Shown here: positions 1 to 51,496 of the stretch, piece after piece
Layout: each line of letters opens with the position of its first letter
Numbering within the stretch: position 1 is the stretch's first letter
From: a virus
Taxonomy: Duplodnaviria; Caudoviricetes
DNA length: 51,496 nucleotides
Virus record (IMG/VR): IMGVR_UViG_3300021178_000015
Coordinates: 1 to 51,496 of that record
Reading direction: 5' to 3' (one strand)
The notes under the pieces: generated by a model
Databases searched by the model: none
What the model saw: the letters and a program-made list of their open reading frames with translations, nothing else
What the model was told of the DNA's origin: nothing
Position numbers and translations under genes: made by a program

Positions 1-48
1 GGTGGTGGTGGTGGTCCCGGTGGTGGCGGTCCCGGTGGTGGCGGTCCC
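1..48 (+). repeat. 15-bp tandem repeat (ggtcccggtggtggc) encoding GGGGP, left end
   Basis: Seen directly; the same unit occurs at the right end. Confidence 0.9.
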
Positions 49-2211
49 GCGCCAACGCCCATCACGATTGCCGGCCAACCGGTCGCGCCCCGCGTACCCC
101 CAGGCGGGACGCCCGGTTACTTCCCGGCGATGCAGCGCATTGAAAGCGGCAACGAAAAAACGCCGTGGACTGCCGGTACGCCGAAGACCAGCGCGAGCGG
201 CGCATTTCAAATGACGGATGCAACGTGGCTGGAAAACCGCCCGGCCGGCGTGACCGCGATGCGCGCCAAAGATGCGACGCCGGCACAGCAGACGCAAGCG
301 GCCGAAACGTTTACGGCGAAGAATGCCGGAAAGTTGCAGCAAAACAACCTGCCCGTGAACGATGTTAACTTGTACGTCGCGCATAACCTGGGCGCAAACG
401 GCGCTGCGAAACTGCTGCATGCGGACCCGAACGCCGACGCCCGTACGGTTGTCGGCGACGTGGCTGCGAACAACAATCCGATGTTCTACAAGGGCAGGCC
501 TACGGTTGCGGTAGCCATGCAGCGCTACGCTGCGGAAATGGGCAAAGGCACGGCACAGCAGCCGGTCAATACCGCTTCGCTGCCCGACGTCGGCGCGGCG
601 CCATGGAACGGCGCAACGACGCCCCAGGGTGACCGCATTGCAACGCCGGCAGAGCGTGCTGCCGGGCCGGTAGTAGGCAACGCGCCCGCGATCGGCAGCA
701 CCGTAGGCAGCATTGCCGGCGCGGCGGCTGGCGGGCCCGTGGGTTCTGTGGCGGGTGGCGCGGCTGGTGGCGGAGCCGGCCAAGCGTTTCAGAGCTGGAT
801 GCGCGGCGAAAGCCAAGACCCGGTGAAGATCGCGAAGCAAGCCGCGCTCGGTGGCGTCCTGGGTATCGCGCCGGAAGCAAGGCCGTTGCTTGGCGCTGCG
901 GCTCGTGTTGGCGGCGCTGCGGCAGTTGATGCCGGCGCGACCGCGGCAGGGGGCGGAAGCACGGCGGACGTAATCGACAGTGCGGTGGAAGGCGGGAGCT
1001 ATGCGCTTGGCGGCGAAATGCTGGGGCGCTTCATTTCCGCGCTGGGCCCGGCTGCGCATCGCGTGTTGTCGAACTACAAGCCGGATGCGCAAGTACAAAT
1101 GTCGGAAATGGCCGGCAAGTTGTCCGAAGCACGCAAGACGCTGGAAACGGAGGAACCGAAGATTGCCGGGGCTGCGGGTGCCAGCTCGCCCAATCCGAAG
1201 TACGACGCAGCGAAGGCCCAGGAAGAAGCCGCGAGCGAATTTATCAAGGCGCACGGGCAGAGCCCTGAAGACATGGTGTACGCATACGATCAGGCGAAGG
1301 GCCCGACGCCTACATCTGCCGGTGAAGCGTTTACGATGCGCCGAGCCAATTCGGAGCGCGCCAACGTATCGGCCGGCTATAACGAGCTGCGCCAGCAAGT
1401 GAACGATACCGGCGTTGGCGCACCGAAGCCGAACCAGCCCGTACCAGACGGTCCGGTTGCGCAGCTCCGTACGGCAGACAACATGACCGGCAGCGTTCCG
1501 GAACAGTTCCGGCCGCAAGCTGAACATGCGGAAATGCTGATAAAGGCGCCGGCTCAGAACTGGGGTCAGAAGTGGCAACAGTTGCAAGACGCCGGTTCTG
1601 AGCTGATTAGGCAGCGCATGGACTTCTTGAACGCGGGAGACAAGACCAGCGCCACCGCAATGAACAATCTTTTCCAAGGCGTACGGAACCAACAGAAGGC
1701 CGCAGCCGAATACGTGTTCGGTGCCGATCGCGGCAAGGCGATTATCAGCAACCTTGAAAATCTTGACCAGCGTTACGCCAAGGTCATGAACGCCACCAAC
1801 GGCATGAATTACGAAAAGATGCGAACGACGCTCGCGGCCGGCAACACGCCGGAAGCGCGCGAGCTGGAAAAGAATTTCACCGAATTTGCGAAGGGCGACC
1901 CATCGGCAATGCGCGCGTTCAACGCAATGAAGGCCGGCGCGAAGGGCGATTGGAAGTCAGAAGCGGCGCTGATGACGCCGATCATTGCCGGCGAAGCTGC
2001 GACTAACGCCAGCGGCATCCCGACGCTGGGCGCGGTAAGTGCTGCGATCGGCGGGTATCGTCTGTACAAGATTGCGCAAGGCTACATGAACGCGCGCATT
2101 CTGGGCAAAGCCGTGATGTTCAAAGATTTCTTAGCCAACGAAGCGAAGAACGGCTTTCCGAGCCTCGCCCAAGGTGCGGCGCAACGCGGAGCCGTACAGG
2201 GGGCGCAGTAA
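1..2211 (+). CDS. C-terminal part of large DNA-ejection/internal virion protein with lytic transglycosylase (lysozyme-like) domain
   Basis: Frame 1 is open from base 1; motif IESG...SASGAFQMTDATW...LYVAHNLG, then an Ala/Gly-rich helical region; likely continues the ORF starting at 49668. Confidence 0.8.
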   Translation, partial: GGGGGPGGGGPGGGGPAPTPITIAGQPVAPRVPPGGTPGYFPAMQRIESGNEKTPWTAGTPKTSASGAFQMTDATWLENRPAGVTAMRAKDATPAQQTQAAETFTAKNAGKLQQNNLPVNDVNLYVAHNLGANGAAKLLHADPNADARTVVGDVAANNNPMFYKGRPTVAVAMQRYAAEMGKGTAQQPVNTASLPDVGAAPWNGATTPQGDRIATPAERAAGPVVGNAPAIGSTVGSIAGAAAGGPVGSVAGGAAGGGAGQAFQSWMRGESQDPVKIAKQAALGGVLGIAPEARPLLGAAARVGGAAAVDAGATAAGGGSTADVIDSAVEGGSYALGGEMLGRFISALGPAAHRVLSNYKPDAQVQMSEMAGKLSEARKTLETEEPKIAGAAGASSPNPKYDAAKAQEEAASEFIKAHGQSPEDMVYAYDQAKGPTPTSAGEAFTMRRANSERANVSAGYNELRQQVNDTGVGAPKPNQPVPDGPVAQLRTADNMTGSVPEQFRPQAEHAEMLIKAPAQNWGQKWQQLQDAGSELIRQRMDFLNAGDKTSATAMNNLFQGVRNQQKAAAEYVFGADRGKAIISNLENLDQRYAKVMNATNGMNYEKMRTTLAAGNTPEARELEKNFTEFAKGDPSAMRAFNAMKAGAKGDWKSEAALMTPIIAGEAATNASGIPTLGAVSAAIGGYRLYKIAQGYMNARILGKAVMFKDFLANEAKNGFPSLAQGAAQRGAVQGAQ

Positions 2212-2453
2212 TGAGTGACGATAATGATACCCGGCCGAAGTCACCGAGAGAGCTGGTGGAGCGGCTAGAGTTTTATGGAAAGGCTGTGAGCGCGCTAGGC
2301 GGATTAAATGATCTTGATTGGTCATTGTATGCGGCCGCAGAAATGCTGACTTATTATTTGGACCGCGATGCCGCGCGAGACGCTGAGCGTACTGCGCTTA
2401 CGGACCCTGTTTCGATTTTGCAAGATGCTAGCGTACGTCGGGGCAAAGAGTAA
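2211..2453 (+). CDS. Hypothetical protein
   Basis: 80 aa ORF, stop/start coupled on both sides. Confidence 0.65.
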   Translation: MSDDNDTRPKSPRELVERLEFYGKAVSALGGLNDLDWSLYAAAEMLTYYLDRDAARDAERTALTDPVSILQDASVRRGKE

Positions 2454-2740
2454 TGGCACGCAATGAAGCGCACATGCATTTGCCGCTAATCGACCGGCTG
2501 GCGGAGCAGTTGAAAGACAGCGGCACGCCGAGCCACACAGCGCGAGACATGGCGTTATCGATTTTGCGTGACCGCGGACACGTGCATACCAACTCCGAGC
2601 AGCTTACGGCAGAAGGTGCGCGACGCGATCAGATGGGGGCCGCTGGCAGGGCAATCGACCGTGCTTCGAAGGCCAGCGGCAAGTCGGCGGAGCACTATGA
2701 GTACGATACGAAAACCAACCGCGCCGTACTCAAGAGGTAA
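2453..2740 (+). CDS. Hypothetical protein
   Basis: 95 aa ORF, TAATG coupling with the upstream gene. Confidence 0.7.
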   Translation: MARNEAHMHLPLIDRLAEQLKDSGTPSHTARDMALSILRDRGHVHTNSEQLTAEGARRDQMGAAGRAIDRASKASGKSAEHYEYDTKTNRAVLKR

Positions 2741-2751
2741 AACGTTTAAAC

Positions 2752-3072
2752 GTGTCGTTATTTCCGTGGCTCAGTCAACCGCCGCCAACGCTCAAAGAGT
2801 TGACGCCACGGGAGCGCATGCTTGAACGGCTCAAGTTCGGCGTGCCGCTAGAGCTTGCGGCGCGTGCGGCCGGGCTCCGTCCGGAAAACCTCAAGGAAGA
2901 CCCGGAAGTTGATAAGGCGATGGCCGAAGGCGAGATTTTGCTATTCGAACGCGCGCGAGACAGCAGCGTAACGGGCATTGTACGGGCCGCTATGCGTCGG
3001 GAAGCGGAGAGTTGGTTACCCAAGGCGGAACCCAGTTCGGCGGGCTCGCTTGAAGACCTTTTGCGGGATTAA
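2752..3072 (+). CDS. Putative terminase small subunit / HTH protein
   Basis: 106 aa; GVPLELAARAAGL HTH-like segment followed by a helical region; function is inference. Confidence 0.4.
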   Translation: MSLFPWLSQPPPTLKELTPRERMLERLKFGVPLELAARAAGLRPENLKEDPEVDKAMAEGEILLFERARDSSVTGIVRAAMRREAESWLPKAEPSSAGSLEDLLRD

Positions 3073-3232
3073 TTTTATTCATCCACGGCGCGCGGTTGTT
3101 TGCGTCTCGTTTCAAACACGCGGGGATACCGTCGTACTTTGCGCATTCTGCTGGGTGCAGACAAGACGGACAGTTAATGTTTTCGCAACGGGACGGATAA
3201 GGGTCCAGCTTAGTTTCCCAGGGTAACGTCAT
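2990..3232 (-). CDS. Hypothetical Cys-rich protein (MTLPWETK...)
   Basis: GGAG RBS before ATG at 3232; Cys cluster; converges on and overlaps the 2752-3072 gene. Confidence 0.5.
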   Translation of the reverse strand: MTLPWETKLDPYPSRCENINCPSCLHPAECAKYDGIPACLKRDANNRAPWMNKINPAKGLQASPPNWVPPWVTNSPLPDA

Positions 3233-3289
3233 TTCGACGGCTCCGTATTTATGTGCTGCCGACATTCGTACGCCGGCAGCACAAATATT

Positions 3290-3445
3290 TTAGCGTGTGC
3301 GACCCATGTACACAACGCGAATTGGCTGCGCCGATTTCGTGACCTGCCAACCGACGATATCGGATATCGTCAGAAATACGAGCCCCAACACAACAACGGC
3401 GCCAAAACTCAGGAAAACTCCGACAAGCAAGCGTGCGAGTACCAT
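3290..3445 (-). CDS. Small membrane protein (51 aa, MVLARLLVGVFLSFG...)
   Basis: Translated by hand; AAAGGAGG RBS and an upstream TTGACA promoter near 3537; one hydrophobic helix. Confidence 0.65.
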   Translation of the reverse strand: MVLARLLVGVFLSFGAVVVLGLVFLTISDIVGWQVTKSAQPIRVVYMGRTR

Positions 3446-3556
3446 TTCAACCTCCTTTGCGTGTTGTACACATTTTTCTGTACAAACGTAGTACGTACAG
3501 CGCTGTACACATAGTTCCGTACAAGGAACATGTCAAGCCGCTACATTTAGGCCCCA

Positions 3557-3605
3557 TTGTCATACACCCCACAAAATGTGGACAAAAACCCTTGATGTAT
3601 GACAA
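3557..3605. promoter_or_regulatory. Inverted pair of TGTATGACAA operator-like sites in divergent promoter region
   Basis: ttgtcataca 3557-3566 and tgtatgacaa 3596-3605; the motif recurs at 22426, 22440 and 29056. Confidence 0.6.
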
Positions 3606-3665
3606 TCCGGCGTGTTATCGGTGATTTGGTGAAGATTTCCAACCGCGCCCATAGGAGGCTATACC

Positions 3666-4403
3666 GTGCAAATTGTTAACCAGCCCATTTTGGGCGGCGG
3701 CTTCCGCCACTATTCCGGTTTGCTGCCCGCGATCAACGCAGCCGGCGACCCGTTCCACGCTTCTGTGAGGCTTTTCCACGTCCCGGCTGCGGACACCAAC
3801 GCGATGTTCCGCGGTGATATCGCCGTTGCGTCGTCGGGCTCGATCGGTACCCAAGGCGGCGCCGACAACCCGGCCAACATCGGCCCGCCGGCCGCGAACC
3901 CGGCAACCACCGTCATCGGCAATGGCGGTGGTTCGGGTCTGGGCAACCAATCGATTGCGCCGAACATCACGCGTTGGGTGCCCGCCGATACCACGTCGCT
4001 GATTGTCGGCGCCATTGTCGGCTTCGGTCCGATCACGCTGTACATGGCCAAGAACGGCTTCCAGTACAAACCGGCGAGCTTCGAAGCGTGGTTCTGGGTG
4101 GAGACGGACCCCGGCATGGAATTTACCGCGACTGTGCCCACGGTGCCCGGGACCGCGTTCAATTTGCAGCTCATGGACGGTATCGACGTGAAGGCGAACG
4201 CGGGCTTTCAGGCGACGCGCTTCGGCGTCTCCGGTCTTTCGCTGGACCCGGCAACGATTGCGACCACGGCCACGCTGCCATTGCGCATCCTGGGTTCGGG
4301 CGAGCAGATCGGCAACGACCCCACTTCGCCGGGCTTCGTCGCGAAGGTGACTTTCAACAAGAGCCGGCACGCATTCGCCAACGGCGTGAACGTCGCCGAC
4401 TAA
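3666..4403 (+). CDS. Putative head decoration/cement protein
   Basis: AGGAGG RBS; resembles the beta-rich protein (GFR...MFRGDI...TATLPLRILG) that usually precedes this type of major capsid gene. Confidence 0.6.
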   Translation: MQIVNQPILGGGFRHYSGLLPAINAAGDPFHASVRLFHVPAADTNAMFRGDIAVASSGSIGTQGGADNPANIGPPAANPATTVIGNGGGSGLGNQSIAPNITRWVPADTTSLIVGAIVGFGPITLYMAKNGFQYKPASFEAWFWVETDPGMEFTATVPTVPGTAFNLQLMDGIDVKANAGFQATRFGVSGLSLDPATIATTATLPLRILGSGEQIGNDPTSPGFVAKVTFNKSRHAFANGVNVAD

Positions 4404-4471
4404 CGAGAACATGGCGAGAGCGTCCGTACGCTCTCGCTTCTCACTGCACCCTGAAACGAGGATACAGGACA

Positions 4472-5050
4472 ATGAAGGAATTTCTTTCCAAACTGAAGGG
4501 TGCAACGCTCGCGATTGCGGCCGTTGTTGCTCTGTTGCTGCCCACCGATGGCGCCTTGGCGCAGACCGTGGTTGCGCTTCCGAACAACGTTATCATCAAC
4601 AGCGTTCTGGACATGGGCAACGGCCCCATGGAACTGAAGGTGCTGCAAGGCAACGGCTGGCTGTTCACCGCGCAGGGTGCCGGCGTCGGCTCCACGTCGG
4701 GTTCGTCCACCACGTTGACGCTCACGGCGACGGCAGCCGCGGACCCGCCATGTGTGGGTTGCGAAATTTCCGGCGCCGGCATTACGTCGGGCACCACCGT
4801 GGCAGCGTTCAACGGCACGACCACCATTACGCTCTCCGCGGCGATGACGGTTGCGGCGTCCACTCCGCTTGCCTGGGGCATGGCTTGTCCGACCTTCGCT
4901 TCGTTGCTGGGCCTGCCTCCGGTGCCGAACGTCGGCTTGCCATCTAGCGGCGGGCCTGACTTGCCGCTGTACACGCAAGCGCGTGTCTGCCTTCTGGCGC
5001 AGAATGGCCCCGGTCTTACCGTACTTCCGTTCCCGATCGGCGCACATTAA
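4472..5050 (+). CDS. Signal-peptide-bearing virion appendage-like protein
   Basis: MKEFLSKLKGATLAIAAVVALLLPTDGALA-Q; ISGAGITSGTTV...TTITLS tail-like beta repeat; 4 Cys. Confidence 0.7.
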   Translation: MKEFLSKLKGATLAIAAVVALLLPTDGALAQTVVALPNNVIINSVLDMGNGPMELKVLQGNGWLFTAQGAGVGSTSGSSTTLTLTATAAADPPCVGCEISGAGITSGTTVAAFNGTTTITLSAAMTVAASTPLAWGMACPTFASLLGLPPVPNVGLPSSGGPDLPLYTQARVCLLAQNGPGLTVLPFPIGAH

Positions 5051-5062
5051 CAGCGCCTAGCA

Positions 5063-5092
5063 GCCGGGGGCTTCGGCTCCCGGTTTCACTTT
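5063..5092 (+). terminator. Probable intrinsic terminator hairpin
   Basis: agccgggggc-ttcg-gctcccggtt followed by a short T-rich tract. Confidence 0.5.
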
Positions 5093-5111
5093 CAACCGGA
5101 GGATTGCTCCC

Positions 5112-5405
5112 ATGCGTAAATATTTTGCTTGCGCGTTCGCGATGTCGCTTGCTTTCTCCGCTCCGATCGCGGCTGCGGCGCAGACTTCCAAGCAGGGCAT
5201 GCCAACCATTCATGTTCCGTACAGCGGCGCGGTTAAGGTGCCCTTCATGACGACTGCGCAGCTCCCGATTTGCGACAGCTTCAACATCGGCATCATCCTA
5301 GGCGTCACCGATGCAACGACGCCGACGTACAACGGAGCCGTGACCGGCGGCAGCAACGTTGCCGTGCTTGTCGTGTGCAACGGCGCTGCTTGGAAATCGA
5401 TGTAG
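5112..5405 (+). CDS. Small signal-peptide-bearing protein with tail-fibre-type domain
   Basis: MRKYFACAFAMSLAFSAPIAAAA-Q; TTAQLPIC...VTDA...GG...VVCNGAAW resembles phage fibre C-terminal modules. Confidence 0.7.
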   Translation: MRKYFACAFAMSLAFSAPIAAAAQTSKQGMPTIHVPYSGAVKVPFMTTAQLPICDSFNIGIILGVTDATTPTYNGAVTGGSNVAVLVVCNGAAWKSM

Positions 5406-5420
5406 CAAGGAGTTGCCGCC

Positions 5421-5738
5421 GTGGCTATGAACCCCATCGTCTCCATTCCGCGCGACTATCAGCAGTGGTCGAACAACGTCATTCCGGTTATCGACTTTCA
5501 GTGCAAAGCCGGTGTGTACACGCTCACGGCGACGGCCTCGGTGTGGGGTACGGCGCAGCTTCAGCGCATGATTGCGGACCCGGTGTTGGGTGCGGAGTAC
5601 ATTAACATCGGTGCTTCGATTGTCGCCAACGGATTGTACGAGTACCACTTGGCGGCGGGGCAGTATCATTTGGCCGTTGCGGGTACGACGGGCTTTTCCG
5701 GCGTGTTCGAGCGTACCGGTTCGTGGGCAGGAAGGTAG
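5421..5738 (+). CDS. Hypothetical virion protein
   Basis: AAGGAG RBS, 105 aa, beta-rich. Confidence 0.7.
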   Translation: MAMNPIVSIPRDYQQWSNNVIPVIDFQCKAGVYTLTATASVWGTAQLQRMIADPVLGAEYINIGASIVANGLYEYHLAAGQYHLAVAGTTGFSGVFERTGSWAGR

Positions 5739-5741
5739 CGC

Positions 5742-6038
5742 ATGCGCGTAACGATTATTCGAGACGACAATTTCGTGAGCGTGGATGGCGAGGGCTACAA
5801 GGTCGATTGCAGTTCGCTGCCCGCCGACTTTCACGCGTTGCAGTGGACTGGTGCCACGGGCGAAGTTGAGTACCGCATGACGGTGTGTACGCATTGCGGT
5901 GCGCGTTCGAAGAAGCCCAACGCGACGATTGCCGATACGACGGAGTTCAAGCCGCAACTTGATGGCTGGCATGCTGCAAAGTTGGCGGCCGATGCAAAAA
6001 AGAAGGCCAAAGCCGATGCTGCCAGACTTGAAGGTTAG
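5742..6038 (+). CDS. Tail-fibre-associated hypothetical protein
   Basis: RVTIIRDD...VSVDG...FHALQW...GEVEY pattern seen beside phage tail fibre genes. Confidence 0.6.
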   Translation: MRVTIIRDDNFVSVDGEGYKVDCSSLPADFHALQWTGATGEVEYRMTVCTHCGARSKKPNATIADTTEFKPQLDGWHAAKLAADAKKKAKADAARLEG

Positions 6039-6327
6039 GTGCCCCGCGACCGGCTTTACGCGCGCGTGCCGTGAAATCTTGGCGGAGTGCGAATGTCCGA
6101 AATTCGTCAGTATCAAGGGTACGGACCCGCAAACCGGCGCGATCGTTGATCGGCACGGTTGCGTTGACAGCTTCCTGCCGCTACTGTTGATTGAAAACGC
6201 CCAGGTATCGCGGCAGATCGGCGCGGCTATCGAGAGTTTCCGCAATGAAGTTGTGAAGGCAAACGATAGCGCAATGGAGGAACGACAGCGGCTTTTCAGC
6301 GCGGCGCGGCAGCAACTTTTAGGGTAA
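6016..6327 (+). CDS. Conserved tail-fibre-associated hypothetical protein
   Basis: CP...GTDPQTG...GC...LPLLLIENAQVSRQIGAAIESFRNEVVKAN pattern common in phages. Confidence 0.7.
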   Translation: MLPDLKVRCPATGFTRACREILAECECPKFVSIKGTDPQTGAIVDRHGCVDSFLPLLLIENAQVSRQIGAAIESFRNEVVKANDSAMEERQRLFSAARQQLLG

Positions 6328-6333
6328 AGCGTC

Positions 6334-6615
6334 ATGCAAATCTATAACCGGGGATCAACAGTGCATCACCACCTTGACACGCTTAACTGGCCGGTAGCCG
6401 GCGTTACGGTGGTGTCTTGGCCGTGGTTGAACGAGCTTTGGGCCTACGTTCCGGCCCCCACGGCGGTCTACATGATTGTGTCGGCGGCCTTTATGTTGTT
6501 CCAGATGTCTGATAAGCTGGGGCTGCTGCATCGTTTCAAGCGCCATGCGCCGGAAACGCCAGAAGATCGGCGGGCAACTTCCATCATCAAGGAACTGCCG
6601 GACGCCCCACAATAG
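6334..6615 (+). CDS. Membrane protein, possible holin
   Basis: 93 aa, two hydrophobic segments and a charged C-terminus. Confidence 0.45.
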   Translation: MQIYNRGSTVHHHLDTLNWPVAGVTVVSWPWLNELWAYVPAPTAVYMIVSAAFMLFQMSDKLGLLHRFKRHAPETPEDRRATSIIKELPDAPQ

Positions 6616-6626
6616 GAGCACTGAGC

Positions 6627-6956
6627 ATGAGCGTTTTTAAGGGTCACAAGTCCGGCTTTAACCCCAAGGGCAGTAACGCATGCGTGCCCAACGAAATGGG
6701 GCCGCCAACGACGAAGTTCGGCGGGCGCCCTGCGGTGCCGGCCGGGCCGTTGAAGCGCTACCCGGGCGCCGCTGCGGACATTTCGAACGGCAATCGCCGG
6801 CTTGCCAAGGCCAGCCACGGCGAAGGCGAAGGCAGCGGCGTGACCTTCAGTGGCGCCCCCAGCGGCTTCAAAAACACGGGCGGCGTGTCCAGCGGTCGCA
6901 AACCCGGCGGCATGGATGGCAAGCGCAGCAAGGCCATGTCGTACAATAAGAAGTGA
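6627..6956 (+). CDS. Basic Gly/Lys-rich hypothetical protein
   Basis: AGGAG RBS; low-complexity basic 109 aa. Confidence 0.7.
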   Translation: MSVFKGHKSGFNPKGSNACVPNEMGPPTTKFGGRPAVPAGPLKRYPGAAADISNGNRRLAKASHGEGEGSGVTFSGAPSGFKNTGGVSSGRKPGGMDGKRSKAMSYNKK

Positions 6957-6968
6957 TGGAGCCGTACA

Positions 6969-7382
6969 ATGTTCTATCGCCCGGGCGGTACGGCTAAGGC
7001 GCCCAACCGGCAGTACGATACGGTCTATGCCGACACCATCGGCCTAGCCACCGATTGGCTGCCGATCAATAAGGGCGATACGATCGCGGTCAACATCGCA
7101 CGCGCGTCCATTGTGTTTGCGAGCGCTGCGCAAAGCGCCGTGACCGCAACGCCGGTTGCGCCGGAAGCAACCGTGGTCATGGAATTGGCCGTTTTGGGCG
7201 GCGCAGCTCCGATCAAGTTCCCGATCGATAACTGGCAGAACGTGGTGGTTGCCACGTCACGCCGGGCACACCGCGCGGGCTTTGTGCGGCTCAAGATTTT
7301 GAATATCAACAACGGCGACGGTACGGGCCTCTTGATGGGCCTGCAAATCAGCCGTACGGGTGAAAGCGGAGCGGTGACCTAG
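6969..7382 (+). CDS. Hypothetical virion protein
   Basis: GGAG RBS, 137 aa, beta-rich. Confidence 0.7.
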   Translation: MFYRPGGTAKAPNRQYDTVYADTIGLATDWLPINKGDTIAVNIARASIVFASAAQSAVTATPVAPEATVVMELAVLGGAAPIKFPIDNWQNVVVATSRRAHRAGFVRLKILNINNGDGTGLLMGLQISRTGESGAVT

Positions 7383-8011
7383 TGGGCGGTTTCGATAACG
7401 GGTCAATTCAAGGCGGCGTCTTTTTTCAGGCCAAGCAATTCGGCCCGATATTGCGTGGCGCCGGGCCGCCCGTGCCGCAAGCCGGTGTCGTTGGTGACAC
7501 CTATATCGATACGCAAACATGGTTTCTGTACGCTAAACGGAGCGCGGATAATACGGACCCTTGGGGCCGTTATCTGTTTCAGGTGCCGGTGACGTATCGT
7601 ACGGCGCTGAAGTGGTTTAGCGCGTACGCGCCAGACGATAGCGTCGGCATCTCGGGCGACTATTGCTTGCTTTGGGGTGGTTGGTCCAATTACGGCATGC
7701 AACCGTCGATCTACGGGCCCAAGCAAGCTATTTCGTGGCCTGAAAACGGCAACGGTGGTACCGTTTCAATTGCAGTTGCGGGCGCCGGAACTGTGTTGCC
7801 AGTCGGCTTGCTGGACGAAGGCGCACCGTTGACGTACAGCACGTCAACGCAGTTGATCGCGGTCGGCCTAGTGGACGAATTTATCCTCGCCGTGCCGGTC
7901 ACTGCGAATGCCGGCGACCCGGTAACGCAGCAAGGCCTGCAATCGGGTCCGGCTGCCGTCGCTGTCGTGCTCAACCCGTTGTACACCGCCCAGGACGGTC
8001 ACGCATTGTGA
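7382..8011 (+). CDS. Tail-associated protein, paralog family A copy 1
   Basis: Shares GFDNG-QGGVFFQ-KQFG...TDPWG-YLFQVP...GDYCL-WGG-NYG-QPSI-GPK...LNPLYTA with the next gene. Confidence 0.75.
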   Translation: MGGFDNGSIQGGVFFQAKQFGPILRGAGPPVPQAGVVGDTYIDTQTWFLYAKRSADNTDPWGRYLFQVPVTYRTALKWFSAYAPDDSVGISGDYCLLWGGWSNYGMQPSIYGPKQAISWPENGNGGTVSIAVAGAGTVLPVGLLDEGAPLTYSTSTQLIAVGLVDEFILAVPVTANAGDPVTQQGLQSGPAAVAVVLNPLYTAQDGHAL

Positions 8012-8436
8012 GCGGATTTGACAACGGAACACTTCAAGGCGGCGTTTTCTTCCAGTCGAAACAATTCGGCTCGATCATTCGCGGCCTGGGCCCGCCGGGA
8101 CCGGCTGCCGGCGTGCAAGGCGATTTGTATATCGACGTGTTGTCGTGGTTCTTGTACACCAAGCGCGCGATTGACGATACGGACCCTTGGGGCCACTATC
8201 TGTTTCAAGTACCAGCGACGTATCAAGCGCAGCTTAAGTGGTTCGGCGCTTCTATTCCGACGAATGACGTAGGCATAAACGGCGACTACTGTCTGGTCTG
8301 GGGTGGATATCCGAACTACGGTCTGCAACCTTCGATCCTGGGACCGAAGGCCGCGGGCGCGTGGCCGGGCTCGCCGAATGCCGTCGCCGTGACGTTGAAC
8401 CCGTTGTACACTGCGGAAGATACCCATGGTATTTAA
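8008..8436 (+). CDS. Tail-associated protein, paralog family A copy 2
   Basis: Clear paralog of 7382-8011 lacking an internal insert; GTGA coupling. Confidence 0.75.
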   Translation: MSGFDNGTLQGGVFFQSKQFGSIIRGLGPPGPAAGVQGDLYIDVLSWFLYTKRAIDDTDPWGHYLFQVPATYQAQLKWFGASIPTNDVGINGDYCLVWGGYPNYGLQPSILGPKAAGAWPGSPNAVAVTLNPLYTAEDTHGI

Positions 8437-9580
8437 CCCAGCGACAGATTTCCTCGGTCTTTGGCGTAATATTGCCGGCGTCGTTTCCAAGGTGGAAATG
8501 CCGGGGCTTGACTATGTGGTTGCCGCGCTCGCGCGTACGGGCGTAATTAATCTGTCCGTCTCCGCCACGGCGCCAGTTGCCAATCAATCGACCACCGCAT
8601 GGCTGCAAACGGCCGTTCCGAGCAATTCCGCCGAAGGCGTACTGTTCCTTTGGAACCCCGCTGCGAGTGCCTACGCGCCCGCTACGGCTGCGTTGCTTCT
8701 CGACATGCTCCAAGCGTCGGCCGGACAAAACGGGGTGTCATGGTGGACTTCAATTGGCGGACCGCCGATCAACACAATCGGCAATAACGGTGATTTTGCG
8801 ATACGTACAGACGCGCCGAATGGCGTGTACGGACCCAAAGTGCTGGGCGCGTGGCCTACTACGCCGATACCGGGCACTGCCGACGTACTCACAAGCACGT
8901 CGCTTGACAACACATTCGGCACCGCGGAAGGCGACCTTATTTATCGCGACGCGGCAGTGTGGAAAGCGCTTGGCATCGGAGCGGTGAATACGATTTTGAC
9001 ACCAGTCGCGGGCATACCGGCGTGGGAGACGCTTTCCGTGCTGCTTGACGCTGTTTTTGGTAGCGTGCAAGGCGATGTTTTGTACCGCGATGTTGCGTCA
9101 TGGAAGGCACTCGCGCCCGGTGCGGCCGGATTAGTCCTGACTGCCGGCGGTTTGGCCGGTAACCCGTCGTGGGCTGCGGCACCATCTACGTTCCCGTCTG
9201 GAACAACGATGCTATTCCAGCAAACGGCGGCGCCCGTAGGGTGGACGAAACAAACGGCGCTCAATGACTACGGCTTGCGCGTCGTATCGGGTGCGGTCGG
9301 GACGACGCCCGGGACTGCATTTAGTACGGTGTTCGCGCAAACCTCAGTTGGAAATACGACGCTGAATGCTTCACAAATTCCACCACACGTACATCCGATT
9401 TCTGGTATCTTGTTTAACACGACAGACAGCGGTACTGTTTCGCCGATCGGATATTACGGCAATTCCGGCGGCGCGGGCGGCGTCTCTACGGATAATAACA
9501 CGGGCGGTGGCGGTGCGCACACCCATTCGGTCAGCTTGGCACTGTCGTACGTAGACTGCATTATCGCGAGCAAGAATTGA
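8426..9580 (+). CDS. Tail fibre with family-B N-terminal anchor and collar-type tip
   Basis: ATDFL...MPGLDYVVAALAR N-terminus; two GD-YRD-WKAL repeats; FPSGTTMLFQQTAAPVGWTK...QIPPHVH...HTH collar/His tip. Confidence 0.8.
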   Translation: MVFNPATDFLGLWRNIAGVVSKVEMPGLDYVVAALARTGVINLSVSATAPVANQSTTAWLQTAVPSNSAEGVLFLWNPAASAYAPATAALLLDMLQASAGQNGVSWWTSIGGPPINTIGNNGDFAIRTDAPNGVYGPKVLGAWPTTPIPGTADVLTSTSLDNTFGTAEGDLIYRDAAVWKALGIGAVNTILTPVAGIPAWETLSVLLDAVFGSVQGDVLYRDVASWKALAPGAAGLVLTAGGLAGNPSWAAAPSTFPSGTTMLFQQTAAPVGWTKQTALNDYGLRVVSGAVGTTPGTAFSTVFAQTSVGNTTLNASQIPPHVHPISGILFNTTDSGTVSPIGYYGNSGGAGGVSTDNNTGGGGAHTHSVSLALSYVDCIIASKN

Positions 9581-10170
9581 TGGCGTACGATTCGACGACT
9601 GACTATCTTGCACTGCTCCGGTTACTGCCCGGCGGCGTCCGTACGGAACGGATGCCCGGTCTTGACTATATCGTGAACGCGCTCGCCCGCGCCGGCATGT
9701 TTCAGATTGCAATCGGGCAGACCGCGCCAGTTATCAATCAGTCTAAGACGGCATGGTTCAAACCTGCCATGCCGTCTTGGGCCTTCGAAGGCACGCTGTT
9801 TCTTTGGAATGCGGTGACTGTCGAGTACGAACCTGCAACGCCCGCATTGTGGGCTGCGATCTTTTCGAGTGCGTCGTCGCAAACGGTAGTACAGGACGTC
9901 ACGAGTGCGGGCCCCGTGCTTGTAGAAGTGAACGCCGGTATCGTCCGCGTGCAGAATGTTGGGGCTGCGGTTACCCTGCTTATGCCGCCATCCGCAACTA
10001 TGCTGGGTCCGGTTTTGATTTCTGACTGGGCCAATCATGCAGGCTCGCACAACATCCAGATTAATTTGTCAGGCGGTGACGTGCTCCCGCTCGCCGCAAC
10101 TTCATGGACGATAGCAGCCGATGCGGGCAGCGTGTTTTTACGACCCGTACCGGGAGGATTTGCGCTATGA
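9580..10170 (+). CDS. Tail adaptor, paralog family B copy 2
   Basis: TDYLALLR...MPGLDYIVNALARAG...EGTLFLWN...PATPALW; no Cys. Confidence 0.7.
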   Translation: MAYDSTTDYLALLRLLPGGVRTERMPGLDYIVNALARAGMFQIAIGQTAPVINQSKTAWFKPAMPSWAFEGTLFLWNAVTVEYEPATPALWAAIFSSASSQTVVQDVTSAGPVLVEVNAGIVRVQNVGAAVTLLMPPSATMLGPVLISDWANHAGSHNIQINLSGGDVLPLAATSWTIAADAGSVFLRPVPGGFAL

Positions 10171-11297
10171 AAAAGTTACTGGCGCTGATTTTTGCATTTG
10201 CGTTCGGTACGACCCTGCATGCTCAAAATCCGGGTACAGTTACGAGCCATGCTTTTGCAATTGGCAAGGGCCCTACTGTATCGGGCTACACGTCGCTGCT
10301 TTGCGGCAGTGGACAGCTCCCGATCGGAAGCGCGACGGACCCGGTTTGCCAGACAATCACGGGGGACGGCGCGATTTCGGCTGCCGGCGTACTCACACTT
10401 GCAACCGTCAACGCCAATGTCGGTACCTTTGGTTCTGCAACTCAGTGCATCACGACAACGCAAAACGCCAAAGGCCTGACAACGGCTATTTCGGCTGCCA
10501 ATTGCACGCCTCCGATCGGCAACGTTACCGGGCTTGGTACCGGCGTGGCGACGGCGCTGGGTTTAAACGTCGGTACGGCCGGAGCCCCCGTTATCAATGG
10601 CGGTGCGCTTGGCACGCCTTCGTCGGGCGTAGGCACCAATTTAACTGGGGTGCCGATAGGGAGCGGCGTTAGCGGACTGGGAACAGGCGTCGCAGCGGCG
10701 CTCGGTACGGCTGTAGGTTCTGCCGGCTCCCCGGTTGTCAACGGCGGTGCGCTTGGCACGCCTTCAAGTGGCGTCGGTACGAACTTGACCGCGTTAAACG
10801 CTTCTAATCTTGCTAGCGGTACGGTTCCGATAGCTCGGCAGCCTGTACAACCGAACTTCCGGGTTCATTTGGTCGGTAATCAGTCGATTAGCGCCAGTAC
10901 GTACACTAAAGTGTTGTACGATACCGTTGACATAGACAGTAATTCTTTTTGGAGTGCGACCAACCACAATTATCTGCCTACAGTCGCCGGCACGTATCAA
11001 TTTTGCGCGTCCGCATACGTAGGTGCCACCTACTCGCTTGGAAGTCTGATTATCGTACAGTTTTCTAAGAACGGTTTGCACGGGACTGGCACCGAGCAAG
11101 GCAGCGGCGTAACTTTGACGGGGGGCGCCAATACCTTTGAAGGCGTGACCGCAGCGTGTACGGTTGCCACCATGAACGGGTCAACCGACACTATGGAAAT
11201 CGATATCGACACCAACGGAACGACGCCAGTTATCACCGGCTTTACTACGGCCTCGGTCATCGCAAATTACTTCACTGGCACATGGATCAGTCCGTAA
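10167..11297 (+). CDS. Signal-peptide-bearing tail fibre with 48-aa repeats and C-terminal C1q-like domain
   Basis: GGAGG RBS, ATGA coupling; MKKLLALIFAFAFGTTLHA-Q; GLGTGVATAL...NGGALGTPSSGVGTNLT twice (144-bp period); FRVHL...KVLYDTVDID...YLPTVAGTYQF. Confidence 0.75.
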   Translation: MKKLLALIFAFAFGTTLHAQNPGTVTSHAFAIGKGPTVSGYTSLLCGSGQLPIGSATDPVCQTITGDGAISAAGVLTLATVNANVGTFGSATQCITTTQNAKGLTTAISAANCTPPIGNVTGLGTGVATALGLNVGTAGAPVINGGALGTPSSGVGTNLTGVPIGSGVSGLGTGVAAALGTAVGSAGSPVVNGGALGTPSSGVGTNLTALNASNLASGTVPIARQPVQPNFRVHLVGNQSISASTYTKVLYDTVDIDSNSFWSATNHNYLPTVAGTYQFCASAYVGATYSLGSLIIVQFSKNGLHGTGTEQGSGVTLTGGANTFEGVTAACTVATMNGSTDTMEIDIDTNGTTPVITGFTTASVIANYFTGTWISP

Positions 11298-11298
11298 C

Positions 11299-11922
11299 AT
11301 GACGTACAGCCCCGCAACTGATTTTCTTGCGCTGATCCGCCAGACGGCCGCAGGCGTTGAAGTCACGCAGATGCCGGGACTGGATTACGTTGTTGCTGCG
11401 CTCGCGCGTGCGGGCCTGTTTCAACTTTCCGTTGGGCAGGCACCGCCGACAGCCAATCAGTCCACGACCGTATGGTTGAAGCCGTCCATACCGTCATGGG
11501 TTGCCGAAGGCGCCGTGTTTTTGTGGAACGCAGGCGCGGGCCAATACCAACCTGCTACGCCCGCATTGTGGAGCGCGTTGCTTGCAGGCGCTGGAGCAAC
11601 AAACGGCTATGCTTTTCAATCGGTAAGCGCCGCGTCGGCGGCCATCGTCGCCGGTACGACGCTGCTGGCTGTACAACGCGCTGCGCCATCGGCAACGGCG
11701 TTGCTGCTTCCAGCGCTCGCCGCACAGCGACTTAGCGGGGGTCCGCTTCGGATTGTGGATTGGTCCACGACTGTTGCAGCCCATACGATCACAATTACGA
11801 CACCAGATGGTTCCACAATCATGCGACAACCATCTTGGCAACTGCTCTCTACTGCCGTACAGCTAGCCGGGGTTTTGCTGTATCCCTCGCCTGATTTAAA
11901 TGGATGGGTCATCGCGCCATGA
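11299..11922 (+). CDS. Tail adaptor, paralog family B copy 3
   Basis: PATDFLALIR...MPGLDYVVAALARAG...EGAVFLWN...PATPALW; no Cys. Confidence 0.7.
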   Translation: MTYSPATDFLALIRQTAAGVEVTQMPGLDYVVAALARAGLFQLSVGQAPPTANQSTTVWLKPSIPSWVAEGAVFLWNAGAGQYQPATPALWSALLAGAGATNGYAFQSVSAASAAIVAGTTLLAVQRAAPSATALLLPALAAQRLSGGPLRIVDWSTTVAAHTITITTPDGSTIMRQPSWQLLSTAVQLAGVLLYPSPDLNGWVIAP

Positions 11923-13508
11923 AAATTTTTTACGTTCTTGCCCTCGGTGCTTTGTTATGTTCGCCTGCCTCCGCGCAATGGCAGACGCCGAAGCACTCCG
12001 TACCGATCGGGCAAGGAGCAGCTATCAGCGGTTTTGGTAACGCAGCGCCGGGGACTGCCGGACAGCCTTTTTTGAGCAATGGGCCGAATGCGGACCCGTC
12101 GTTTCAAACGTCTCCGTTTGCTAGCTTGACGCTTCCCAACGTTTTCACTCATGACCAGATTTTCGGGTCTGGCCGTCCGTGGGTGGACCCGACTGCGTAC
12201 GGCGCTGTGTGTGACGGCATGACCGATAGCGCGCCCGCTTTCCAGCAAGCCGACACAGTTGCGGGGTTGACGGGCGGGGCCATATATGTGCCCCCGTGCA
12301 GCTCATCCTACTGCATCAAAACCGGGCCCGTGATCCTCAATAGTTTGGGGGAAGTGCTCTTTTCCACAAGCCGGTCCACCACTATATCGGCATGCGGTAC
12401 GGACAATTCAGTTGTAGAGTTGTCGCAGCCGTACCAAAGTGTTTACAATTTAACGATCTACGGCAAAGGCGCCCCGACAGACACGGGAACGGTTGGTGCT
12501 ATTACTCCCGCGGTCTTAATCAGGGGCACCGGAGGCGGGTGCAACGATTGTTTTCTGGATAGTTTAAACATCTTTGGCGGTTCGAACTGCCTGTCAATCA
12601 GCCCGCCGGCCGTCAATGGCGAGTTTTTCGTGTGGCGCAGTTACATTTCGTACTGTCATGGCTCACTTGTATACGCACAAAATGCCGGCGGTTGGTTCAA
12701 TCGCATGAAAATAGATCAGGCATGGCCGGAAGGACCGCCCGCAATCGGAACTGCGCTAAACGCGTGGGCTGCGACGACTTCCTATGCGCGGGGGGCCGTA
12801 GTCACTTCCGGCGGGTATATGATTCAGTGCTCCCAAGCGGGCACTAGCGGGGGTAGCGCACCCACGTTGAAGAATTACGGGCAGACAGTCACGGACGGCT
12901 CGGCTCAGTGGATACTTGCGGGTCTTGTCGGCAGCGCTGCTCTGCAACTTGACACCGGAACGTCAGAAATTTACGGTACGGACGTAGACATGACGGGCGC
13001 CACTACGTACGGCGTTCAAATGTCGAACACGCTATCGGGCGCGCCCCCGCAGTTTTTTCGCTGCGTGGACTGCATTTCCAGTCAAACAGCAAGCAACGCG
13101 TACTACTTTCAAAACGGCAACGACGTCTATCTAACCAGCAACATCGTGGCCGGAGGCTGGACGCCAAATTCACCAGCGGTGATTTTTAACGGCAATTTCT
13201 CCGGACAGGCAACCATAACTGGCGGTAAGTACGGCATAGGTTCGGGGTTTGGCGTGATCTTCGCCACCGGTACGAACTATACAATCCAGAACACGATTGT
13301 CGGAGCGACCGTACAGGGCATTGCAATCCAGGTTAGCAACGTAATCGCGCGCGGCAACGTAATCAGTTCGAGCGGCGGCACGGGGGTCAACATCAACAAT
13401 TCTCTAAGTCGCGTCATCGTTGACGGCAACATTTGCCCTAACGGAGCTTCACCCTGCGCCAACTCGCCAACTGGCATGACAAATTCTTCGATCATTAACA
13501 ATTTTTAG
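11919..13508 (+). CDS. Signal-peptide-bearing tailspike (pectate-lyase-like beta-helix depolymerase)
   Basis: MKIFYVLALGALLCSPASA-Q; VDPTAYGAVCDGMTDSAPAFQQA beta-helix start; WAATTSYARG...QCSQAGTSG...P carbohydrate-binding insert; Asn-rich coils. Confidence 0.8.
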   Translation: MKIFYVLALGALLCSPASAQWQTPKHSVPIGQGAAISGFGNAAPGTAGQPFLSNGPNADPSFQTSPFASLTLPNVFTHDQIFGSGRPWVDPTAYGAVCDGMTDSAPAFQQADTVAGLTGGAIYVPPCSSSYCIKTGPVILNSLGEVLFSTSRSTTISACGTDNSVVELSQPYQSVYNLTIYGKGAPTDTGTVGAITPAVLIRGTGGGCNDCFLDSLNIFGGSNCLSISPPAVNGEFFVWRSYISYCHGSLVYAQNAGGWFNRMKIDQAWPEGPPAIGTALNAWAATTSYARGAVVTSGGYMIQCSQAGTSGGSAPTLKNYGQTVTDGSAQWILAGLVGSAALQLDTGTSEIYGTDVDMTGATTYGVQMSNTLSGAPPQFFRCVDCISSQTASNAYYFQNGNDVYLTSNIVAGGWTPNSPAVIFNGNFSGQATITGGKYGIGSGFGVIFATGTNYTIQNTIVGATVQGIAIQVSNVIARGNVISSSGGTGVNINNSLSRVIVDGNICPNGASPCANSPTGMTNSSIINNF

Positions 13509-13516
13509 GCGTCCAC

Positions 13517-14038
13517 ATGGTTAGCTTTTACGATACCGTCATTCGCAATTCGAAGGCGTTCCGCAGCGACGCGGTGTGCAAAGACGTGGCGTTGCTAGAG
13601 CCCGGCACGCGCGCCGCGGTGCTAGCGTTGGTTGCGGAGGCCAACGCAGACGGTATTGATTTGCGCGTGCTAGAAACGTACAGAAGCCAGACCCGGCAAA
13701 GCTATCTCTTCACGAAGCACGCTACCCAGCTCCGCGTCGTCGGTTGTCACGGCTACGGCGTTGCGGCCGATTTCGGAGTGTTCGTCAAGGGCGTCTATCA
13801 GGAAAAGAACGGTCCGTACGTCTTCTTGCGCGTACTGGCGCGCAAGCACGGGCTTATAAGCGGACAGGATTGGGGTCACGCAAAAGAAGGCAGCTTCGTC
13901 GATAGCGGGCATGTGCAACGTGTTCCGGTGTGGCGCCAATCGGCGCTGTTCGGCAGTTCGTGGTACCCGCCGGTCGATTACGACCCGTACAAAGACAGCA
14001 CAGCGAACCACCAAACCGACGTGGTAGCTACGCTTTAG
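13517..14038 (+). CDS. Endolysin, M15-family zinc peptidase
   Basis: ETYRSQTRQ, CHGYGVAAD and DWG...DSGHVQ zinc-peptidase motifs. Confidence 0.8.
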   Translation: MVSFYDTVIRNSKAFRSDAVCKDVALLEPGTRAAVLALVAEANADGIDLRVLETYRSQTRQSYLFTKHATQLRVVGCHGYGVAADFGVFVKGVYQEKNGPYVFLRVLARKHGLISGQDWGHAKEGSFVDSGHVQRVPVWRQSALFGSSWYPPVDYDPYKDSTANHQTDVVATL

Positions 14039-14435
14039 ACGGCGCTGTCTCGCCTTCCGTACCATGATAGGCGTTGCCGTCTTCCCAGCCCTTGGGATTA
14101 GGCTGGGCTGCCTGCAAGGCCGCGAGAGCTGCGGAGCCGGCGGACGGAGCTTTTGCGGGCGCGGATGCGGGAGAGGAAGACGTACCACCGCTCGCGCCGG
14201 TCATAGGGCTAGCTGCCTGGGTCATGTCGGATAAGTCGTCGACCATTTCTTTCATGTCCGCTATCTGGGCGTTCAACACGCCGACGTTGGCTGCCTCCGC
14301 AGCGGCTATGGCGGCATCCACGTTCGGCCCGTAGGCAATCACCCGATCGAACATCGCGGCCATGGCGTCCTGTTTCTGGCCCACCACGCCCATAGCCTGA
14401 AGTCGTTTAGCCTTCAGTTCCTCTTTCGTCGCCAT
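14028..14435 (-). CDS. Hypothetical coiled-coil protein (MATKEELK...)
   Basis: Coding-like distal part of a longer ORF; start uncertain. Confidence 0.55.
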   Translation of the reverse strand: MATKEELKAKRLQAMGVVGQKQDAMAAMFDRVIAYGPNVDAAIAAAEAANVGVLNAQIADMKEMVDDLSDMTQAASPMTGASGGTSSSPASAPAKAPSAGSAALAALQAAQPNPKGWEDGNAYHGTEGETAPSKA

Positions 14436-14682
14436 TCGCTGTTTCCTGTATATCCGTACGATTGCGGTTAGGTCTTCAAGCGACACGGCGCGGAAGGGAA
14501 CCCGGCCGGGCGGTCGCACGATAATCGAGACGGAACCGGGCTTTTCGGAGGGCATCCATTCGAACCCGGTTCCGCTGTTCTCGCTTGGAGGTTTGAACAC
14601 GGCTTTTGTAAGACAAATTTGCCAGCCCGTCAATCGAATGCTATAGGTTGTGCCGGCGCATTCGCGCAAAGGAGCAATCGAC

Positions 14683-14910
14683 ATGCCGCAAGTGGACCCT
14701 AAATTTACCTTTTGGTTCGGTGTCTGGACTACGGTTCTGGTCACCGTCGCGAGCCTCAGTATCGACCACGCGCCCGCGCTGATTGCGCAGTACGCGCCGG
14801 ATGTACAGTGGATTTGCATGGCGGCGTACAAGGTCAACAACGCCGTCTTGGTTCTTTTGATCGGGCTTTCGTCCGATAAAACCGGGCCGTTTATCAGCGT
14901 TCCGAAGTAG
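14683..14910 (+). CDS. Putative holin / small two-TM membrane protein
   Basis: AAGGAG RBS; two hydrophobic helices; near the endolysin. Confidence 0.55.
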   Translation: MPQVDPKFTFWFGVWTTVLVTVASLSIDHAPALIAQYAPDVQWICMAAYKVNNAVLVLLIGLSSDKTGPFISVPK

Positions 14911-15008
14911 GCTTCGTTGTCAGGGCTCGCCCGGCACGCTATGGTGCGGCGCCGGGCGCCGCTCGTGTGGGCTCCTTCACGGGTGCGAATTAACGCCATG
15001 GGCGTCCG

Positions 15009-16592
15009 GTGACCGCATATCCTTGGGAACAGCCCCCGCAATCTTCGTATCCGTGGCAGCAGTCACAGCCTGCGGAGGCGGAGCGCAAGGCAGCGATGCG
15101 GGCCAAGCTCCGCGATTTTGATTTCTATCGCGAGCGGTTTTTGCGTATTCGTCCGCGTGCCGGCGGCGAGCGCATCCCCTTTATTTTGAACAACGCCCAG
15201 CGCGTCCTGCATGCCCGGCTAGAAGAAGAAAAGAAGCGGTTCGGCATGATACGCGCGCTCGTGCCCAAAGCGCGGCGCATGGGCGTGAGTACGTATATCG
15301 GCGGACGCAACTTCCATCAAATCGGAACCATGTTCGGTCGGCGGGCCCAAGTGGTGGCGCACCGTGGAGACAGCGCAGCTAACCTGCATCGTGAAATTAA
15401 AGAATTTGCTAACAGCTTGCCGGGCGCCGTACAGCCGTCGATTGGTGCCACCAACTCTTATGAAGTGATATTTGACGTCCTTAAGTCGCTGTACAAAGTG
15501 GCGTCGGCTGAAGGTGGCGACATCGGCCGTTCGGATGACTTCCATAATCTGCATCTGTCGGAAGCCGCGTTCTTTGATAACACGGAAGACCTTTCGTCTG
15601 GTTTGTTGCAAACCGTACAGGACTTGCCCGGGACGGAAATCATAGAAGAGAGCACGGGCAACGGCCAGTCCGGCATGTTCTATAACCAATGCGAGGAAGC
15701 CGCGCGGCAAGGCAACAAAGGTCCGTGGCGCATCCACTTCCTACCGTGGCCCGTCATGCCGGAGTACCGTCAAACCGTGCCAGTGGGCTGGAAAGCGCCC
15801 CAGGATTTTGAAGAGTACGCGCGCATGCATGGCGTAGACCGGGAGCAGTTATACTGGTTTTGGACCAAAAACTATACGATAGCCGTTATGAATGGCGGGC
15901 AACCGGAGAAAATCCACCGGCTCACGCGTCAAGAGTACCCGGCCATCTATAGCGAATGTTTCATGGCCGACAGCACGCTTGATTTCTTTCCGGCGTCTGT
16001 CGTGTCCGCGGCGATGGTGCGCAAGCCGAACCCGTCCGCCGGGGCGCTGAAGCTGCTTTGCGTAGACCCTGCCGGCGACGGGCAGGACAAGCCATTTGTC
16101 TGCGATCGGCAGGGCTCCGCGATCGGCGCCAAGGTTTGGGGCGAGCTGACAAGCCGGGACTACAACGTGCAAGCTGACTGGCTTGTGGCTACGTTTAAAC
16201 GTTTCGATATGGATGCCATCCTTATCGACGTAACCGGGACCGGCAAAGGGCTGCTAGACGCCGTACGGCTGCGCATGCGCGCGTACGGTCCTGAAAAGGT
16301 GGTTGCGGTCAACTTTGCATGGGGTGCTTTGAATGACACACTGTACGGCAACCGGCGCGCGGAACTGCACGACAAGTTCCAGCGTTGGTTGCAAAGTGAC
16401 GTATCCATGCCGAACGACAAGATGTTGCAGGACGAATGCGCCGCTTATAAATGGGGCGTGGGTGGTTGCCGTCGCGATGAAAAAGCGCGGCTGTTCATGA
16501 CGCCAAAAGAAAAAATCAAGAAGGAATTGAAGCCTACGCGTTCGCCCGACCGCTTGGACGCTTGCGTCGTTTCGATGGCGATGGAAGCTTGA
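15009..16592 (+). CDS. Terminase large subunit
   Basis: LNNAQ adenine motif, KARRMGVST Walker A, LHLSEAAF Walker B, ESTGNG, VDPAG and SPDRLDA nuclease motifs. Confidence 0.93.
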   Translation: MTAYPWEQPPQSSYPWQQSQPAEAERKAAMRAKLRDFDFYRERFLRIRPRAGGERIPFILNNAQRVLHARLEEEKKRFGMIRALVPKARRMGVSTYIGGRNFHQIGTMFGRRAQVVAHRGDSAANLHREIKEFANSLPGAVQPSIGATNSYEVIFDVLKSLYKVASAEGGDIGRSDDFHNLHLSEAAFFDNTEDLSSGLLQTVQDLPGTEIIEESTGNGQSGMFYNQCEEAARQGNKGPWRIHFLPWPVMPEYRQTVPVGWKAPQDFEEYARMHGVDREQLYWFWTKNYTIAVMNGGQPEKIHRLTRQEYPAIYSECFMADSTLDFFPASVVSAAMVRKPNPSAGALKLLCVDPAGDGQDKPFVCDRQGSAIGAKVWGELTSRDYNVQADWLVATFKRFDMDAILIDVTGTGKGLLDAVRLRMRAYGPEKVVAVNFAWGALNDTLYGNRRAELHDKFQRWLQSDVSMPNDKMLQDECAAYKWGVGGCRRDEKARLFMTPKEKIKKELKPTRSPDRLDACVVSMAMEA

Positions 16593-16965
16593 AGAATAGC
16601 GGCCCGCGCGAGTGCTCATACGCCTTCATCAGCTCGGAAAGAATGTTCTGTATCGCGTAAGCTTCCAATTCTGAAGACGGTTTGGTTTCGCCCATTTGTT
16701 TCCGGACGTCCCGCCAGACGTGCATTGCTTCGTGGGCCAGCAATTCAATGGTTTCCCGCGGGGTGCGGTCCTGCACTGTGACAATGGCAATCGGCGTGCC
16801 CGTGTCTTTCCGTACGAGTAACGACGTAGCGCCAGCACTTTCCGGATAGGGCGACGGTCCCCGGCTCATTTTGGACGTCGCTACCTTCCAAGCCCGTTCG
16901 CTGGGGCAAAATGCGTAGCTGTACGGAAACCAACCGGCCTCGAACCAGGCAAGTTTATGCTTCAT
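16534..16965 (-). CDS. Hypothetical protein with HExxH motif
   Basis: LAHEAMH...ELEAY zincin-like motif. Confidence 0.65.
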   Translation of the reverse strand: MKHKLAWFEAGWFPYSYAFCPSERAWKVATSKMSRGPSPYPESAGATSLLVRKDTGTPIAIVTVQDRTPRETIELLAHEAMHVWRDVRKQMGETKPSSELEAYAIQNILSELMKAYEHSRGPLFFKLPSPSKRRKRPSGRANA

Positions 16966-17203
16966 TAACGGCCTCTCCTATAACTACGAAAACGTCGGCG
17001 TCGCCCGCCGACAAAATAGGGTACGCGGCACGCAAGAGCAACATTCGTACGATGCGCGTGCGATCTTCTTCAGTTATTGGTTTGTCCGATCGAAGGTGAA
17101 TTTCACCCACTTTTACGGCAGCTCCCCGGGGTTGACGTGTACACATTCGTACAGTATGACGAAGCCGTGTTCAAGCTACCATCACCATCAAGGAGCTGAT
17201 TTT

Positions 17204-17584
17204 ATGGATACCGAAACCGAATTGCTAGAGGCTAGTGAGCGCGCGACCCCGGAACCGGCAAAGAAGGCCCCCAGGAAACCCCGGCCCAGCGAACTTGCCA
17301 AGAAGGTCGCAGCAAAGAAGAAACTGGCTGCGAAGGCCAAAAAGAAGTTCGTCAAGACGGCGAAAAAGCAGGCGCCGGCCCGCAAAGCCAAGCGTTCGGT
17401 TCCGAAGAAGGTCAAGCGTCCCAAGAAGATGGGGAAGCCGCCCTTGACCGGCCCGGCTGCGCTCACACACCGGCTGGACTTGCGCGTGAACCGCGCCACC
17501 AAGGCCCGGGTGACGGCGTACGCGAAGAAGAAGGAGCAGACCATTTCGGCCGTCGTCATCGGCCTGATTGACAAGCTCAAGTAG
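17204..17584 (+). CDS. Lys/Ala-rich (histone H1-like) protein with C-terminal ribbon-helix-helix domain
   Basis: TTGACG promoter near 17132, AAGGAG RBS; AKK-rich tract then RLDLRVNRATKARVTAYAKKKEQTISAVVIGLI. Confidence 0.7.
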   Translation: MDTETELLEASERATPEPAKKAPRKPRPSELAKKVAAKKKLAAKAKKKFVKTAKKQAPARKAKRSVPKKVKRPKKMGKPPLTGPAALTHRLDLRVNRATKARVTAYAKKKEQTISAVVIGLIDKLK

Positions 17585-17652
17585 CTTCGCGCGGTGCTGA
17601 TACGGTGAAAGCCGCTTTCTCGGTTGAACGGGGGCTGACCCGGCCGCAAACT

Positions 17653-17686
17653 AAAAGGCCCCGGCGATAAACCGGGGCCTTCTTTT
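17653..17686. terminator. Bidirectional intrinsic terminator
   Basis: aaaaggccccgg-cgataaa-ccggggccttctttt between convergent genes. Confidence 0.8.
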
Positions 17687-17704
17687 CACGGAACCGTACG
17701 AGCC

Positions 17705-18376
17705 TTACAGGCCGTTGAAGTGCTTCTGAAGCCCGACGCGGAAGGTGGTGTCGTCAGGTAGGCCTTGCTGAGCCGGCGAGTTGTAGAGCTGCGCATAGGT
17801 GGACCAGCCCGCCGAAACGACATAGTCGATTTCCGCGCCCACGGCCATGACCGAGAGGCCATGACGTTGCACACCGCCAAAAATGAAAGCCGGCGTGGAC
17901 GCAGCCAAAAAGTTAGCGGACACCAAGTTGAGAAAGGGATTTTGGGACGCCGCCGGGGCCTGAGTTGCCGACGACGGGAAGAAGTTGTAGCCGAGCTTGA
18001 CAAACTCGGTTCCGACGAAGTTACCGCCGGCCGGCTTCACGCCCGCGGGCGAAAACTCATAGCCCCCGGTCAATTCGATACCGGCGAGCCACTGGCCGGT
18101 CCAAAGCTGGTAGCCGCCGCCGGCAAAGATATCGAGCCCGTCTGAAAACGCACTGTTGACGCCGTTCGCAAGAATGTTCGGAGTGCCGACGTTGTTCTGA
18201 GCCCCCATGCCGAAGCTCGCGAACCAGCCGGAACAATTGCCGGCGGACTGGCACGGCTGTACGGCGGGAACGGCCGGGGCCTTGACGAAGGTCGCGTGCG
18301 TCTGCAAATCGGCAGCAACAGCGGAAGATGCCAGCGCAGCAAGCGCGACGCCGGCAAGAAGTGCAGATTTGAACAT
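17705..18376 (-). CDS. Outer-membrane beta-barrel protein, Rhizobiales Omp25/RopB-like
   Basis: Signal peptide then AADL...VKAP...CSGWF...GGGYQLW...WLAGIE...FRVGLQKHF, the typical layout of Rhizobiales outer-membrane immunogenic proteins. Confidence 0.75.
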   Translation of the reverse strand: MFKSALLAGVALAALASSAVAADLQTHATFVKAPAVPAVQPCQSAGNCSGWFASFGMGAQNNVGTPNILANGVNSAFSDGLDIFAGGGYQLWTGQWLAGIELTGGYEFSPAGVKPAGGNFVGTEFVKLGYNFFPSSATQAPAASQNPFLNLVSANFLAASTPAFIFGGVQRHGLSVMAVGAEIDYVVSAGWSTYAQLYNSPAQQGLPDDTTFRVGLQKHFNGL

Positions 18377-18415
18377 GTTTCTGGCTCCTATTTGGTTCGT
18401 GTGAACCGTACAGGG

Positions 18416-18589
18416 CTAGTAAAAGTCCCGCACGGGCTTGTTTTTCGGCGGGTTCTTTGCGTCCATCAATTCAGCCTTGGCGCTATGAAGACGCGCTTTA
18501 GCCGAGTGCTCCGCCGCTAACTTGCGGTGGTCGGTGGCAGACGGACCCTTGGACTTGCCGCCACCTTTACTAGCTGGTTTCTTTGCCAT
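18416..18589 (-). CDS. Small basic protein (57 aa, MAKKPASKGGGK...)
   Basis: Translated by hand; TAAGGA RBS. Confidence 0.6.
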   Translation of the reverse strand: MAKKPASKGGGKSKGPSATDHRKLAAEHSAKARLHSAKAELMDAKNPPKNKPVRDFY

Positions 18590-18633
18590 GATTAAGTCCT
18601 TAATTTAGAATGTTAGCGAGTGTGGCCGTACGG

Positions 18634-19191
18634 CTACACTCGGATGCGCCAGCCGTCGCCCGTGAACATGCCTTTCGAGCTGTCTTTGCCGTCCCTGACG
18701 TTTTCCGTGTACTTACCGTTCAAGTCTTTGTTGCGCGGGTCCATGCCGGCGTACAGGCTGCGCAGCGCGCCGCGGTGACGCTTGCGGATATGTTCGCCGA
18801 TCTTCTTGTGACGGGCCATGAGCACGGGGCGGTAGGCCTTGCCCATCTTGTCGGTGCCGGCCACAAGGTCTTGGAACAGCTCCACCATTTCAGGCGCCGT
18901 GATGCGCTTCCAGCCCTTGTTATGCGCATCGGCGATCTCCTGGGGGATCTCGTTGATGATGCGAAACTCGTACTCCGGATACTTGTCACGGTCCGGAATG
19001 AACAGCTTCAGCGGCCGGTCAAGCACGAGCTGCGCAATGATGGCGTCCACGTCCTGCGCTTCGATGAATGGCGACTTCGGCGTGGCATCGCCGGCCTCAG
19101 GAGCTTCCGGAATGAAGCTTGGCGGGTTCGGACGCAGGTTTTCCGGAAGCCCCGCGCCGGGGAACGGGCTCGCTGATTGAAACGGGTCCAT
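18634..19191 (-). CDS. Head-module hypothetical protein
   Basis: YEFRIINE...KGW...VLMAR pattern of the gene that follows scaffold genes in GroES-encoding podoviruses. Confidence 0.65.
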   Translation of the reverse strand: MDPFQSASPFPGAGLPENLRPNPPSFIPEAPEAGDATPKSPFIEAQDVDAIIAQLVLDRPLKLFIPDRDKYPEYEFRIINEIPQEIADAHNKGWKRITAPEMVELFQDLVAGTDKMGKAYRPVLMARHKKIGEHIRKRHRGALRSLYAGMDPRNKDLNGKYTENVRDGKDSSKGMFTGDGWRIRV

Positions 19192-19194
19192 GGC

Positions 19195-19872
19195 CTACTT
19201 CTTTCCTTTGTTGTTCTGATGCATGCGGTACTGGCTTGCGAGCGCATCGGTGATGAATTTTTCGCGAACCTCCTTCGCGGCACCTTCCGGTACGAACCGA
19301 TCGGCGGAGCGCTTGACGTCCTTTTGAATATCGGCCGGCGCGTCTGCCAGCTTCGTCCACGGACCAGACCTTGCGCGGGCGGCGGTACCCCGGCTCAAGT
19401 CCCCGTCTTTGGGGCCGTCCGTAGCGCGCTGCTTGCCAGCCGCGGCCTTGGCTTCCGCCGCTTCAGCTTCGGCAGTCTCACGGGCTTCGCGATCTTCGTC
19501 GGTTTCGTTTTCCGGCGGCGCCGTGGTGGTCGTACCGCTGGGCTTAAATTCTTCGTCCACCGCCTTAATGACGGCATCGGCCATCGCTTCGGCGCTGGCG
19601 AACTTCTTGGGGTTCATGGTCTTGGCAAATTCGTTTGCCTTGGCCGACTTCTTGGGGTCTACGCCCAGCCATGGCGCTTTCGCTTCCGCGGCCAGCCACA
19701 CGTCGTTGTTGGTGAAGGCCACGGCCGGTTTCGGCGCCGTGGCGACGTCAAGCTTCGCGATATCGTCGGCGATCTTGCGAGCGGTCGCGGCATCGCCGGC
19801 AGTCACAGCGGCATCAAGTTGTGACTGCAATCCGTTGCGCGCTTGATCGCGCATCATCATATTCAAGTCCAT
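19195..19872 (-). CDS. Putative capsid scaffolding protein
   Basis: Helical, charged 225 aa with PWLG motif; position after portal and GroES-like gene. Confidence 0.55.
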   Translation of the reverse strand: MDLNMMMRDQARNGLQSQLDAAVTAGDAATARKIADDIAKLDVATAPKPAVAFTNNDVWLAAEAKAPWLGVDPKKSAKANEFAKTMNPKKFASAEAMADAVIKAVDEEFKPSGTTTTAPPENETDEDREARETAEAEAAEAKAAAGKQRATDGPKDGDLSRGTAARARSGPWTKLADAPADIQKDVKRSADRFVPEGAAKEVREKFITDALASQYRMHQNNKGKK

Positions 19873-19884
19873 TTGGGCGGCTCC

Positions 19885-20400
19885 TTATTTTTTGTACACG
19901 ACGCGTTCACGGACGCCGGTATTGTCCGGCAGCGGTTTGTCAAATAGACGCGGGCGGCCCTCCGCCATTTCCTGCGCTTGCGTTTGCAGGTTGTCCAGAA
20001 CGCCCGCGTCCGTCCATTCGAGCGTGGACGCTTCCGGCATCGCCGATGCCGGAATGATCTTGATGACATCTTGGAAGGTGGACAGGTAGCGCCACCCGCT
20101 GATGCTGTTGAGGATACCTTTGCCAGCTTGGAACATGGTGCCGGCGCCCCAGCGTATCAGCACCCAATCGCCGATGTCGGCCCGCTGGCGTTTCAAGCCT
20201 TCGCCGTCTTTGTAGGTGAAGGCCATCGGACCCATGGCGCGGATGATGCCGGCCTGTACGCCGTGTTCGCCGAGTTGGCGCGCAAGATCGGGAATAAGAA
20301 TGCTGCCAACTTTTGACGGCGGGTACGGAATTTGTACGGCGATGATGTCGCGGCACGGTTCGCCCGCGTCGTGCGGAATGTCGAAACCATAGATGCTCAT
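19885..20400 (-). CDS. GroES-like co-chaperonin
   Basis: GSILIPD...GIIRAMGPMAF...IGDWVL...YLSTFQDVIKII Cpn10 pattern. Confidence 0.75.
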   Translation of the reverse strand: MSIYGFDIPHDAGEPCRDIIAVQIPYPPSKVGSILIPDLARQLGEHGVQAGIIRAMGPMAFTYKDGEGLKRQRADIGDWVLIRWGAGTMFQAGKGILNSISGWRYLSTFQDVIKIIPASAMPEASTLEWTDAGVLDNLQTQAQEMAEGRPRLFDKPLPDNTGVRERVVYKK

Positions 20401-20633
20401 GCCTTGTGCTCCTGTTTTAAGGCGTTTGAAAACTGCTTTGCGACTTCCTCCGGCGTACAGCCTAGAAGCTGCTCAATTTCACGAAGGCCCGCCGCTTTGC
20501 CCTGCGTCATGGGGTCCACTGGCCTGCCCGCTAGGAATTGGTGCACCGCCTCCCGCTGGCGCTGGCGGAGGAAGTTGACCAGCAATTTCGTTTCCGGGCT
20601 GGTTAACCATTCCGTCAATTGTAGAGCTAACAT
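20397..20633 (-). CDS. Hypothetical protein
   Basis: 78 aa with EWLTSPET motif between portal and GroES-like gene; overlaps the low-complexity portal tail. Confidence 0.55.
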   Translation of the reverse strand: MLALQLTEWLTSPETKLLVNFLRQRQREAVHQFLAGRPVDPMTQGKAAGLREIEQLLGCTPEEVAKQFSNALKQEHKA

Positions 20634-22416
20634 TGGCGCTTTCCTGCATCATTTGCTGTACGGCGTGTTCAAGCTGCGCCATCTGCAACAACCCTGCACG
20701 TTGGTCTTGCATGCCGCCGCTGGCTTGTACCATGTTAAGTACGGCTTGTGTCAACTGCTGTGCAACGGCGCCGATAACTTTGATATTTTCGTTGCGCTGC
20801 TTCAACACCCCAATCATGCCCTGCATCTTCTCGTGTGGAGTGGCCTGGGGCTGTGGCGGCTGCCCTAGCAGCTTTTCCGGATTGGGGAGCCGCAGGCACT
20901 TATACAGCCGCATGCGAACTTCGTCCCATTTCGTCATGGGGTCTTTCATCAACTCCATATAGATGCCGGCGAGCGCGCTGCGCTGCATTTCCGTCGCCAA
21001 CTGCGGGTCCGCGGTGACCGCCACGCCGTTGCCATCGGACGGCGAAACGCCGCTGGGCAGCATTTCGTATGCGTCGGCCATGATGACGAACATGCGAAAT
21101 TCCTGCGTAAGCATCGCCACAAGCCGACGATGTACGGCCGATTGTACTTGCCCTTGGCCATCGATGATGCCCTTGGCCATCGTCGCCGACATGGACGCCG
21201 GGGCGTTTTCCAAAAGGTTGAGCGTACCGGCCAAGCGATCGGCTAGCGTAATGATCTTGTCGAGTATCTGTACGGACGACGGCGAAACTTGTTTTATCGG
21301 GAACTGTGAAAACGTGTCGGATAGCGGACGGCCATCCGTGGGGATTACGTTAACGCGGTTGGTTTTAAGCTCGATTTTGTCGGGCAGCCCGAACGAACTA
21401 CCGCCCAGCACACCGCCATCGGATGCGGCGCTTTCCGCGGTGTCGATAATGGCAGCTAGCAGCCGGTCGGCGGAGCCTTCAACGCGGTTCAATAGCTTGC
21501 CGAAGCCCATCGGGAAGAAACCACCCTTAGGGTCCGGCAACAATCGGTACGGATAAAAGCGATGGATGGGATTGAAGAAAAGCTTTTCGTCGTCGTCGAC
21601 CACAGTTTTGCGCGACCAACGCGGCTTGATCTTGACGACTTCGGCCACGTCATCTTTCGAGATAACAACTGTCCAAGGTTCGTCTATACCGTCGCCGTCA
21701 AGATCAAGCCAACAATCGCACTCGGCAAAGTTCTTCGGTGCCTGGGGGTCTTTTTCGTCGAACACCGGTTTGTAATCAATCCAGCTATTGCGCTGGATGG
21801 CGCGCTGAATTTCGTACGGGTAGCGTTCAAATTCGTCCGTAATGCGCGGGGCGCGTTCCACCGACCGGACGTTTTTGTTGATCTTGACCCGCGTGCACGG
21901 CAGCCATTCGGTGGCGAAAGCTTTCTCCACTTCGTCAAAGCTGCGCTTGCGCCACGCGAGCCCGGTAGCTGCCATGTGCACAACTAGCGGGTCCGTGTCC
22001 AAAACCCAATTTTTGTCATTCGTACGGACTTGACTGGACACCCACGAAGCGAGCTTTTCGCCGCCTTCTTCGCTGGAACGGGCCAAGTCCGGTTCGCCTA
22101 GCAAAGCGTCCGTGGCTCGCGCGGAAAACTGGATGACTGCACCTAGCGTCAGCTCGGTAGCCGGCGGCGGTTCCTCCCCGGAGCCTTCTTGCTCGCGGTT
22201 CTGCGGTGTGGCGTTGCCGCTGTCTTCGCTGTCCAGCTTGTCAAGGTAGCCTTGGGCTTCGAGAAGCCATTCCGACATAGAGCTATCGTCAACGGCTATC
22301 AGCTCCAGAAGGTCGATTGCGAGAATGCGTCGGTCGTCTTCCGTCAACTTTTCGGCCACGTTGCCAAAGGTTTCGGGTTTCTTCAGGTCCAAATCTAAAG
22401 CTGTGATCTCGCGCAT
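20479..22416 (-). CDS. Portal protein
   Basis: 645 aa; WLDLDGDGIDEPWTVVI, GFFPMGFG, VAVTADP and a Gln-rich C-terminal coil, typical of podovirus portals. Confidence 0.85.
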   Translation of the reverse strand: MREITALDLDLKKPETFGNVAEKLTEDDRRILAIDLLELIAVDDSSMSEWLLEAQGYLDKLDSEDSGNATPQNREQEGSGEEPPPATELTLGAVIQFSARATDALLGEPDLARSSEEGGEKLASWVSSQVRTNDKNWVLDTDPLVVHMAATGLAWRKRSFDEVEKAFATEWLPCTRVKINKNVRSVERAPRITDEFERYPYEIQRAIQRNSWIDYKPVFDEKDPQAPKNFAECDCWLDLDGDGIDEPWTVVISKDDVAEVVKIKPRWSRKTVVDDDEKLFFNPIHRFYPYRLLPDPKGGFFPMGFGKLLNRVEGSADRLLAAIIDTAESAASDGGVLGGSSFGLPDKIELKTNRVNVIPTDGRPLSDTFSQFPIKQVSPSSVQILDKIITLADRLAGTLNLLENAPASMSATMAKGIIDGQGQVQSAVHRRLVAMLTQEFRMFVIMADAYEMLPSGVSPSDGNGVAVTADPQLATEMQRSALAGIYMELMKDPMTKWDEVRMRLYKCLRLPNPEKLLGQPPQPQATPHEKMQGMIGVLKQRNENIKVIGAVAQQLTQAVLNMVQASGGMQDQRAGLLQMAQLEHAVQQMMQESANVSSTIDGMVNQPGNEIAGQLPPPAPAGGGAPIPSGQASGPHDAGQSGGPS

Positions 22417-22425
22417 GGTGCCCCG

Positions 22426-22448
22426 TGTATGACAAAAGTTGTATGACA
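22426..22448. promoter_or_regulatory. Tandem TGTATGACA sites between divergent portal and capsid genes
   Basis: tgtatgaca at 22426 and 22440 (14-bp period). Confidence 0.6.
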
Positions 22449-22560
22449 GTCAAGGCCTTACCGTACACTAATTTGACGAAATCCGCAGCATCAGCTATTT
22501 TGTACCAATTCGCACGCGCCGGCCTGCAACGCCGGGGAACCATTGAAAGGGGTTATTCGC

Positions 22561-23493
22561 ATGCAGGTTATCGACAGGTCACTTCAATCGAGCCAGTATT
22601 GGCCGGGGTTGTTTGCGCTGTTCGGCATGGACTATGAACGGCTTTCGCCGATCTACAAGCAATTCTACGATCGCAAGCCGTCCGAAAAGGCGTTCGAAGA
22701 GTTCATGACGGAGCGTGCCGGCCTGGGCCTCGCCGTACAGCAGCCGGAACTAGAGCCGGTGCAGTTCGACGTTCCGAACGAAGGTTACCGCACCCAGGTC
22801 ACCCACGCGTCGTACGGGCTCGCCGTGGCGATTTCGCGCGAAGCCAAAGACGACAACCTATACGAAGACGTCGGCGGCCGGATGATGAAAGAGCTGGCGT
22901 TCTCGGCGCGGCAGACCGAAGAGTACATTGCGCATGCTCCGCTGCAAGTTGCGTTCGATGCCGTCAACGGTCTGCGTGCGGACGGCGTGCCGGTTTGCTC
23001 GCCTTCGCATCCGACCGCGGTCGGCCTCCAGTCCAATCAGCTCATTTCCGCCAACGCGTCGGAATTGGCTTTCGAGAACGCGGTTATCCAGATCGCGTAC
23101 ACCCGCAACGGCCGCGGCTTCGTCGTCAACGTGCTACCCAAGCGCGTCATCACGTCAACCGAGAACGGGCCAGAAATCCGGCGCATCCTGGGTTCGCCTT
23201 TGCAGTGGAATGCACAGACGAACAATATCAACGTGCTGCGTTCGACCGGCGCGCTTCCGGAAATCGTCGAGACGCCCTACTTGGTCGATAAGGACAACTA
23301 TTTCGTCCAGACTTCTGAGCAGGACAAAGACAACGGGCAGGGCTTCACCTTCTGGGAACGTTCCTCGCTCGAAACTCGCGAAGACAGCAATTGGAGCAAT
23401 CAGGCATCCCTGATCGCGATTTGGTTCCGCTGTGCCGCGTCTGTGGTCGATTTCCGAACCGTGTACGGTTCGGCCGGTTCCGACAACCTGTAA
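22561..23493 (+). CDS. Major capsid protein
   Basis: PGLFALFGMDY...SEKAFEE...YGLAVAISREAKDDNLY...ADGVPVCSPSHP...YGSAG pattern of the gpT/HTVC010P-type capsid. Confidence 0.9.
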   Translation: MQVIDRSLQSSQYWPGLFALFGMDYERLSPIYKQFYDRKPSEKAFEEFMTERAGLGLAVQQPELEPVQFDVPNEGYRTQVTHASYGLAVAISREAKDDNLYEDVGGRMMKELAFSARQTEEYIAHAPLQVAFDAVNGLRADGVPVCSPSHPTAVGLQSNQLISANASELAFENAVIQIAYTRNGRGFVVNVLPKRVITSTENGPEIRRILGSPLQWNAQTNNINVLRSTGALPEIVETPYLVDKDNYFVQTSEQDKDNGQGFTFWERSSLETREDSNWSNQASLIAIWFRCAASVVDFRTVYGSAGSDNL

Positions 23494-23496
23494 GGG

Positions 23497-23525
23497 TTGA
23501 CGCCCGCTTCGGAGTAGCGTACGTA
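23497..23525 (+). promoter_or_regulatory. Sigma70-type promoter for the downstream sRNA
   Basis: TTGACG-17 nt-TACGTA directly after the capsid stop codon. Confidence 0.55.
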
Positions 23526-23529
23526 TCGC

Positions 23530-23600
23530 GTGCCCTCCTTGGGCGTTTCCTCCCAGACTTACGGCCCCGGTACTGACAAGCCCCGGGGCCGTCTTTCTGT
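23530..23600 (+). ncRNA. mmgR: SuhB/MmgR (alpha-r8)-like small RNA
   Basis: CCCTCCTTGGGCGTTTCCTCCCAGACTT followed by a GC hairpin (23561-23570/23583-23592) and T-rich tail; matches the recalled Rhizobiales SuhB/MmgR architecture; no covariance search was run. Confidence 0.7.
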
Positions 23601-24500
23601 CTACGCGGCCTTCGCCATCGGCGGCAGCCAATCGGGCGGTGCCGGCAATTCTTCCCCAGGAGCCAAACGCGCGTTAGCCGGCCGGCGAAAGTCGATTACC
23701 GACAGCAACGCCCGCCCCGCCTCTTCTGCCTTCGGCCTGGGGCCTACCGAGCGCGCGGCCATGTCGATACGCGGCCAACCCAGGTCAAGCAACCGGCGGG
23801 CGTGGTCGCGAAACGCAGGGTAGTTGTGTACGAGCCACACAAAGCCAAGCGTTGCGTGTTCCGTTACCAACGCATTCGGCGGCGCCAGTGTGGCAATCAT
23901 TTCCAGCGCCGTCACAAGCTCGCCCGGCGGCACGGGGGTTGCTCGCTTGGCATAGCTTGCACTGCCGTGACCATACAGCGATTTCAGCGCGCCGACGCAA
24001 GCGAGCTTCGGCACGGAAAATTCGTCACGTTGATTGTTGGCGTCCACAACGGCCAAACCGGCATTCTGTACGAGCCGATTGAGCTGCACGGCACTTTCAT
24101 CGCCGGCTGCAACTTCCGCCATGAACAGCATGGTTTGCGGCACTTTCCGCATTTTGGTATTGCGCGAAAGAAAAATCTCGATTTCGCGCTTGCGGTCATG
24201 CACGTTGTAGATATCGCAGGGGACAAACAGACGCGCAGATGCCTTCGCGCCTTCCCAGCGGTGCCGCCCGTCCACGACAAACAGCGCACCGTTTTCGCGC
24301 CGTACGACCATGAGCCGGCCGAACAGTGTCAAGTCGAAAGTCTTACCGATTTCCTTCACTAGTCGTGGGTTGCGCGGCTTCATTGCTTGATACGTCGTAT
24401 CCACGTTCAACAGCCCGATCGGAACTTCGGTCGGTTCCGGTTTTTCTTCGATGACGACTATGGATTTCTGTTCCCAAGGGAACATCTTCGCGGTACTCAT
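23601..24500 (-). CDS. ParB/Srx-like nuclease-fold protein (DUF6551-like)
   Basis: LNVDTTYQ...FGRLMVVRR...VVDGRHRWEGA; own TTGACA promoter near 24569 and AAGGAG RBS. Confidence 0.7.
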   Translation of the reverse strand: MSTAKMFPWEQKSIVVIEEKPEPTEVPIGLLNVDTTYQAMKPRNPRLVKEIGKTFDLTLFGRLMVVRRENGALFVVDGRHRWEGAKASARLFVPCDIYNVHDRKREIEIFLSRNTKMRKVPQTMLFMAEVAAGDESAVQLNRLVQNAGLAVVDANNQRDEFSVPKLACVGALKSLYGHGSASYAKRATPVPPGELVTALEMIATLAPPNALVTEHATLGFVWLVHNYPAFRDHARRLLDLGWPRIDMAARSVGPRPKAEEAGRALLSVIDFRRPANARLAPGEELPAPPDWLPPMAKAA

Positions 24501-24649
24501 TTGTACGGCTCCTTTGCTAGCTGTGCCCCCTACGTGAGTACAAATACGGATGACGTGTGAATATGTCAATACCAAGCTTGACTTGCGGCGGCAAATCACC
24601 GCATGTGCGCACAACTGCACACTTCACAGTCAGGGCGGAGGGGCGCTAC

Positions 24650-24895
24650 ATGCAGGGGTACTGGTGGGCACGGACACCCGAAAATGCGCTATTTGTAGTC
24701 ATGGTTGTGGGTGAAAAAGGCTATGTTCCCGGGGTGGAAGGTGCTATAGATTTGAGCGACTTTTTCATGATCGAGCCCGTCCCATGGCCGCGACCCGCAA
24801 CCCAAAGCCAAAATTCGGTTCTGCCGTCACCTGGGGCGCGTGTTCTCGTTGCAACGCCCGGGTCAAATATTCTACCCTTTGTCGCGAGAGGCTGA
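24650..24895 (+). CDS. Hypothetical protein (MQGYWWAR...)
   Basis: GGAGG RBS; overlaps the next gene. Confidence 0.5.
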   Translation: MQGYWWARTPENALFVVMVVGEKGYVPGVEGAIDLSDFFMIEPVPWPRPATQSQNSVLPSPGARVLVATPGSNILPFVARG

Positions 24896-25392
24896 CCGGC
24901 CTTCTGGTTTGCGGGCCCGCCAGCGGCCGGCCGGTGCGCTACTGTCTTGACCCTTGGCCTCCGGTATACGATTTCCAAGCCTTTCCCGACAAGTCAATCG
25001 AGCCGCCGGCAGAACCGCTGCCGCTGCGCTACAACCTGGATGCTATCTGGGGCAACGGTCCGGTGTCCGGCAATACCAGCGACTTCGCCAACGCGCCCGC
25101 CGCGGCGCCGGACGACGCTACCCGATTGAACAACTTGCTTCGCATGGTGCCGTATTACGCGGCTGCCGGCAAGACCGCTGCGTTTATGCCACGCACGCAA
25201 GGTATCGACGTTGAAGTCGCAAAGGTGCTTTTCATCAATCCCGCGAATTACGACGGGACGTTTCTGCCGTCCAGTTCCGTACGGACGGTAACGCCGCCGA
25301 TCGAAAGTCCGTCCAGCGTTACGCAGACGGACAACGACGTGCCTTCGGATCAACTTTGGACGCCCCCATGGGCGGTAAATCAGGGCGTTTAA
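24784..25392 (+). CDS. Conserved head-tail-region protein with Cys cluster
   Basis: CSRC...GLLVC...CLDP motif typical of this phage group. Confidence 0.65.
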   Translation: MAATRNPKPKFGSAVTWGACSRCNARVKYSTLCRERLTGLLVCGPASGRPVRYCLDPWPPVYDFQAFPDKSIEPPAEPLPLRYNLDAIWGNGPVSGNTSDFANAPAAAPDDATRLNNLLRMVPYYAAAGKTAAFMPRTQGIDVEVAKVLFINPANYDGTFLPSSSVRTVTPPIESPSSVTQTDNDVPSDQLWTPPWAVNQGV

Positions 25393-25395
25393 ACG

Positions 25396-25557
25396 ATGCC
25401 TGTACCGCCTTCACCGGAGCTATCGTCTTTGTTGAAACAGTGGTGCGAGCTGCAACGTGTCCGGTACGGAGCGGACTGGAAAAGCAAGTTGGCGGCCGAA
25501 ATGGCTGCGCAGTCGGCACCCATGCTTGAAGCATTTTTGAGGATCGTTAACAAATGA
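25396..25557 (+). CDS. Small hypothetical protein (53 aa)
   Basis: Translated by hand; fills the gap and is ATGA-coupled to the next gene. Confidence 0.5.
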   Translation: MPVPPSPELSSLLKQWCELQRVRYGADWKSKLAAEMAAQSAPMLEAFLRIVNK

Positions 25558-26243
25558 CCACAACCGCGCTAGCCCTCATTACCGAAGCCATGCGGCTATA
25601 CGGCATCATAGACGTCATGGAAAGCCCGACTCCGCAAGACGTGGCCAACGTGGTTATCACGCTCAACAACCTGTTGCGCAACGAACACGCGGACGGCGCA
25701 GCGCAGTATCTCATGGGCTTGCAAACCGTGACACTGCCGCCGGGCGTTCTGGGTAGTGTGTACAGCTTCAGCATCGGCACGGCGCAAAGCAGCTATCTTG
25801 TGCAGCAAGACGCCGTAGGTCTGAAATCGCTGTGGATGAATGACATTCAATTGACGGTCAACCGTGAGACGCGCCAAGCTCCGAAAGCCGATATTGTCCG
25901 TACGACCTACCCCGGCATCATCACGAAGTGGCATACCGAAAAACAGGTAGACGGTTCGATATTGGTCTATGCTTGGCAGCCTCCGCGCGCTGCATCGCAA
26001 GCTCTGCTTGAAATCGGCGGACGCATTCCGGCTCTGACGAACAGCGCCGGCACCGATATCGTCGCGCTGCCGCCGGAAGGCATCCACGATGCAACGCTGT
26101 TGCTGGGCTTGACCATATGCGGCTCGTACGGACGTCCGGTCGACAAGATCGATCCTGTACTGGCCGCGCGTGCAAAGTCCGTTGATGACAGATGGAAACA
26201 ATGGGCGCGGGGCCAGCAATGGTTGCGGCTTGTGAGAGCTTAG
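25554..26243 (+). CDS. Head-to-tail adaptor (P22 gp4-like)
   Basis: TTALALITEAMRLYGII...PTPQD...LNNLL N-terminus and LPPE...YG C-terminus; precedes the gp10-like gene. Confidence 0.7.
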   Translation: MTTTALALITEAMRLYGIIDVMESPTPQDVANVVITLNNLLRNEHADGAAQYLMGLQTVTLPPGVLGSVYSFSIGTAQSSYLVQQDAVGLKSLWMNDIQLTVNRETRQAPKADIVRTTYPGIITKWHTEKQVDGSILVYAWQPPRAASQALLEIGGRIPALTNSAGTDIVALPPEGIHDATLLLGLTICGSYGRPVDKIDPVLAARAKSVDDRWKQWARGQQWLRLVRA

Positions 26244-26244
26244 G

Positions 26245-27720
26245 ATGCCAGCAATCAATGTAATGGGGTCTTTTCAAGACCCTTTAAATCTGGATCAGGG
26301 CGCCGGCAAGCTCGTGAACGTGCGCGTTGTCCCGCGCGAAATGAAGGAGGGACGCGTCGCCAAGGTGCGTTTCCTCGGTTCGCCGGGGCTTACCACCGTA
26401 TGCCAGCCCACCGCGCAACCTTGTATCGCGCTCTGCCACGCGCTCGATACGATATGGAGCGGTCACGGTGACGGTTCGATATACTACGGCATTGAAACCG
26501 GAGTACCCGTGTTGGCGGGCTTCGTTGCCGTACAAGCCGGCCAGCCGGTAATTCGGTTTGCGGAAGATCGCACGGCGCTTGCCATCGCATCAAATAAGAA
26601 CATTCTCAATCCGTTGCTGTTTGGTACGGGTTACGTTGGTGTGAAGACCCCCACGGCCGGCATAACCAACGCCGGCTTTGACACGTCGATTGATTTTGAT
26701 CCGTCCACCGTGGCAGAGTTGGACAACATGACGATATGGTCCGGCGCGTCAAATGTGTACGCCAATCAAGATAGTAAGATGTACAACTCGAACCCGCTCG
26801 CGCCGGGCACGGTGCAGCCGAATAGCTTCGCCACGAAAGAAGCCCGCGCCGATCGCGTGGTTGACTTGGCGATTTCCGGCCGCGTCATGTGGCCGCTGGG
26901 TTCCCGGTCACTGGAGCAATGGTACGATAGCGGCAACGGCGCCGATTTCCCGTATCAGGCGTTCCCCAATTCACTCAATTCGGTAGGCATCGCATCGCGG
27001 CTCACGTTGGCGGTGCTCCGCGACCTTATCATGTTCGTGGGCACCAACCGTCGTGTGTGGCTTTGCTCGGGTCAATCCGGGGCCCCGGTGTCGCCGACCT
27101 GGGTTGACAGTCTGCTGCAAGAGTTGACGCTTACGCAGTTAGGCCAACTCACGGCCTATGCCTACGCACACGCGGAAAGTGATTTCTATGTACTCACGCT
27201 CCCTGGGTCTTGGACCATCGAGCTGTCCGGCGCGACGGGTTCGTGGTCTTACCGTCAGTCACCCGGGCGGCTTGACCATGCCAGCCGATGCGCTACGGAA
27301 CACGATGGGGGTTCGACTTACGTCGGTCTGGATACGGGCCACATATGTACGGCTGATATGAACAATCAGACCGAGCCCGCCGGTACGATTTCCCGAATGA
27401 TTGTGACCCCATGGGTTGGCGACGAAGAATACCGCAGCACGTATGCTACGGTTGATGCAACGTCATCCATGGGTCCGCAAGCCGGCACCTTTCAGCTCGA
27501 TTGGTCGGAAACTGCTGATGTCACCGAAGGCGGCGTCGTGGTGTCGAACCGTACGTGGCGCGGAGTACGACAAATTCAGATGCCGACGCCGGGCGCGCAA
27601 CGCGCGATCGGACGTGATTTTGGTACGGGCCGGCGCCGTCAATTCCGATTGCAGTACAGCGGCACGCAAGCGCCCTTCACAATTGACGAAATGTTTATCA
27701 ATACGATCAAAGGGACTTAA
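26245..27720 (+). CDS. Tail hub / packaged-DNA stabilization protein (P22 gp10-like)
   Basis: 491 aa; PGL N-terminal motif, FATKEARAD, LGSRSLEQW, FYVLTLP and DFGTGRRRQFRL patterns. Confidence 0.8.
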   Translation: MPAINVMGSFQDPLNLDQGAGKLVNVRVVPREMKEGRVAKVRFLGSPGLTTVCQPTAQPCIALCHALDTIWSGHGDGSIYYGIETGVPVLAGFVAVQAGQPVIRFAEDRTALAIASNKNILNPLLFGTGYVGVKTPTAGITNAGFDTSIDFDPSTVAELDNMTIWSGASNVYANQDSKMYNSNPLAPGTVQPNSFATKEARADRVVDLAISGRVMWPLGSRSLEQWYDSGNGADFPYQAFPNSLNSVGIASRLTLAVLRDLIMFVGTNRRVWLCSGQSGAPVSPTWVDSLLQELTLTQLGQLTAYAYAHAESDFYVLTLPGSWTIELSGATGSWSYRQSPGRLDHASRCATEHDGGSTYVGLDTGHICTADMNNQTEPAGTISRMIVTPWVGDEEYRSTYATVDATSSMGPQAGTFQLDWSETADVTEGGVVVSNRTWRGVRQIQMPTPGAQRAIGRDFGTGRRRQFRLQYSGTQAPFTIDEMFINTIKGT

Positions 27721-27941
27721 GAAGCGGACGCAAATTCGCGGGCGTAGCTACTGAGCATCGCTGCCGGGCGGTTTCGCAATTCTTGGCGAACAGCCTTGGT
27801 AATCGGAGTGGTCTGTTCGTATACGGCGATAATGGGACGCTGAAACCGGGACAGGTGCTTTACGAGTACATAGCGCCTGTCACTATCGAGGGTCTGCATA
27901 AGGTGCGCGCCGCTGGACGCTTCGTATTGGATAGTAAACAT
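27717..27941 (-). CDS. Moron-like hypothetical protein inserted against the tail operon
   Basis: Own TTGACT promoter and GAGG RBS; 74 aa. Confidence 0.6.
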   Translation of the reverse strand: MFTIQYEASSGAHLMQTLDSDRRYVLVKHLSRFQRPIIAVYEQTTPITKAVRQELRNRPAAMLSSYAREFASAS

Positions 27942-27999
27942 GTCAACCTCGTATGTTGATTTGTACACAAATATACGGCAACTCTGTGGATAAGTCAAC

Positions 28000-28440
28000 A
28001 TGGCAAGCACGCCGCAAAAATTTCCGCCGCCTCCGTTCTTAGTCGGTACGGACCAAAATACGCAGATGCTTAACCGCTGGTTACTGGAAGTGCAGAATGT
28101 GCTTGCCGCTGCCGGTGGCGTAGACCCAAGCAACATTGCAGGTTTTACGGCGCTTCAAACTCAAGTCGCAACTAATACGACTAACATCGCGACGTTGGAG
28201 ACGGGGCAAGGTGGGCAGGGCACGGCTATCACGCTCTTAGAAAGCGACGTGGCAACGTTGTTCGCCGACGTGGCGACAATCAACGGCCAAATTACGACGC
28301 TCAGCTCACGAGCCCAAGTCTTTAACGGCGTCGGCGGACCCGGCGGCGGCCTGGGCAACGTTAATGACTGGTACGCCGACACGACGAACAAGCATATCTA
28401 CGTAAAAACTGCGGTGGGCACGTGGACGATGATAGTTTAG
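28000..28440 (+). CDS. Tail needle-like trimeric coiled-coil protein (P22 gp26-like)
   Basis: Heptad TNTTNIATLE...VATINGQITTL; position after the gp10-like gene. Confidence 0.55.
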   Translation: MASTPQKFPPPPFLVGTDQNTQMLNRWLLEVQNVLAAAGGVDPSNIAGFTALQTQVATNTTNIATLETGQGGQGTAITLLESDVATLFADVATINGQITTLSSRAQVFNGVGGPGGGLGNVNDWYADTTNKHIYVKTAVGTWTMIV

Positions 28441-28865
28441 GCAATAAACAGCATCAGGGCGTCAATTGCGCCTTTAAACTCCGCGAGCGTCCGTACGATA
28501 ATGTAGGCATTGCCGGCGGCTTCCCAAGCGAGCTGGAAGCTTTCTTGGCCCTTCCGCTGTTTGCCGTCTGGACGTTTCAGCTCGATAGCGACGCGCCGCC
28601 CCGGCGGGAAGGCCAGATAGTCGGCCACGCCATCGCGCACGCCCAGCCGCTTGAAATGCATAATGGCGCCGATGCCGCCCATGCGTTCGTTAGGGACGTG
28701 GAAAATCAGGAGCCGGCGCCAGATGCCCGACTTTTCGAGCCACTGCTGGGCATTCATGTGCAGGCATTCCTCGCCGAAGTCTTCCGGATTGCCGGGCGTC
28801 TTTGGCGGGGTTTTGCGGGCCTTCTTAGGCGCCTTAGCGCGCTTTCTCGGGGGGTGCGAGGCCAA
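28437..28865 (-). CDS. VRR-NUC domain nuclease
   Basis: IFHVPNE...GVRDGVADY...IELKRPDGKQ...Q. Confidence 0.85.
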   Translation of the reverse strand: MASHPPRKRAKAPKKARKTPPKTPGNPEDFGEECLHMNAQQWLEKSGIWRRLLIFHVPNERMGGIGAIMHFKRLGVRDGVADYLAFPPGRRVAIELKRPDGKQRKGQESFQLAWEAAGNAYIIVRTLAEFKGAIDALMLFIA

Positions 28866-29037
28866 GTTGTTTCAACCTTCTCTCTTCTTCTGGGAGCCAC
28901 GTTTCTAGGGCCGCGCGGACCGCTTTGGAACGGTTGGTAGCATCGCCTTCCGTGTTCCGGGTCACAAAGTCAACCCGCTCCACAAGGGCGCGCGGGAGCC
29001 GCGCCGAAATCATGGGGCTTTTGCATTCGTCTGCCAT
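28834..29037 (-). CDS. Ribbon-helix-helix (CopG/MetJ-like) regulator
   Basis: MISARLPRALVERVD...NRSKAVRAALE; TGTATGACAA lies in its promoter spacer (29056-29065). Confidence 0.75.
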   Translation of the reverse strand: MADECKSPMISARLPRALVERVDFVTRNTEGDATNRSKAVRAALETWLPEEERRLKQLGLAPPEKAR

Positions 29038-29083
29038 GGGGTATAGTTAGACGAATTGTCATACATTTGCAAGGGCTTCTGAC

Positions 29084-29710
29084 ATGTCATCTTTCGGCGC
29101 GGGCCTGGGCTCGGTTATTGGCAGCTCCCTGGGGGCGAGCGATTTGCAGGGCGGCTTGAACGATGTAGGCAACGACACGGCGAACTTTGGCGCCATCGTA
29201 CAGCCGTACAATTCCTTCGGTCAATCGATGCTCCCCGGCGCCACCAACTCAATCAATAACATCAACAACGTTGCCAGCACTGGACCCCAGGGGTACGAAC
29301 AGTTTCTTCAGGGCTACCAGATGACGCCGGGCGCCCAGTATCAAGAAGGTGTCGCGAACGCAACGCAGAACCACAGCGCGGCAGCGAACGGTCAATTGCT
29401 GTCCGGTTCGAATGAGCGGGCGCTATCAACCATCGATCAGGGCATCGCGAACACCGATGCAAACAGCTCGTACAACGAATATTTGCAGGGCAACAATCAG
29501 CAGTTCAGCCAGCTCGAAAGCGCTTTGGGCAACATGTTTAGCGCGATCGGCGTCGGTACCACTGCCACCGGGCAGAATGCCAGCGTAACAAATGCCGATA
29601 TCGGCGCAACGTCACAGATCGCGCAAGCTCAGGCAAAGAACGACCAATCGAAGGGCTCGGGCTTGGGTTCGATGTTTAGCGGCTTGGGCAGCATGGCGGC
29701 GTCGTTCTAA
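29084..29710 (+). CDS. DNA ejection/pilot protein (P22 gp7-like)
   Basis: Gly/Ser/Asn-rich; QPY...PGAQYQ...SAAANGQLLSG pattern. Confidence 0.7.
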   Translation: MSSFGAGLGSVIGSSLGASDLQGGLNDVGNDTANFGAIVQPYNSFGQSMLPGATNSINNINNVASTGPQGYEQFLQGYQMTPGAQYQEGVANATQNHSAAANGQLLSGSNERALSTIDQGIANTDANSSYNEYLQGNNQQFSQLESALGNMFSAIGVGTTATGQNASVTNADIGATSQIAQAQAKNDQSKGSGLGSMFSGLGSMAASF

Positions 29711-29850
29711 CGGGGAAGGCACAGAAAAGGCGTCGGTTTCCAGTTGCGAGACTTCCATTGAAAGCGGATTTCGCGGTATGCCAGAACTGTGAGCGTAGCG
29801 GCGCCGATTAAAGCAAGTACGTAAGTCATGTGGGTTGCTCTGTTGTGATG

Positions 29851-30114
29851 TTAACGCAAAAGCTTTTTCATCAAAGCGACGCCGGTTGATTTTAGGGTAA
29901 ACTTCGCCTGCTCTTTTTCCGGCAGTGCTAAAACGGCGTCCGGTCCATACGCCTTGACAAAACATTCATCGTGCCACGGGCCATCGCGCTCGAATAGATC
30001 GGCCTGGATCATAACTCTATTGTCGCCGATCTCGCCGCAGGTATGGCAGATCGCCAAATGGCGAACGTCATGCGCCCGTAGCTCTGTCCGACCGTCCGGC
30101 AATCTGTATTTCAT
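29851..30114 (-). CDS. Hypothetical protein (possible Zn-binding)
   Basis: CHTC...HDEC; ATGA-coupled. Confidence 0.6.
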   Translation of the reverse strand: MKYRLPDGRTELRAHDVRHLAICHTCGEIGDNRVMIQADLFERDGPWHDECFVKAYGPDAVLALPEKEQAKFTLKSTGVALMKKLLR

Positions 30115-30311
30115 GTCGGTTCCTTTAACTGCTGATTAAGAGCAGCACGAATGATCTGCATTACTTCATCGGAAGTATCGCCGCAGACAATGCAAGCAAG
30201 TGCTACGAACTCGTTTGAAACAGCTCTGCTGTCTGGCGGTTCATACTGCGAAAGCATGTTGACTGCTAGTTCAAGTGCGGTCTTCATGTCATCCATGGTC
30301 GGTGTATTCAT
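30111..30311 (-). CDS. Hypothetical protein
   Basis: 66 aa, within the operon. Confidence 0.6.
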   Translation of the reverse strand: MNTPTMDDMKTALELAVNMLSQYEPPDSRAVSNEFVALACIVCGDTSDEVMQIIRAALNQQLKEPT

Positions 30312-30314
30312 TTG

Positions 30315-30827
30315 CTACCTAACAATGCTGTACGTATATGCATCCTGCGGTTCTGTACTTACGTTGGGAAAGTGAGCAAATCGCCGCAGCCGGCCTTCAC
30401 ACTGCGCCCCCATGCGTTCTAATACGCGTTGTACGGGCACATTGTCAACGTGACAGTAAGCCCAGGTTCGCCAGATATGCGGATGCGACATAATCCATTG
30501 CACGAATGGCTCGGAAAACTCCCGGCCGGCGCCGCGCGCTTTCCGGTCCCGTCGAAACATGATGGTGACCGCGGCTTGATGGCCCTGCACTTCTAAGCCG
30601 ACGATGCCCAAGATATCCGGCGGGCTGTCTTCTTGGCACACGGCCTGATACCGCGCCTTGTTCTGCTGATAGAGCTGGATTAGCGCCGTGGCGTCATCCA
30701 CCGATTTATGTACGGGGAAGCCCATGTAACGCATCACATTGTGGTCGCCGGTCAACGCAAACACCCCTGGGCCCTCCCAGGGGTGGATATCGCGGATGAT
30801 GAAACGGCTGTTGCCGACTTTGACCAT
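30315..30827 (-). CDS. GNAT acetyltransferase (RimJ/RimL-like)
   Basis: VMRYM...ARGAG...YCHVDNVPVQRVLERMG...EGRLRR. Confidence 0.85.
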   Translation of the reverse strand: MVKVGNSRFIIRDIHPWEGPGVFALTGDHNVMRYMGFPVHKSVDDATALIQLYQQNKARYQAVCQEDSPPDILGIVGLEVQGHQAAVTIMFRRDRKARGAGREFSEPFVQWIMSHPHIWRTWAYCHVDNVPVQRVLERMGAQCEGRLRRFAHFPNVSTEPQDAYTYSIVR

Positions 30828-31054
30828 TATTTATAGCTGCCTTCATAGACGCCCGTTTTGCGGGTCAAATGATAAGCGTAAGCCAAAGGCAGCGGGTCAT
30901 ACTCGCTGAAGGCCCCGGCGTATTCGAAGCCGCGGAAACCGGAACCGGGCTTAGCCACGCTATAAATGTGCAGACCGCGCGCAAAGTCAGTGCGGTACGT
31001 AGCGTGATGAAACTCGCGGGCGGCAAAGAGGGTCTTAAGTTGATCTATGGTCAT
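30827..31054 (-). CDS. Hypothetical protein headed by conserved leader motif
   Basis: CCGCTGGAGAGCGA (31057-31070) then ATG; TTGACG promoter upstream. Confidence 0.65.
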   Translation of the reverse strand: MTIDQLKTLFAAREFHHATYRTDFARGLHIYSVAKPGSGFRGFEYAGAFSEYDPLPLAYAYHLTRKTGVYEGSYK

Positions 31055-31070
31055 TTTCGCTCTCCAGCGG

Positions 31071-31310
31071 TTAAGATGCCACAACTGTACACATTTGTAC
31101 GGGCGCGTCAAGCACTATTTTGACCCCTCGGAAACAAAATCTATGGGTTTTCGGCGGAGCGCGGCGAATATTGTTTGACCGAAGCCAGCGCCCTTGGCCG
31201 CATTCGCACACGCAAAACCACGAAATCGCACCATGTATCGTGGCTTTTTCTGCTCGGTAAGCGACGGTGACCAAGCCGAATTTCTTTCCGGGTTCTATGA
31301 AGTCGTTCAT
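31071..31310 (-). CDS. Truncated HNH-endonuclease-type N-terminal domain
   Basis: GKKFGLVTV...WFCVCECG; no nuclease domain follows. Confidence 0.5.
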   Translation of the reverse strand: MNDFIEPGKKFGLVTVAYRAEKATIHGAISWFCVCECGQGRWLRSNNIRRAPPKTHRFCFRGVKIVLDAPVQMCTVVAS

Positions 31311-33274
31311 TTGCGCATCCGATCGGCCTCATAACCCTCACAATCGAGTGGCAATCCTGCGGTCCACGACCGGGGCCGGCGCATGATCTCGCGCATCTGC
31401 TCCGATCGCTGCTTGGCAATGGAAGCCGGCGCCAGCGAGAGTATGCTATCATAGACATCAAGGATCAACACAACATCCGGCAGCTCGTTTTCTATATCAG
31501 CTTCGGCCGCGGTCACCAAGTCACGCGTGCAGCTCTGACAGAAGATTTCGAGCAGCGAACCGCCGAAAGCTTTCTGTCGCATCATGGCGCCGAACTTCGC
31601 TCGGAAAAACTGCATTTCTCCGGTCGGCGAAATGTGTGCGGAATAGTGCGGCACGGCGCGGCCGGACGGCAGTAGCATCCACACCGTACCGTGGCTGTCT
31701 TTCTGGAATGCAATTCTGTTATTAACCGGGAAGATACGGCCGGGCTGTTCATAGATCGCAAACTTGAAGGCGTCGGCCAAGTCGTACCAAAGCCGTACAA
31801 GTAGCGGATTGGCTTGGCGGTAGCCGTTGATATCGATCATGGCTTTTTGGTCGGTTATCTCGTGACGTTTCAAACCGTTTTCCGCAGCCGTACGAATAAG
31901 GAATGCGAGATACGTACGCCATCCTAGCTGATAGTTACCGCCAAGCGTCACGCTCTTGAACGTCTGTCGTTCTTTGGGGTGGGTGGACTTAGTAGCGGTT
32001 TCCGGCAGGTTCAAGCACTGCCGGGCGTTGTACATGTATAAGTCGCTGCCCGGTGTTGCGATGATGTTTAAACGTTCCGTGTCGCCCGCGAGCCAAAGCG
32101 CGAAGCGCAACTCTGCTTGGGAAGCGTCGTTGTCGCACACCATCCAGCCCGGGGGCGCCACAATGCAGCCGCGAAGGCAGTCCGTCAGGGCACTGTTGCC
32201 TAGCGACGTGTGACCCTGCTTCAGCCGGTCGATAAGCTGGTCTATGGTGGCGCGGCCTTCCTTGCCGTCGTACTTACCGGACGGCCGCGCAATGTTGAAC
32301 ATGTTCGCGCCTTCGGACGTGCCGCGCCCCGATCGCGCACCGAAGTATCGTGTAGCGTCTTTGTAAAAGCCGTTGACGTGCCGGTCTAGCAGGGCTTGTG
32401 CTTTGAGCGGAGCCGAACCGCCTTCCGCCTGTAGCAGTTCCAGAACAATCCGTACGTCAGGATGCAGGTTTTCGTCAGTGAGTTTTTCCGCAATAATGTG
32501 CTTCTGCGTGTTTTCCAGTCCGGCAGCGCGGTTGCCGCTGTTGGCCCAATCGAGGATACGCTGGCGTTGCGAAAGCTTGGTCACCGCATTGTTGGTGATT
32601 TCCATAAGCTTCGCGGTGCTCTCTTGTTCGATTTCCTGCCGGCGCATCGCAATCGCGGTTGCCAAGCTGATATCGATCGGGAGCCCGATTTCGTTTTTAC
32701 GCCACGTACGCTCAAAGATCAGGCGTTCGGCTGGCGACAGCGGCGGCAGGCGCGCGTCAACATCCATGAGGCATTCAACGTCGCGCAAGTTGTACGCGAG
32801 CAGCTTTACGAACGTCTCGATTTTTTCGTGGAACGTGCCATCTTTTTGCGGCTTGCACGTCAGCATCACGAGCGCGCGGCCTTGCGGGTCTTTGCCCCGG
32901 ATGCCCAGCGCCATGCATAATTCGTCAAGGCCGCCCGGGAAGGCAATCGCCTGAGCGCGGCCCATGGTGCAATCAATCTTGCTCAGTTCGATCTGTACGA
33001 ACGGATTTTGCCGCTTAATCACGTTCACGTCGAAATTGGCGTGATGCGCAACGAAGCGCCGGCATTGCCGGATATCTTCGTAAAAGTCCGCCATCGTATG
33101 GGAGCCGATAGACGGATGTAATGTGCACGCAGTTTTGTACACACCGCGGAACCACCAACACGCCGTGGTTATCTGGGTGGATGGGCAAGCTGCATAGCGC
33201 CGCGCGCCCGCTGTCTTCAGGTTCGTACGGCTGCGTGTTTCTACGTCGGCGAATAAATCGTCAAGCTGCGGCAC
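31307..33274 (-). CDS. DNA polymerase, family A (phage type) with 3'-5' exonuclease
   Basis: DVETRS (ExoI), HHANFD (ExoII), YNLRDV (ExoIII), DASQAELR (A), RQTFKSVTLGGNY (B), VYDS (C variant). Confidence 0.92.
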   Translation of the reverse strand: MPQLDDLFADVETRSRTNLKTAGARRYAACPSTQITTACWWFRGVYKTACTLHPSIGSHTMADFYEDIRQCRRFVAHHANFDVNVIKRQNPFVQIELSKIDCTMGRAQAIAFPGGLDELCMALGIRGKDPQGRALVMLTCKPQKDGTFHEKIETFVKLLAYNLRDVECLMDVDARLPPLSPAERLIFERTWRKNEIGLPIDISLATAIAMRRQEIEQESTAKLMEITNNAVTKLSQRQRILDWANSGNRAAGLENTQKHIIAEKLTDENLHPDVRIVLELLQAEGGSAPLKAQALLDRHVNGFYKDATRYFGARSGRGTSEGANMFNIARPSGKYDGKEGRATIDQLIDRLKQGHTSLGNSALTDCLRGCIVAPPGWMVCDNDASQAELRFALWLAGDTERLNIIATPGSDLYMYNARQCLNLPETATKSTHPKERQTFKSVTLGGNYQLGWRTYLAFLIRTAAENGLKRHEITDQKAMIDINGYRQANPLLVRLWYDLADAFKFAIYEQPGRIFPVNNRIAFQKDSHGTVWMLLPSGRAVPHYSAHISPTGEMQFFRAKFGAMMRQKAFGGSLLEIFCQSCTRDLVTAAEADIENELPDVVLILDVYDSILSLAPASIAKQRSEQMREIMRRPRSWTAGLPLDCEGYEADRMRK

Positions 33275-33436
33275 GTAGCGCGCTTTCTAAATCTGAGAGA
33301 GCGGGTAAAGCCCTTCGTCTGCCAGTTCGATGCACCGCGCCGGGAAACCGGAAAAATCGACGCGTTGACCGTCCCCGCTGTGTCCGGTCGACACTCTCAA
33401 AAAGGTGCCCGGGACCGAAACCCCGGGCAGTTCGTA

Positions 33437-34351
33437 TCAGCGTGACGGCCAAGCACCGCCTTGCGGAGCGGCGCCCGGGAAGGTTTGCTGCGGCTGGTTA
33501 GAAGGGAATGTCGCATTCCCATTTGGCGCGCCGGGCATCCCACCATGGGCCGGGGCACCCCCGAAAGCAGGCCCCGCCGTATTCTGAGAGGCAAACCCCC
33601 CTTGGGGGCCTTGGTGTGGGTTCCCAGGGAAACCGTTGCCGTTCTGCGGTCCCTGGGGTGCCGTAAAACCCCCGTGCTGCGGAGCCCCGCCGAAGCCCTG
33701 GGGCGCGGTCCCAAAACCTCCGTTCTGCGGACCGCCAAACCCACCCGGCGACGGATTGAAGCCGCTGGGCCGGTAGCCCTGGGCCTGGGCAGCCTGCATC
33801 AGCTCGGCACCGCTAATCGAGTTGCCAATAGCGATTTCCTCGCCGGGCGCCGTGAACACCACGTTGTTGATGTAGAGTTTGATCGCACGGGCATTCTGCG
33901 AGTTGACCGCCGCCGCTCCGCCGACGATGCAGAAATCGCCGGGCTTCACAATGTTGCCGCGGGCCTGAAGTGGTACGAGCGTGGCGCCCTGCGACAGTTC
34001 GACCTTGATCGCGTCACCGGAATTGCCGGAAAACATCCACTGGCCGCGCGCCCAGTCGGCCGGCGGCTGCTGGGGGTCTTGCGGCATGTCGCCGTCACGA
34101 ATGGGCCACGTCACAGCCTCGTAACCGAGCCCGCCCATGGTCGCGGCGTGGATTTTCTGCATCGCACCCCAAAGGTTCTGAAAAACGGGCTCCATAGACC
34201 AATGCGGTTGAGTTTTTGGCACGAGGAAACCGCCGAGCCAATTTGGTTTTGTCGTCTGGCCTTTGTATTCGGTGCTGGGTTGCCAAAGATTTTTCATTCC
34301 GTAGACCCGCGCGCCGAAACACATGAAATTTTCGTACTGCTTTTTCGCCAT
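33437..34351 (-). CDS. Single-stranded DNA-binding protein (DUF2815-like) with Gly/Pro/Gln-rich tail
   Basis: PIRDGD and IKLYINNV motifs; position between exonuclease and polymerase. Confidence 0.7.
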   Translation of the reverse strand: MAKKQYENFMCFGARVYGMKNLWQPSTEYKGQTTKPNWLGGFLVPKTQPHWSMEPVFQNLWGAMQKIHAATMGGLGYEAVTWPIRDGDMPQDPQQPPADWARGQWMFSGNSGDAIKVELSQGATLVPLQARGNIVKPGDFCIVGGAAAVNSQNARAIKLYINNVVFTAPGEEIAIGNSISGAELMQAAQAQGYRPSGFNPSPGGFGGPQNGGFGTAPQGFGGAPQHGGFTAPQGPQNGNGFPGNPHQGPQGGFASQNTAGPAFGGAPAHGGMPGAPNGNATFPSNQPQQTFPGAAPQGGAWPSR

Positions 34352-34427
34352 AGCTTCGTATCCTTCATTTCTTCACACCGGAAGCCGCCGGCACGGTACG
34401 CCAACCGTACAAGACGGCCGGAATTAG

Positions 34428-34598
34428 TCAACCGAAATGCGAAAGTTTCTTCGCGAAGTCCAGCAATTCGACGTCGCGGAACGGCCCCAAGCTGGCACCC
34501 TTCGCAGTCAGTATGCCGACAACGGCGGCCGCGTATTCTTTGCCGGGCAGCTTGCCTTGCAAATGATCGCGGGAAAGCGCTTCTAGCTGTTGCAGCAT
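34428..34598 (-). CDS. Small hypothetical protein (56 aa)
   Basis: Translated by hand; GAGG RBS. Confidence 0.55.
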   Translation of the reverse strand: MLQQLEALSRDHLQGKLPGKEYAAAVVGILTAKGASLGPFRDVELLDFAKKLSHFG

Positions 34599-34613
34599 GT
34601 CAGTACCTCGCTG

Positions 34614-35603
34614 TTAATAGGCGGCTTTAAGCTCGCCTGTCGGTTTGTGGGCGGCAACCGCAACATACTGCTTGCCAGCGAGGCCCTGCTTTTCGAGCTG
34701 TGCCGGTGTAAGCGGCCTTACACCCTTGGCCCCGTACGTTTGGTAACCAAATTCTGCCGCGTGCTGCGGGTCGTTGAACGCGCGCCAAGATCGTACGGGC
34801 TTCAATGTTGCGCCTTCGGCTTGCCGGCCCATTTTAAGATGGGTCGTTAATGCATCATCATAGACAGGTTTCATGTCGCCAAGCGCACGGATAAGGCGCA
34901 ACAGCCGTACAAGGTCTTCCGTTGTCAGGTCTTCAATGCGCCGCGTCATCGCGCCCATGACGAAACCGGCGTCGGTGGACATGGCTGGGCATTGCTGGAA
35001 CGCCTTGCACCAACGACACCACGGCCCAGGACGCGGCGGGCTGCGATCGGCGATGGCGCGCAACATGCGGTCCCGATGCGCTTCAACCTGGGACCGATGG
35101 GCTATCCACTGTTTAAACGGCTTTTCATCCAGTCCGTTCGGCTGGAAGATCACGAACCGCCACCATTCGGCATCCGTCATCGGCAGCGCCATGGCGCCGT
35201 ACGATAGCATCTGCGTGTTGTGATGCGCGTCAACGTCCCACTTGCCGTTTTTCAAATCGAGCCATGTAACGATGCGCGGCGCTTCGTTCCAAAGATCGGT
35301 CGTGCCGCCGCATTCTTCGGTAAGACGAAGCTTCAATTCCGTGTGGATGGTGCCGGGCTCTAGCTGCCGTACGAAATCTAGGCCTAAGGCAATGGCGTCG
35401 GCTGCGGTGTCGCCTTCTTCCGGCATTTCCATTTCGGAAATCGCCACTTCGAACAGCGTGTGTACGCGCGTGCCTTCGTCGGCGGCAAGCTTCGTCTTCA
35501 GCGGTTTCGGCGGTTCCGGTACGCTGTGGCGAGCGCTGTACGTGCACTCCAGCCATGTTGACGAACTGGACGGCGCGTAAATATCGTGGTGCTGATCGGA
35601 CAT
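34614..35603 (-). CDS. Cas4-like PD-(D/E)XK exonuclease (DUF2800-like)
   Basis: APSSSSTWLEC, AADEGTRVH, GGTTD...DLKNG, QMLSYG, PGPWCRWC...CP. Confidence 0.85.
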   Translation of the reverse strand: MSDQHHDIYAPSSSSTWLECTYSARHSVPEPPKPLKTKLAADEGTRVHTLFEVAISEMEMPEEGDTAADAIALGLDFVRQLEPGTIHTELKLRLTEECGGTTDLWNEAPRIVTWLDLKNGKWDVDAHHNTQMLSYGAMALPMTDAEWWRFVIFQPNGLDEKPFKQWIAHRSQVEAHRDRMLRAIADRSPPRPGPWCRWCKAFQQCPAMSTDAGFVMGAMTRRIEDLTTEDLVRLLRLIRALGDMKPVYDDALTTHLKMGRQAEGATLKPVRSWRAFNDPQHAAEFGYQTYGAKGVRPLTPAQLEKQGLAGKQYVAVAAHKPTGELKAAY

Positions 35604-35770
35604 TACTTCGCGCCTTTTTCACGGAACCGCGAAGCAAGTTCGCCGAACGTTATTTTCTCGCCGTAGTGGTCAAAGACTTCTTCAATGTCCGGCTTTTCAT
35701 CGCAGCCCAGCTCGTTCATGGCGAGCTGTTCCGCTGTGAACCTTCGAAAGAAATCGTCTGCTCCGCACAT
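35603..35770 (-). CDS. Small hypothetical protein (55 aa)
   Basis: Translated by hand; AGGAG RBS, TAATG coupling. Confidence 0.6.
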   Translation of the reverse strand: MCGADDFFRRFTAEQLAMNELGCDEKPDIEEVFDHYGEKITFGELASRFREKGAK

Positions 35771-35970
35771 TGTATGTCTCCTAAGAATGGTGGCCGGGGT
35801 GACTAGGCTTTGCAGCCGGCTGCCTAGTCACCCTTGCGGCCCGCTGGCTATTTAAGGAGTGGAAGGCACCAACCCCGCGCCAGCGTTTTCGAATTGGGTG
35901 ACTGGGACCGCAGTGCGGCTACGGTCCCAGTATGAACGAAATCGGCCCGCGAGAGTACCGTTCCGTTCAA

Positions 35971-36459
35971 TCAGCCGCCCATCAACTTCGCCATATTCTC
36001 CAACTGAGGCATGCCGAGCGTGGGAACCTTGAACTGCCAAATCTGGTCCGGTGTCATGTTCGCCAGATCGGGCGTGTTGCCGCACTGTCCGCGGAGCCAC
36101 GCCAAGGCCTGGGCGGCGCTTTCCGTGCTCATGGCGGCGCCGGCATCGTACTTGGCCTTGATGCGTTCGATAAGGGCCGCAGCCGCGGGCGCGACCAGGG
36201 GGGCGCCTTGCGGCTGCGCGTTCGGAAAGCCTCCGCCGTTGCCCGTCTGTCCAGCGCCGGGGAAACCGCCGCCCTGGGCAGCGCCCGGGTTGAACGTCTG
36301 CCCCTGAGGCGGCATGATCGGGTTTGGCGCGGTATGGCCGCCAGCGGCACCCGCCGTACCGGTTTCGCCTTCGTCGGCGCCGCCCTTGCCGGTCCGTGGC
36401 TTCTTCAGCTTGGTCACGAAGTCCAAGACTTCTTCGATGGTGTCGAAAGTGAATTGCAT
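35971..36459 (-). CDS. Hypothetical protein with Gly/Pro/Gln-rich linker
   Basis: AGGAG RBS and TTGACG promoter near 36520. Confidence 0.75.
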   Translation of the reverse strand: MQFTFDTIEEVLDFVTKLKKPRTGKGGADEGETGTAGAAGGHTAPNPIMPPQGQTFNPGAAQGGGFPGAGQTGNGGGFPNAQPQGAPLVAPAAAALIERIKAKYDAGAAMSTESAAQALAWLRGQCGNTPDLANMTPDQIWQFKVPTLGMPQLENMAKLMGG

Positions 36460-36546
36460 GATGTCTAGCTCCTAAAAGTTGTGAGACGCCTTATCTATCT
36501 TGTGTCGTGAACGGCGTCAATAGGTTCACGATATCCGTACAAGTGA

Positions 36547-36747
36547 TTAGTCGCCCTTGAAAGAAAATTCTCGAATTTTGCCGGTCCAAAAATCTTGCGC
36601 TTTGGCCGCAGCTTCACAGTCGGCTTTCGTCTTACCGTACGTGACGACGTGCACGCGTTCGCCATCCCACCCGATAAGCAAAACTTGCTTCAGATTATAT
36701 TTGTCGGCGATGTTTTCGGCTGCGAGTATCGGAATGCGCTTTGGCAT
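36547..36747 (-). CDS. Hypothetical protein
   Basis: 66 aa from MPKRIPI, directly after the helicase. Confidence 0.6.
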   Translation of the reverse strand: MPKRIPILAAENIADKYNLKQVLLIGWDGERVHVVTYGKTKADCEAAAKAQDFWTGKIREFSFKGD

Positions 36748-36752
36748 ATTTT

Positions 36753-38426
36753 TCACCTTTGATGTAAAACCCCATGCACGTCGTAAACTCCGCCGACAAG
36801 ATATCGACCGTTCTGCGCCCGCTTCAGATAAACCGAATGCGGCGCCGGCAAATCCTCGTACGGCCAGATCGCAGTCGCATACATCGTTGTCAGTAGCCAG
36901 CCGCCTGAGCTGTTCTTGACCGGTGGCGAGACGATTTGCTGCCATGGGTTCTTTTCGATCAGAGCTTTGACGTTGACGGCTTCAGCTCCGCCGCCGCGCG
37001 TCTTCAGGTCTTTGCCTGGGGCCTGCGATATCGTGTTGTCGAAACCGCAGAACGGGCACAGCGGATGCAGGAACGCGGCGTAGACTTCTTCGCATGCGGC
37101 ACACTGCTTGACTTCGGTTTGCTGCTGTCCGCAATGAGGGCAGCGCATACCGTGGAAGTGCGGGTCAAAACGTTCCGTACACATTTTGCACTTGGGCGCG
37201 CTCTTGTGGATTTCGCCGCAACCCGGGCACGTCTTGCCGTGTTCCCAGGTCTCCCACTCTCTGCCGCAACCGATGTATAGCTTGCCGCCCTTGGTGACTT
37301 CTTCGCACGTCAACGCGCGGCCGGGCGAGGCCATCACAGCGTCAAGCGTGCCGTGTCGGTCGAGATTGCCGCCAAAGTCCGATAGCAAACAATTGGCAGC
37401 GTACGGCGTGATCCGCGCTCCGCGGCCTAAACCTTGAGCATAATAGACGGCTGATTTGGTGGCGCGACAGAAAGCCATATAATCGATATGCAGCATGTCA
37501 AAGCCGGTGTTGAACATGTTGCACGAAACTAGCAGCGGTATTGCTCGCGCCTTGAAGGCAATCACTGCCTTGTCGCGCTTGCCGGGTGGCGACTGCGAAT
37601 GAACGCCAACGGCGCAGCCTGGGTGAATTTTGTTAAGCTGCCATTCCAGCTTATCGACGTGTTCGACGTTGCAGCAGAACGCGAGTGCGCAACGCCGGTT
37701 AAATTTCGTCATTACCTCGATTATCGTCTTGGCGTGCGAAGGCGCCAGCTTGATCGCCCTGGGCGCCATTTCGTCAAGGTCAAAATCGCCCTTCACAGTG
37801 GCGAGGCCGGCAACGTCGATTACTTCATCTTCGCCGGCATCAACGGGAACGATGGGCTTCACGTAGCCGTCCCGCAACGCGTCCAAGAAGGTATAGCGGA
37901 ATACGATCGGGCCGAAGGTCTTTGCCAGATCGCCAGTGCCATCGGCGCGGAAAGGCGTGCCAGTGAGCCCGTGGATTTTGGTATGCGAGAGCTTTTCGAA
38001 CAGCCGGCGATATTGCGACGACTTGGCTGGCGGCACCATGTGAACTTCGTCAACCAAGATTGCGACAACATCGCGAAACAGATTAACACGGTTGATGATG
38101 GTTCCGATGGTGCCCACGGTCACGCGAGCAAAGGCATTCGTACTTATCGATGACGAACAGATACCCGGGCTTATGCCGTGGTTCTTTGCCGCGGTGGCGT
38201 TGTGGCCTACCAGTTCTTTGTTGTGGGCAACGATCAGAACGCGGCCGAATTGGCTGTAATGCAGTGCCAGCATGCCCAACATATCGGACTTGCCGCCGGC
38301 TACTGTAATTTCGGCCACCGAGAAGCGTTCCTCGTACGCGATCAGGGCGGAGACGCCAGCCGTTTGGTGCGGCCGGGGAACCCACGGTACGGGCGTTAGT
38401 GCTGTTGTGTTGTTCCAGAAATTCAT
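36753..38426 (-). CDS. Superfamily 2 (DExH, RadD/YejH-like) helicase with C-terminal Zn ribbons
   Basis: TVAGGKS, VDEVH, GLTGTP, TGFD, QGLGRGAR; multiple CxxC; start probably MNFW. Confidence 0.9.
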   Translation of the reverse strand: MNFWNNTTALTPVPWVPRPHQTAGVSALIAYEERFSVAEITVAGGKSDMLGMLALHYSQFGRVLIVAHNKELVGHNATAAKNHGISPGICSSSISTNAFARVTVGTIGTIINRVNLFRDVVAILVDEVHMVPPAKSSQYRRLFEKLSHTKIHGLTGTPFRADGTGDLAKTFGPIVFRYTFLDALRDGYVKPIVPVDAGEDEVIDVAGLATVKGDFDLDEMAPRAIKLAPSHAKTIIEVMTKFNRRCALAFCCNVEHVDKLEWQLNKIHPGCAVGVHSQSPPGKRDKAVIAFKARAIPLLVSCNMFNTGFDMLHIDYMAFCRATKSAVYYAQGLGRGARITPYAANCLLSDFGGNLDRHGTLDAVMASPGRALTCEEVTKGGKLYIGCGREWETWEHGKTCPGCGEIHKSAPKCKMCTERFDPHFHGMRCPHCGQQQTEVKQCAACEEVYAAFLHPLCPFCGFDNTISQAPGKDLKTRGGGAEAVNVKALIEKNPWQQIVSPPVKNSSGGWLLTTMYATAIWPYEDLPAPHSVYLKRAQNGRYLVGGVYDVHGVLHQR

Positions 38427-38431
38427 AGAAG

Positions 38432-38701
38432 CTAGGTTCCGTGACGGCCGCAACTGATGATCTGAGTGCAATATGGACACGGGGCGGGCGGCTCGATTAC
38501 GTTGCCGGCGCTATCAAGCTCCACAGTTTCGAGCTGTCCGTTCCTATAACGCAGCATTGTCGGCTTGTTCGGTTCACGACCGCCCATCAAGGTTTCGCGG
38601 AAAGATTTCTCAAGCGCAGCCTCAAAGTAGGCGCGCGTTTGCGGGCTGATTTCTTCGTCGCCGCACTCGATTATTTTATGTTCGATGGTGTACTCGGTCA
38701 C
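38432..38701 (-). CDS. Hypothetical protein
   Basis: 89 aa, coupled operon gene. Confidence 0.6.
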   Translation of the reverse strand: MTEYTIEHKIIECGDEEISPQTRAYFEAALEKSFRETLMGGREPNKPTMLRYRNGQLETVELDSAGNVIEPPAPCPYCTQIISCGRHGT

Positions 38702-38988
38702 GGCTTGCGCCCCGTCATGTACTGCAAATCGCGGTCCACGTACTCACGTAACTTCGCGACAGTCGCATTGAACACGTCCTCTTTGCCGACGTGCCTGCCG
38801 ACGACAAGCAAAGCAATGACGCCAGCCAAGCCGTTGAGGTACTCCGCGTGTACGGACTTGCCCACGGCATGATCGCGGATAATGACAGGCGTGAAAGTCT
38901 GCAAGTGATCCCGCATCGTATCGCGGATAGTCACGGAAGCTGCGGTTTCGAGCCGCAGGCCCGGCTTGCCGTCTTTGTCGGTTATCAT
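38698..38988 (-). CDS. Hypothetical protein
   Basis: 96 aa, ATGA-coupled. Confidence 0.65.
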   Translation of the reverse strand: MITDKDGKPGLRLETAASVTIRDTMRDHLQTFTPVIIRDHAVGKSVHAEYLNGLAGVIALLVVGRHVGKEDVFNATVAKLREYVDRDLQYMTGRKP

Positions 38989-39170
38989 GATTTCATCGCC
39001 TTTGTGATGGCATCCCGCAATGTTTCACCGTGCCACTTTTCGCCCGGAATGGGGTAGTCGTCCCATGTCAACGTAACTTCGTATCCATCGACCACATACA
39101 GAATTTCAACTTTTTGGTGCAGGGTGTGTTTGGCTTCCAGCCAATCAATCATGCGGGCGTCGGTTATCAT
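38985..39170 (-). CDS. Hypothetical protein
   Basis: TDARMIDWLE...TLRDAI pattern common in phage early genes. Confidence 0.7.
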   Translation of the reverse strand: MITDARMIDWLEAKHTLHQKVEILYVVDGYEVTLTWDDYPIPGEKWHGETLRDAITKAMKS

Positions 39171-39264
39171 TGCAACATCCCCGTTGGCAGCTCAACCCAC
39201 GCTGCGAGCCAAATCACGGCGATAAATAGCACGCCGCACAGTTCGAAGGCAATTTGAGTTTTGG

Positions 39265-39474
39265 TCATGATCGTACCCGAACCTCAAAACGTTCCTTGTA
39301 GTTCCAGTTGCGCGTCATAGCCTGGGCTCGTGCAACAGCTTCCGGCTGCGTGTGGTTACCGAAGCATTCCCCCGTGCGGGTGTTGACAACCTCGTACCGA
39401 ATTTCACGGGACATGTCACCGATGATGCGGACCGGCGCGTGGCGGGCGATGCGGTCGTGCTGCTTCTTGTTCAT
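39265..39474 (-). CDS. Hypothetical protein
   Basis: 69 aa, within the operon. Confidence 0.6.
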   Translation of the reverse strand: MNKKQHDRIARHAPVRIIGDMSREIRYEVVNTRTGECFGNHTQPEAVARAQAMTRNWNYKERFEVRVRS

Positions 39475-39477
39475 GGC

Positions 39478-39693
39478 TCAGTACCAACGTTCGTTGGCGC
39501 CGACGCCGGCAAACTGGACGGAAGCGAAGCCCGTGAGCGCGGTGCGGGCTTCGGCATAGCCGGAGCGCATTTGCAGGCCCAGGTAATACGAATAGGGCTT
39601 GGTGGCGCGGCCATTGGCCTTAAGCCAAGTGAAGTCTTCCTTGGCGCGGGCGTGGGCTTCGGTCATGATCTTGGAAAGAAGGGGTTTAAACAT
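39478..39693 (-). CDS. Hypothetical protein headed by conserved leader motif
   Basis: CCGCTGGAGAGCGA (39696-39709) then ATG; TTGACG promoter. Confidence 0.7.
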   Translation of the reverse strand: MFKPLLSKIMTEAHARAKEDFTWLKANGRATKPYSYYLGLQMRSGYAEARTALTGFASVQFAGVGANERWY

Positions 39694-39778
39694 CTTCGCT
39701 CTCCAGCGGGTTTGTGTGTACGTATCTGTACAGAAGTCCGCAAAAGCCGTCAAGCACTATTTTCAACTTTTTTGAAAA

Positions 39779-40087
39779 TTAATGCAGGGCGTCCCAGAAA
39801 CCGACGATTAAGCCTTCGTCGTCTTGCAAGAAACCGCCGCGCTCCAGCCGAACCCATTCATTCCAGCCTGGGTATGACGTGTACATGCGACGCCACGGGC
39901 TATCTGTACTCTCGATTATGGCCAGATTTGGCGTGTCAAGAGGCTCGGTTTGCTGGCAAATGTCCACGCAGGCCAGATAAGCGCCCCGACCGGGCGGTCG
40001 GCTATGGATGGCGCGTATTTCGTTAGCGTAGGCCGGGGGCGCCAGTGGGCTGCCGGCGACGAATGAGAAAGGCCAATAGCGTGTCAC
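39779..40087 (-). CDS. Hypothetical protein
   Basis: GGAGG RBS, GTGA-coupled start. Confidence 0.55.
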   Translation of the reverse strand: MTRYWPFSFVAGSPLAPPAYANEIRAIHSRPPGRGAYLACVDICQQTEPLDTPNLAIIESTDSPWRRMYTSYPGWNEWVRLERGGFLQDDEGLIVGFWDALH

Positions 40088-40422
40088 GGGACTACCTCCA
40101 ATCCTAGTTGGTGCGCCGTCTCCCAAACTTGCTTCACAAGTTCGTGTACGGATGCAATATAGGGCGTGTTCGGCTGGGGCATGCCGACGTCCTGAAATTC
40201 GAGCGTGCTGCCGTCCGTGAATTTGCACTCCCCGCGCGGAATGATTTGGCCCCGGGGGACGTTCACGAGCCGTTGCAGCGCCGGATGCTTGCTGTGGACT
40301 AGTATGCCAGTGAGCTGCACGGCGATGGCGAAATCACGTTGCAGGGCCGCCACCTTGTCTTCAGTGGTCGGCTGCGCCGGTACGGGCGGTTCCCAAGGAT
40401 AGCGTTGGATTTCAGTGCTCAC
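40084..40422 (-). CDS. Hypothetical protein (N-terminal YPWE)
   Basis: 112 aa, within the operon. Confidence 0.65.
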   Translation of the reverse strand: MSTEIQRYPWEPPVPAQPTTEDKVAALQRDFAIAVQLTGILVHSKHPALQRLVNVPRGQIIPRGECKFTDGSTLEFQDVGMPQPNTPYIASVHELVKQVWETAHQLGLEVVP

Positions 40423-40612
40423 GGTCCGCTCTCTGCTTTTCTTGGCATGATTTCTCCCACTGCTGGCAGCTATCGCTTCCGTACTTGACCGTGCCGAGTT
40501 TCAAACACGGCGCTTTCTTCTTTCCAGTTTCGTCGGCGGTTCCAGCGTCGCCGTACCACATGTTGCAGCGTGAGCACGCACGGAGCGGAAGCGGGTTAAT
40601 CAGCATTCCCAT
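40412..40612 (-). CDS. Small Cys-rich protein
   Basis: CSRC...C...C. Confidence 0.55.
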   Translation of the reverse strand: MGMLINPLPLRACSRCNMWYGDAGTADETGKKKAPCLKLGTVKYGSDSCQQWEKSCQEKQRADREH

Positions 40613-40854
40613 GGTAACGCCTTTCGTAAGTACGTTGCGTCTTCAGGATAGACTATTGCGCCTAAGTCTTCGTTATAGGCGTCTGTCCAAACCACGGCAA
40701 TTGTTCCGGCTTCAATGATGGTGACGGTTCCGCGACTGGCGCCGGAACAGACGACATCACCCACGGCATACTTTGAAGACTGCGGTGCGTCGCTCCAAGG
40801 ATACACTGCTTTCCGTCCATTGTCGTCTTGCCGCATTTGCAAACCCCGTTCCAT
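40600..40854 (-). CDS. Small KOW/SH3-like protein
   Basis: KYAVGDVV...RGTVTII...VVW; ends LPWEC. Confidence 0.55.
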   Translation of the reverse strand: MERGLQMRQDDNGRKAVYPWSDAPQSSKYAVGDVVCSGASRGTVTIIEAGTIAVVWTDAYNEDLGAIVYPEDATYLRKALPWEC

Positions 40855-40872
40855 TCCTCCCAGGGGAGCATA

Positions 40873-41070
40873 TCAGCCCCCGAACAACACGGGTTCGGCT
40901 TTGTTGAGCAGTGCACACACCGCGGCAGGGTCTATCCCTTCGGAAACAATGCATACGCGAAAACCCATGCTTGCACCAAAATCGCTCTGTACGGGACGGT
41001 GAAAAATCGCGTCGCCCCGCACGTAGTAGAACGGTGACGTGTCGATCTCGATAACCTTCAATGCTGCCAT
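40873..41070 (-). CDS. Hypothetical protein
   Basis: GGAGAG RBS, start MAALKVIE. Confidence 0.55.
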   Translation of the reverse strand: MAALKVIEIDTSPFYYVRGDAIFHRPVQSDFGASMGFRVCIVSEGIDPAAVCALLNKAEPVLFGG

Positions 41071-43121
41071 GGGTAGCTCTCCAGCTTCGTTGTGGGTATC
41101 TGCACAGTCCAGTTGACCGTAAGAGGCTGCTGTACGGACCCGGCGGGCGAGTACACAGCGTAGAAAGGACATCCGCGCATTGTACGGAAGTGTCCGGAAT
41201 TTAGCAAGCTCTGCATGCCCTCTTTTTCAAATAATTTTAGGGCAGCATCCTTGCTGATAACAAACGCAGGCACAGAGCCGTGTACGGACGCGCCTAGCTC
41301 GGCGGCAACGCTATCGAACGGAACCATGTTGCCGGCGCGGAGTGCATCCATTCCGCCGTTAGTGACGCCGGGCAGCATTGCGCCGAGCCGTATCATTGCG
41401 CTCTGTTCGCGCTGCTGCGGTGTCGTGATGACTTCGCGTTTAAACACATTCACAGTTGTTGCGCGCCCCTTGCTGTCGTTGCCGTAGTGCTCCGAAATAA
41501 TTCTGCCGGTGTAGCTCTTTGCCTTTGGCGCACCGCGCGCTTTGCCGCAGTCGATCGACACGATATCTTGCCGGCCGGCGGTGACGCGATACATGAAACC
41601 GCTATTGCCAGCCTTGGCGCCGTTGCCCTTCTGCCAAGCATCCTCATTGCCGAGCGGCAAGTGGTCCGTGACAATCATCGCGGCGCCCGTACGAAAGGCG
41701 ACATTCTTCAAAATGAACATCGCCTTCAGGACGCTTTCGGTATCGTTGTCGGCAAAGCAGAGCCCTGACGACGCCCAGGTATCCAGCACGAGCAAATCGA
41801 CACGCATGCCCATTGCGGCCATCGCAGCGACTTGGCCCAAGCAGTCTTGCTCGAAGGAGCCGGGATTGACGCGCGGTATCAGATGGAAGCGCGAAGCCAG
41901 TTCGTTGCCGTTCGGCTCTTGCCGGATAAGATGCCTTACGCGTCGTTCTGTGCCGTAGTCATCTTCAGCGGCAACCCATAATACGTGACCGTCACTCCGT
42001 TCAACATCAGCCTCAAGCCATCCGCGTCCATTAAGCAAAGCAACTGCCAAGTCCGAAACGACACTAGATTTTCCAGCTCCAGAATGTCCCGTAAAAAAGT
42101 GTACCTCTCCGCAGAGAATACGCTGATACAGAAGCCACGGTAACTCATTTGTGCTATCCTCCAGTTTCAGTTCAAAGCCCGTACGAGCCTGCAACGTCGG
42201 TGCCGTCTGTCCGTCATGCAGGCCTTGCAGAAACGTACGGCGCGACATGATGGCTTGCATTATCAGGTTGCCGCGCAACACCGGCAACTGGTCATGGCGC
42301 ATGATCTCTTCGCCCAGAACACGCCCGCCGTGGCCTTCGGATAGCGAGTGGCCCGCGCTGGTTATCGCGGTTTCGATTTCTTCTCGTGTGCATAAGCCGT
42401 TCTGTTCGGCGAACTTCAGCACCCCGACAAGCGAAAAGATTGTGGAGCCGCGGCCTTCCGTACGGCCCATCAAGTCCTGTTTGAGCAGTCCTAAATAGCG
42501 CTTAGTGGCGTCGCGGCCGGCTTGCCATTCGTCTTGCGTTCTAGGTTTGGCTTCGTGCAGTTCGTCAACACTGGCGGTTTCGTGCTCAGCACTAAAACGT
42601 AAAGACGTTTCAGCTCGTGCAGGTACTTCAGACAGTATTTGCTGGAGTTGCGCCGTCGTGATTTGCGGCCAATCTGCATCCCAATTCTCCCATTCGTACG
42701 GTTGTCCGGTGTCTTTGTGCGGGCCGAAGGCGACGAATTGGCCGCCCATCAATTGAAGCTTGTCTCCGTCCGGAAACGTGAAGGTGCGGCCTTGTACGGG
42801 CGCGTCTCTTAGAAAGAACGGTATCAGGAAGCGCGGTTTCCGTCCCCATCGCACGGGCACAGCCGGGCCAAGCACGCTACGGAACGCCTGTAAGAGACGC
42901 CCAGACATTTCGGGGTTTGATACGTCACAGTCGAATGCTGTAAGACCGCCGTCTCCGCATCGGAGCCCGACGCTGCCGGCGCCTGGGTGGGGTATTGGTG
43001 ATGTCCAAACATTCCAGCCGTCTCCGATCGGGGCCTTAGAGCCCCTTGCGATAGCTAGCGGAAAAAGCCCCCTTGCGCGGGCTTGCTCCCAAAATTCTTG
43101 GATGGTAGAAGGTAACGGCAA
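41058..43121 (-). CDS. Bifunctional primase-polymerase fused to AAA_25/RecA-family helicase
   Basis: SKAP...GW...VGLRCG...AFDCD...QFVAFGPH N-terminal domain; GHSGAGKS Walker A, AAED, LLVLDT. Confidence 0.85.
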   Translation of the reverse strand: MPLPSTIQEFWEQARARGLFPLAIARGSKAPIGDGWNVWTSPIPHPGAGSVGLRCGDGGLTAFDCDVSNPEMSGRLLQAFRSVLGPAVPVRWGRKPRFLIPFFLRDAPVQGRTFTFPDGDKLQLMGGQFVAFGPHKDTGQPYEWENWDADWPQITTAQLQQILSEVPARAETSLRFSAEHETASVDELHEAKPRTQDEWQAGRDATKRYLGLLKQDLMGRTEGRGSTIFSLVGVLKFAEQNGLCTREEIETAITSAGHSLSEGHGGRVLGEEIMRHDQLPVLRGNLIMQAIMSRRTFLQGLHDGQTAPTLQARTGFELKLEDSTNELPWLLYQRILCGEVHFFTGHSGAGKSSVVSDLAVALLNGRGWLEADVERSDGHVLWVAAEDDYGTERRVRHLIRQEPNGNELASRFHLIPRVNPGSFEQDCLGQVAAMAAMGMRVDLLVLDTWASSGLCFADNDTESVLKAMFILKNVAFRTGAAMIVTDHLPLGNEDAWQKGNGAKAGNSGFMYRVTAGRQDIVSIDCGKARGAPKAKSYTGRIISEHYGNDSKGRATTVNVFKREVITTPQQREQSAMIRLGAMLPGVTNGGMDALRAGNMVPFDSVAAELGASVHGSVPAFVISKDAALKLFEKEGMQSLLNSGHFRTMRGCPFYAVYSPAGSVQQPLTVNWTVQIPTTKLESYPWQH

Positions 43122-43165
43122 TCACGCCCCCAGCGTGGTTGGCGAGCCTTTCAGGGCCCCGGGTG

Positions 43166-43200
43166 AAGCCTCCGACGTTAGCCGCGTCGGGGGCTTTGCT
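43166..43200. terminator. Hairpin, possible terminator
   Basis: aagcctccgacg...cgtcgggggctt followed by tgcttt. Confidence 0.4.
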
Positions 43201-43767
43201 TTACGACGATTGCCACGGATAAGTCAAATTGCTACCCGTGGTATTTTGTACCGTTTCGCAGCCTATGGCGCGCATGGCCGCCGGCAGCTCGTATTGCGCG
43301 AGCCGGGCTTTCAAGACTTGGACTTCGCTGAACAGTTCGCTGTTGCGTGAGTACAGCCCGGCTAGTTCCTCCTTCATGGTGCTGTTAGCCATACGCAGCT
43401 TATCAGGCTCGCCGACACCCGTACACGCGAAACCTGCCACCACGCAACGCACGGTGCTGTCCCACGCAATAAAACCTTTTTCGAAAGCCGGCAACAAGCC
43501 CCGATGCAGGTCGCATGTACGGTTGCTGAAACGCGAATTGGCGTCTACTTGACCGACTTTTTCGAACACGGAGTATTTCTCTCCGCATATCGCGCACGGC
43601 CGTTGCCACTCTTTCATGTGCCGGTATTGCTTGCCGTTCAATTGAACGCTGTCGTGTTGGGCGGTTTCCACCCATCCTTCACGGTTGTGCCGGCTGGGTA
43701 CGTCAATGGGCAGCTCGCCGGGTTTCGCAAAGCCGCCGCGCATGCGTTCGCCTCTCGTAAAGCTCAT
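43201..43767 (-). CDS. Hypothetical protein (Zn-binding plus coiled coil)
   Basis: CAICG...CDLH; ends YPWQSS. Confidence 0.7.
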   Translation of the reverse strand: MSFTRGERMRGGFAKPGELPIDVPSRHNREGWVETAQHDSVQLNGKQYRHMKEWQRPCAICGEKYSVFEKVGQVDANSRFSNRTCDLHRGLLPAFEKGFIAWDSTVRCVVAGFACTGVGEPDKLRMANSTMKEELAGLYSRNSELFSEVQVLKARLAQYELPAAMRAIGCETVQNTTGSNLTYPWQSS

Positions 43768-44043
43768 TCAACAAATCTCCACTGTTTCGACTTCTTCGCA
43801 TTGGTGACCCGGCCAGCATCTTACAGAATACACAGTGCCGTCGATCAAAAAATTGCAGCATGATCGGCTAGGGCTTTCGTCTGTAGAACTGCACAGTTCT
43901 GTTCCGGCATCGGTGTCCGTACGGGTCCAAAACTTGCCGTGTGCGTAGAACGGAGCACCAATCGACAAATCGAGGAACGGCACCTTGACGCCGGTTTTGG
44001 TTAGTGTGATTGCGCGGCGTACGAGCCTAAATTCTGTGGCCAT
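43768..44043 (-). CDS. Hypothetical protein
   Basis: 91 aa, coupled. Confidence 0.6.
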   Translation of the reverse strand: MATEFRLVRRAITLTKTGVKVPFLDLSIGAPFYAHGKFWTRTDTDAGTELCSSTDESPSRSCCNFLIDGTVYSVRCWPGHQCEEVETVEIC

Positions 44044-44195
44044 TAAATTGCTCCGTTGACGACAATATACATGACGTACGCGAATGCGCCGAGCGTGGCG
44101 AGCAGCGCTATTTGCACAATCGTACGGGCCGTGCGCTCGCCGAATGCGAACGCTACCAGGCCGACGATAGCGATTAGTCCGATGCCGAAATGCAT
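44043..44195 (-). CDS. Small two-TM membrane protein
   Basis: AGGAGG RBS; MHFGIGLIAIVGLVAFAF... Confidence 0.6.
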   Translation of the reverse strand: MHFGIGLIAIVGLVAFAFGERTARTIVQIALLATLGAFAYVMYIVVNGAI

Positions 44196-44208
44196 GTCGT
44201 CAGCCCTC

Positions 44209-44535
44209 CTATATGCTTTGAAGCGGGGTTTTAAGGACGAAGCGAAAATGCGAAGCGTTGAAGCCGTGGCGATCGATAGCTTTTTGGCCCTTGCCGGCGA
44301 TGATGCCGCGCTCGCGGAGTGTTGCCGCATCATAGCGCCATTTCTTGCCGTAGTAGTTTTGCGATGTAGCGGCCTTGGCAAGACAGTCGGCGCCGAAAGC
44401 ACCCGGGAAGCCGGCAAGGCGCACGCCAACCTTTAACGGGCGGCCGCAATGCGAGCAACCGCACTCTTGCTCGTACCCAACGATCTCAACCGGCTCCGCT
44501 GCAAAGAAAACGATGTTGGTAAGGGTCTTGGTCAT
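44209..44535 (-). CDS. Hypothetical Zn-finger protein headed by conserved leader motif
   Basis: CCGCTGGAGAGCGA (44539-44552); CSHCGRPLK...FGADC. Confidence 0.7.
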   Translation of the reverse strand: MTKTLTNIVFFAAEPVEIVGYEQECGCSHCGRPLKVGVRLAGFPGAFGADCLAKAATSQNYYGKKWRYDAATLRERGIIAGKGQKAIDRHGFNASHFRFVLKTPLQSI

Positions 44536-44850
44536 TTGTCGCTCTCCAGCGGTTTGCTTCGATATCCGGACAATAGCACGTTTCAAATGTCTGTCAAGTC
44601 CCATGGTGGAATAACTTACATCCTTATGGGGATGCCCCTGGGAAACCGTTATGGTGCTGTGCATTGGTAGTCAGGGGACTATCTTGGGACAGTCCTAAGA
44701 CAGTGCAATTGCCAGTCATCTTAACTCCCGTAGGGAGGGGGCAACCCCTTTGGGGGCGTGCCCCCGACCGCTTGACCGCTGGGGCACGCAAGGATAGGGT
44801 TTGCAAAGAGACGAAGCACCATAGGCACAAAGAGTAACTAGGGCACAGAA

Positions 44851-45294
44851 ATGAACCTACCGGCTACCCGGCTTTCACAGTATGCGATGCAATCGGCTTG
44901 TGAAGAGATTGCACGGATACGGCCATTCGTACGGAAGGAAAGCACAGCTTTGACGACGGCTTGCAGACAGGCGGGCATGCCTATGGAGCTGGCGGAAGTT
45001 TGCGGCGGACTGTTGGCCTCCGTTGTGGACGATTTAGTTGCCGCAAGCGGCTTGCCCAAATCGAGCTTTGAGCGTACCAAGCGAATGGTTCGCGTTTTGA
45101 AGACCGCCCAGGAGCCGGCCAGTCACGCGCTACGGTTGGCCATGGCAGCGTCGCCAATCAACGGGGAAGCGGCTGTGATGCACTGGGACGCTATTTGCGA
45201 AGATCGCGAAAGAGGCAAGTTGGCGTGGCTGCTCGGCATGAGCACTGAGGCAGCTTGGAAGTACGGCAAGCGCATGGAAAAGATGACGGCATGA
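44851..45294 (+). CDS. Hypothetical protein
   Basis: 147 aa, ATGA-coupled to the methyltransferase. Confidence 0.6.
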   Translation: MNLPATRLSQYAMQSACEEIARIRPFVRKESTALTTACRQAGMPMELAEVCGGLLASVVDDLVAASGLPKSSFERTKRMVRVLKTAQEPASHALRLAMAASPINGEAAVMHWDAICEDRERGKLAWLLGMSTEAAWKYGKRMEKMTA

Positions 45295-45755
45295 AAATTT
45301 TGGACGTGTCCGCCGGCAACCGCGCTATCTGGTTTGACAAGTCGCACCGTGACGCGCTTTACATTGACGTACGGCCGGAAGTCAAACCAAATATCGTTGC
45401 GGACGCACGAGCGTTGCCGGCGGAGATCGCGGGGCCGTTCGATTTGATTGTGTTCGATCCGCCGCATGAAAATTTTGGCGCAAGCGGCAACATGGTGCGT
45501 AACTACGGTCATTGGACCCATGCGCAAATCAGGGGCATTGTTGAGGGGACGGGCAAGGAAGCGCACCGCGTTGCGACCGTACACGGTTTGAGGGCCCTCA
45601 AGTGGAGTGAGCATTCAATTCGGCTGAAGACGGTTTTGGAACTGCTCGCGCCTTGGTGGGAACCGCTATTTGGTCACGGCGTATCGCACCAACAAAAAGG
45701 CACGTCCTGGGTCATGCTGCGGCGCCGTGCGTATCCATGGGAGCTGGTTGCGTGA
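45291..45755 (+). CDS. SAM-dependent DNA methyltransferase (amino-MTase, DPPH)
   Basis: ILDVSAGNRAIWFDK and FDLIVFDPPH, KWSE, PLFG. Confidence 0.85.
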   Translation: MKILDVSAGNRAIWFDKSHRDALYIDVRPEVKPNIVADARALPAEIAGPFDLIVFDPPHENFGASGNMVRNYGHWTHAQIRGIVEGTGKEAHRVATVHGLRALKWSEHSIRLKTVLELLAPWWEPLFGHGVSHQQKGTSWVMLRRRAYPWELVA

Positions 45756-45961
45756 GTTACCGCCCGTACAAATGCGAAGCATGTAACCACGTCGTACAGC
45801 ATCCATCCATGCTGCGCTCGATACCGCGCTGTCCGAAATGCTACGGTCCGATGGAAAACATGCAAATCGCAGCGGCGTTCGGCGGGCACGGCAAACAGGA
45901 CTATGACCAATATCTGCTAAGTCAACGGCGGGGGCCGACCAATGAGGGCAACACGGATTAA
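45752..45961 (+). CDS. Small Zn-ribbon protein
   Basis: YKCEAC...CPKC; GTGA-coupled. Confidence 0.55.
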   Translation: MSYRPYKCEACNHVVQHPSMLRSIPRCPKCYGPMENMQIAAAFGGHGKQDYDQYLLSQRRGPTNEGNTD

Positions 45962-46044
45962 AGCTTGGCAACACATTTTCGTGATATCTCGTGAGTACAT
46001 GGCCATTGTTGAGCTGATGCACGCGCACGAATGGGAGAAAGACT

Positions 46045-46218
46045 ATGAACGCACCCACAACCATCCAGTACGACCGTATCGTACAGGCGGAAAAGGCGCT
46101 TATTGACGGCGGCTTCGTACGGGACAATCGAAACGCCATCTGGGTGAACGACGCCGGGCAGCGCGCCAAGGTGATGCGCGACAACGTGACGAAGAAATTT
46201 TACATTTTGCAAAAATAG
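46045..46218 (+). CDS. Small hypothetical protein (57 aa)
   Basis: Translated by hand; GGAG RBS. Confidence 0.6.
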   Translation: MNAPTTIQYDRIVQAEKALIDGGFVRDNRNAIWVNDAGQRAKVMRDNVTKKFYILQK

Positions 46219-46280
46219 GGCTTGACGGCGGTTCTGTACGGGTCCATATTGCGTACACACAAACCGCTGGAGAGCGACAA

Positions 46281-46598
46281 ATGACCATCCAAATTAACAC
46301 CGCTGAAGATGCCACCGCAGCCGCACTGTTCAATTCGGCGAATGCCGTTGACGAACTTGGGCTTATCAAGGCGCAGATCGCCGAATTGGAGCAGAAGGAG
46401 GAGGCGCTTACCGAAGCGCTTAAGGCGACCGGCAAGACCAGCTTCGCCGGCACGTTCTTTGACTGCTCGATTTCGCACAGCGAACGCGCCAACTTCGATG
46501 TCAAGCAGCTCCGCGCCGACCTGGGCGAAGATGCTTGCGCGCCGTACGTCAAGGCGCCGACGAAGGTTGTTACGCTGAAGCTGACTGCGAAGAAGTGA
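46281..46598 (+). CDS. Coiled-coil hypothetical protein headed by conserved leader motif
   Basis: TTGACG promoter and CCGCTGGAGAGCGA (46264-46277). Confidence 0.75.
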   Translation: MTIQINTAEDATAAALFNSANAVDELGLIKAQIAELEQKEEALTEALKATGKTSFAGTFFDCSISHSERANFDVKQLRADLGEDACAPYVKAPTKVVTLKLTAKK

Positions 46599-46606
46599 GG
46601 GGCAAC

Positions 46607-46867
46607 ATGGCCAAGAAAGAGCAAGTGAACTGGAACAGCTTCACCAAGGCGGAGCTAATCAAAACCATCCGTACGCTGCATGTGCGACAGACCAAGCTGT
46701 TGAACCGCATTGCAGAGCTGGAGACGAAGCGCGCGCCCGCCATGGAAGACAACCCATACGCTGCCGGGGCCGCCGCGCAGCGGTACCCGTGGGAAACGCA
46801 GCTTGCTAACACCGTCACGTACGAGCCCACCAACGGCAAGCCGAACTGTCGGAAGGAAAATGAATGA
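46607..46867 (+). CDS. Hypothetical coiled-coil protein (contains YPWE)
   Basis: GAGG RBS. Confidence 0.65.
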   Translation: MAKKEQVNWNSFTKAELIKTIRTLHVRQTKLLNRIAELETKRAPAMEDNPYAAGAAAQRYPWETQLANTVTYEPTNGKPNCRKENE

Positions 46868-47052
46868 GCGACGACAAGCCGACAATCGATCTGACGAAGG
46901 CGGAGCAGCCCAGATACGGCGCTGTCAACGCCACTCGGCAGGACCACATTAACCGGCTCCGTACGCGGTGCCGTAATGCCAGCGGCACTAATCCGGCGCT
47001 AGCCGGCGTGCTTATGGGCATCCTTGACTTGCTCGCGGACGACGGGGTATAA
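46864..47052 (+). CDS. Hypothetical protein
   Basis: 62 aa, coupled. Confidence 0.6.
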   Translation: MSDDKPTIDLTKAEQPRYGAVNATRQDHINRLRTRCRNASGTNPALAGVLMGILDLLADDGV

Positions 47053-47090
47053 GCCCCGCCGTACAACCCAACACATTTGGAGCAAACCAC

Positions 47091-47321
47091 ATGCGATTAT
47101 TCTGGCTACTTGTGGCGCTGGCGTGCGCCGTCGTTTACTTCGGCCCGTTCGGCGGATTGGCATCGGCCCAGAATATGAGCGGCATGGGCCGCATCGCGGA
47201 CCCGCCCCCAGCGCCGTATACGCGCGCCGACTTCCAACGTGACTGCATCGCCATGGCGCCCAGGAGCGAACCGGCGCGGCGCGAGTGGATTACGAAGACC
47301 TGCCGCAAGGAAGCGCCCTGA
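47091..47321 (+). CDS. Small exported protein
   Basis: GGAG RBS; hydrophobic N-terminus ending ASA-Q; two Cys in the mature part. Confidence 0.6.
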   Translation: MRLFWLLVALACAVVYFGPFGGLASAQNMSGMGRIADPPPAPYTRADFQRDCIAMAPRSEPARREWITKTCRKEAP

Positions 47322-47778
47322 TGAATGACCGGCCGTACGCCCAACGCTGGGAGATCGACGGCCAGCGCGTCAAGGTCATGTACGCGGTCGGCACCGCCAT
47401 TACGGAGGACATCGCCGAAGCGCTGCTTTGGCGCAAGTGGTACCCGTCGCTTGGGCTACGGTGGGTTGTTATCGCGGTGTCGGCATGACCAACGAAATCT
47501 GGGTCCAACTTCATACGGCAACGTTGGTTTACGAAGGTACCGGTAACCTTGAATGGGTTGCCGTGCCGGAAGTGCAGGTTGATACGTACAAGGCACTAAT
47601 ACGCGATATTGGGCTGCGGCTCGTTTGCGTCGTACGGAGCAAGAAGTAATGAACGACTTCGGCGGGGGCATGCAGGCATTCGGGTACTTGGAACACTGGG
47701 CTGCGCTGTCAGTGTTTGCGATTGGTGGCGTTGCGGTCACCGTGCTTTGCGCCGTAGTGCTTTGGAGGAACCTGCACA

Positions 47779-48078
47779 ATGGATAGCAAGTACTGGGCCG
47801 GTTTGATGGTTATCGCGGGTGCTTGGCTCATTTGGGTTGTACTCATGAGCGTCACGCTACGTCGCCGTCGCTACCCGGCCGTGCATAAAATGGTGTTCAC
47901 GCTTCTAGACGACGCGTACGCGAATGGCTACTTCGAACCTGGGGAGCACAGCCACGGCATGACCGCAGACGAACTGGCATACGATATGACGCTCTACGCG
48001 CCGGACTGCGAAAATCTGCGACCGGAGTTTCTAACTCCGTACGTACGCGCATGGATGCAACAAAAGGGGCTCGAATAA
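47779..48078 (+). CDS. Membrane-anchored hypothetical protein
   Basis: GGAGG RBS; N-terminal TM followed by RRRR. Confidence 0.6.
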   Translation: MDSKYWAGLMVIAGAWLIWVVLMSVTLRRRRYPAVHKMVFTLLDDAYANGYFEPGEHSHGMTADELAYDMTLYAPDCENLRPEFLTPYVRAWMQQKGLE

Positions 48079-48311
48079 TGGACGTGCAGGAATTTTCCAA
48101 GCTCAAGGTTGACGACGTGATACGGAACGAAATGTCCGGCAGCAACGGCGTCATCGTGGAAGTGGAAGGCATGGGCGTACGGGTGCGCTGGCTCGCTTTT
48201 TACGACCCCGCGGTCATACAGCACCCCGGCGCGTCTTCGCCGACGTGGTTTTACAGCGTGCAAGGTACGGCGTGGTTTCATTGGTCTAAGGTGGAGGCAG
48301 AACCGGCGTGA
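48078..48311 (+). CDS. Small KOW/SH3-like protein
   Basis: LKVDDVIRN...GVIVEV...VRVRW; TAATG coupling. Confidence 0.55.
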   Translation: MDVQEFSKLKVDDVIRNEMSGSNGVIVEVEGMGVRVRWLAFYDPAVIQHPGASSPTWFYSVQGTAWFHWSKVEAEPA

Positions 48312-48707
48312 CTTGGATACTCGTACAGGAAAAGGACGGTTGGCTTGCTTGGTACAAAATAGACGCGTCGTACCTTGTCCAAGATATCGAGCTTATCAAG
48401 TGCGTACGGCGCGCAATGGGCGAACCTGTCATTGCCGTGATGCGATTGAAATGACGGCGATACTGCGCCGAGCGCGTGAGCTGCAACCGGGTCACAAGCT
48501 GTTCTTCACGCTCGAAACCGTGATACGGACATTTACCGACCGCATGACGCCGGAAGGCTACGTCAACGTGACGCTGCAAAAGCCGTGCGGGAAGACCCGA
48601 ACGGCGGTCTATAAGACCTACAAGCGAATAAAACTGTACATGGACGCTTGACAACGTTTAAACGGTGCCGTACAAAGGGCCATCTTAACCCCGCTGGAGA
48701 GCGACCC

Positions 48708-49319
48708 ATGCCCAACAATTTCCAAACCCGCGAAGAATGGCTTAACTTCGTTATGGACGAAAGCCGCCCCCGCTTCAAAGAGCTGGGCGCCCCCATCCCT
48801 GCCAAGATACGCCTGAGCGTCGGTTTCACGTCGAACGGTTACCGCGGCAAAGCCATCGGCGAGTGCTGGGACAGCAAGGCATCGGGTGACAAAACCTTTG
48901 AAATCTTTGTCAAGCCCGATCAGGACGAAGCCGTACGCGTCGCCGGTATCTTGGTTCACGAGTGCGTCCACGCCGCGGTCGGTATCGATCATGGTCACAA
49001 GCGGCCGTTCAAGCGCGTTGCCGAAGCCCTGGGTCTTGAGGGCAAGATGACCGCGACCACCGAAGGCGCGGCGTTCAAGGAGTGGATTGCGCCGATCTTG
49101 AAGAAGGCAGGCCCGCTGCCGCACAAGCAGCTCCGTGCTTACCGCACCAAGAAGAAGCAGGGAACGCGATTGCTCAAGTGCGAATGCATAGATTGCGGCT
49201 ACGTCGTCCGTACGACTGCGAAGTGGCTGGACACCGCTGGGGCGCCGTTCTGCGGCACCAAGACACACGGCCGGATGATTTGCGACGAAATCGAAGATGG
49301 TGAAGGAGACGACGAATGA
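48708..49319 (+). CDS. SprT-like zinc metalloprotease
   Basis: IGECW, LVHECVHAAVG...H, C-terminal CIDCGY; leader motif at 48691-48704. Confidence 0.8.
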   Translation: MPNNFQTREEWLNFVMDESRPRFKELGAPIPAKIRLSVGFTSNGYRGKAIGECWDSKASGDKTFEIFVKPDQDEAVRVAGILVHECVHAAVGIDHGHKRPFKRVAEALGLEGKMTATTEGAAFKEWIAPILKKAGPLPHKQLRAYRTKKKQGTRLLKCECIDCGYVVRTTAKWLDTAGAPFCGTKTHGRMICDEIEDGEGDDE

Positions 49320-49615
49320 AACATCGCTTTGAAGTAGCTAACAACATTTGCGCGTGCTGCGGTGCGGCACGCGAAGAAATTGAAGACAACCTCGTACGGA
49401 AGTTTTGCCGCGTCCCGCACGCGGCGAAACAGCGCCGGCAGGCACACAGACGACGGCTCGCCTTAGGGCGGGCCATGCACCAAGTACGGGCGGCGCGCGT
49501 GGGTTACTGGACCCGTGCAGCGAAACTCCGCAAGCCGTGGCGCATTCAAATCCCGCGCATGCTGCGGAAGCATGCTAAGCTGCTGCACCACACGATGGCC
49601 GTTTTGGGCAGTTGA
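49316..49615 (+). CDS. Arg-rich hypothetical protein
   Basis: ATGA-coupled; CACCG. Confidence 0.5.
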   Translation: MKHRFEVANNICACCGAAREEIEDNLVRKFCRVPHAAKQRRQAHRRRLALGRAMHQVRAARVGYWTRAAKLRKPWRIQIPRMLRKHAKLLHHTMAVLGS

Positions 49616-49667
49616 TAGCTGTGCCCCGAACGTGCTATCGTCGGTTCAAATCACGGAGATTTGATCC

Positions 49668-51496
49668 ATGGCTAGCGACGACGCAAGCACGTTCGGCGGT
49701 GACAGCGCCCAGAATGCCACGTTCGGGAGCGGTTTGAACTATATCGGCGGAGGCGGCGCAGACCCGGGGAGCAACGGCGCGGATGTACCGCCGGGCTCCC
49801 CGGCCCCCGTGCAGCCGATGGCTCAGGCTCCGCAGCAATCCGCCCCGTCGTTTGGCAGCATGCTAGGCGGGCCGCGCTACACGCCACCGGACCCGAACAC
49901 GTCACCGCTGGACCAGACCGCGGACACGCTGCAACAGCGCATTCAGCGCGCCAACAGCGTCGCCACCAATCCGATGCTTCAGCTTTTTGACCCCGCTTCG
50001 GTGCAAAAAGCGCGGGACTTCGTGCCGGCGGCAACGGAGCAATTGCAGAAGATCAAGCAACAGAAAGCCGATATCGCAGCGGGCCGCGCCGAAGCATCCA
50101 GCCTCGGGCTCAACCCCGGCGACGCGCCCGACGAAGCCACACACGACGACAGGGTTTCGGTTGCGGTGAACAAGTCGCTGCAAGGCGATCTGAAGACGTT
50201 CAAGGGCCTTTCGGCAGTCGATCCGCAGCGCGCCGCGTCCATTCAAGATCAGGTGCACGAGGCCGCATCTACGCATTTGAACAATGCGCAGCTCGCCTTT
50301 GATAGCCTGTCATCCGTACCAAATCAGGGCCAGTACACCGCGAAGCTCAATCAGCTCCGCAAAGACGGCACCTTGACCGATCTGGAAGCGCTGGGCCTGA
50401 AGCTGCCGGAAAGCTATGACGCGTTTAACGCCAGCAAGCCGGCGGAAGGCGAACAGCTCCGGCAAGCGCGCGTCGGCATGGAAAACCTCAAGGCCAAGAT
50501 TGACGAACGTGGCAACGGTACGCCGATGTCTGCCGACGAACAGAAGACGTACGCCGGCCGGTTGACGACTGAAAGCGGACAGGCGATCAACAACGGTACG
50601 TGGTCGCGGATCAACGGCAAGCGCGTGTACACCGTGAACGGTCAAGGCGACATTCGCGACCTGGGGACCAAGTTCAATTACGCCAACGCGGATCAGCGCA
50701 AGCAGTTTGGCGAAGAAACTGCCGCAGCGGTGCCAAAGACCGACTTGGAAAAAGACCGCAATTTTAACCGCCTCTATTCGATTGCGACGGTGGATGCCAA
50801 GGGCAACGCAATCCCGGCATCTGGCGCCGTGGATGAAAAGGGCAACCGTACGTATTTGAACACCAACCCTAACGTACAGCAAGGCATCGCCGAAGGGCTC
50901 GCCAGCATGCTGCGCGGCGGTTCGGGCGGCGCGACAAGCGGTTTGCTCAATATCGAAACCAGCAAGCGCGGCGCCGTACAAGCCGTGCTTGATAAGATCA
51001 TTTCGAACTATGCCGGCGGCGTCAATACGTTGACGGGCGATCAGGTCAAGCCGTACCTGTCGCAGATGACACAAGAGCAAATGCGCTCGGTTATGGACGG
51101 GCTGAAAGGCTACAACGACAAGGCCATGAGCGACCGGCTGGCGCCGATTGCGCAGCGCGCCGGAGAGCTGGGCCTTGATGCGTCGGCGCTGGGGCTGGGC
51201 AAAGACGAAGTGAAGGGCGTTCAAGACGCCATCGAAGCCGGTCGGCAAAGCACGATTGCCCGCTTCACCGCGCGCTCGCGTGCGATCGGCGGCGGTGATG
51301 GCGGTATTTTTCTCGACAACCCGCCGCCCGTGCTGGTCACGCACCCGGACCACCCGCCGGGCTCCGTACCGGAAGTGCCGCCGCCCGTACAGGGCCAAGG
51401 CGGAGCACCGCAGCCGCTGCCGGGCGCAGCGGGAGGCGGCCAGCCCAGCGGTCCCGGTGGTGGCGGTCCCGGTGGTGGCGGTCCCGGTGGTGGCGG
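49668..51496 (+). CDS. N-terminal part of large DNA-ejection protein (runs off the window; probably joins 1-2211)
   Basis: GGAG RBS and ATG at 49668; frame read as open to the end, finishing in GPGGG repeats; absent from the ORF track because there is no stop. Confidence 0.8.
   Translation, partial: MASDDASTFGGDSAQNATFGSGLNYIGGGGADPGSNGADVPPGSPAPVQPMAQAPQQSAPSFGSMLGGPRYTPPDPNTSPLDQTADTLQQRIQRANSVATNPMLQLFDPASVQKARDFVPAATEQLQKIKQQKADIAAGRAEASSLGLNPGDAPDEATHDDRVSVAVNKSLQGDLKTFKGLSAVDPQRAASIQDQVHEAASTHLNNAQLAFDSLSSVPNQGQYTAKLNQLRKDGTLTDLEALGLKLPESYDAFNASKPAEGEQLRQARVGMENLKAKIDERGNGTPMSADEQKTYAGRLTTESGQAINNGTWSRINGKRVYTVNGQGDIRDLGTKFNYANADQRKQFGEETAAAVPKTDLEKDRNFNRLYSIATVDAKGNAIPASGAVDEKGNRTYLNTNPNVQQGIAEGLASMLRGGSGGATSGLLNIETSKRGAVQAVLDKIISNYAGGVNTLTGDQVKPYLSQMTQEQMRSVMDGLKGYNDKAMSDRLAPIAQRAGELGLDASALGLGKDEVKGVQDAIEAGRQSTIARFTARSRAIGGGDGGIFLDNPPPVLVTHPDHPPGSVPEVPPPVQGQGGAPQPLPGAAGGGQPSGPGGGGPGGGGPGGG
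51450..51496 (+). repeat. 15-bp tandem repeat (ggtcccggtggtggc), right end
   Basis: Three units seen directly. Confidence 0.9.

Follow-up and report, generated by a model that had tools for sequence, protein, structure and literature searches.

About ten unrelated proteins of an uncultured 51-kb phage share a short peptide on their loose ends, a hydrophobic residue followed by Pro-Trp and usually then by Glu or Gln. We consider it probable that hydrophobic-PW-[EQ] is a lineage-private docking tag, carried by at least nine unrelated protein families and read by one shared, putative partner; both the binding and the idea of a single partner are suggested by sequence patterns. The sequence analyzed (here, the window) is the 51,496-nt virus record IMGVR_UViG_3300021178_000015 (Duplodnaviria; Caudoviricetes), positions 1 to 51,496, in which 71 genes were called by our own codon-usage heuristic and domains were assigned by Pfam and PHROG profile searches on window proteins. 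Every peptide listed in a preliminary description of the window was found in its place, and one site absent from that list joins them: ORF-A begins with MLPWEE (40857-40868, minus strand). The proteins carrying the motif are the following.

2752..3072, plus strand: gp106, a small HTH protein and possible small terminase; N-terminal FPWL at 2761-2772.
15009..16592, plus strand: TerL (large terminase); N-terminal YPWE at 15018-15029 and YPWQ at 15048-15059 on an extension of ~35 residues.
23601..24500, minus strand: ParB-like/DUF6551 protein; N-terminal FPWE at 24471-24482.
40084..40422, minus strand: gp112; N-terminal YPWE at 40390-40401, followed by PPVP.
40600..40854, minus strand: ORF-B, a small Tudor/SH3-like-looking protein; YPWS at 40792-40803 and C-terminal LPWEC at 40606-40617.
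40662..40871, minus strand: ORF-A, a small Cys-rich protein; LPWE at 40857-40868, MPWV at 40758-40769 and LPWF at 40689-40700.
41058..43121, minus strand: PrimPol plus AAA_25 helicase, 687 aa (PF09250 and PF13481); C-terminal YPWQH at 41064-41075.
43201..43767, minus strand: gp188, a Zn-ribbon (CxxC...CxxC) plus coiled coil; C-terminal YPWQSS at 43210-43221.
45255..45755, plus strand: accessory DNA methyltransferase; C-terminal YPWELVA at 45732-45743.

The recurrence of [YFL]PW[EQ] is far above chance. The pattern occurred 12 times in the six frames of the window, against 0.88 ± 0.99 expected from 300 dinucleotide-preserving shuffles (maximum, 4), and 9 times in frame in the 71 called genes, against 0.22 expected (0 of 2,000 within-protein residue shuffles reached 9). 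With the looser pattern [FYLMIVW]PW, 17 in-frame sites were counted in the same genes, compared with 5.0 ± 2.2 expected; 12 of the 17 fell within the terminal zone (the first 20 plus the last 10 residues, or 14.4% of residues; binomial P = 2e-7), in agreement with the terminal bias proposed earlier. At the nucleotide level, CCNTGG[GC]A was found 12 times in sense phase 0, compared with twice in each of the two remaining sense phases, 7 times on the antisense strand, and 5 times between genes.

The same bias was seen in related genomes. When 1,378 called genes were pooled, PW stood 1, 2, and 3 residues before the stop in 31, 21, and 16 genes, respectively, compared with ~2 to 3 genes per bin. 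End bias of [FYLMIVWPG]PW was present in each of four further complete genomes (P = 2e-5 to 0.046), and that of bare PW was modest per genome (P = 0.002 to 0.03). Among a control set of 39 dipeptides, PW ranked second for end bias; YW ranked higher, and 18 of the 37 terminal YW cases represent one capsid-protein site. A logo of 103 distinct instances showed F (38), M (28), Y (15), or L (9) before PW and E (49) or Q (16) after the Trp, with Pro enriched downstream. Some PW sites, such as SPPWxxxKG[IV] at the end of gp202 and NPWEGP in an acetyltransferase, may be embedded in a fold rather than being tags.

The preliminary description had placed a short linear motif, acting at the protein level, on terminal extensions beyond the conserved domains of packaging, replication, and early proteins, and both the location and the range of carriers are borne out by domain limits and by alignments of orthologs (relatives at 60 to 80% identity). 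Tblastn alignments of TerL with annotated terminase large subunits begin at residue 35 or 36, and PW lies in the first 25 residues of 32 of 39 TerL orthologs, in one to three copies. TerL relatives at ≤44% identity are without the tag; therefore, the tag is private to this phage lineage. For gp106, PW was present in the first 25 residues of 9 of 10 orthologs, and W6 is invariant (alignment A7). This protein had been called TerS-like; its position makes that plausible, and what stands is an HTH-containing 106-aa protein with a weak NarL-type match only (E = 0.65) and no match in Pfam or PHROG. The ParB-like protein matched phrog_1033 (ParB-like; E = 7e-10) and, below the cutoff, PF20188 (E = 4e-5); FPWE or LPWE stood at all eight complete N termini shown, and with automatic start choice 9 of 16 orthologs were scored as tagged.

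PW falls within the final 10 residues in all 28 members of the PrimPol-helicase cluster. Of 120 independent database homologs, 109 carry xPW among their last 6 residues and 11 do not; a second P[WF] lies ~10 residues upstream of the end tag in 91 of the 120. The constraint at this site may be partly translational, because in 22 of 27 relatives, as in the window, the gene that follows takes its start codon from within the tag codons. The methyltransferase (phrog_954, E = 1e-25 across residues 12 to 154 of 166) has two homologs at other genome positions in relatives, and these end in SWPWEL and KMPWQA. In one further genome (G002), an unrelated PF01555 methyltransferase ends in EPYPWEMP, beyond the domain, and in the most distant tagged genome (G001), an AAA_25 helicase has no BLAST match to the PrimPol-helicase of the window yet ends in MRMPWQ. 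Newly acquired accessory enzymes thus carry the tag, and two unrelated families of DNA methyltransferase are tagged.

Small proteins follow the same pattern. Across 14 gp112 sequences (alignment A2), P9 and W10 never vary and precede the conserved globular part (14 of 16 orthologs tagged), and in gp188, P184 and W185 are invariant in 13 sequences after a linker of variable length (alignment A1; 21 of 21 orthologs tagged). ORF-B was recovered by an HMM search in 19 stop-to-stop ORFs of the related loci; all complete ends finish in hydrophobic-PW, with P81 and W82 invariant (alignment A6). Its structure neighbors in the Atlas are PcrA/UvrD Tudor domains (TM, 0.5 to 0.6), a predicted likeness that we treat as a lead only. 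ORF-A overlaps ORF-B in a different frame and has tblastn matches in 26 loci; in its relatives, PW recurs two or three times along the tail, as in one that ends SMPWE..SLPWT..RLPWE. The other carriers listed previously are conserved or confidently called genes; two further ORFs from that list are uncertain as genes by tblastn over 76 related loci.

2990..3232, minus strand: uncertain ORF starting MTLPWE (LPWE at 3215-3226), with GGAG 8 nt before the ATG; no match in the 76 loci.
46607..46867, plus strand (open frame 46535-46867): uncertain ORF with internal YPWE at 46784-46795, skipped by the codon-usage gene caller; matches in only 2 of the 76 loci, L039 (two pieces) and L057.

Within a single genome, the residue before PW tends to be of one type across families (Y, M, F, or G/P). 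In a hand-compiled table with one motif per family, this residue was alike in 0.443 of between-family pairs from the same genome, compared with 0.246 ± 0.033 after permutation (0 of 5,000), by a statistic that ignores shared ancestry. One lineage has G or P before PW in TerL, PrimPol, gp188, and gp106 together; the shift is incomplete, with gp112 and ORF-A still MPW. Such agreement within genomes points to a single shared reader. We hypothesize that the tags, borne on flexible N- or C-terminal extensions and often followed by Pro, would dock onto this reader, and that a single partner reading all of them would gather packaging, replication, modification, and small early proteins, most plausibly on replicating phage DNA. 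Where a carrier has more than one tag (one to three in TerL, two in the PrimPol-helicase, two or three in ORF-A, and one at each end of ORF-B), the additional copies would raise avidity if the partner is oligomeric or bound to DNA.

If the partner is phage encoded, it must belong to the gene set held in common with the most distant tagged genome, which comprises a family-A polymerase, a T7-type SSB-like protein, an exonuclease, an SF2 helicase, an HNH endonuclease, and virion and packaging proteins. Two untagged products of this set are candidate readers.

31307..33274, minus strand: family-A DNA polymerase (phrog_17, E = 2e-62).
33437..34351, minus strand: SSB-like protein of the T7 gp2.5/Enc34 type (PF10991, E = 0.0026, below the cutoff).

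The polymerase was found in all four further complete genomes, and PW is absent from both ends of all 20 orthologs listed. The best PDB profile match of the SSB-like protein was 4JG2 (E = 0.026), a DUF2815 protein that PMC5686142 places in the T7-type SSB group. The protein has a tail of ~110 residues rich in Gly, Pro, Gln, and Phe (GGF/GFG/PQG), with the tip GGAWPSR in the window and NPF[AG]PR in relatives. Pfam and PHROG searches of the scanned window proteins recognized no clamp and no other known peptide-reading hub, and a host-encoded reader is equally an alternative.

That no reader domain was found would also fit a model with no folded reader at all, in which the tags act as stickers that partition their carriers into a condensate of disordered tails, forming a membrane-less replication and packaging factory. 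The GGF/GFG/PQG-rich tail of the SSB-like protein, a similar stretch in gp162 (35971-36459), and the several tag copies on many carriers would suit it. However, gp162 is missing from the most distant tagged genome, and the strict invariance of Pro and Trp, the preference for Glu or Gln after them, and the lineage-wide swap of one flanking residue suggest a defined pocket rather than generic stickiness; we regard this model as unlikely. Distinctly unlikely, in our view, is a degron or handle for a host or phage unfoldase or protease that times the turnover or disassembly of the carriers, although the preliminary description had put forward a degradation tag. Known bacterial degrons are likewise placed at free N or C termini, and a single reader of this kind would equally account for the covariation, but the carriers include replication enzymes and TerL, which is needed late and in quantity, and tandem copies with Pro-rich flanks are typical of docking ligands. 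Moreover, no protease or unfoldase genes were found among the proteins scanned, where the sole AAA-type domain is the AAA_25 of the PrimPol-helicase.

We judge it very unlikely that the tag is a virion address, like the T4 capsid-targeting sequence, that delivers proteins to the portal or the procapsid interior for injection with the DNA. The methyltransferase, the ParB-like protein, and small early proteins could be useful on incoming DNA, and TerL and the possible TerS need to meet the portal; yet terminase is not a virion component, a hexameric 687-aa helicase is improbable cargo, the tags occur at either end with no sign of cleavage, and the internal-virion-type proteins of the window are untagged. 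Finally, the DNA-site alternative raised in the preliminary description, an inverted repeat (TTCCC-NN-GGGAA), or a start context (CC-NTG-G) is scarcely credible as a general explanation: the 16-nt repeat at 24469-24484 is real and the NTG in the PrimPol tag does start the next ORF, but the repeat coincides with the FPWE codons of the ParB-like gene, whose sequence (TTC CCN TGG GAA) yields its arms alone, the window has just two TTCCC-N(1-2)-GGGAA sites in 51.5 kb (one out of frame within the SSB-like gene, where an FPWE look-alike lies out of frame at 33621-33632), CCNTGGSA is strongly biased to the coding phase, flanking codons vary, and N-terminal tags lie 2 to 14 codons inside genes, with tandem repeats. 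Of the six families counted, five use all four Pro codons among their orthologs, and PrimPol uses three. Because of this codon variety, the scarcity of palindrome-like sites, and the invariance of Pro-Trp within the variable linkers of relatives, we conclude that selection on the motif acts at the protein level and not at the DNA level.

A docking tag of the kind we favor can be compared with several known systems. The capsid-targeting sequence of T4 is, likewise, a short terminal peptide serving as an address on unrelated phage proteins; it is N-terminal only, marks internal proteins as virion cargo, and is cut by the prohead protease, whereas the tag described here lies at either end and also on terminase and replication enzymes. 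In T7, the C-terminal tail of the gp4 primase-helicase binds the gp5 polymerase. According to PMC5686142, the gp2.5 C-terminal tail also binds gp5, and SSB tails lie in the OB cleft of their neighbors. The phage studied here resembles T7 in a primase-helicase whose C-terminal tail, with an aromatic residue, would dock, and in a podophage-type replication module that pairs a family-A polymerase with a T7-type SSB. The acidic tails of T7 have the aromatic residue at their very end, whereas the tags are nonacidic, lie 0 to 6 residues from the end or at the N terminus, and extend to terminase, the ParB-like protein, and the methyltransferase; the SSB-like tip also differs (NPF[AG]PR). Sliding-clamp clients (the gp45-binding C termini of T4/RB69 gp43, gp33, and gp55, the bacterial QL[SD]LF peptides, and eukaryotic and archaeal PIP boxes) share with the tag the use of one short terminal peptide on many unrelated DNA enzymes and polymerase partners, there read by a single ring-shaped hub; they include a eukaryotic DNA methyltransferase, and phage-specific versions exist. 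In contrast, the sequence of the tag is unrelated to these peptides, no clamp gene was recognized among the window proteins scanned, and DNA polymerase, a prime clamp client, is untagged in 20 of 20 orthologs listed. Eukaryotic RPA70 has an N-terminal OB domain, RPA70N, whose ligands are acidic-hydrophobic helices and differ in this from Pro-Trp peptides. [quoted passage not shown] The phage counterpart would be the untagged T7-type SSB-like OB protein, a candidate reader that belongs to the gene set of all tagged genomes. By analogy, the closest known systems to the tag appear to be docking motifs of the clamp-binding, PIP, and RPA70N types.

The tetrapeptide [YFL]PW[EQ], a hydrophobic residue followed by Pro-Trp and then Glu or Gln, is enriched in the proteins of the window and concentrated at their ends. 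All of the peptides reported in the preliminary description were found again where it had placed them. Six-frame translation gave 12 copies, against 0.88 ± 0.99 expected from 300 dinucleotide-preserving shuffles (maximum, 4), and the 71 called genes (14,828 residues) held 9 in frame, against 0.22 expected; none of 2000 within-protein shuffles reached 9. The looser form [FYLMIVW]PW occurred in frame 17 times (5.0 ± 2.2 expected), and 12 of these 17 copies lay within the first 20 or the last 10 residues, a zone that makes up 14.4% of all residues of the called genes (P = 2e-7). The Pro-Trp tag is real. Most of the carriers originally listed were upheld, but two are doubtful genes: of 76 related loci, none had a match to ORF 2990-3232 and only 2 had a match to ORF 46535-46867. 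The FPWE near 33620, described from the start as an out-of-frame look-alike, is indeed not in the reading frame of the SSB-like gene, within whose Gly/Pro-rich tail it lies.

Among cultured phages, the record (51,496 bp; estimated completeness, 98%; ~58% G+C) has no close relative; TerL matches in the phage collection reach at most 31% identity. Genes were called with our own codon-usage log-odds heuristic and named with Pfam and PHROGs:

15009-16592, TerL (tblastn to annotated terminases)
22543-23493, capsid protein (PF25209)
23601-24500, ParB-like/DUF6551 protein (phrog_1033, PF20188)
31307-33274, family-A DNA polymerase, PolA (phrog_17)
33437-34351 (-), T7 gp2.5/Enc34-type SSB-like protein (PF10991 at E = 0.0026, below cutoff; PDB profile 4JG2)
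34614-35603 (-), exonuclease (phrog_69)
36753-38480, SF2 helicase (phrog_16)
41058-43121, PrimPol plus AAA_25 helicase (PF09250, PF13481)
45255-45755, DNA methyltransferase (phrog_954)
split by the record ends, giant transglycosylase-bearing protein (phrog_4067)

For the SSB-like protein, 4JG2 was the top PDB profile match (E = 0.026); PMC5686142 places this structure in the T7-type SSB group. The ORFs at 1-2211 and 49668-51494 (+) join as one gene of ~1340 codons, which has (GGGGP)n repeats where the two meet and also a transglycosylase part; since they fit as one gene, the record looks circularly permuted or arbitrarily opened. No tRNA genes were found, nor any relative in the bacterial genome collection, and the only hint of a host, a weak one, is the NCBI label (Planctomycetota metagenome-assembled genome) of a PrimPol-helicase homolog (P0035; 75% identical). 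The gene at 17096-17584 (+) encodes a Lys/Ala/Pro-rich, histone-H1-like stretch and then an apparent ribbon-helix-helix end; no family match was found for its product, which may be a DNA-coating protein. In many relatives, the last ~40 residues of the exonuclease (PAQxEKLG..GK.Y.AV..HKPE..LK..Y, up to the stop) also form the C-terminal portion of another protein, of 136 aa (for example, L044:6416-6823 and L049:7126-7533), and this end appears to be a small domain common to the two proteins.

We fetched IMG/VR loci around TerL (37), PrimPol (27), and the ParB-like gene (11), together with four further complete genomes (G001 to G004). The peptide is kept in most orthologs of the packaging, replication, and small-protein families.

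Table. Orthologs that carry the tag; gp188 is a Zn-ribbon and coiled-coil protein, gp106 a small HTH protein, and gp112 a protein of unknown function.
PrimPol-helicase: 28/28 (PW in the last 10 residues)
gp188: 21/21
gp112: 14/16
gp106: 9/10
TerL: 32/39
ParB-like, automatic start choice: 9/16
ParB-like, complete N termini inspected by eye: 8/8

TerL orthologs (62 to 81% identity) have one to three x-P-W copies directly at the N terminus (three in L030), for example, MFPWEA, MPWETPP, and NINPPWETVRPPWEP. A library of 5.8 billion proteins gave 154 PrimPol homologs at E ≤ 1e-10, and of 120 independent homologs sampled from it (64 to 94% identity), 109 have xPW within the last six residues. When PW positions were pooled over 1378 called genes, the dipeptide preceded the stop by 1, 2, or 3 residues in 31, 21, and 16 genes, respectively, against ~2 to 3 per bin, and a second pile-up was seen at positions 2 to 8 from the start. 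Pro and Trp are invariant beside linkers that vary in length and sequence in gp188 (alignment A1, in which a Zn-ribbon is followed by a coiled coil, the variable linker, and the tag), gp112 (A2), gp106 (A7), and ORF-B (A6), a member of an overlapping small-gene pair. As in short linear motifs, a short island is kept inside poorly conserved, length-variable flanks, and it recurs in at least nine unrelated families outside the globular domain matches. TerL homology to other terminases begins at residue 35 or 36, beyond the tags; the methyltransferase domain match spans residues 12 to 154 of 166, and that of a PF01555 protein of G002 spans residues 19 to 231 of 242, with the tag outside in both cases. 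The tag-bearing ends are putatively loose or disordered.

Further carriers were found in the window and its relatives. ORF-A and ORF-B lie just downstream of PrimPol, overlap in different frames, and are both conserved; ORF-A has a Cys-rich head and a tail with two or three tags, and ORF-B, a small beta-rich domain, is tagged at the C end in all complete copies and at the N end in several. In the window (40600-40871 (-)), the two overlap by ~190 nt, an arrangement in which both are kept in many relatives and in which the DNA for the tag-bearing, predicted disordered tail of ORF-A also encodes the folded domain of ORF-B. In relatives, no ortholog of the window methyltransferase occupies the corresponding position. 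Its two homologs elsewhere in relatives end in SWPWEL and KMPWQA, the different methyltransferase (PF01555) of G002 ends in EPYPWEMP, and an AAA_25 helicase of G001, the most distant tagged genome, ends in MRMPWQ and has no BLAST match to the window PrimPol-helicase. Accessory and replaced genes are therefore tagged as well.

Such codons could be kept for reasons other than the peptide. One is translation: in 22 of the 27 relatives (loci L039 to L065), the NTG within the CC-NTG-G of the PrimPol tag opens an ORF with 40 codons or more. In the window, a start codon lies within the PrimPol tag codons (41064-41075 (-)) and likewise at the ORF-B tag, and the methyltransferase tag probably also holds the next start codon. 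The tag doubles there as a translational-coupling junction with the next gene, a real side effect at the level of the DNA, but a start-codon reading leaves the N-terminal and tandem tags unexplained. The other is a quasi-palindromic DNA site, the alternative raised in the preliminary description, which phase bias, the variety of Pro codons, and the rarity of the palindrome lead us to reject: CCNTGG[GC]A occurs 12 times in sense phase 0, against 2 and 2 in the other sense phases, 7 in antisense, and 5 in intergenic DNA; of the six families counted, five use all four Pro codons across orthologs, and the PrimPol site uses three; and an inverted repeat does exist at 24469-24484, but the window has only two copies of TTCCC-N(1-2)-GGGAA, and the arms of the repeat are simply the Phe-Pro-Trp-Glu codons. 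The evidence points to a signal that sits in the protein and not in the DNA.

In control statistics, the end bias of bare PW in single genomes was modest (P = 0.002 to 0.03), and that of PW preceded by a hydrophobic residue, G, or P gave P values of 2e-5 to 0.046 in five genomes. Ranked by terminal share among 39 dipeptides, PW came second (153/490), with YW higher; half of the terminal YW cases are a single site in the capsid protein, one PrimPol site dominates the terminal FW cases, and the terminal PW cases are spread over at least eight families. The tag is private to this lineage: among the best 150 cluster representatives in a library of 1.84 billion proteins, the TerL tag was present in only two same-family entries, it was absent from TerL relatives at ≤44% identity in that library, and it was absent from TerL of the cultured phages Bas95 and H6/1. 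The late-gene protein gp202 (24784-25392 (+)) ends in SPPWxxxKG[IV] in 19/19 orthologs; its Pro-Trp, six residues from the end, may be part of the fold or a variant tag.

The copies also appear to change together. The logo of 103 distinct instances reads [K/S/M/R]-[F/M/Y/L]-P-W-[E/Q]-x-P, and the residue before Pro-Trp tends to match across families within one genome: it is Y in TerL, PrimPol, gp188, and gp112 of the window, M throughout two other genomes, and F in several. In one sub-lineage, G or P stands in this place in TerL, PrimPol, gp188, and gp106, with gp112 and ORF-A as exceptions that still have MPW. Cross-family agreement was 0.443, compared to 0.246 ± 0.033 in permuted data (0 of 5000 permutations reached it), in a test that ignores shared ancestry and uses a hand-compiled table, which makes the figure no more than indicative. 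Common descent by itself, however, would not bring different families into agreement, and we take the pattern as indicative of one reader, a single partner recognizing all tag copies. The original proposal of a phage-wide docking tag is supported in kind, as a shared tag at the protein level; docking is its putative mechanism.

What the reader might be can be narrowed by comparing tagged genomes. gp162, gp147, gp112, gp188, ORF-A, and the window-type PrimPol had no tblastn match in G001, and the first five were rejected as universal readers on this ground; since G001 is tagged without them, any phage-encoded reader would be among the genes that it has in common with the others. The tagged genomes have ~25 proteins in common, among them PolA, the SSB-like protein, the exonuclease, the SF2 helicase, an HNH endonuclease, TerL, gp106, gp171, gp185, gp225, and virion proteins (including those of 645 and 491 aa); the first four of these are untagged. 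ORF-B is Tudor/SH3-like in a low-confidence Atlas model but was rejected as a reader, being itself tagged, and ORF-B of the window had no tblastn match in G001, G003, or G004; the Tudor domain of PcrA, according to PMC8318588, reads a beta-hairpin, [VIL]-D-x-x-T-G-E, and not Pro-Trp. For gp188, gp112, and gp106, profile searches of solved structures returned nothing beyond coiled-coil or weak HTH matches. The untagged family most changed in the G/P sub-lineage was gp171, with 7 of 41 conserved columns altered, mostly in the C-terminal stretch MPDPxTLEW; with one to three genomes in that sub-lineage, this may be ordinary divergence. gp171 (19885-20400 (-)) resembles a GroES-type co-chaperonin that is extended at its C terminus by this stretch; it had no Pfam match and only two PDB profile matches, both to 10-kDa chaperonins (E ~0.4).

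We slightly favor the OB domain of the SSB-like protein as the reader, for four reasons. Tails of neighboring molecules occupy the concave OB sheet in crystals of T7-type SSBs, as described in PMC5686142; RPA70N, also an OB domain, reads short motifs in more than 20 partners, according to PMC10479964; proteins of replication, recombination, and packaging would naturally come together at an SSB; and the tip of the protein in relatives, NPF[AG]PR, has the Pro-aromatic-x-Pro pattern of many tags. This tip, found in most relatives and replaced by GGAWPSR in the window, is preceded by a Gly/Pro/Gln/Phe-rich tail of 60 to 130 residues and, unlike that of classical SSBs, is nonacidic. The middle of gp162 (35971-36459 (-)), between two small helical ends, is also Gly/Pro/Gln/Phe rich and resembles the SSB-like tail. 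Complex predictions, run without controls, of PolA (A4) and of the OB part of the SSB-like protein (A3, residues 1 to 200) with TerL residues 1 to 32 gave an ipSAE of 0.00 in both runs, which weighs neither for nor against binding. A host protein as the reader is equally possible.

The tags might instead be multivalent stickers that, with the Gly/Pro/Gln/Phe-rich tails of the SSB-like protein, assemble a membrane-less compartment on replicating DNA. We regard this as improbable; if true, the tag would be an entry ticket that a new enzyme gains through four added residues, and a 51-kb phage would have a minimal, sequence-encoded counterpart of protein sorting in the jumbo-phage nucleus. If, as we prefer, one partner reads the tag, four to seven residues would suffice to enroll a protein in the replication and packaging machinery. 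This would account for the integration of newly gained accessory genes (two unrelated methyltransferase families and a helicase with no sequence match to that of the window are tagged), and it would connect packaging and replication of the DNA physically; in T4, to our knowledge, only indirect contacts between the two are known. The peptide could then also serve as bait for the hub in this uncultured phage lineage. One tag position has changed in concert in four proteins of one sub-lineage, which makes this sub-lineage a natural experiment on the evolution of such docking codes.

The Pro-Trp tags would work like clamp-binding or PIP peptides, RPA70N ligands, or the tails of the T7 replisome, yet they belong to none of these, because their sequence differs, no clamp was recognized, the polymerase is untagged, and the tags are not acidic. 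The host clamp consensus is QL[SD]LF, which the tag logo does not match. Of the window proteins that were scanned with Pfam and/or PHROGs, none matched a clamp family, though remote clamp folds may lie among the unannotated proteins; and in contrast to a sliding-clamp system, in which the replicative polymerase carries the motif, both termini lack PW in all 20 PolA orthologs listed. Unlike the acidic tails of T7, which end in an aromatic residue on the SSB and the primase-helicase, PrimPol tails are not acidic and have 0 to 3 residues after PW, and the SSB-like tip NPF[AG]PR does not fit an acidic tail either. T4 capsid targeting is N-terminal only, with virion cargo and cleavage by the prohead protease, whereas here five families have C-terminal tags and TerL is tagged. 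Among the matches listed, supplementary files aside, literature searches on PW/xPW-type motifs returned nothing on phage or DNA-enzyme docking, and those on short linear motifs in phage terminase or primase returned nothing relevant. The kind of system, a shared docking peptide, is already known; new are this motif, its set of carriers, and its concerted drift.

What the first reader, a model, noticed from the sequence alone, without database searches (positions are those of the whole stretch)
4472..13508. Tail and receptor-binding proteins with Sec-type signal peptides, paired with Cys-free adaptors: a possible periplasmic virion-assembly route
Seen: four proteins in the tail block begin with classic signal peptides ending in Ala followed by Gln: 4472 (GALA-Q), 5112 (AAAA-Q), 10167 (TLHA-Q) and 11919 (PASA-Q). 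Their mature parts are Cys-rich (about 4, 2, 6 and 13 Cys). The fibre (10167) and tailspike (11919) are each ATGA-coupled directly behind a family-B paralog (9580, 11299) that has no signal peptide and no Cys. Both also share a short mature N-terminal motif (H-x-x-x-IG-x-G-x-x-x-SG[YF]). Established: tailed-phage fibres and spikes normally fold in the reducing cytoplasm, whereas Dsb-catalysed disulfide formation is periplasmic. Inference: these proteins are exported, fold oxidatively and dock onto virion-borne adaptors at lysis. Alternatively they act on the infected cell surface as a secreted depolymerase or receptor mask.
Basis: partly seen in the sequence, partly recalled or inferred. Interest (0 to 1): 0.88.

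Follow-up and report, generated by a model that had tools for sequence, protein, structure and literature searches.

The report
Split phage tail fibres carrying export signals
A soil-type phage of Bradyrhizobium-like bacteria splits two of its host-recognition fibres into a cytoplasmic socket protein and a distal half that carries an ordinary bacterial secretion signal and paired cysteines, so the distal halves very probably fold in the periplasm, away from where tailed phages are built.

Summary
The window is a near-complete 51.5-kb phage. Its four tail-block proteins (starts 4472, 5112, 10167, 11919) begin with Sec-type leaders ending small-x-Ala before Gln.

The leaders are conserved features, not chance:
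- In 29 aligned fibre homologs, mean pairwise identity is 29% in the leader, 74% at the cleavage motif and 66% in the mature N-module.
- That N-module was found 80 times, always directly behind a leader and never internal.

Cysteine patterns point to oxidative folding:
- The first Cys pair is present in 66 proteins, absent in 5, and never half-present.
- Three beta-helix Cys occur only in the leader-bearing homologs.

The Cys-free upstream proteins are adaptors: a virion anchor plus a C-domain with the XD1 fold of CBA120 TSP4 (Z 12.7). The adaptor-fibre pairing holds in 15 of 15 and 6 of 6 related loci, even where the anchor is swapped. The cultured podovirus Pam5 has the same spike unsplit, leaderless and Cys-free.

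Best reading: split fibres whose distal halves are exported and dock at lysis. Export is strongly supported. Docking is inferred, not shown. I found no paper describing this. The scan has noted similar leader-bearing fibres before, in phages of Bacteroidota and Acidobacteriota.

The parts
4472..5050 (+). 192-aa protein of unknown function. It has a 30-aa Sec-type leader (nt 4472-4561, ends GALA before Q) and 4 mature Cys.
   Evidence: RBS and start. Cys. Homologs in L091, L093, L095 and L096 all keep a leader with a different h-region and ALA before Q. Pfam, PHROGs and the Atlas gave nothing.
5112..5405 (+). 97-aa protein of unknown function. It has a 23-aa Sec-type leader (nt 5112-5180, ends AAAA before Q) and 2 mature Cys.
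   Evidence: Homologs in L091 and L096 keep the leader.
8426..9580 (+). Family-B fibre in one piece: the shared N-terminal anchor (about 100 aa) plus its own 280-aa C-terminal part. It has no leader, 1 Cys and no exported partner.
   Evidence: It is conserved at 56-66% identity in L002, L003, L006, L008 and L009.
9580..10170 (+). Adaptor 1: the family-B N-terminal anchor plus an XD1-fold C-domain (residues 101-196). Cys-free, no leader.
   Evidence: AF2 gives pLDDT about 90 for residues 101-196. VIA-align Z 12.7, rmsd 2.2 A over 94 residues to CBA120 TSP4-N residues 79-174. Foldseek E 6e-5. Alignment A2. Cys.
10167..11297 (+). Exported fibre 1 (376 aa). Parts in order: leader (nt 10167-10223); conserved N-module with Cys46/Cys61 (residues 20-66); common fibre-shaft repeats; variable C-terminal domain.
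   Evidence: ATGA overlap with adaptor 1. PHROG 15750 on residues 221-297.
11299..11922 (+). Adaptor 2: a paralog of adaptor 1 (38% identity over the whole length). Cys-free, no leader.
   Evidence: It stands directly upstream of the second leader-bearing protein in 6 of 6 related loci.
11919..13508 (+). Exported tailspike-like enzyme (529 aa). Parts in order: leader (nt 11919-11975); N-module (residues 20 to about 85); right-handed beta-helix (residues 86-529) with 13 mature Cys.
   Evidence: AF2 mean pLDDT 81.4, above 90 over most of residues 90-480. Foldseek matches to AlgE4, PfbA and the Dettilon, Sf6, phi29 gp12 and CBA120 tailspikes. Homologs P0002-P0011 carry PF12708. Cys columns.

Best explanation
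Two of this phage's receptor-binding appendages are split into two genes.

The first gene of each pair (9580, 11299) makes a cytoplasmic, Cys-free adaptor. Its N-terminal anchor, shared with the one-piece fibre 8426, fixes it to the tail. Its C-terminal XD1-fold domain is left free as a socket.

The second gene (10167, 11919) is translationally coupled through an ATGA overlap. It makes the distal half with a Sec signal peptide. That half is exported. Signal peptidase I cuts after small-x-Ala and leaves an N-terminal Gln. The protein then folds in the oxidising periplasm with disulfides.

Its conserved N-module would plug into the adaptor socket once holin and endolysin action mixes virions with periplasmic contents.

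Shown here by comparison: the leaders are real and conserved, the cysteine patterns fit disulfides, the adaptor fold is XD1-like, and the pairing is conserved. Inferred: export itself, leader cleavage, docking and its timing.

The small leader-bearing proteins 4472 and 5112 are exported too. Their role is unknown.
For: 1. Leaders are a selected feature.
- In 29 fibre homologs, mean pairwise identity is 0.29 in leader residues 1-16, 0.74 at the cleavage motif and 0.66 in mature residues 21-66.
- 73 of the 120 listed homologs carry the N-module, and all 73 have a basic n-region and a run of at least 10 uncharged residues.
- The first half of the N-module occurs 72 times in 286 held proteins and 8 times in 114 longer proteins. 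It always starts at about residue 20-26, directly behind a leader, and is never internal.

2. Cysteine patterns fit disulfides.
- First Cys pair: both 66, neither 5, one 0.
- Even Cys number in 26 of 29 mature fibres, median 6, against a median of 0.5 in 16 adaptors.
- In the beta-helix alignment, Cys at reference positions 132, 159 and 208 is present in all 7 rows that begin with a hydrophobic, leader-like N-terminus. My heuristic flags 6 of these 7; P0011 looks truncated at its N-terminus. The same Cys are absent from all 4 rows without such an N-terminus.

3. The adaptor C-domain has the XD1 fold: Z 12.7 to CBA120 TSP4-N, 11.4 to a Klebsiella phage KP1 baseplate protein.

4. Pairing is conserved.
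- The adaptor C-domain stands directly upstream of the leader-bearing fibre in 15 of 15 viral loci whose match includes the N-terminus, and in a Bradyrhizobium prophage.
- This holds although the adaptors carry at least 4 unrelated N-anchors.
- The second pair holds in 6 of 6 loci, with distal parts of 435 to 1275 aa.
- The conserved parts are the presumed interface. The variable part is the distal domain.

5. Unsplit, leaderless equivalents exist.
- P0221, P0228 and P0260.
- gp18 of the cultured podovirus Pam5: 536 aa, 0 Cys, syntenic.

6. Precedent for leader-bearing proteins in virions. Cellulophaga phage phi18:3 gp085-087 are annotated as structural from MS/MS, and all three begin with leader-like N-termini.
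Against: - No experiment and no cultured close relative. No phage in the 50,697-record collection has the N-module or adaptor 1.
- SignalP was not available. The leader call rests on my heuristic and on conservation.
- In CBA120 TSP4 the XD1 domain is described as a spacer, and partner binding is assigned to XD2 and XD3 (passages). A socket role for XD1 here is therefore my inference.
- The same fold also occurs in glycan-binding modules of secreted proteases (CpaA, StcE). The adaptor C-domain could therefore be a small receptor-binding domain in its own right.
- The N-modules were modelled with pLDDT below 50.
- The 11919-type N-module and 5 of 71 fibre-1-type N-modules lack the Cys pair, so disulfides are not essential to the module.
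- Docking after lysis must compete with dilution.
- No spanin or holin was recognised next to the endolysin, so the lysis mode is unknown.
Confidence: 0.55

Rival explanations
1. The leader-bearing proteins are exported but never join the virion. They act on the infected or lysogenic cell's envelope. Possible roles: a periplasmic depolymerase that trims nascent surface polysaccharide, a receptor mask or superinfection-exclusion factor, or a help to release. The upstream family-B proteins would then be complete short fibres, with the XD1-fold domain itself binding glycan.
For: - A Sec leader takes a protein only as far as the periplasm of a diderm host.
- The beta-helix resembles secreted bacterial glycan enzymes (AlgE4, PfbA, RbmB) as much as it resembles tailspikes.
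- The XD1 fold also occurs in glycan-binding modules of the secreted proteases CpaA and StcE.
- Bacterial WceF is an exported tailspike-like enzyme, though it uses a Tat signal.
Against: - The conserved parts are the adaptor C-domain and the fibre N-module, while the distal domains vary freely. That is the pattern of an interface plus exchangeable receptor binders, not of two proteins aimed at one receptor.
- The beta-helix and the fibre shaft also occur behind classic virion-binding N-termini (P0006, P0008, P0010; P0018).
- Unsplit homologs join the adaptor and the distal part in one chain.
- The N-module was found in only 2 of about 185,000 species genomes, both next to an adaptor.
- No lipobox, unlike the exclusion lipoproteins Llp and Cor (those two are recalled, not checked).
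Confidence: 0.25
2. The hydrophobic N-termini are translated but do not lead to productive export late in infection. Either Sec is saturated or shut down, or a leaderless isoform is made from an internal start. The fibres would then join virions in the cytoplasm. The leader would remain on the protein, or would serve as a hydrophobic plug or a membrane tether until lysis.
For: - This removes the two-compartment problem.
- ATGA coupling would let the finished adaptor meet the nascent N-terminus.
- Nothing I ran measures export.
Against: - A plug that binds a partner should be conserved in sequence. The h-region is the least conserved part (0.29), while the peptidase motif A-x-A before Q is nearly invariant.
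- Cys pairs that are gained and lost together, and Cys found only in the leader-bearing beta-helices, argue for an oxidising compartment.
- No Met follows the leader in the first 120 residues of 10167.
- Read-through of the adaptor stop meets another stop after 5 codons (read), so no fusion protein is made that way.
Confidence: 0.12
3. Artefact: the starts are mis-called and the true starts lie downstream of the hydrophobic segments.
For: None, beyond the general difficulty of calling starts in 58% GC DNA.
Against: - Shine-Dalgarno sequences or ATGA overlaps stand at all four starts.
- The ATGA overlap recurs in 11 of 16 distinct related loci.
- The leader frame stays hydrophobic through sequence change in all 29 aligned homologs.
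Confidence: 0.02

Closest known systems
Branched tailspike complexes built on T4 gp10/gp9-like XD domains: CBA120 TSP4-N (PDB 7REJ) with TSP1-3, and G7C gp66 with gp63.1 (PMC8825819, passages read)
   Same: - An N-terminal anchor is followed by an XD-type beta domain, and a separate receptor-binding protein has a conserved N-terminal attachment part.
- The adaptor C-domain superposes on TSP4 XD1 with Z 12.7 and rmsd 2.2 A over 94 residues.
- Several paralogous anchors occur in one phage.
   Different: - Only an XD1-like domain is present. XD2 and XD3, which bind the partners in TSP4 and gp10, are absent.
- The domain is C-terminal, so its distal face is free.
- The adaptor has no receptor-binding body of its own.
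- The partner carries a Sec leader and paired Cys. The passages of PMC8825819 that I read mention no signal peptide on any TSP; the TSP and gp63.1 sequences were not examined here.
Pseudanabaena phage Pam5 gp16 (tail fiber), gp17 and gp18 (tail spike), record ON014757.1. A cultured podovirus (PMC9382816, passages read)
   Same: It is syntenic with the 42-kb phage group that shares adaptor 1's C-domain. gp18 residues 11-173 align with the adaptor (29% identity, E 8e-11). gp16 aligns with that group's leader-bearing collar fibre (45% identity, E 2e-39).
   Different: gp18 is one chain of 536 aa with no leader and no Cys. gp16 has no leader. Pam5 is the unsplit, cytoplasmic form.
Cellulophaga phage phi18:3 gp085, gp086 and gp087 (NC_021794.1)
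   Same: Large proteins with leader-like N-termini ending small-x-small before Q. The record annotates them as virion structural or tail proteins 'based on experimental MS/MS proteomics analysis'.
   Different: - The host is in Bacteroidota.
- No sequence relation to this window was tested.
- They hold few Cys (0, 1 and 3).
- No adaptor gene was examined.
- The paper behind the annotation was not seen (recalled only), and no statement about these leaders in print was found.
Sec-exported and signal-anchor-release endolysins: fOg44 Lys44 and P1 Lyz (review PMC6116005, passages read)
   Same: Phage late proteins that are sent through the host Sec system ahead of lysis and act only when the holin fires.
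   Different: They are lysis enzymes, not virion parts. The endolysin of this phage (13517-14038) has no leader.
Pantoea stewartii WceF (PMC7949094, passages read)
   Same: A trimeric tailspike-like beta-helix enzyme that is exported from the cytoplasm.
   Different: It is a bacterial gene in an exopolysaccharide cluster. It uses a Tat signal, which carries already folded proteins. It has no adaptor partner.

Membership tests
Sec-type (signal peptidase I) signal peptide | Basic n-region, uncharged hydrophobic h-region, small residues at -3 and -1 | tested here: met
   All four proteins pass my heuristic, as do 73 of 73 N-module homologs. SignalP itself was not available.
Sec-type (signal peptidase I) signal peptide | Sequence varies freely while the pattern and the cleavage motif are kept in homologs | tested here: met
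   Mean pairwise identity is 0.29 in the leader, 0.74 at the motif and 0.66 in the mature start. The 4472 and 5112 homologs also keep their leaders.
Sec-type (signal peptidase I) signal peptide | Actual translocation and cleavage | not testable with these tools
   This needs PhoA or beta-lactamase fusions, or N-terminal proteomics.
Tat signal peptide | Twin-arginine motif in the n-region | tested here: not met
   None of the four leaders contains RR.
Lipoprotein signal (exclusion lipoproteins, o-spanins) | Lipobox with Cys at +1 | tested here: not met
   The +1 residue is Gln in all four. The lipobox scan did not flag them.
XD1 domain of T4 gp9/gp10 and CBA120 TSP4-N | Same fold over the whole domain | tested here: met
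   Z 12.7, rmsd 2.2 A, 94 of 96 residues. Foldseek E 6e-5. T4 5iv5 and gp9 1qex appear lower in the list.
XD1 domain of T4 gp9/gp10 and CBA120 TSP4-N | Recognisable sequence relation | tested here: not met
   Identity is 15% in the structural alignment. Pfam and PHROGs gave no match for adaptor 1. Adaptor 1 itself was not searched against PDB sequences.
Branched adaptor-plus-partner receptor-binding complex | Partner-binding XD2/XD3 jellyroll domains on the anchor protein | tested here: not met
   Only one domain follows the anchor, and it matches XD1 (TSP4 residues 79-174), not XD2 or XD3.
Branched adaptor-plus-partner receptor-binding complex | Physical binding of the partner's N-terminus to the adaptor | not testable with these tools
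   Only indirect evidence is available: conserved adjacency in 15 of 15 and 6 of 6 loci and unsplit forms.
Pectate_lyase_3 / tailspike beta-helix (PF12708) | [quoted passage not shown] | tested here: inconclusive
   The fold is met. Homologs at 27-55% identity over alignment A1 carry PF12708 as a precomputed mark. The window protein itself gave no PF12708 hit at E up to 0.1.

The most novel reading that the evidence does not exclude
Tailed phages of several bacterial phyla may run a two-compartment assembly line for their host-recognition gear.
- The fibre gene is split at an XD1-type socket.
- The distal half is sent through Sec, oxidised by the host Dsb system and trimmed to an N-terminal Gln or pyroGlu.
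- It snaps onto finished, fibre-less particles only in the short time between holin firing and rupture of the outer membrane.

Infectivity would then depend on host Sec and Dsb. Fibre-less particles and periplasmic fibres could be complemented in vitro. Swapping host range would need only the exported gene.
Probability: 0.45. Interest if true: 0.9.

Novelty: new variant of a known kind. Interest (0 to 1): 0.8.

Why it matters
Textbook assembly of tailed phages takes place entirely in the cytoplasm. If receptor-binding proteins are routinely exported and added at lysis, several things follow:
- Host Sec, signal peptidase and Dsb become host factors for infectivity.
- Disulfide-stabilised fibres would explain robustness in soil.
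- Genome annotation that sets aside leader-bearing ORFs as non-structural would miss the host-range determinants.
- The adaptor-plus-exported-fibre cassette would be a natural plug-and-socket unit for retargeting phages.

The split forms found here, set against unsplit forms such as Pam5, make the question directly testable.

Tried and rejected
- Complex prediction on the adaptor C-domain (A2 residues 100-196) with the mature N-module (A3 residues 20-118), 1:1: no verdict. Score 0.29, mark 0.32, controls not run. I do not use it either way. A 3:3 model was not tried because the cap is one job.
- Pfam and PHROGs on the ten tail-block proteins: almost blank.
- PDB sequence search with 11919, 8426 and 10167: no match.
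- Phage-collection tblastn: no match for 11919 or adaptor 1. The N-module matched only a Pelagibacter phage, over shaft residues 51-111.
- Viral-contig scan with adaptor 2 as a single protein: nothing confirmed.
- Atlas search on 4472: no lead above the noise.
- Tail proteins of Brucella phage Tb and Bradyrhizobium phage ppBeUSDA76-2, reached through the collar domain: no leaders.
- Lipobox and TM scan for spanins or a holin next to the endolysin: none recognised.
- A fusion protein by read-through of the adaptor stop: rejected, because a second stop follows after 5 codons (read).
- Papers: six searches returned no paper on leader-bearing tail fibres. Only titles and abstract starts were seen for most hits. 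Passages were read in PMC3556154, PMC13001222, PMC6116005 and PMC8878798, and they concern lysis proteins only.
- Supplements of papers were not consulted. The proteomics tables behind the Cellulophaga annotation could bear on the precedent.

Full report
WHAT THE WINDOW IS

The window is a whole IMG/VR virus record of 51,496 bases, estimated 98% complete. It carries:
- a large terminase subunit at 15009-16592, about 30% identical to podovirus terminases;
- a capsid protein (PF25209) at 22543-23493;
- a head-closure protein at 26245-27720;
- a transglycosylase-bearing giant protein at the contig ends;
- a VanY-type endolysin at 13517-14038.

The host is inferred, not known. The N-module of fibre 1 was found in only two genomes of the species collection, Rhodopseudomonas sp. 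B29 and a Bradyrhizobium sp. chromosome. In both it sits next to an adaptor gene. The host is therefore most likely a diderm alphaproteobacterium of that family.

THE OBSERVATION

All four starts have a Shine-Dalgarno sequence or an ATGA overlap. The leaders end GALA, AAAA, TLHA and PASA, each before Gln. Mature Cys counts are 4, 2, 6 and 13, and the two upstream paralogs have none. SignalP was not available. A simple heuristic (basic n-region, uncharged hydrophobic run, small residues at -3 and -1) flags 6 of 73 called genes against 4 of 266 other six-frame ORFs. The six are the four in question plus 17705-18376 (minus strand) and 47091-47321.

THE LEADERS ARE CONSERVED AS LEADERS

The fibre 10167 has over 4,000 relatives, because its shaft repeat is common in tail fibres.
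- Of the 120 listed, 73 carry the same N-module within the first 70 residues. All 73 have a basic n-region and an uncharged run of at least 10 residues.
- The listed proteins without the module start with ordinary fibre N-termini.
- In an alignment of 29 module-bearing fibres, mean pairwise identity is 0.29 in leader residues 1-16, 0.74 across the A-x-A-Q motif and 0.66 in mature residues 21-66. This is the signature of a cleaved signal peptide, not of a structural helix.
- The first half of the N-module (residues 20-66) occurs 72 times among 286 held proteins and 8 times among 114 longer proteins (659-2000 aa). Each time it starts at residue 20-26 behind a leader, and it is never internal.
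- The second half (residues 67-118) is a general shaft motif with 200 internal occurrences.
- The tailspike 11919 has 15 relatives. Those sharing its N-module (P0012-P0015) all start with hydrophobic, leader-like N-termini and carry four different distal domains. P0002-P0005 and P0009 have leaders with other N-modules. P0006, P0008 and P0010 carry the same beta-helix behind a classic leaderless fibre N-terminus.
- Homologs of 4472 (4 loci) and 5112 (2 loci) keep leaders of different sequence.

SIGNS OF OXIDATIVE FOLDING

- The first Cys pair of the fibre N-module is either complete (66) or wholly absent (5), never half-present, in 71 proteins.
- Mature fibres hold a median of 6 Cys, an even number in 26 of 29. 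Sixteen adaptors hold a median of 0.5.
- In the beta-helix alignment, Cys at reference positions 132, 159 and 208 is present in all seven rows with a leader-like N-terminus and in none of the four without one.

WHAT THE PROTEINS ARE

Residues 86-529 of 11919 fold as a right-handed beta-helix (mean pLDDT 81.4, pTM 0.80). It resembles both phage tailspikes and secreted bacterial glycan enzymes.

The adaptor 9580-10170 has a confidently modelled C-domain, residues 101-196. It superposes on residues 79-174 of CBA120 TSP4-N with Z 12.7 and rmsd 2.2 A over 94 residues. Further matches are a Klebsiella phage baseplate protein (Z 11.4), a tailspike of Acinetobacter phage Solidus (Z 10.8), and CpaA and StcE modules. 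By the TSP4-N paper these residues are the XD1 domain, shared with T4 gp9 and gp10. That paper treats XD1 as a spacer and assigns partner binding to XD2 and XD3 (passages).

The two adaptors are paralogs (38% identity). They share their N-terminal 100 residues with the one-piece fibre 8426.

THE PAIRING

- In 15 of 15 viral loci whose match covers the fibre's N-terminus, and in the Bradyrhizobium prophage, the gene directly upstream ends in the adaptor C-domain.
- The stop and start overlap as ATGA in 11 of 16 distinct loci.
- The adaptors carry at least four unrelated N-terminal domains. The C-domain therefore travels with the exported fibre, not with the tail type.
- The second pair (an 11299-type adaptor followed by a leader-bearing protein with the 11919-type N-module) recurs in 6 of 6 loci, with distal parts of 435 to 1275 aa.

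SPLIT AND UNSPLIT FORMS

A profile of the adaptors finds 2,837 cluster representatives at E up to 0.001. In most of the best 150 the domain is C-terminal, in proteins of 130-250 aa. In P0221, P0228 and P0260 it runs on into a fibre shaft with no leader. The N-anchor of the 42-kb group also heads the one-piece fibres P0230 and P0239.

The cultured podovirus Pam5 is syntenic with that group. Its gp18 tail spike joins the adaptor part and the distal part in one chain of 536 aa with no Cys. Its gp16 fibre has no leader, while the group's homolog has one.

PRECEDENT

Earlier notes of this scan report leader-bearing fibres in phages of Bacteroidota and Acidobacteriota. They pointed to Cellulophaga phage phi18:3. 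I checked the record. gp085-087 are annotated as structural from MS/MS, and all three begin with leader-like N-termini. I did not see the paper or its tables.

MECHANISM AND RIVALS

The best fit is a fibre split at the XD1 domain. The proximal part is built onto the particle in the cytoplasm. The distal part is exported, cleaved and oxidised. The two meet when lysis merges the compartments.

The split itself is explained by this model, because one chain cannot be in both compartments. Export is well supported. Docking and its timing are inferred.

The main rival (exported, but acting on the cell envelope and not on the virion) is kept at 0.25, because the XD1 fold can also bind glycans and the beta-helix resembles secreted enzymes. 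It does not explain why the fibre's N-module and the adaptor's C-domain are the conserved parts while the distal domains vary. A second rival (no productive export late in infection) is at 0.12 and mis-called starts at 0.02.

LITERATURE

Six full-text searches gave nothing on signal peptides on tail fibres or tailspikes. The papers I opened treat signal peptides of endolysins and spanins only.

LIMITS

- No SignalP and no model coordinates, so Cys-Cys distances could not be measured.
- The N-modules were modelled poorly.
- No cultured close relative.
- The complex prediction gave no verdict (see Tried and rejected).

Noticed in passing
window 17705-18376 (-): A phage-encoded 223-aa protein with a leader (ends AVA before ADL) and 2 Cys. 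From memory it looks like a small outer-membrane beta-barrel protein of Rhizobiales. Pfam gave only a sub-threshold DUF7155 hit and PHROGs gave nothing.
   Followed up: partly
window 47091-48078 (+): A small leader-bearing protein (47091-47321, ends ASA before Q, 3 Cys) is followed by two short proteins with one TM helix each (47625-47786 and 47779-48078). This may be the lysis or holin cassette. No lipobox spanin was recognised anywhere near the endolysin at 13517.
   Followed up: partly
L004, L005, L007, L010, L011, L016-L019, L082, about 6850-8100 in each: A second kind of leader-bearing fibre in the 42-kb phage group. It is about 340 aa and homologous to tail-collar proteins of cultured phages. 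Its leader ends small-x-A before AGT. The homologs in the Bradyrhizobium prophage (L083) and in Pam5 (gp16) have no leader.
   Followed up: partly
L016 10478-11452; L017 10200-11141; L019 10726-11616; L093 4922-6070; L095 1335-3923; L090 5068-end: Further large ORFs with leader-like N-termini stand next to the fibre genes of related phages. The L019 one has an RR in its n-region and may be Tat-type.
   Followed up: no
P0143 (3238 aa), P0183 (4242 aa), P0179, P0200, P0203: Giant proteins with 4 to 15 tandem copies of the XD1-like domain.
   Followed up: no
window 1-2211 and 49668-51494 (+): Both ORFs run off the contig ends and hold no Cys. The first starts in a Gly-rich stretch and carries a transglycosylase match (phrog_4067). 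They may be one giant internal virion protein cut by the linearisation of the contig. The frames were not reconciled.
   Followed up: no
window 7382-8011 and 8008-8436 (+): Two paralogous proteins ('family A') share their first 120 residues. Both are kept in all close relatives, directly upstream of the family-B genes. No family match was found.
   Followed up: no
L005 and L007 fibres; P0032, P0090, P0107, P0111, P0135: A sub-lineage of the fibre N-module has lost both cysteines of the first pair at once.
   Followed up: partly

Follow-up and report, generated by a model that had tools for sequence, protein, structure and literature searches.

A predicted alpha-r8 (SuhB/MmgR) family small RNA behind the major capsid gene of an uncultured soil phage

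To our knowledge, detailed work on phage-encoded small RNAs is confined to enterobacteria, where DicF is one such regulatory RNA, and the known ones are either phage inventions or sponges. The locus described here raises the question whether a phage can also carry a member of a core regulatory RNA family of its host, how such an RNA would be made directly behind a structural gene, and on which mRNAs it would act. The window, by which we mean the whole stretch of analysed DNA with its length of 51,496 nt, is the virus record IMGVR_UViG_3300021178_000015, which is estimated to be 98% complete. A sequence-only reading of this DNA had proposed that a SuhB/MmgR-like anti-Shine-Dalgarno small RNA is encoded behind the capsid gene. 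A faithful phage copy of a conserved host regulator, the seed and targets of which are characterised in Caulobacter, would allow the mimicry of a host riboregulator by a virus to be tested directly.

SuhB and MmgR belong to the alpha-r8 RNAs, which are described in the available text of Vogt et al. (2025; PMC12559287) as present in all Alphaproteobacteria except Rickettsiales. According to the same portions of that article, these RNAs are composed of a weak hairpin, a single-stranded UUUCCUCCCU stretch and a Rho-independent terminator, and they act together with Hfq through this 10-mer. Four TonB-dependent receptors and hppA are under their repression in Caulobacter, where the sponge CrfA switches these RNAs off upon carbon starvation (PMC12559287, available text). 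The ancestral copy is marked by linkage to the N-formylglutamate amidohydrolase gene, which is missing for the paralogues, and lateral transfer of the family is discussed by Lagares et al. (2016), as cited in the accessible part of PMC12559287. In Sinorhizobium meliloti the accumulation of PHB is limited by MmgR (review PMC7143759, available text), and Sphingopyxis SuhB, as far as the available part of the preprint describes it, limits PHB too and also represses thnR (bioRxiv 10.64898/2025.12.09.693200). The background from which the sequence-only reading had started, i.e., an alpha-r8 core UUUCCUCCC and a limitation of PHB by MmgR, agrees with the accessible text of PMC7143759 and PMC12559287. 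No paper on a phage-borne alpha-r8 RNA or MmgR was found in the literature searched, which comprised main texts.

The RNA is located in a phage genome and behind a phage structural gene. The major capsid protein gene occupies 22543–23493 on the plus strand; the listed open reading frame starts with TTG at 22543, the true start is likely the ATG at 22561, and the stop codon TAA is found at 23491–23493. Its product matches PF25209 (Phage_capsid_4) with an E-value of 9.1e-10 and 39.7 bits (cut-off 27), and by tblastn it shares 26–34% identity with annotated major capsid proteins of cultured phages, an identity too low to derive the host from the nearest cultured phages. The capsid gene is a lone plus-strand gene flanked by minus-strand genes, and 42–60 nt 5′ of its start lies the promoter-like site TTGACG-17-TATTTT (22473–22501, plus strand), the sole sigma-70-type call within 22400–24800. 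The convergent gene at 23601–24620 on the minus strand encodes a ParB-like protein (phrog_1033 ParB-like partition protein, E 8.8e-10; weak DUF6551 match). It is separated from the capsid stop codon by 107 nt, inside which the sRNA gene is situated, and its own stop codon adjoins the sRNA tail. Annotation with PHROGs identified a family-A DNA polymerase, an exonuclease, a helicase and a primase on the minus strand and, further, a portal-like/head-closure protein, tail and transglycosylase proteins and an endolysin-like protein. No integrase was detected among the 40 phage ORFs scanned, and the window contains no tRNA genes. A search for capsid relatives among 185,579 bacterial and archaeal species, each represented by a single genome, gave 52 pattern matches, none of which was confirmed, so that neither a prophage relative nor a host emerged from these species genomes, and direct terminal repeats are present in 17 of the 80 capsid relatives that were kept from IMG/VR. 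Taking together the lack of an integrase among the scanned ORFs, the lack of capsid relatives in the species genomes and these terminal repeats, the source is probably a free, uncultured and virulent soil phage lineage with genomes of 50–55 kb (~51 kb for this phage). Since alpha-r8 RNAs are confined to Alphaproteobacteria according to the available text of PMC12559287, the element itself provides a host clue for this uncultured lineage, pointing to the Alphaproteobacteria. As a separate observation, a second RNA in the phage matches Rhizobiaceae plasmids.

All elements that the sequence-only reading had listed, namely a TTGACG-17-TACGTA promoter, the core, a 10-bp GC hairpin and a T-rich tail, are present at 23497–23600 on the plus strand, the tail being interrupted. 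The candidate promoter extends over 23497–23525, with the -35 box TTGACG at 23497–23502, a spacer of 17 nt and the -10 box TACGTA at 23520–23525. It is followed by the core stretch CCCTCCTTGGGCGTTTCCTCCCAGACTT, which can be read directly from the sequence at 23533–23560. The alignment to the Rfam model and the folds place a weak 5′ hairpin P1 (GCCC-UCCUU-GGGC) at 23532–23544, and the single-stranded anti-Shine-Dalgarno seed GUUUCCUCCC-AGACUU (as DNA GTTTCCTCCCAGACTT) follows at 23545–23560. The candidate terminator hairpin at 23561–23592 is formed by the arms ACGGCCCCGG (23561–23570) and CCGGGGCCGT (23583–23592), which make 10 bp, nine of them G-C, around a 12-nt loop, and it runs into the U-rich, interrupted tail CTTTCTGTCT (RNA CUUUCUGUCU; 23593–23602), which stays below the T-run rule of the terminator scan. 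Tails in relatives resemble that of the window, e.g., GUUCUUUC and CUUCCUUU. Compared with the family 10-mer UUUCCUCCCU, the seed core UUUCCUCCCA matches in nine of ten bases; the U after CCC is absent, and the tenth base of the core is an A because this one U is missing relative to the consensus.

Whether these elements amount to a family member or merely look like one was judged on the complete model. The Infernal scan against the Rfam suhB model, which had been suggested as a check, returned a full-length match to RF00519 (suhB/MmgR, alpha-r8) at 23525–23606 on the plus strand, covering model positions 1–77 of 77 with 50.5 bits at a gathering score of 41 and an E-value of 1.6e-7 for the window, and the same model matched only one of 14 control genomes, that of Caulobacter. 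For the 82-nt match a folding energy of -38 kcal/mol (z -4.71) was computed, and none of 200 shuffles was as stable. That an ordinary terminator follows a C/U-rich stretch by chance is suggested by the motif taken by itself, since the 9-mer TTTCCTCCC occurs once in the window and at least once also in 25 of 100 shuffles and is thus not significant at this window size. The covariance-model match over the full length and above the curated threshold and the fact that dozens of relatives and at least 120 viral contigs show the same architecture speak so strongly against a fortuitous resemblance that we regard it as most improbable; the case is built on the full-model match and on comparative data, not on the motif alone. 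The element is therefore, with high confidence for a computational assignment, a true member of the alpha-r8 family. Linkage to the N-formylglutamate amidohydrolase gene is absent, the neighbours being the capsid and the ParB-like genes, and such linkage is not required for membership. With this match, a near-complete phage genome and a PF25209 capsid gene upstream, the description as a phage-encoded SuhB/MmgR-like sRNA behind the capsid gene is borne out.

The element is conserved in the phage clade that is defined by the capsid protein. The IMG/VR capsid search yielded 103 confirmed relatives, 80 of which (82–98% identity) were kept, and their whole records were scanned with RF00519. The model scored above its cut-off in 19/80 relatives (17/50 + 2/30) and matched at E ≤ 0.01 in 50/80, hence another 31 carry weaker or truncated forms. 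All 19 matches above the cut-off lie directly behind the capsid stop codon, at 0–70 nt as computed from the coordinates. Inspection of the 150 nt past the capsid stop in 81 records, i.e., the window and its 80 relatives, revealed a graded series: the full P1 hairpin together with the seed in 12 records; TTYCCTCCC outside the strict P1 pattern in 15, some of which begin just 5–20 nt past the stop; CCTCCC alone in another 15; CTCCC...ACTT with a terminator in 11; and nothing similar in 28, in which the next gene often begins at once. CCTCCC is found within 150 nt of the stop in 42/81 records compared with 17/1482 random 150-nt windows from the same loci, corresponding to a ~45-fold enrichment. 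In an RNAalifold consensus of 12 capsid-linked copies, the seed is unpaired and invariant in 12/12, each of the four pairs of P1 is kept in 11–12 copies (with one G-U variant and one A-C mismatch), and six of the eight terminator pairs show compensatory changes. This pattern suggests that the seed and P1 are held fixed by selection while the terminator stem drifts, which, as far as comparative data go, is unlike a mere terminator. New aspects are the position behind the capsid gene, the range of forms from full to minimal within one phage clade and, as described below, the breadth with which phages carry the element.

These comparative data also bear on the view that the element has a function in cis only, serving the capsid mRNA as its 3′ end in termination, 3′-end protection or Hfq loading, with the alpha-r8 likeness as a relic of the source from which the terminator was captured and with no role in trans. 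The hairpin at 23561–23592 is the sole terminator candidate of the capsid gene and, because the latter is a lone plus-strand gene with its own promoter-like site between minus-strand genes, it is predicted to terminate the capsid mRNA too, so that the terminator would be common to this mRNA and the sRNA. Many relatives, e.g., L187, L141 and L146, keep just CCUCCC...ACUU and the terminator at 5–20 nt past the stop codon, where no room for a promoter is left downstream of the stop; since such stripped forms occur and since the element is absent from 28/81 records, it is dispensable and sometimes maybe just a 3′ UTR. A plain terminator, however, needs neither an invariant 16-nt single-stranded seed nor P1, both of which stay fixed while the stem varies, and it explains neither the enrichment of CCTCCC behind the capsid stop nor a -35 box that is conserved ahead of the full-length copies. 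We consider an exclusive function in cis rather unlikely. On the minus strand, no T-run follows the hairpin, and read-through from the ParB-like gene antisense to the sRNA is thus possible.

How the RNA could be produced was approached by comparing the sequences upstream of P1. Because the -10 box ends without the consensus T, TTGACG-17-TACGTA was missed by the simple sigma-70 consensus scan, and with its 12-nt loop and interrupted T-run the hairpin at 23561–23592 escaped the terminator scan; both elements were retained on comparative grounds despite the missing calls. Sigma-70 promoters of Alphaproteobacteria depend on a strong -35 box, and a weak -10 box is tolerated. In 7/7 aligned full-length copies, the flanks of which have diverged, T-GAC is the invariant part of the -35 box, and in 11 unique full-length copies TTGAC or TAGAC, a spacer of 16–17 nt and a hexamer starting with TA recur at a similar spacing to P1. 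The pair TTGACG-17-TACGTA is found in the window and in its nearest relative L125, TTGACA-17-TACACA in L172, TTGACA-16-TAATAC, with better boxes than those of the window, in L175, TAGACA-16-TAATAC, which overlaps the stop codon, in L139, TTGACA-17-TAAGTT in L161 and TTGACT-17-CATAAG in L186. In L125, with a capsid protein 98% identical to that of the window, the -10 box and P1 lie ~25 nt further apart; the additional nucleotides make up a 5′ hairpin (GTGCGG...) that characterises a prophage class of alpha-r8 copies, and the copy of the window appears to have lost this hairpin. Transcription from the candidate promoter would give an RNA from ~23532 to ~23598, i.e., of 67 nt, in which the mean unpaired probability of UUUCCUCCC is predicted to be 0.93.

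RNA libraries contain sequences from this locus. The soil metatranscriptome run X3 yielded contigs with 100% identity over 22533–22831, 23041–23551 and 23583–23813, the second of which bridges the capsid stop codon and ends inside the seed. Two capsid contigs were found in a second metatranscriptome study (X5), and X4 and X5 contributed small shares. Metatranscriptome contigs are unstranded and come without ends or levels, DNA carry-over is possible and no weight is given to stretches that they leave uncovered, among them the gap at 23552–23582 inside the hairpin; the contigs establish that the locus is represented in RNA libraries and agree with read-through from the capsid gene, nothing beyond. 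The passage of one contig from the capsid ORF into the element would suit a 3′ end that acts in cis, and equally a trans-acting sRNA that is freed by processing of the capsid mRNA 3′ UTR, as for the CpxQ/SroC type, rather than transcribed from its own promoter. The terminator in common with the capsid gene, the truncated forms in relatives that leave no space for a promoter past the stop codon, the weak and uncalled -10 box of the window and the far more accessible seed in the freed RNA (0.93 compared with 0.45–0.50 within the 3′ context of the capsid mRNA) all fit such processing. It leaves unexplained the T-GAC box at a fixed distance 5′ of P1 in all seven aligned full-length copies, and the good -35/-10 pairs in L175, L139 and L161 argue for a dedicated promoter in the full-length forms. 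Processing as the only source thus appears unlikely to us, and since an own promoter and 3′-UTR processing are not mutually exclusive, a dedicated promoter combined with read-through from the capsid promoter is our candidate route of biogenesis.

The next question is which mRNAs the seed would address, those of the phage or those of the host. The sequence-only reading had pointed to a 10-nt complement of the core in the start region of a minus-strand gene and had allowed that it could be chance. This complement exists: CTGGGAGGAA (CUGGGAGGAA) at 40854–40863 on the minus strand covers codons 4–6 (Trp-Glu-Glu) of a small Cys-rich ORF with its ATG at 40870. If the sRNA regulated the phage itself through this start region, the exact pairing over 10 nt and the rank of the site as the best predicted duplex among 89 phage start regions (-22.2 kcal/mol; mean -12.4, sd 3.1) would find an explanation. 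The site is, however, the only seed complement of ≥10 nt outside the sRNA locus, while shuffles that preserve dinucleotides contain 0.29 on average and at least one in 25/100 cases. Complements of ≥8 nt number eight in the phage genome compared with 7.1 expected, and start regions as a class show no greater complementarity than random windows (-12.4 versus -13.0 kcal/mol). Moreover, the nearest relative, in which the sRNA locus is present and the block is 91% identical, has a homologous ORF with the same ATG and reads CTGGGAAGAC at the site, which breaks the pairing. Self-regulation as the main function was rejected, as seed complements are not enriched and the site at 40854–40863 is not kept in the nearest relative; we judge regulation of the phage through this gene to be very unlikely, and the complement is probably coincidental, as had been allowed for. 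Because nothing in the phage genome points to a self-target, the targets are likely host mRNAs.

Alpha-r8 copies are spread widely among other phages. At least 120 IMG/VR contigs contain the 17-nt core without a mismatch, with 114 unique flanks among the 120 listed. In the first 50 of these 120 listed records, 43 copies score above the RF00519 cut-off and all 50 match at E ≤ 0.001; 15 of these records are proviruses, two have terminal repeats and 33 are linear. At 96 of the 120 listed core loci a gene of ≥70 codons lies upstream on the same strand. Clustering of these upstream genes gave a NusG-like antiterminator (16 loci), phrog_3742 (6), the capsid clade of this phage (3), and DNA polymerase A, a portal protein and a protein with an Acb2/Tad1 hairpin domain (2 each), the rest being further small clusters and 56 singletons. 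Three cultured phages exceed the RF00519 cut-off, Bradyrhizobium phage ppBeUSDA76-1 (OP596613; 62.8 bits), Microcystis phage Mwe-JY08 (PP395640; 62.8 bits) and vB_MweS-yong2 (OM681334; 47.0 bits), and BDU-MI-1 (37.0 bits) and ppBdUSDA122-1 (32.0 bits) stay below it. None of the copies in cultured phages is annotated as RNA; two of the three above the cut-off lie under no annotated feature and the one of Mwe-JY08 overlaps a 'hypothetical protein' ORF. The gene context differs from that of the window: in the Bradyrhizobium prophage ppBeUSDA76-1 the copy is situated ahead of HNH/terminase genes and has an extra 5′ hairpin, whereas that of the window is linked to the capsid gene; many IMG/VR copies resembling that of ppBeUSDA76-1 have a NusG-like antiterminator gene upstream; and in vB_MweS-yong2 the copy is placed at the end of the lysis genes and faces an integrase, whereas no integrase was found among the scanned ORFs of the present phage. 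Experiments are feasible, as the element recurs not just in at least 120 viral contigs but also in three cultured phages, one of them an inducible Bradyrhizobium prophage.

On balance, and by analogy to characterised family members, we lean, with reserve, towards the RNA acting as a trans-acting mimic on host mRNAs. In the proposed mechanism transcription would begin near 23532, driven by the good -35 box (TTGACG) and the weak -10 box (TACGTA), and the resulting RNA of ~67 nt would consist of a weak hairpin, the GUUUCCUCCCAGACUU seed in exposed form and a GC hairpin doubling as the capsid terminator. As the terminator would be common to both transcripts, the abundant late capsid mRNA could likewise supply the seed at its 3′ end. 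If it behaves like SisA and MmgR, the RNA in its free form would associate with Hfq and pair through its CCUCCC seed with GGGAGG-type ribosome-binding regions of host mRNAs. The alpha-r8 regulon of the host, i.e., TonB-dependent receptors and a pyrophosphatase in Caulobacter and PHB control in Sinorhizobium and Sphingopyxis, would thereby be repressed whatever the host's own control, the infected cell would be held in a 'carbon-replete' state and the phage would probably imitate the carbon-status signal of the host. Independent transcription, Hfq dependence, the silencing of host mRNAs and a benefit to the phage are inferred. In its widest form the proposal is that a virulent soil phage clade has wired a mimic of the host carbon-status riboregulator into its capsid unit, and that alpha-r8 seed, flooding the cell late in infection, would shut down the starvation regulon (TonB-dependent receptors, storage-polymer control), overrule the sponge control of the host and lock a 'feast' state, perhaps blocking superinfection. 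The stripped CCUCCC-AGACUU-terminator forms would then represent a new kind of viral 3′-UTR-embedded anti-Shine-Dalgarno regulator, and phages would commonly carry alpha-r8 genes, acquired in separate events behind genes for antiterminator, portal, polymerase, anti-defence and capsid proteins. We put this forward as a speculative scenario that may well be wrong in part or as a whole; if it were true, phage alpha-r8 genes could be used as a marker of alphaproteobacterial hosts.

Known systems resemble the locus in different respects. Small RNAs derived from 3′ UTRs that carry the terminator of the mRNA arise either via an internal promoter, as in the DapZ/MicL type, or via processing, as in the CpxQ/SroC type. 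The RNA of the window is likewise placed directly past a stop codon and would use the terminator of the mRNA, and here, too, one RNA-library contig bridges the ORF and the sRNA; it differs in being a captured member of a free-standing family, with a candidate promoter that is located past the stop codon and not within the coding region. SroC is also mentioned in the available text of PMC12559287. The enterobacterial phage sponges AgvB and AsxR, which are named in the same portions of that article, are also base-pairing RNAs of phages or prophages that enter the Hfq network of the host. Whereas the enterobacterial phage RNAs are either inventions specific to phages or sponges that act on host sRNAs, the window appears to encode a copy of a core host sRNA family in which the host seed is kept. 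Closest are the family members MmgR of Sinorhizobium meliloti, SuhB of Sphingopyxis granuli TFA and SisA-D of Caulobacter crescentus, which share with the RNA of the window the order of a weak hairpin, an exposed UUUCCUCCC seed followed by AGACUU and a GC hairpin, in the window a candidate terminator, at a length of ~70–80 nt compared with the predicted ~67 nt. In contrast to these, the RNA described here is encoded by a phage and not by a chromosome, its candidate promoter is unrelated, its 10-mer lacks the last U, its U-tail is interrupted and its terminator would be common with that of the capsid gene. Judged by its sequence and predicted structure, it is a new, phage-borne member of a known family.

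The alpha-r8 copy of the window, a small RNA of the suhB/MmgR family, shares its hairpin (23561-23592) as a terminator with the capsid mRNA and faces the convergent ParB-like gene (23601-24620, minus strand). On the minus strand of 23561-23603, no T-run follows this hairpin, and antisense read-through from the ParB-like gene is therefore possible. Judging from the sequence, transcripts of this gene may run on antisense to the sRNA and thereby give its perfect complement (GGGAGGAAAC). An RNA-library contig covering 23583-23813 is compatible with such read-through, although this contig is unstranded.

The gene order downstream of the capsid is mosaic, since the window carries the convergent ParB-like gene in the slot after the capsid terminator where many of its capsid-clade relatives (among L127-L204) encode a small conserved Cys-rich protein, directly past the terminator and on the same strand as the capsid gene. 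This protein, read by eye, contains the motifs ...KPKF...WGACSRCNARV.... In one relative, L171, the first 45 nt past the capsid stop hold a short tandem repeat of approximately four copies of an 11-nt AGTCTGTAGC-like unit, which separates the stop codon from a TTCCTCCC element.

Besides the alpha-r8 copy, the window contains a second host-type RNA, a full-length match to the Rfam family Atu_At1 (RF02496) at 33294-33403 on the minus strand, whose score of 83.6 bits clears the cut-off of 60. A terminator-like hairpin lies immediately before it and the DNA polymerase gene follows 20 nt downstream, and the element may be a cis-acting leader instead of an sRNA. Among 34 clade relatives, Atu_At1 is present only in the nearest one (88.3 bits). 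DNA similar to the element is found on plasmids of Ensifer, Rhizobium, and Agrobacterium, and on pRspN324b it lies approximately 40 nt upstream of a gene encoding a GXWXG-domain protein. The Atu_At1 element hints at a Rhizobiales host for the phage.

In other phages, alpha-r8 copies occupy different genomic settings. A prophage class comprises the copies of two cultured phages, OP596613 (3001-3081) and OP596612 (2995-3093), and approximately 35 of the 120 listed IMG/VR loci with an exact alpha-r8 core. These copies carry an additional 5' hairpin, GTGCGGTAGCGCC...GCGCTATCGC, with CATAGG-like motifs ahead of it, and they are flanked by a NusG-like antiterminator gene on one side and by HNH/terminase genes on the other; such an element resembles the leader of a late operon, ending in a terminator and serving as an sRNA as well. 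In two IMG/VR contigs (L045 and L091) the gene immediately upstream encodes an Acb2/Tad1 hairpin domain protein (PF24729, E 1.1e-7). Members of this family are annotated as nucleotide sponges that counter host defence, and the sRNA there occupies an accessory or counter-defence gene position. The copy in an IMG/VR contig of 74,013 nt (L036) lacks a U-tail and matches RF00519 with 38.1 bits over model positions 8-62; within a few bases it is followed by an apparent tRNA gene start (GGTAGCTCAGTGGTAGAGC).

The alpha-r8 family is described in PMC12559287 as restricted to Alphaproteobacteria. Matches to RF00519 are found in the phages Mwe-JY08 (PP395640, 2995-3078, 62.8 bits) and vB_MweS-yong2 (OM681334, 1997-2077, 47.0 bits), the recorded host of both being the cyanobacterium Microcystis. 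Either phages carry the family over a wider range of hosts, or the host records of these two phages deserve to be re-checked.
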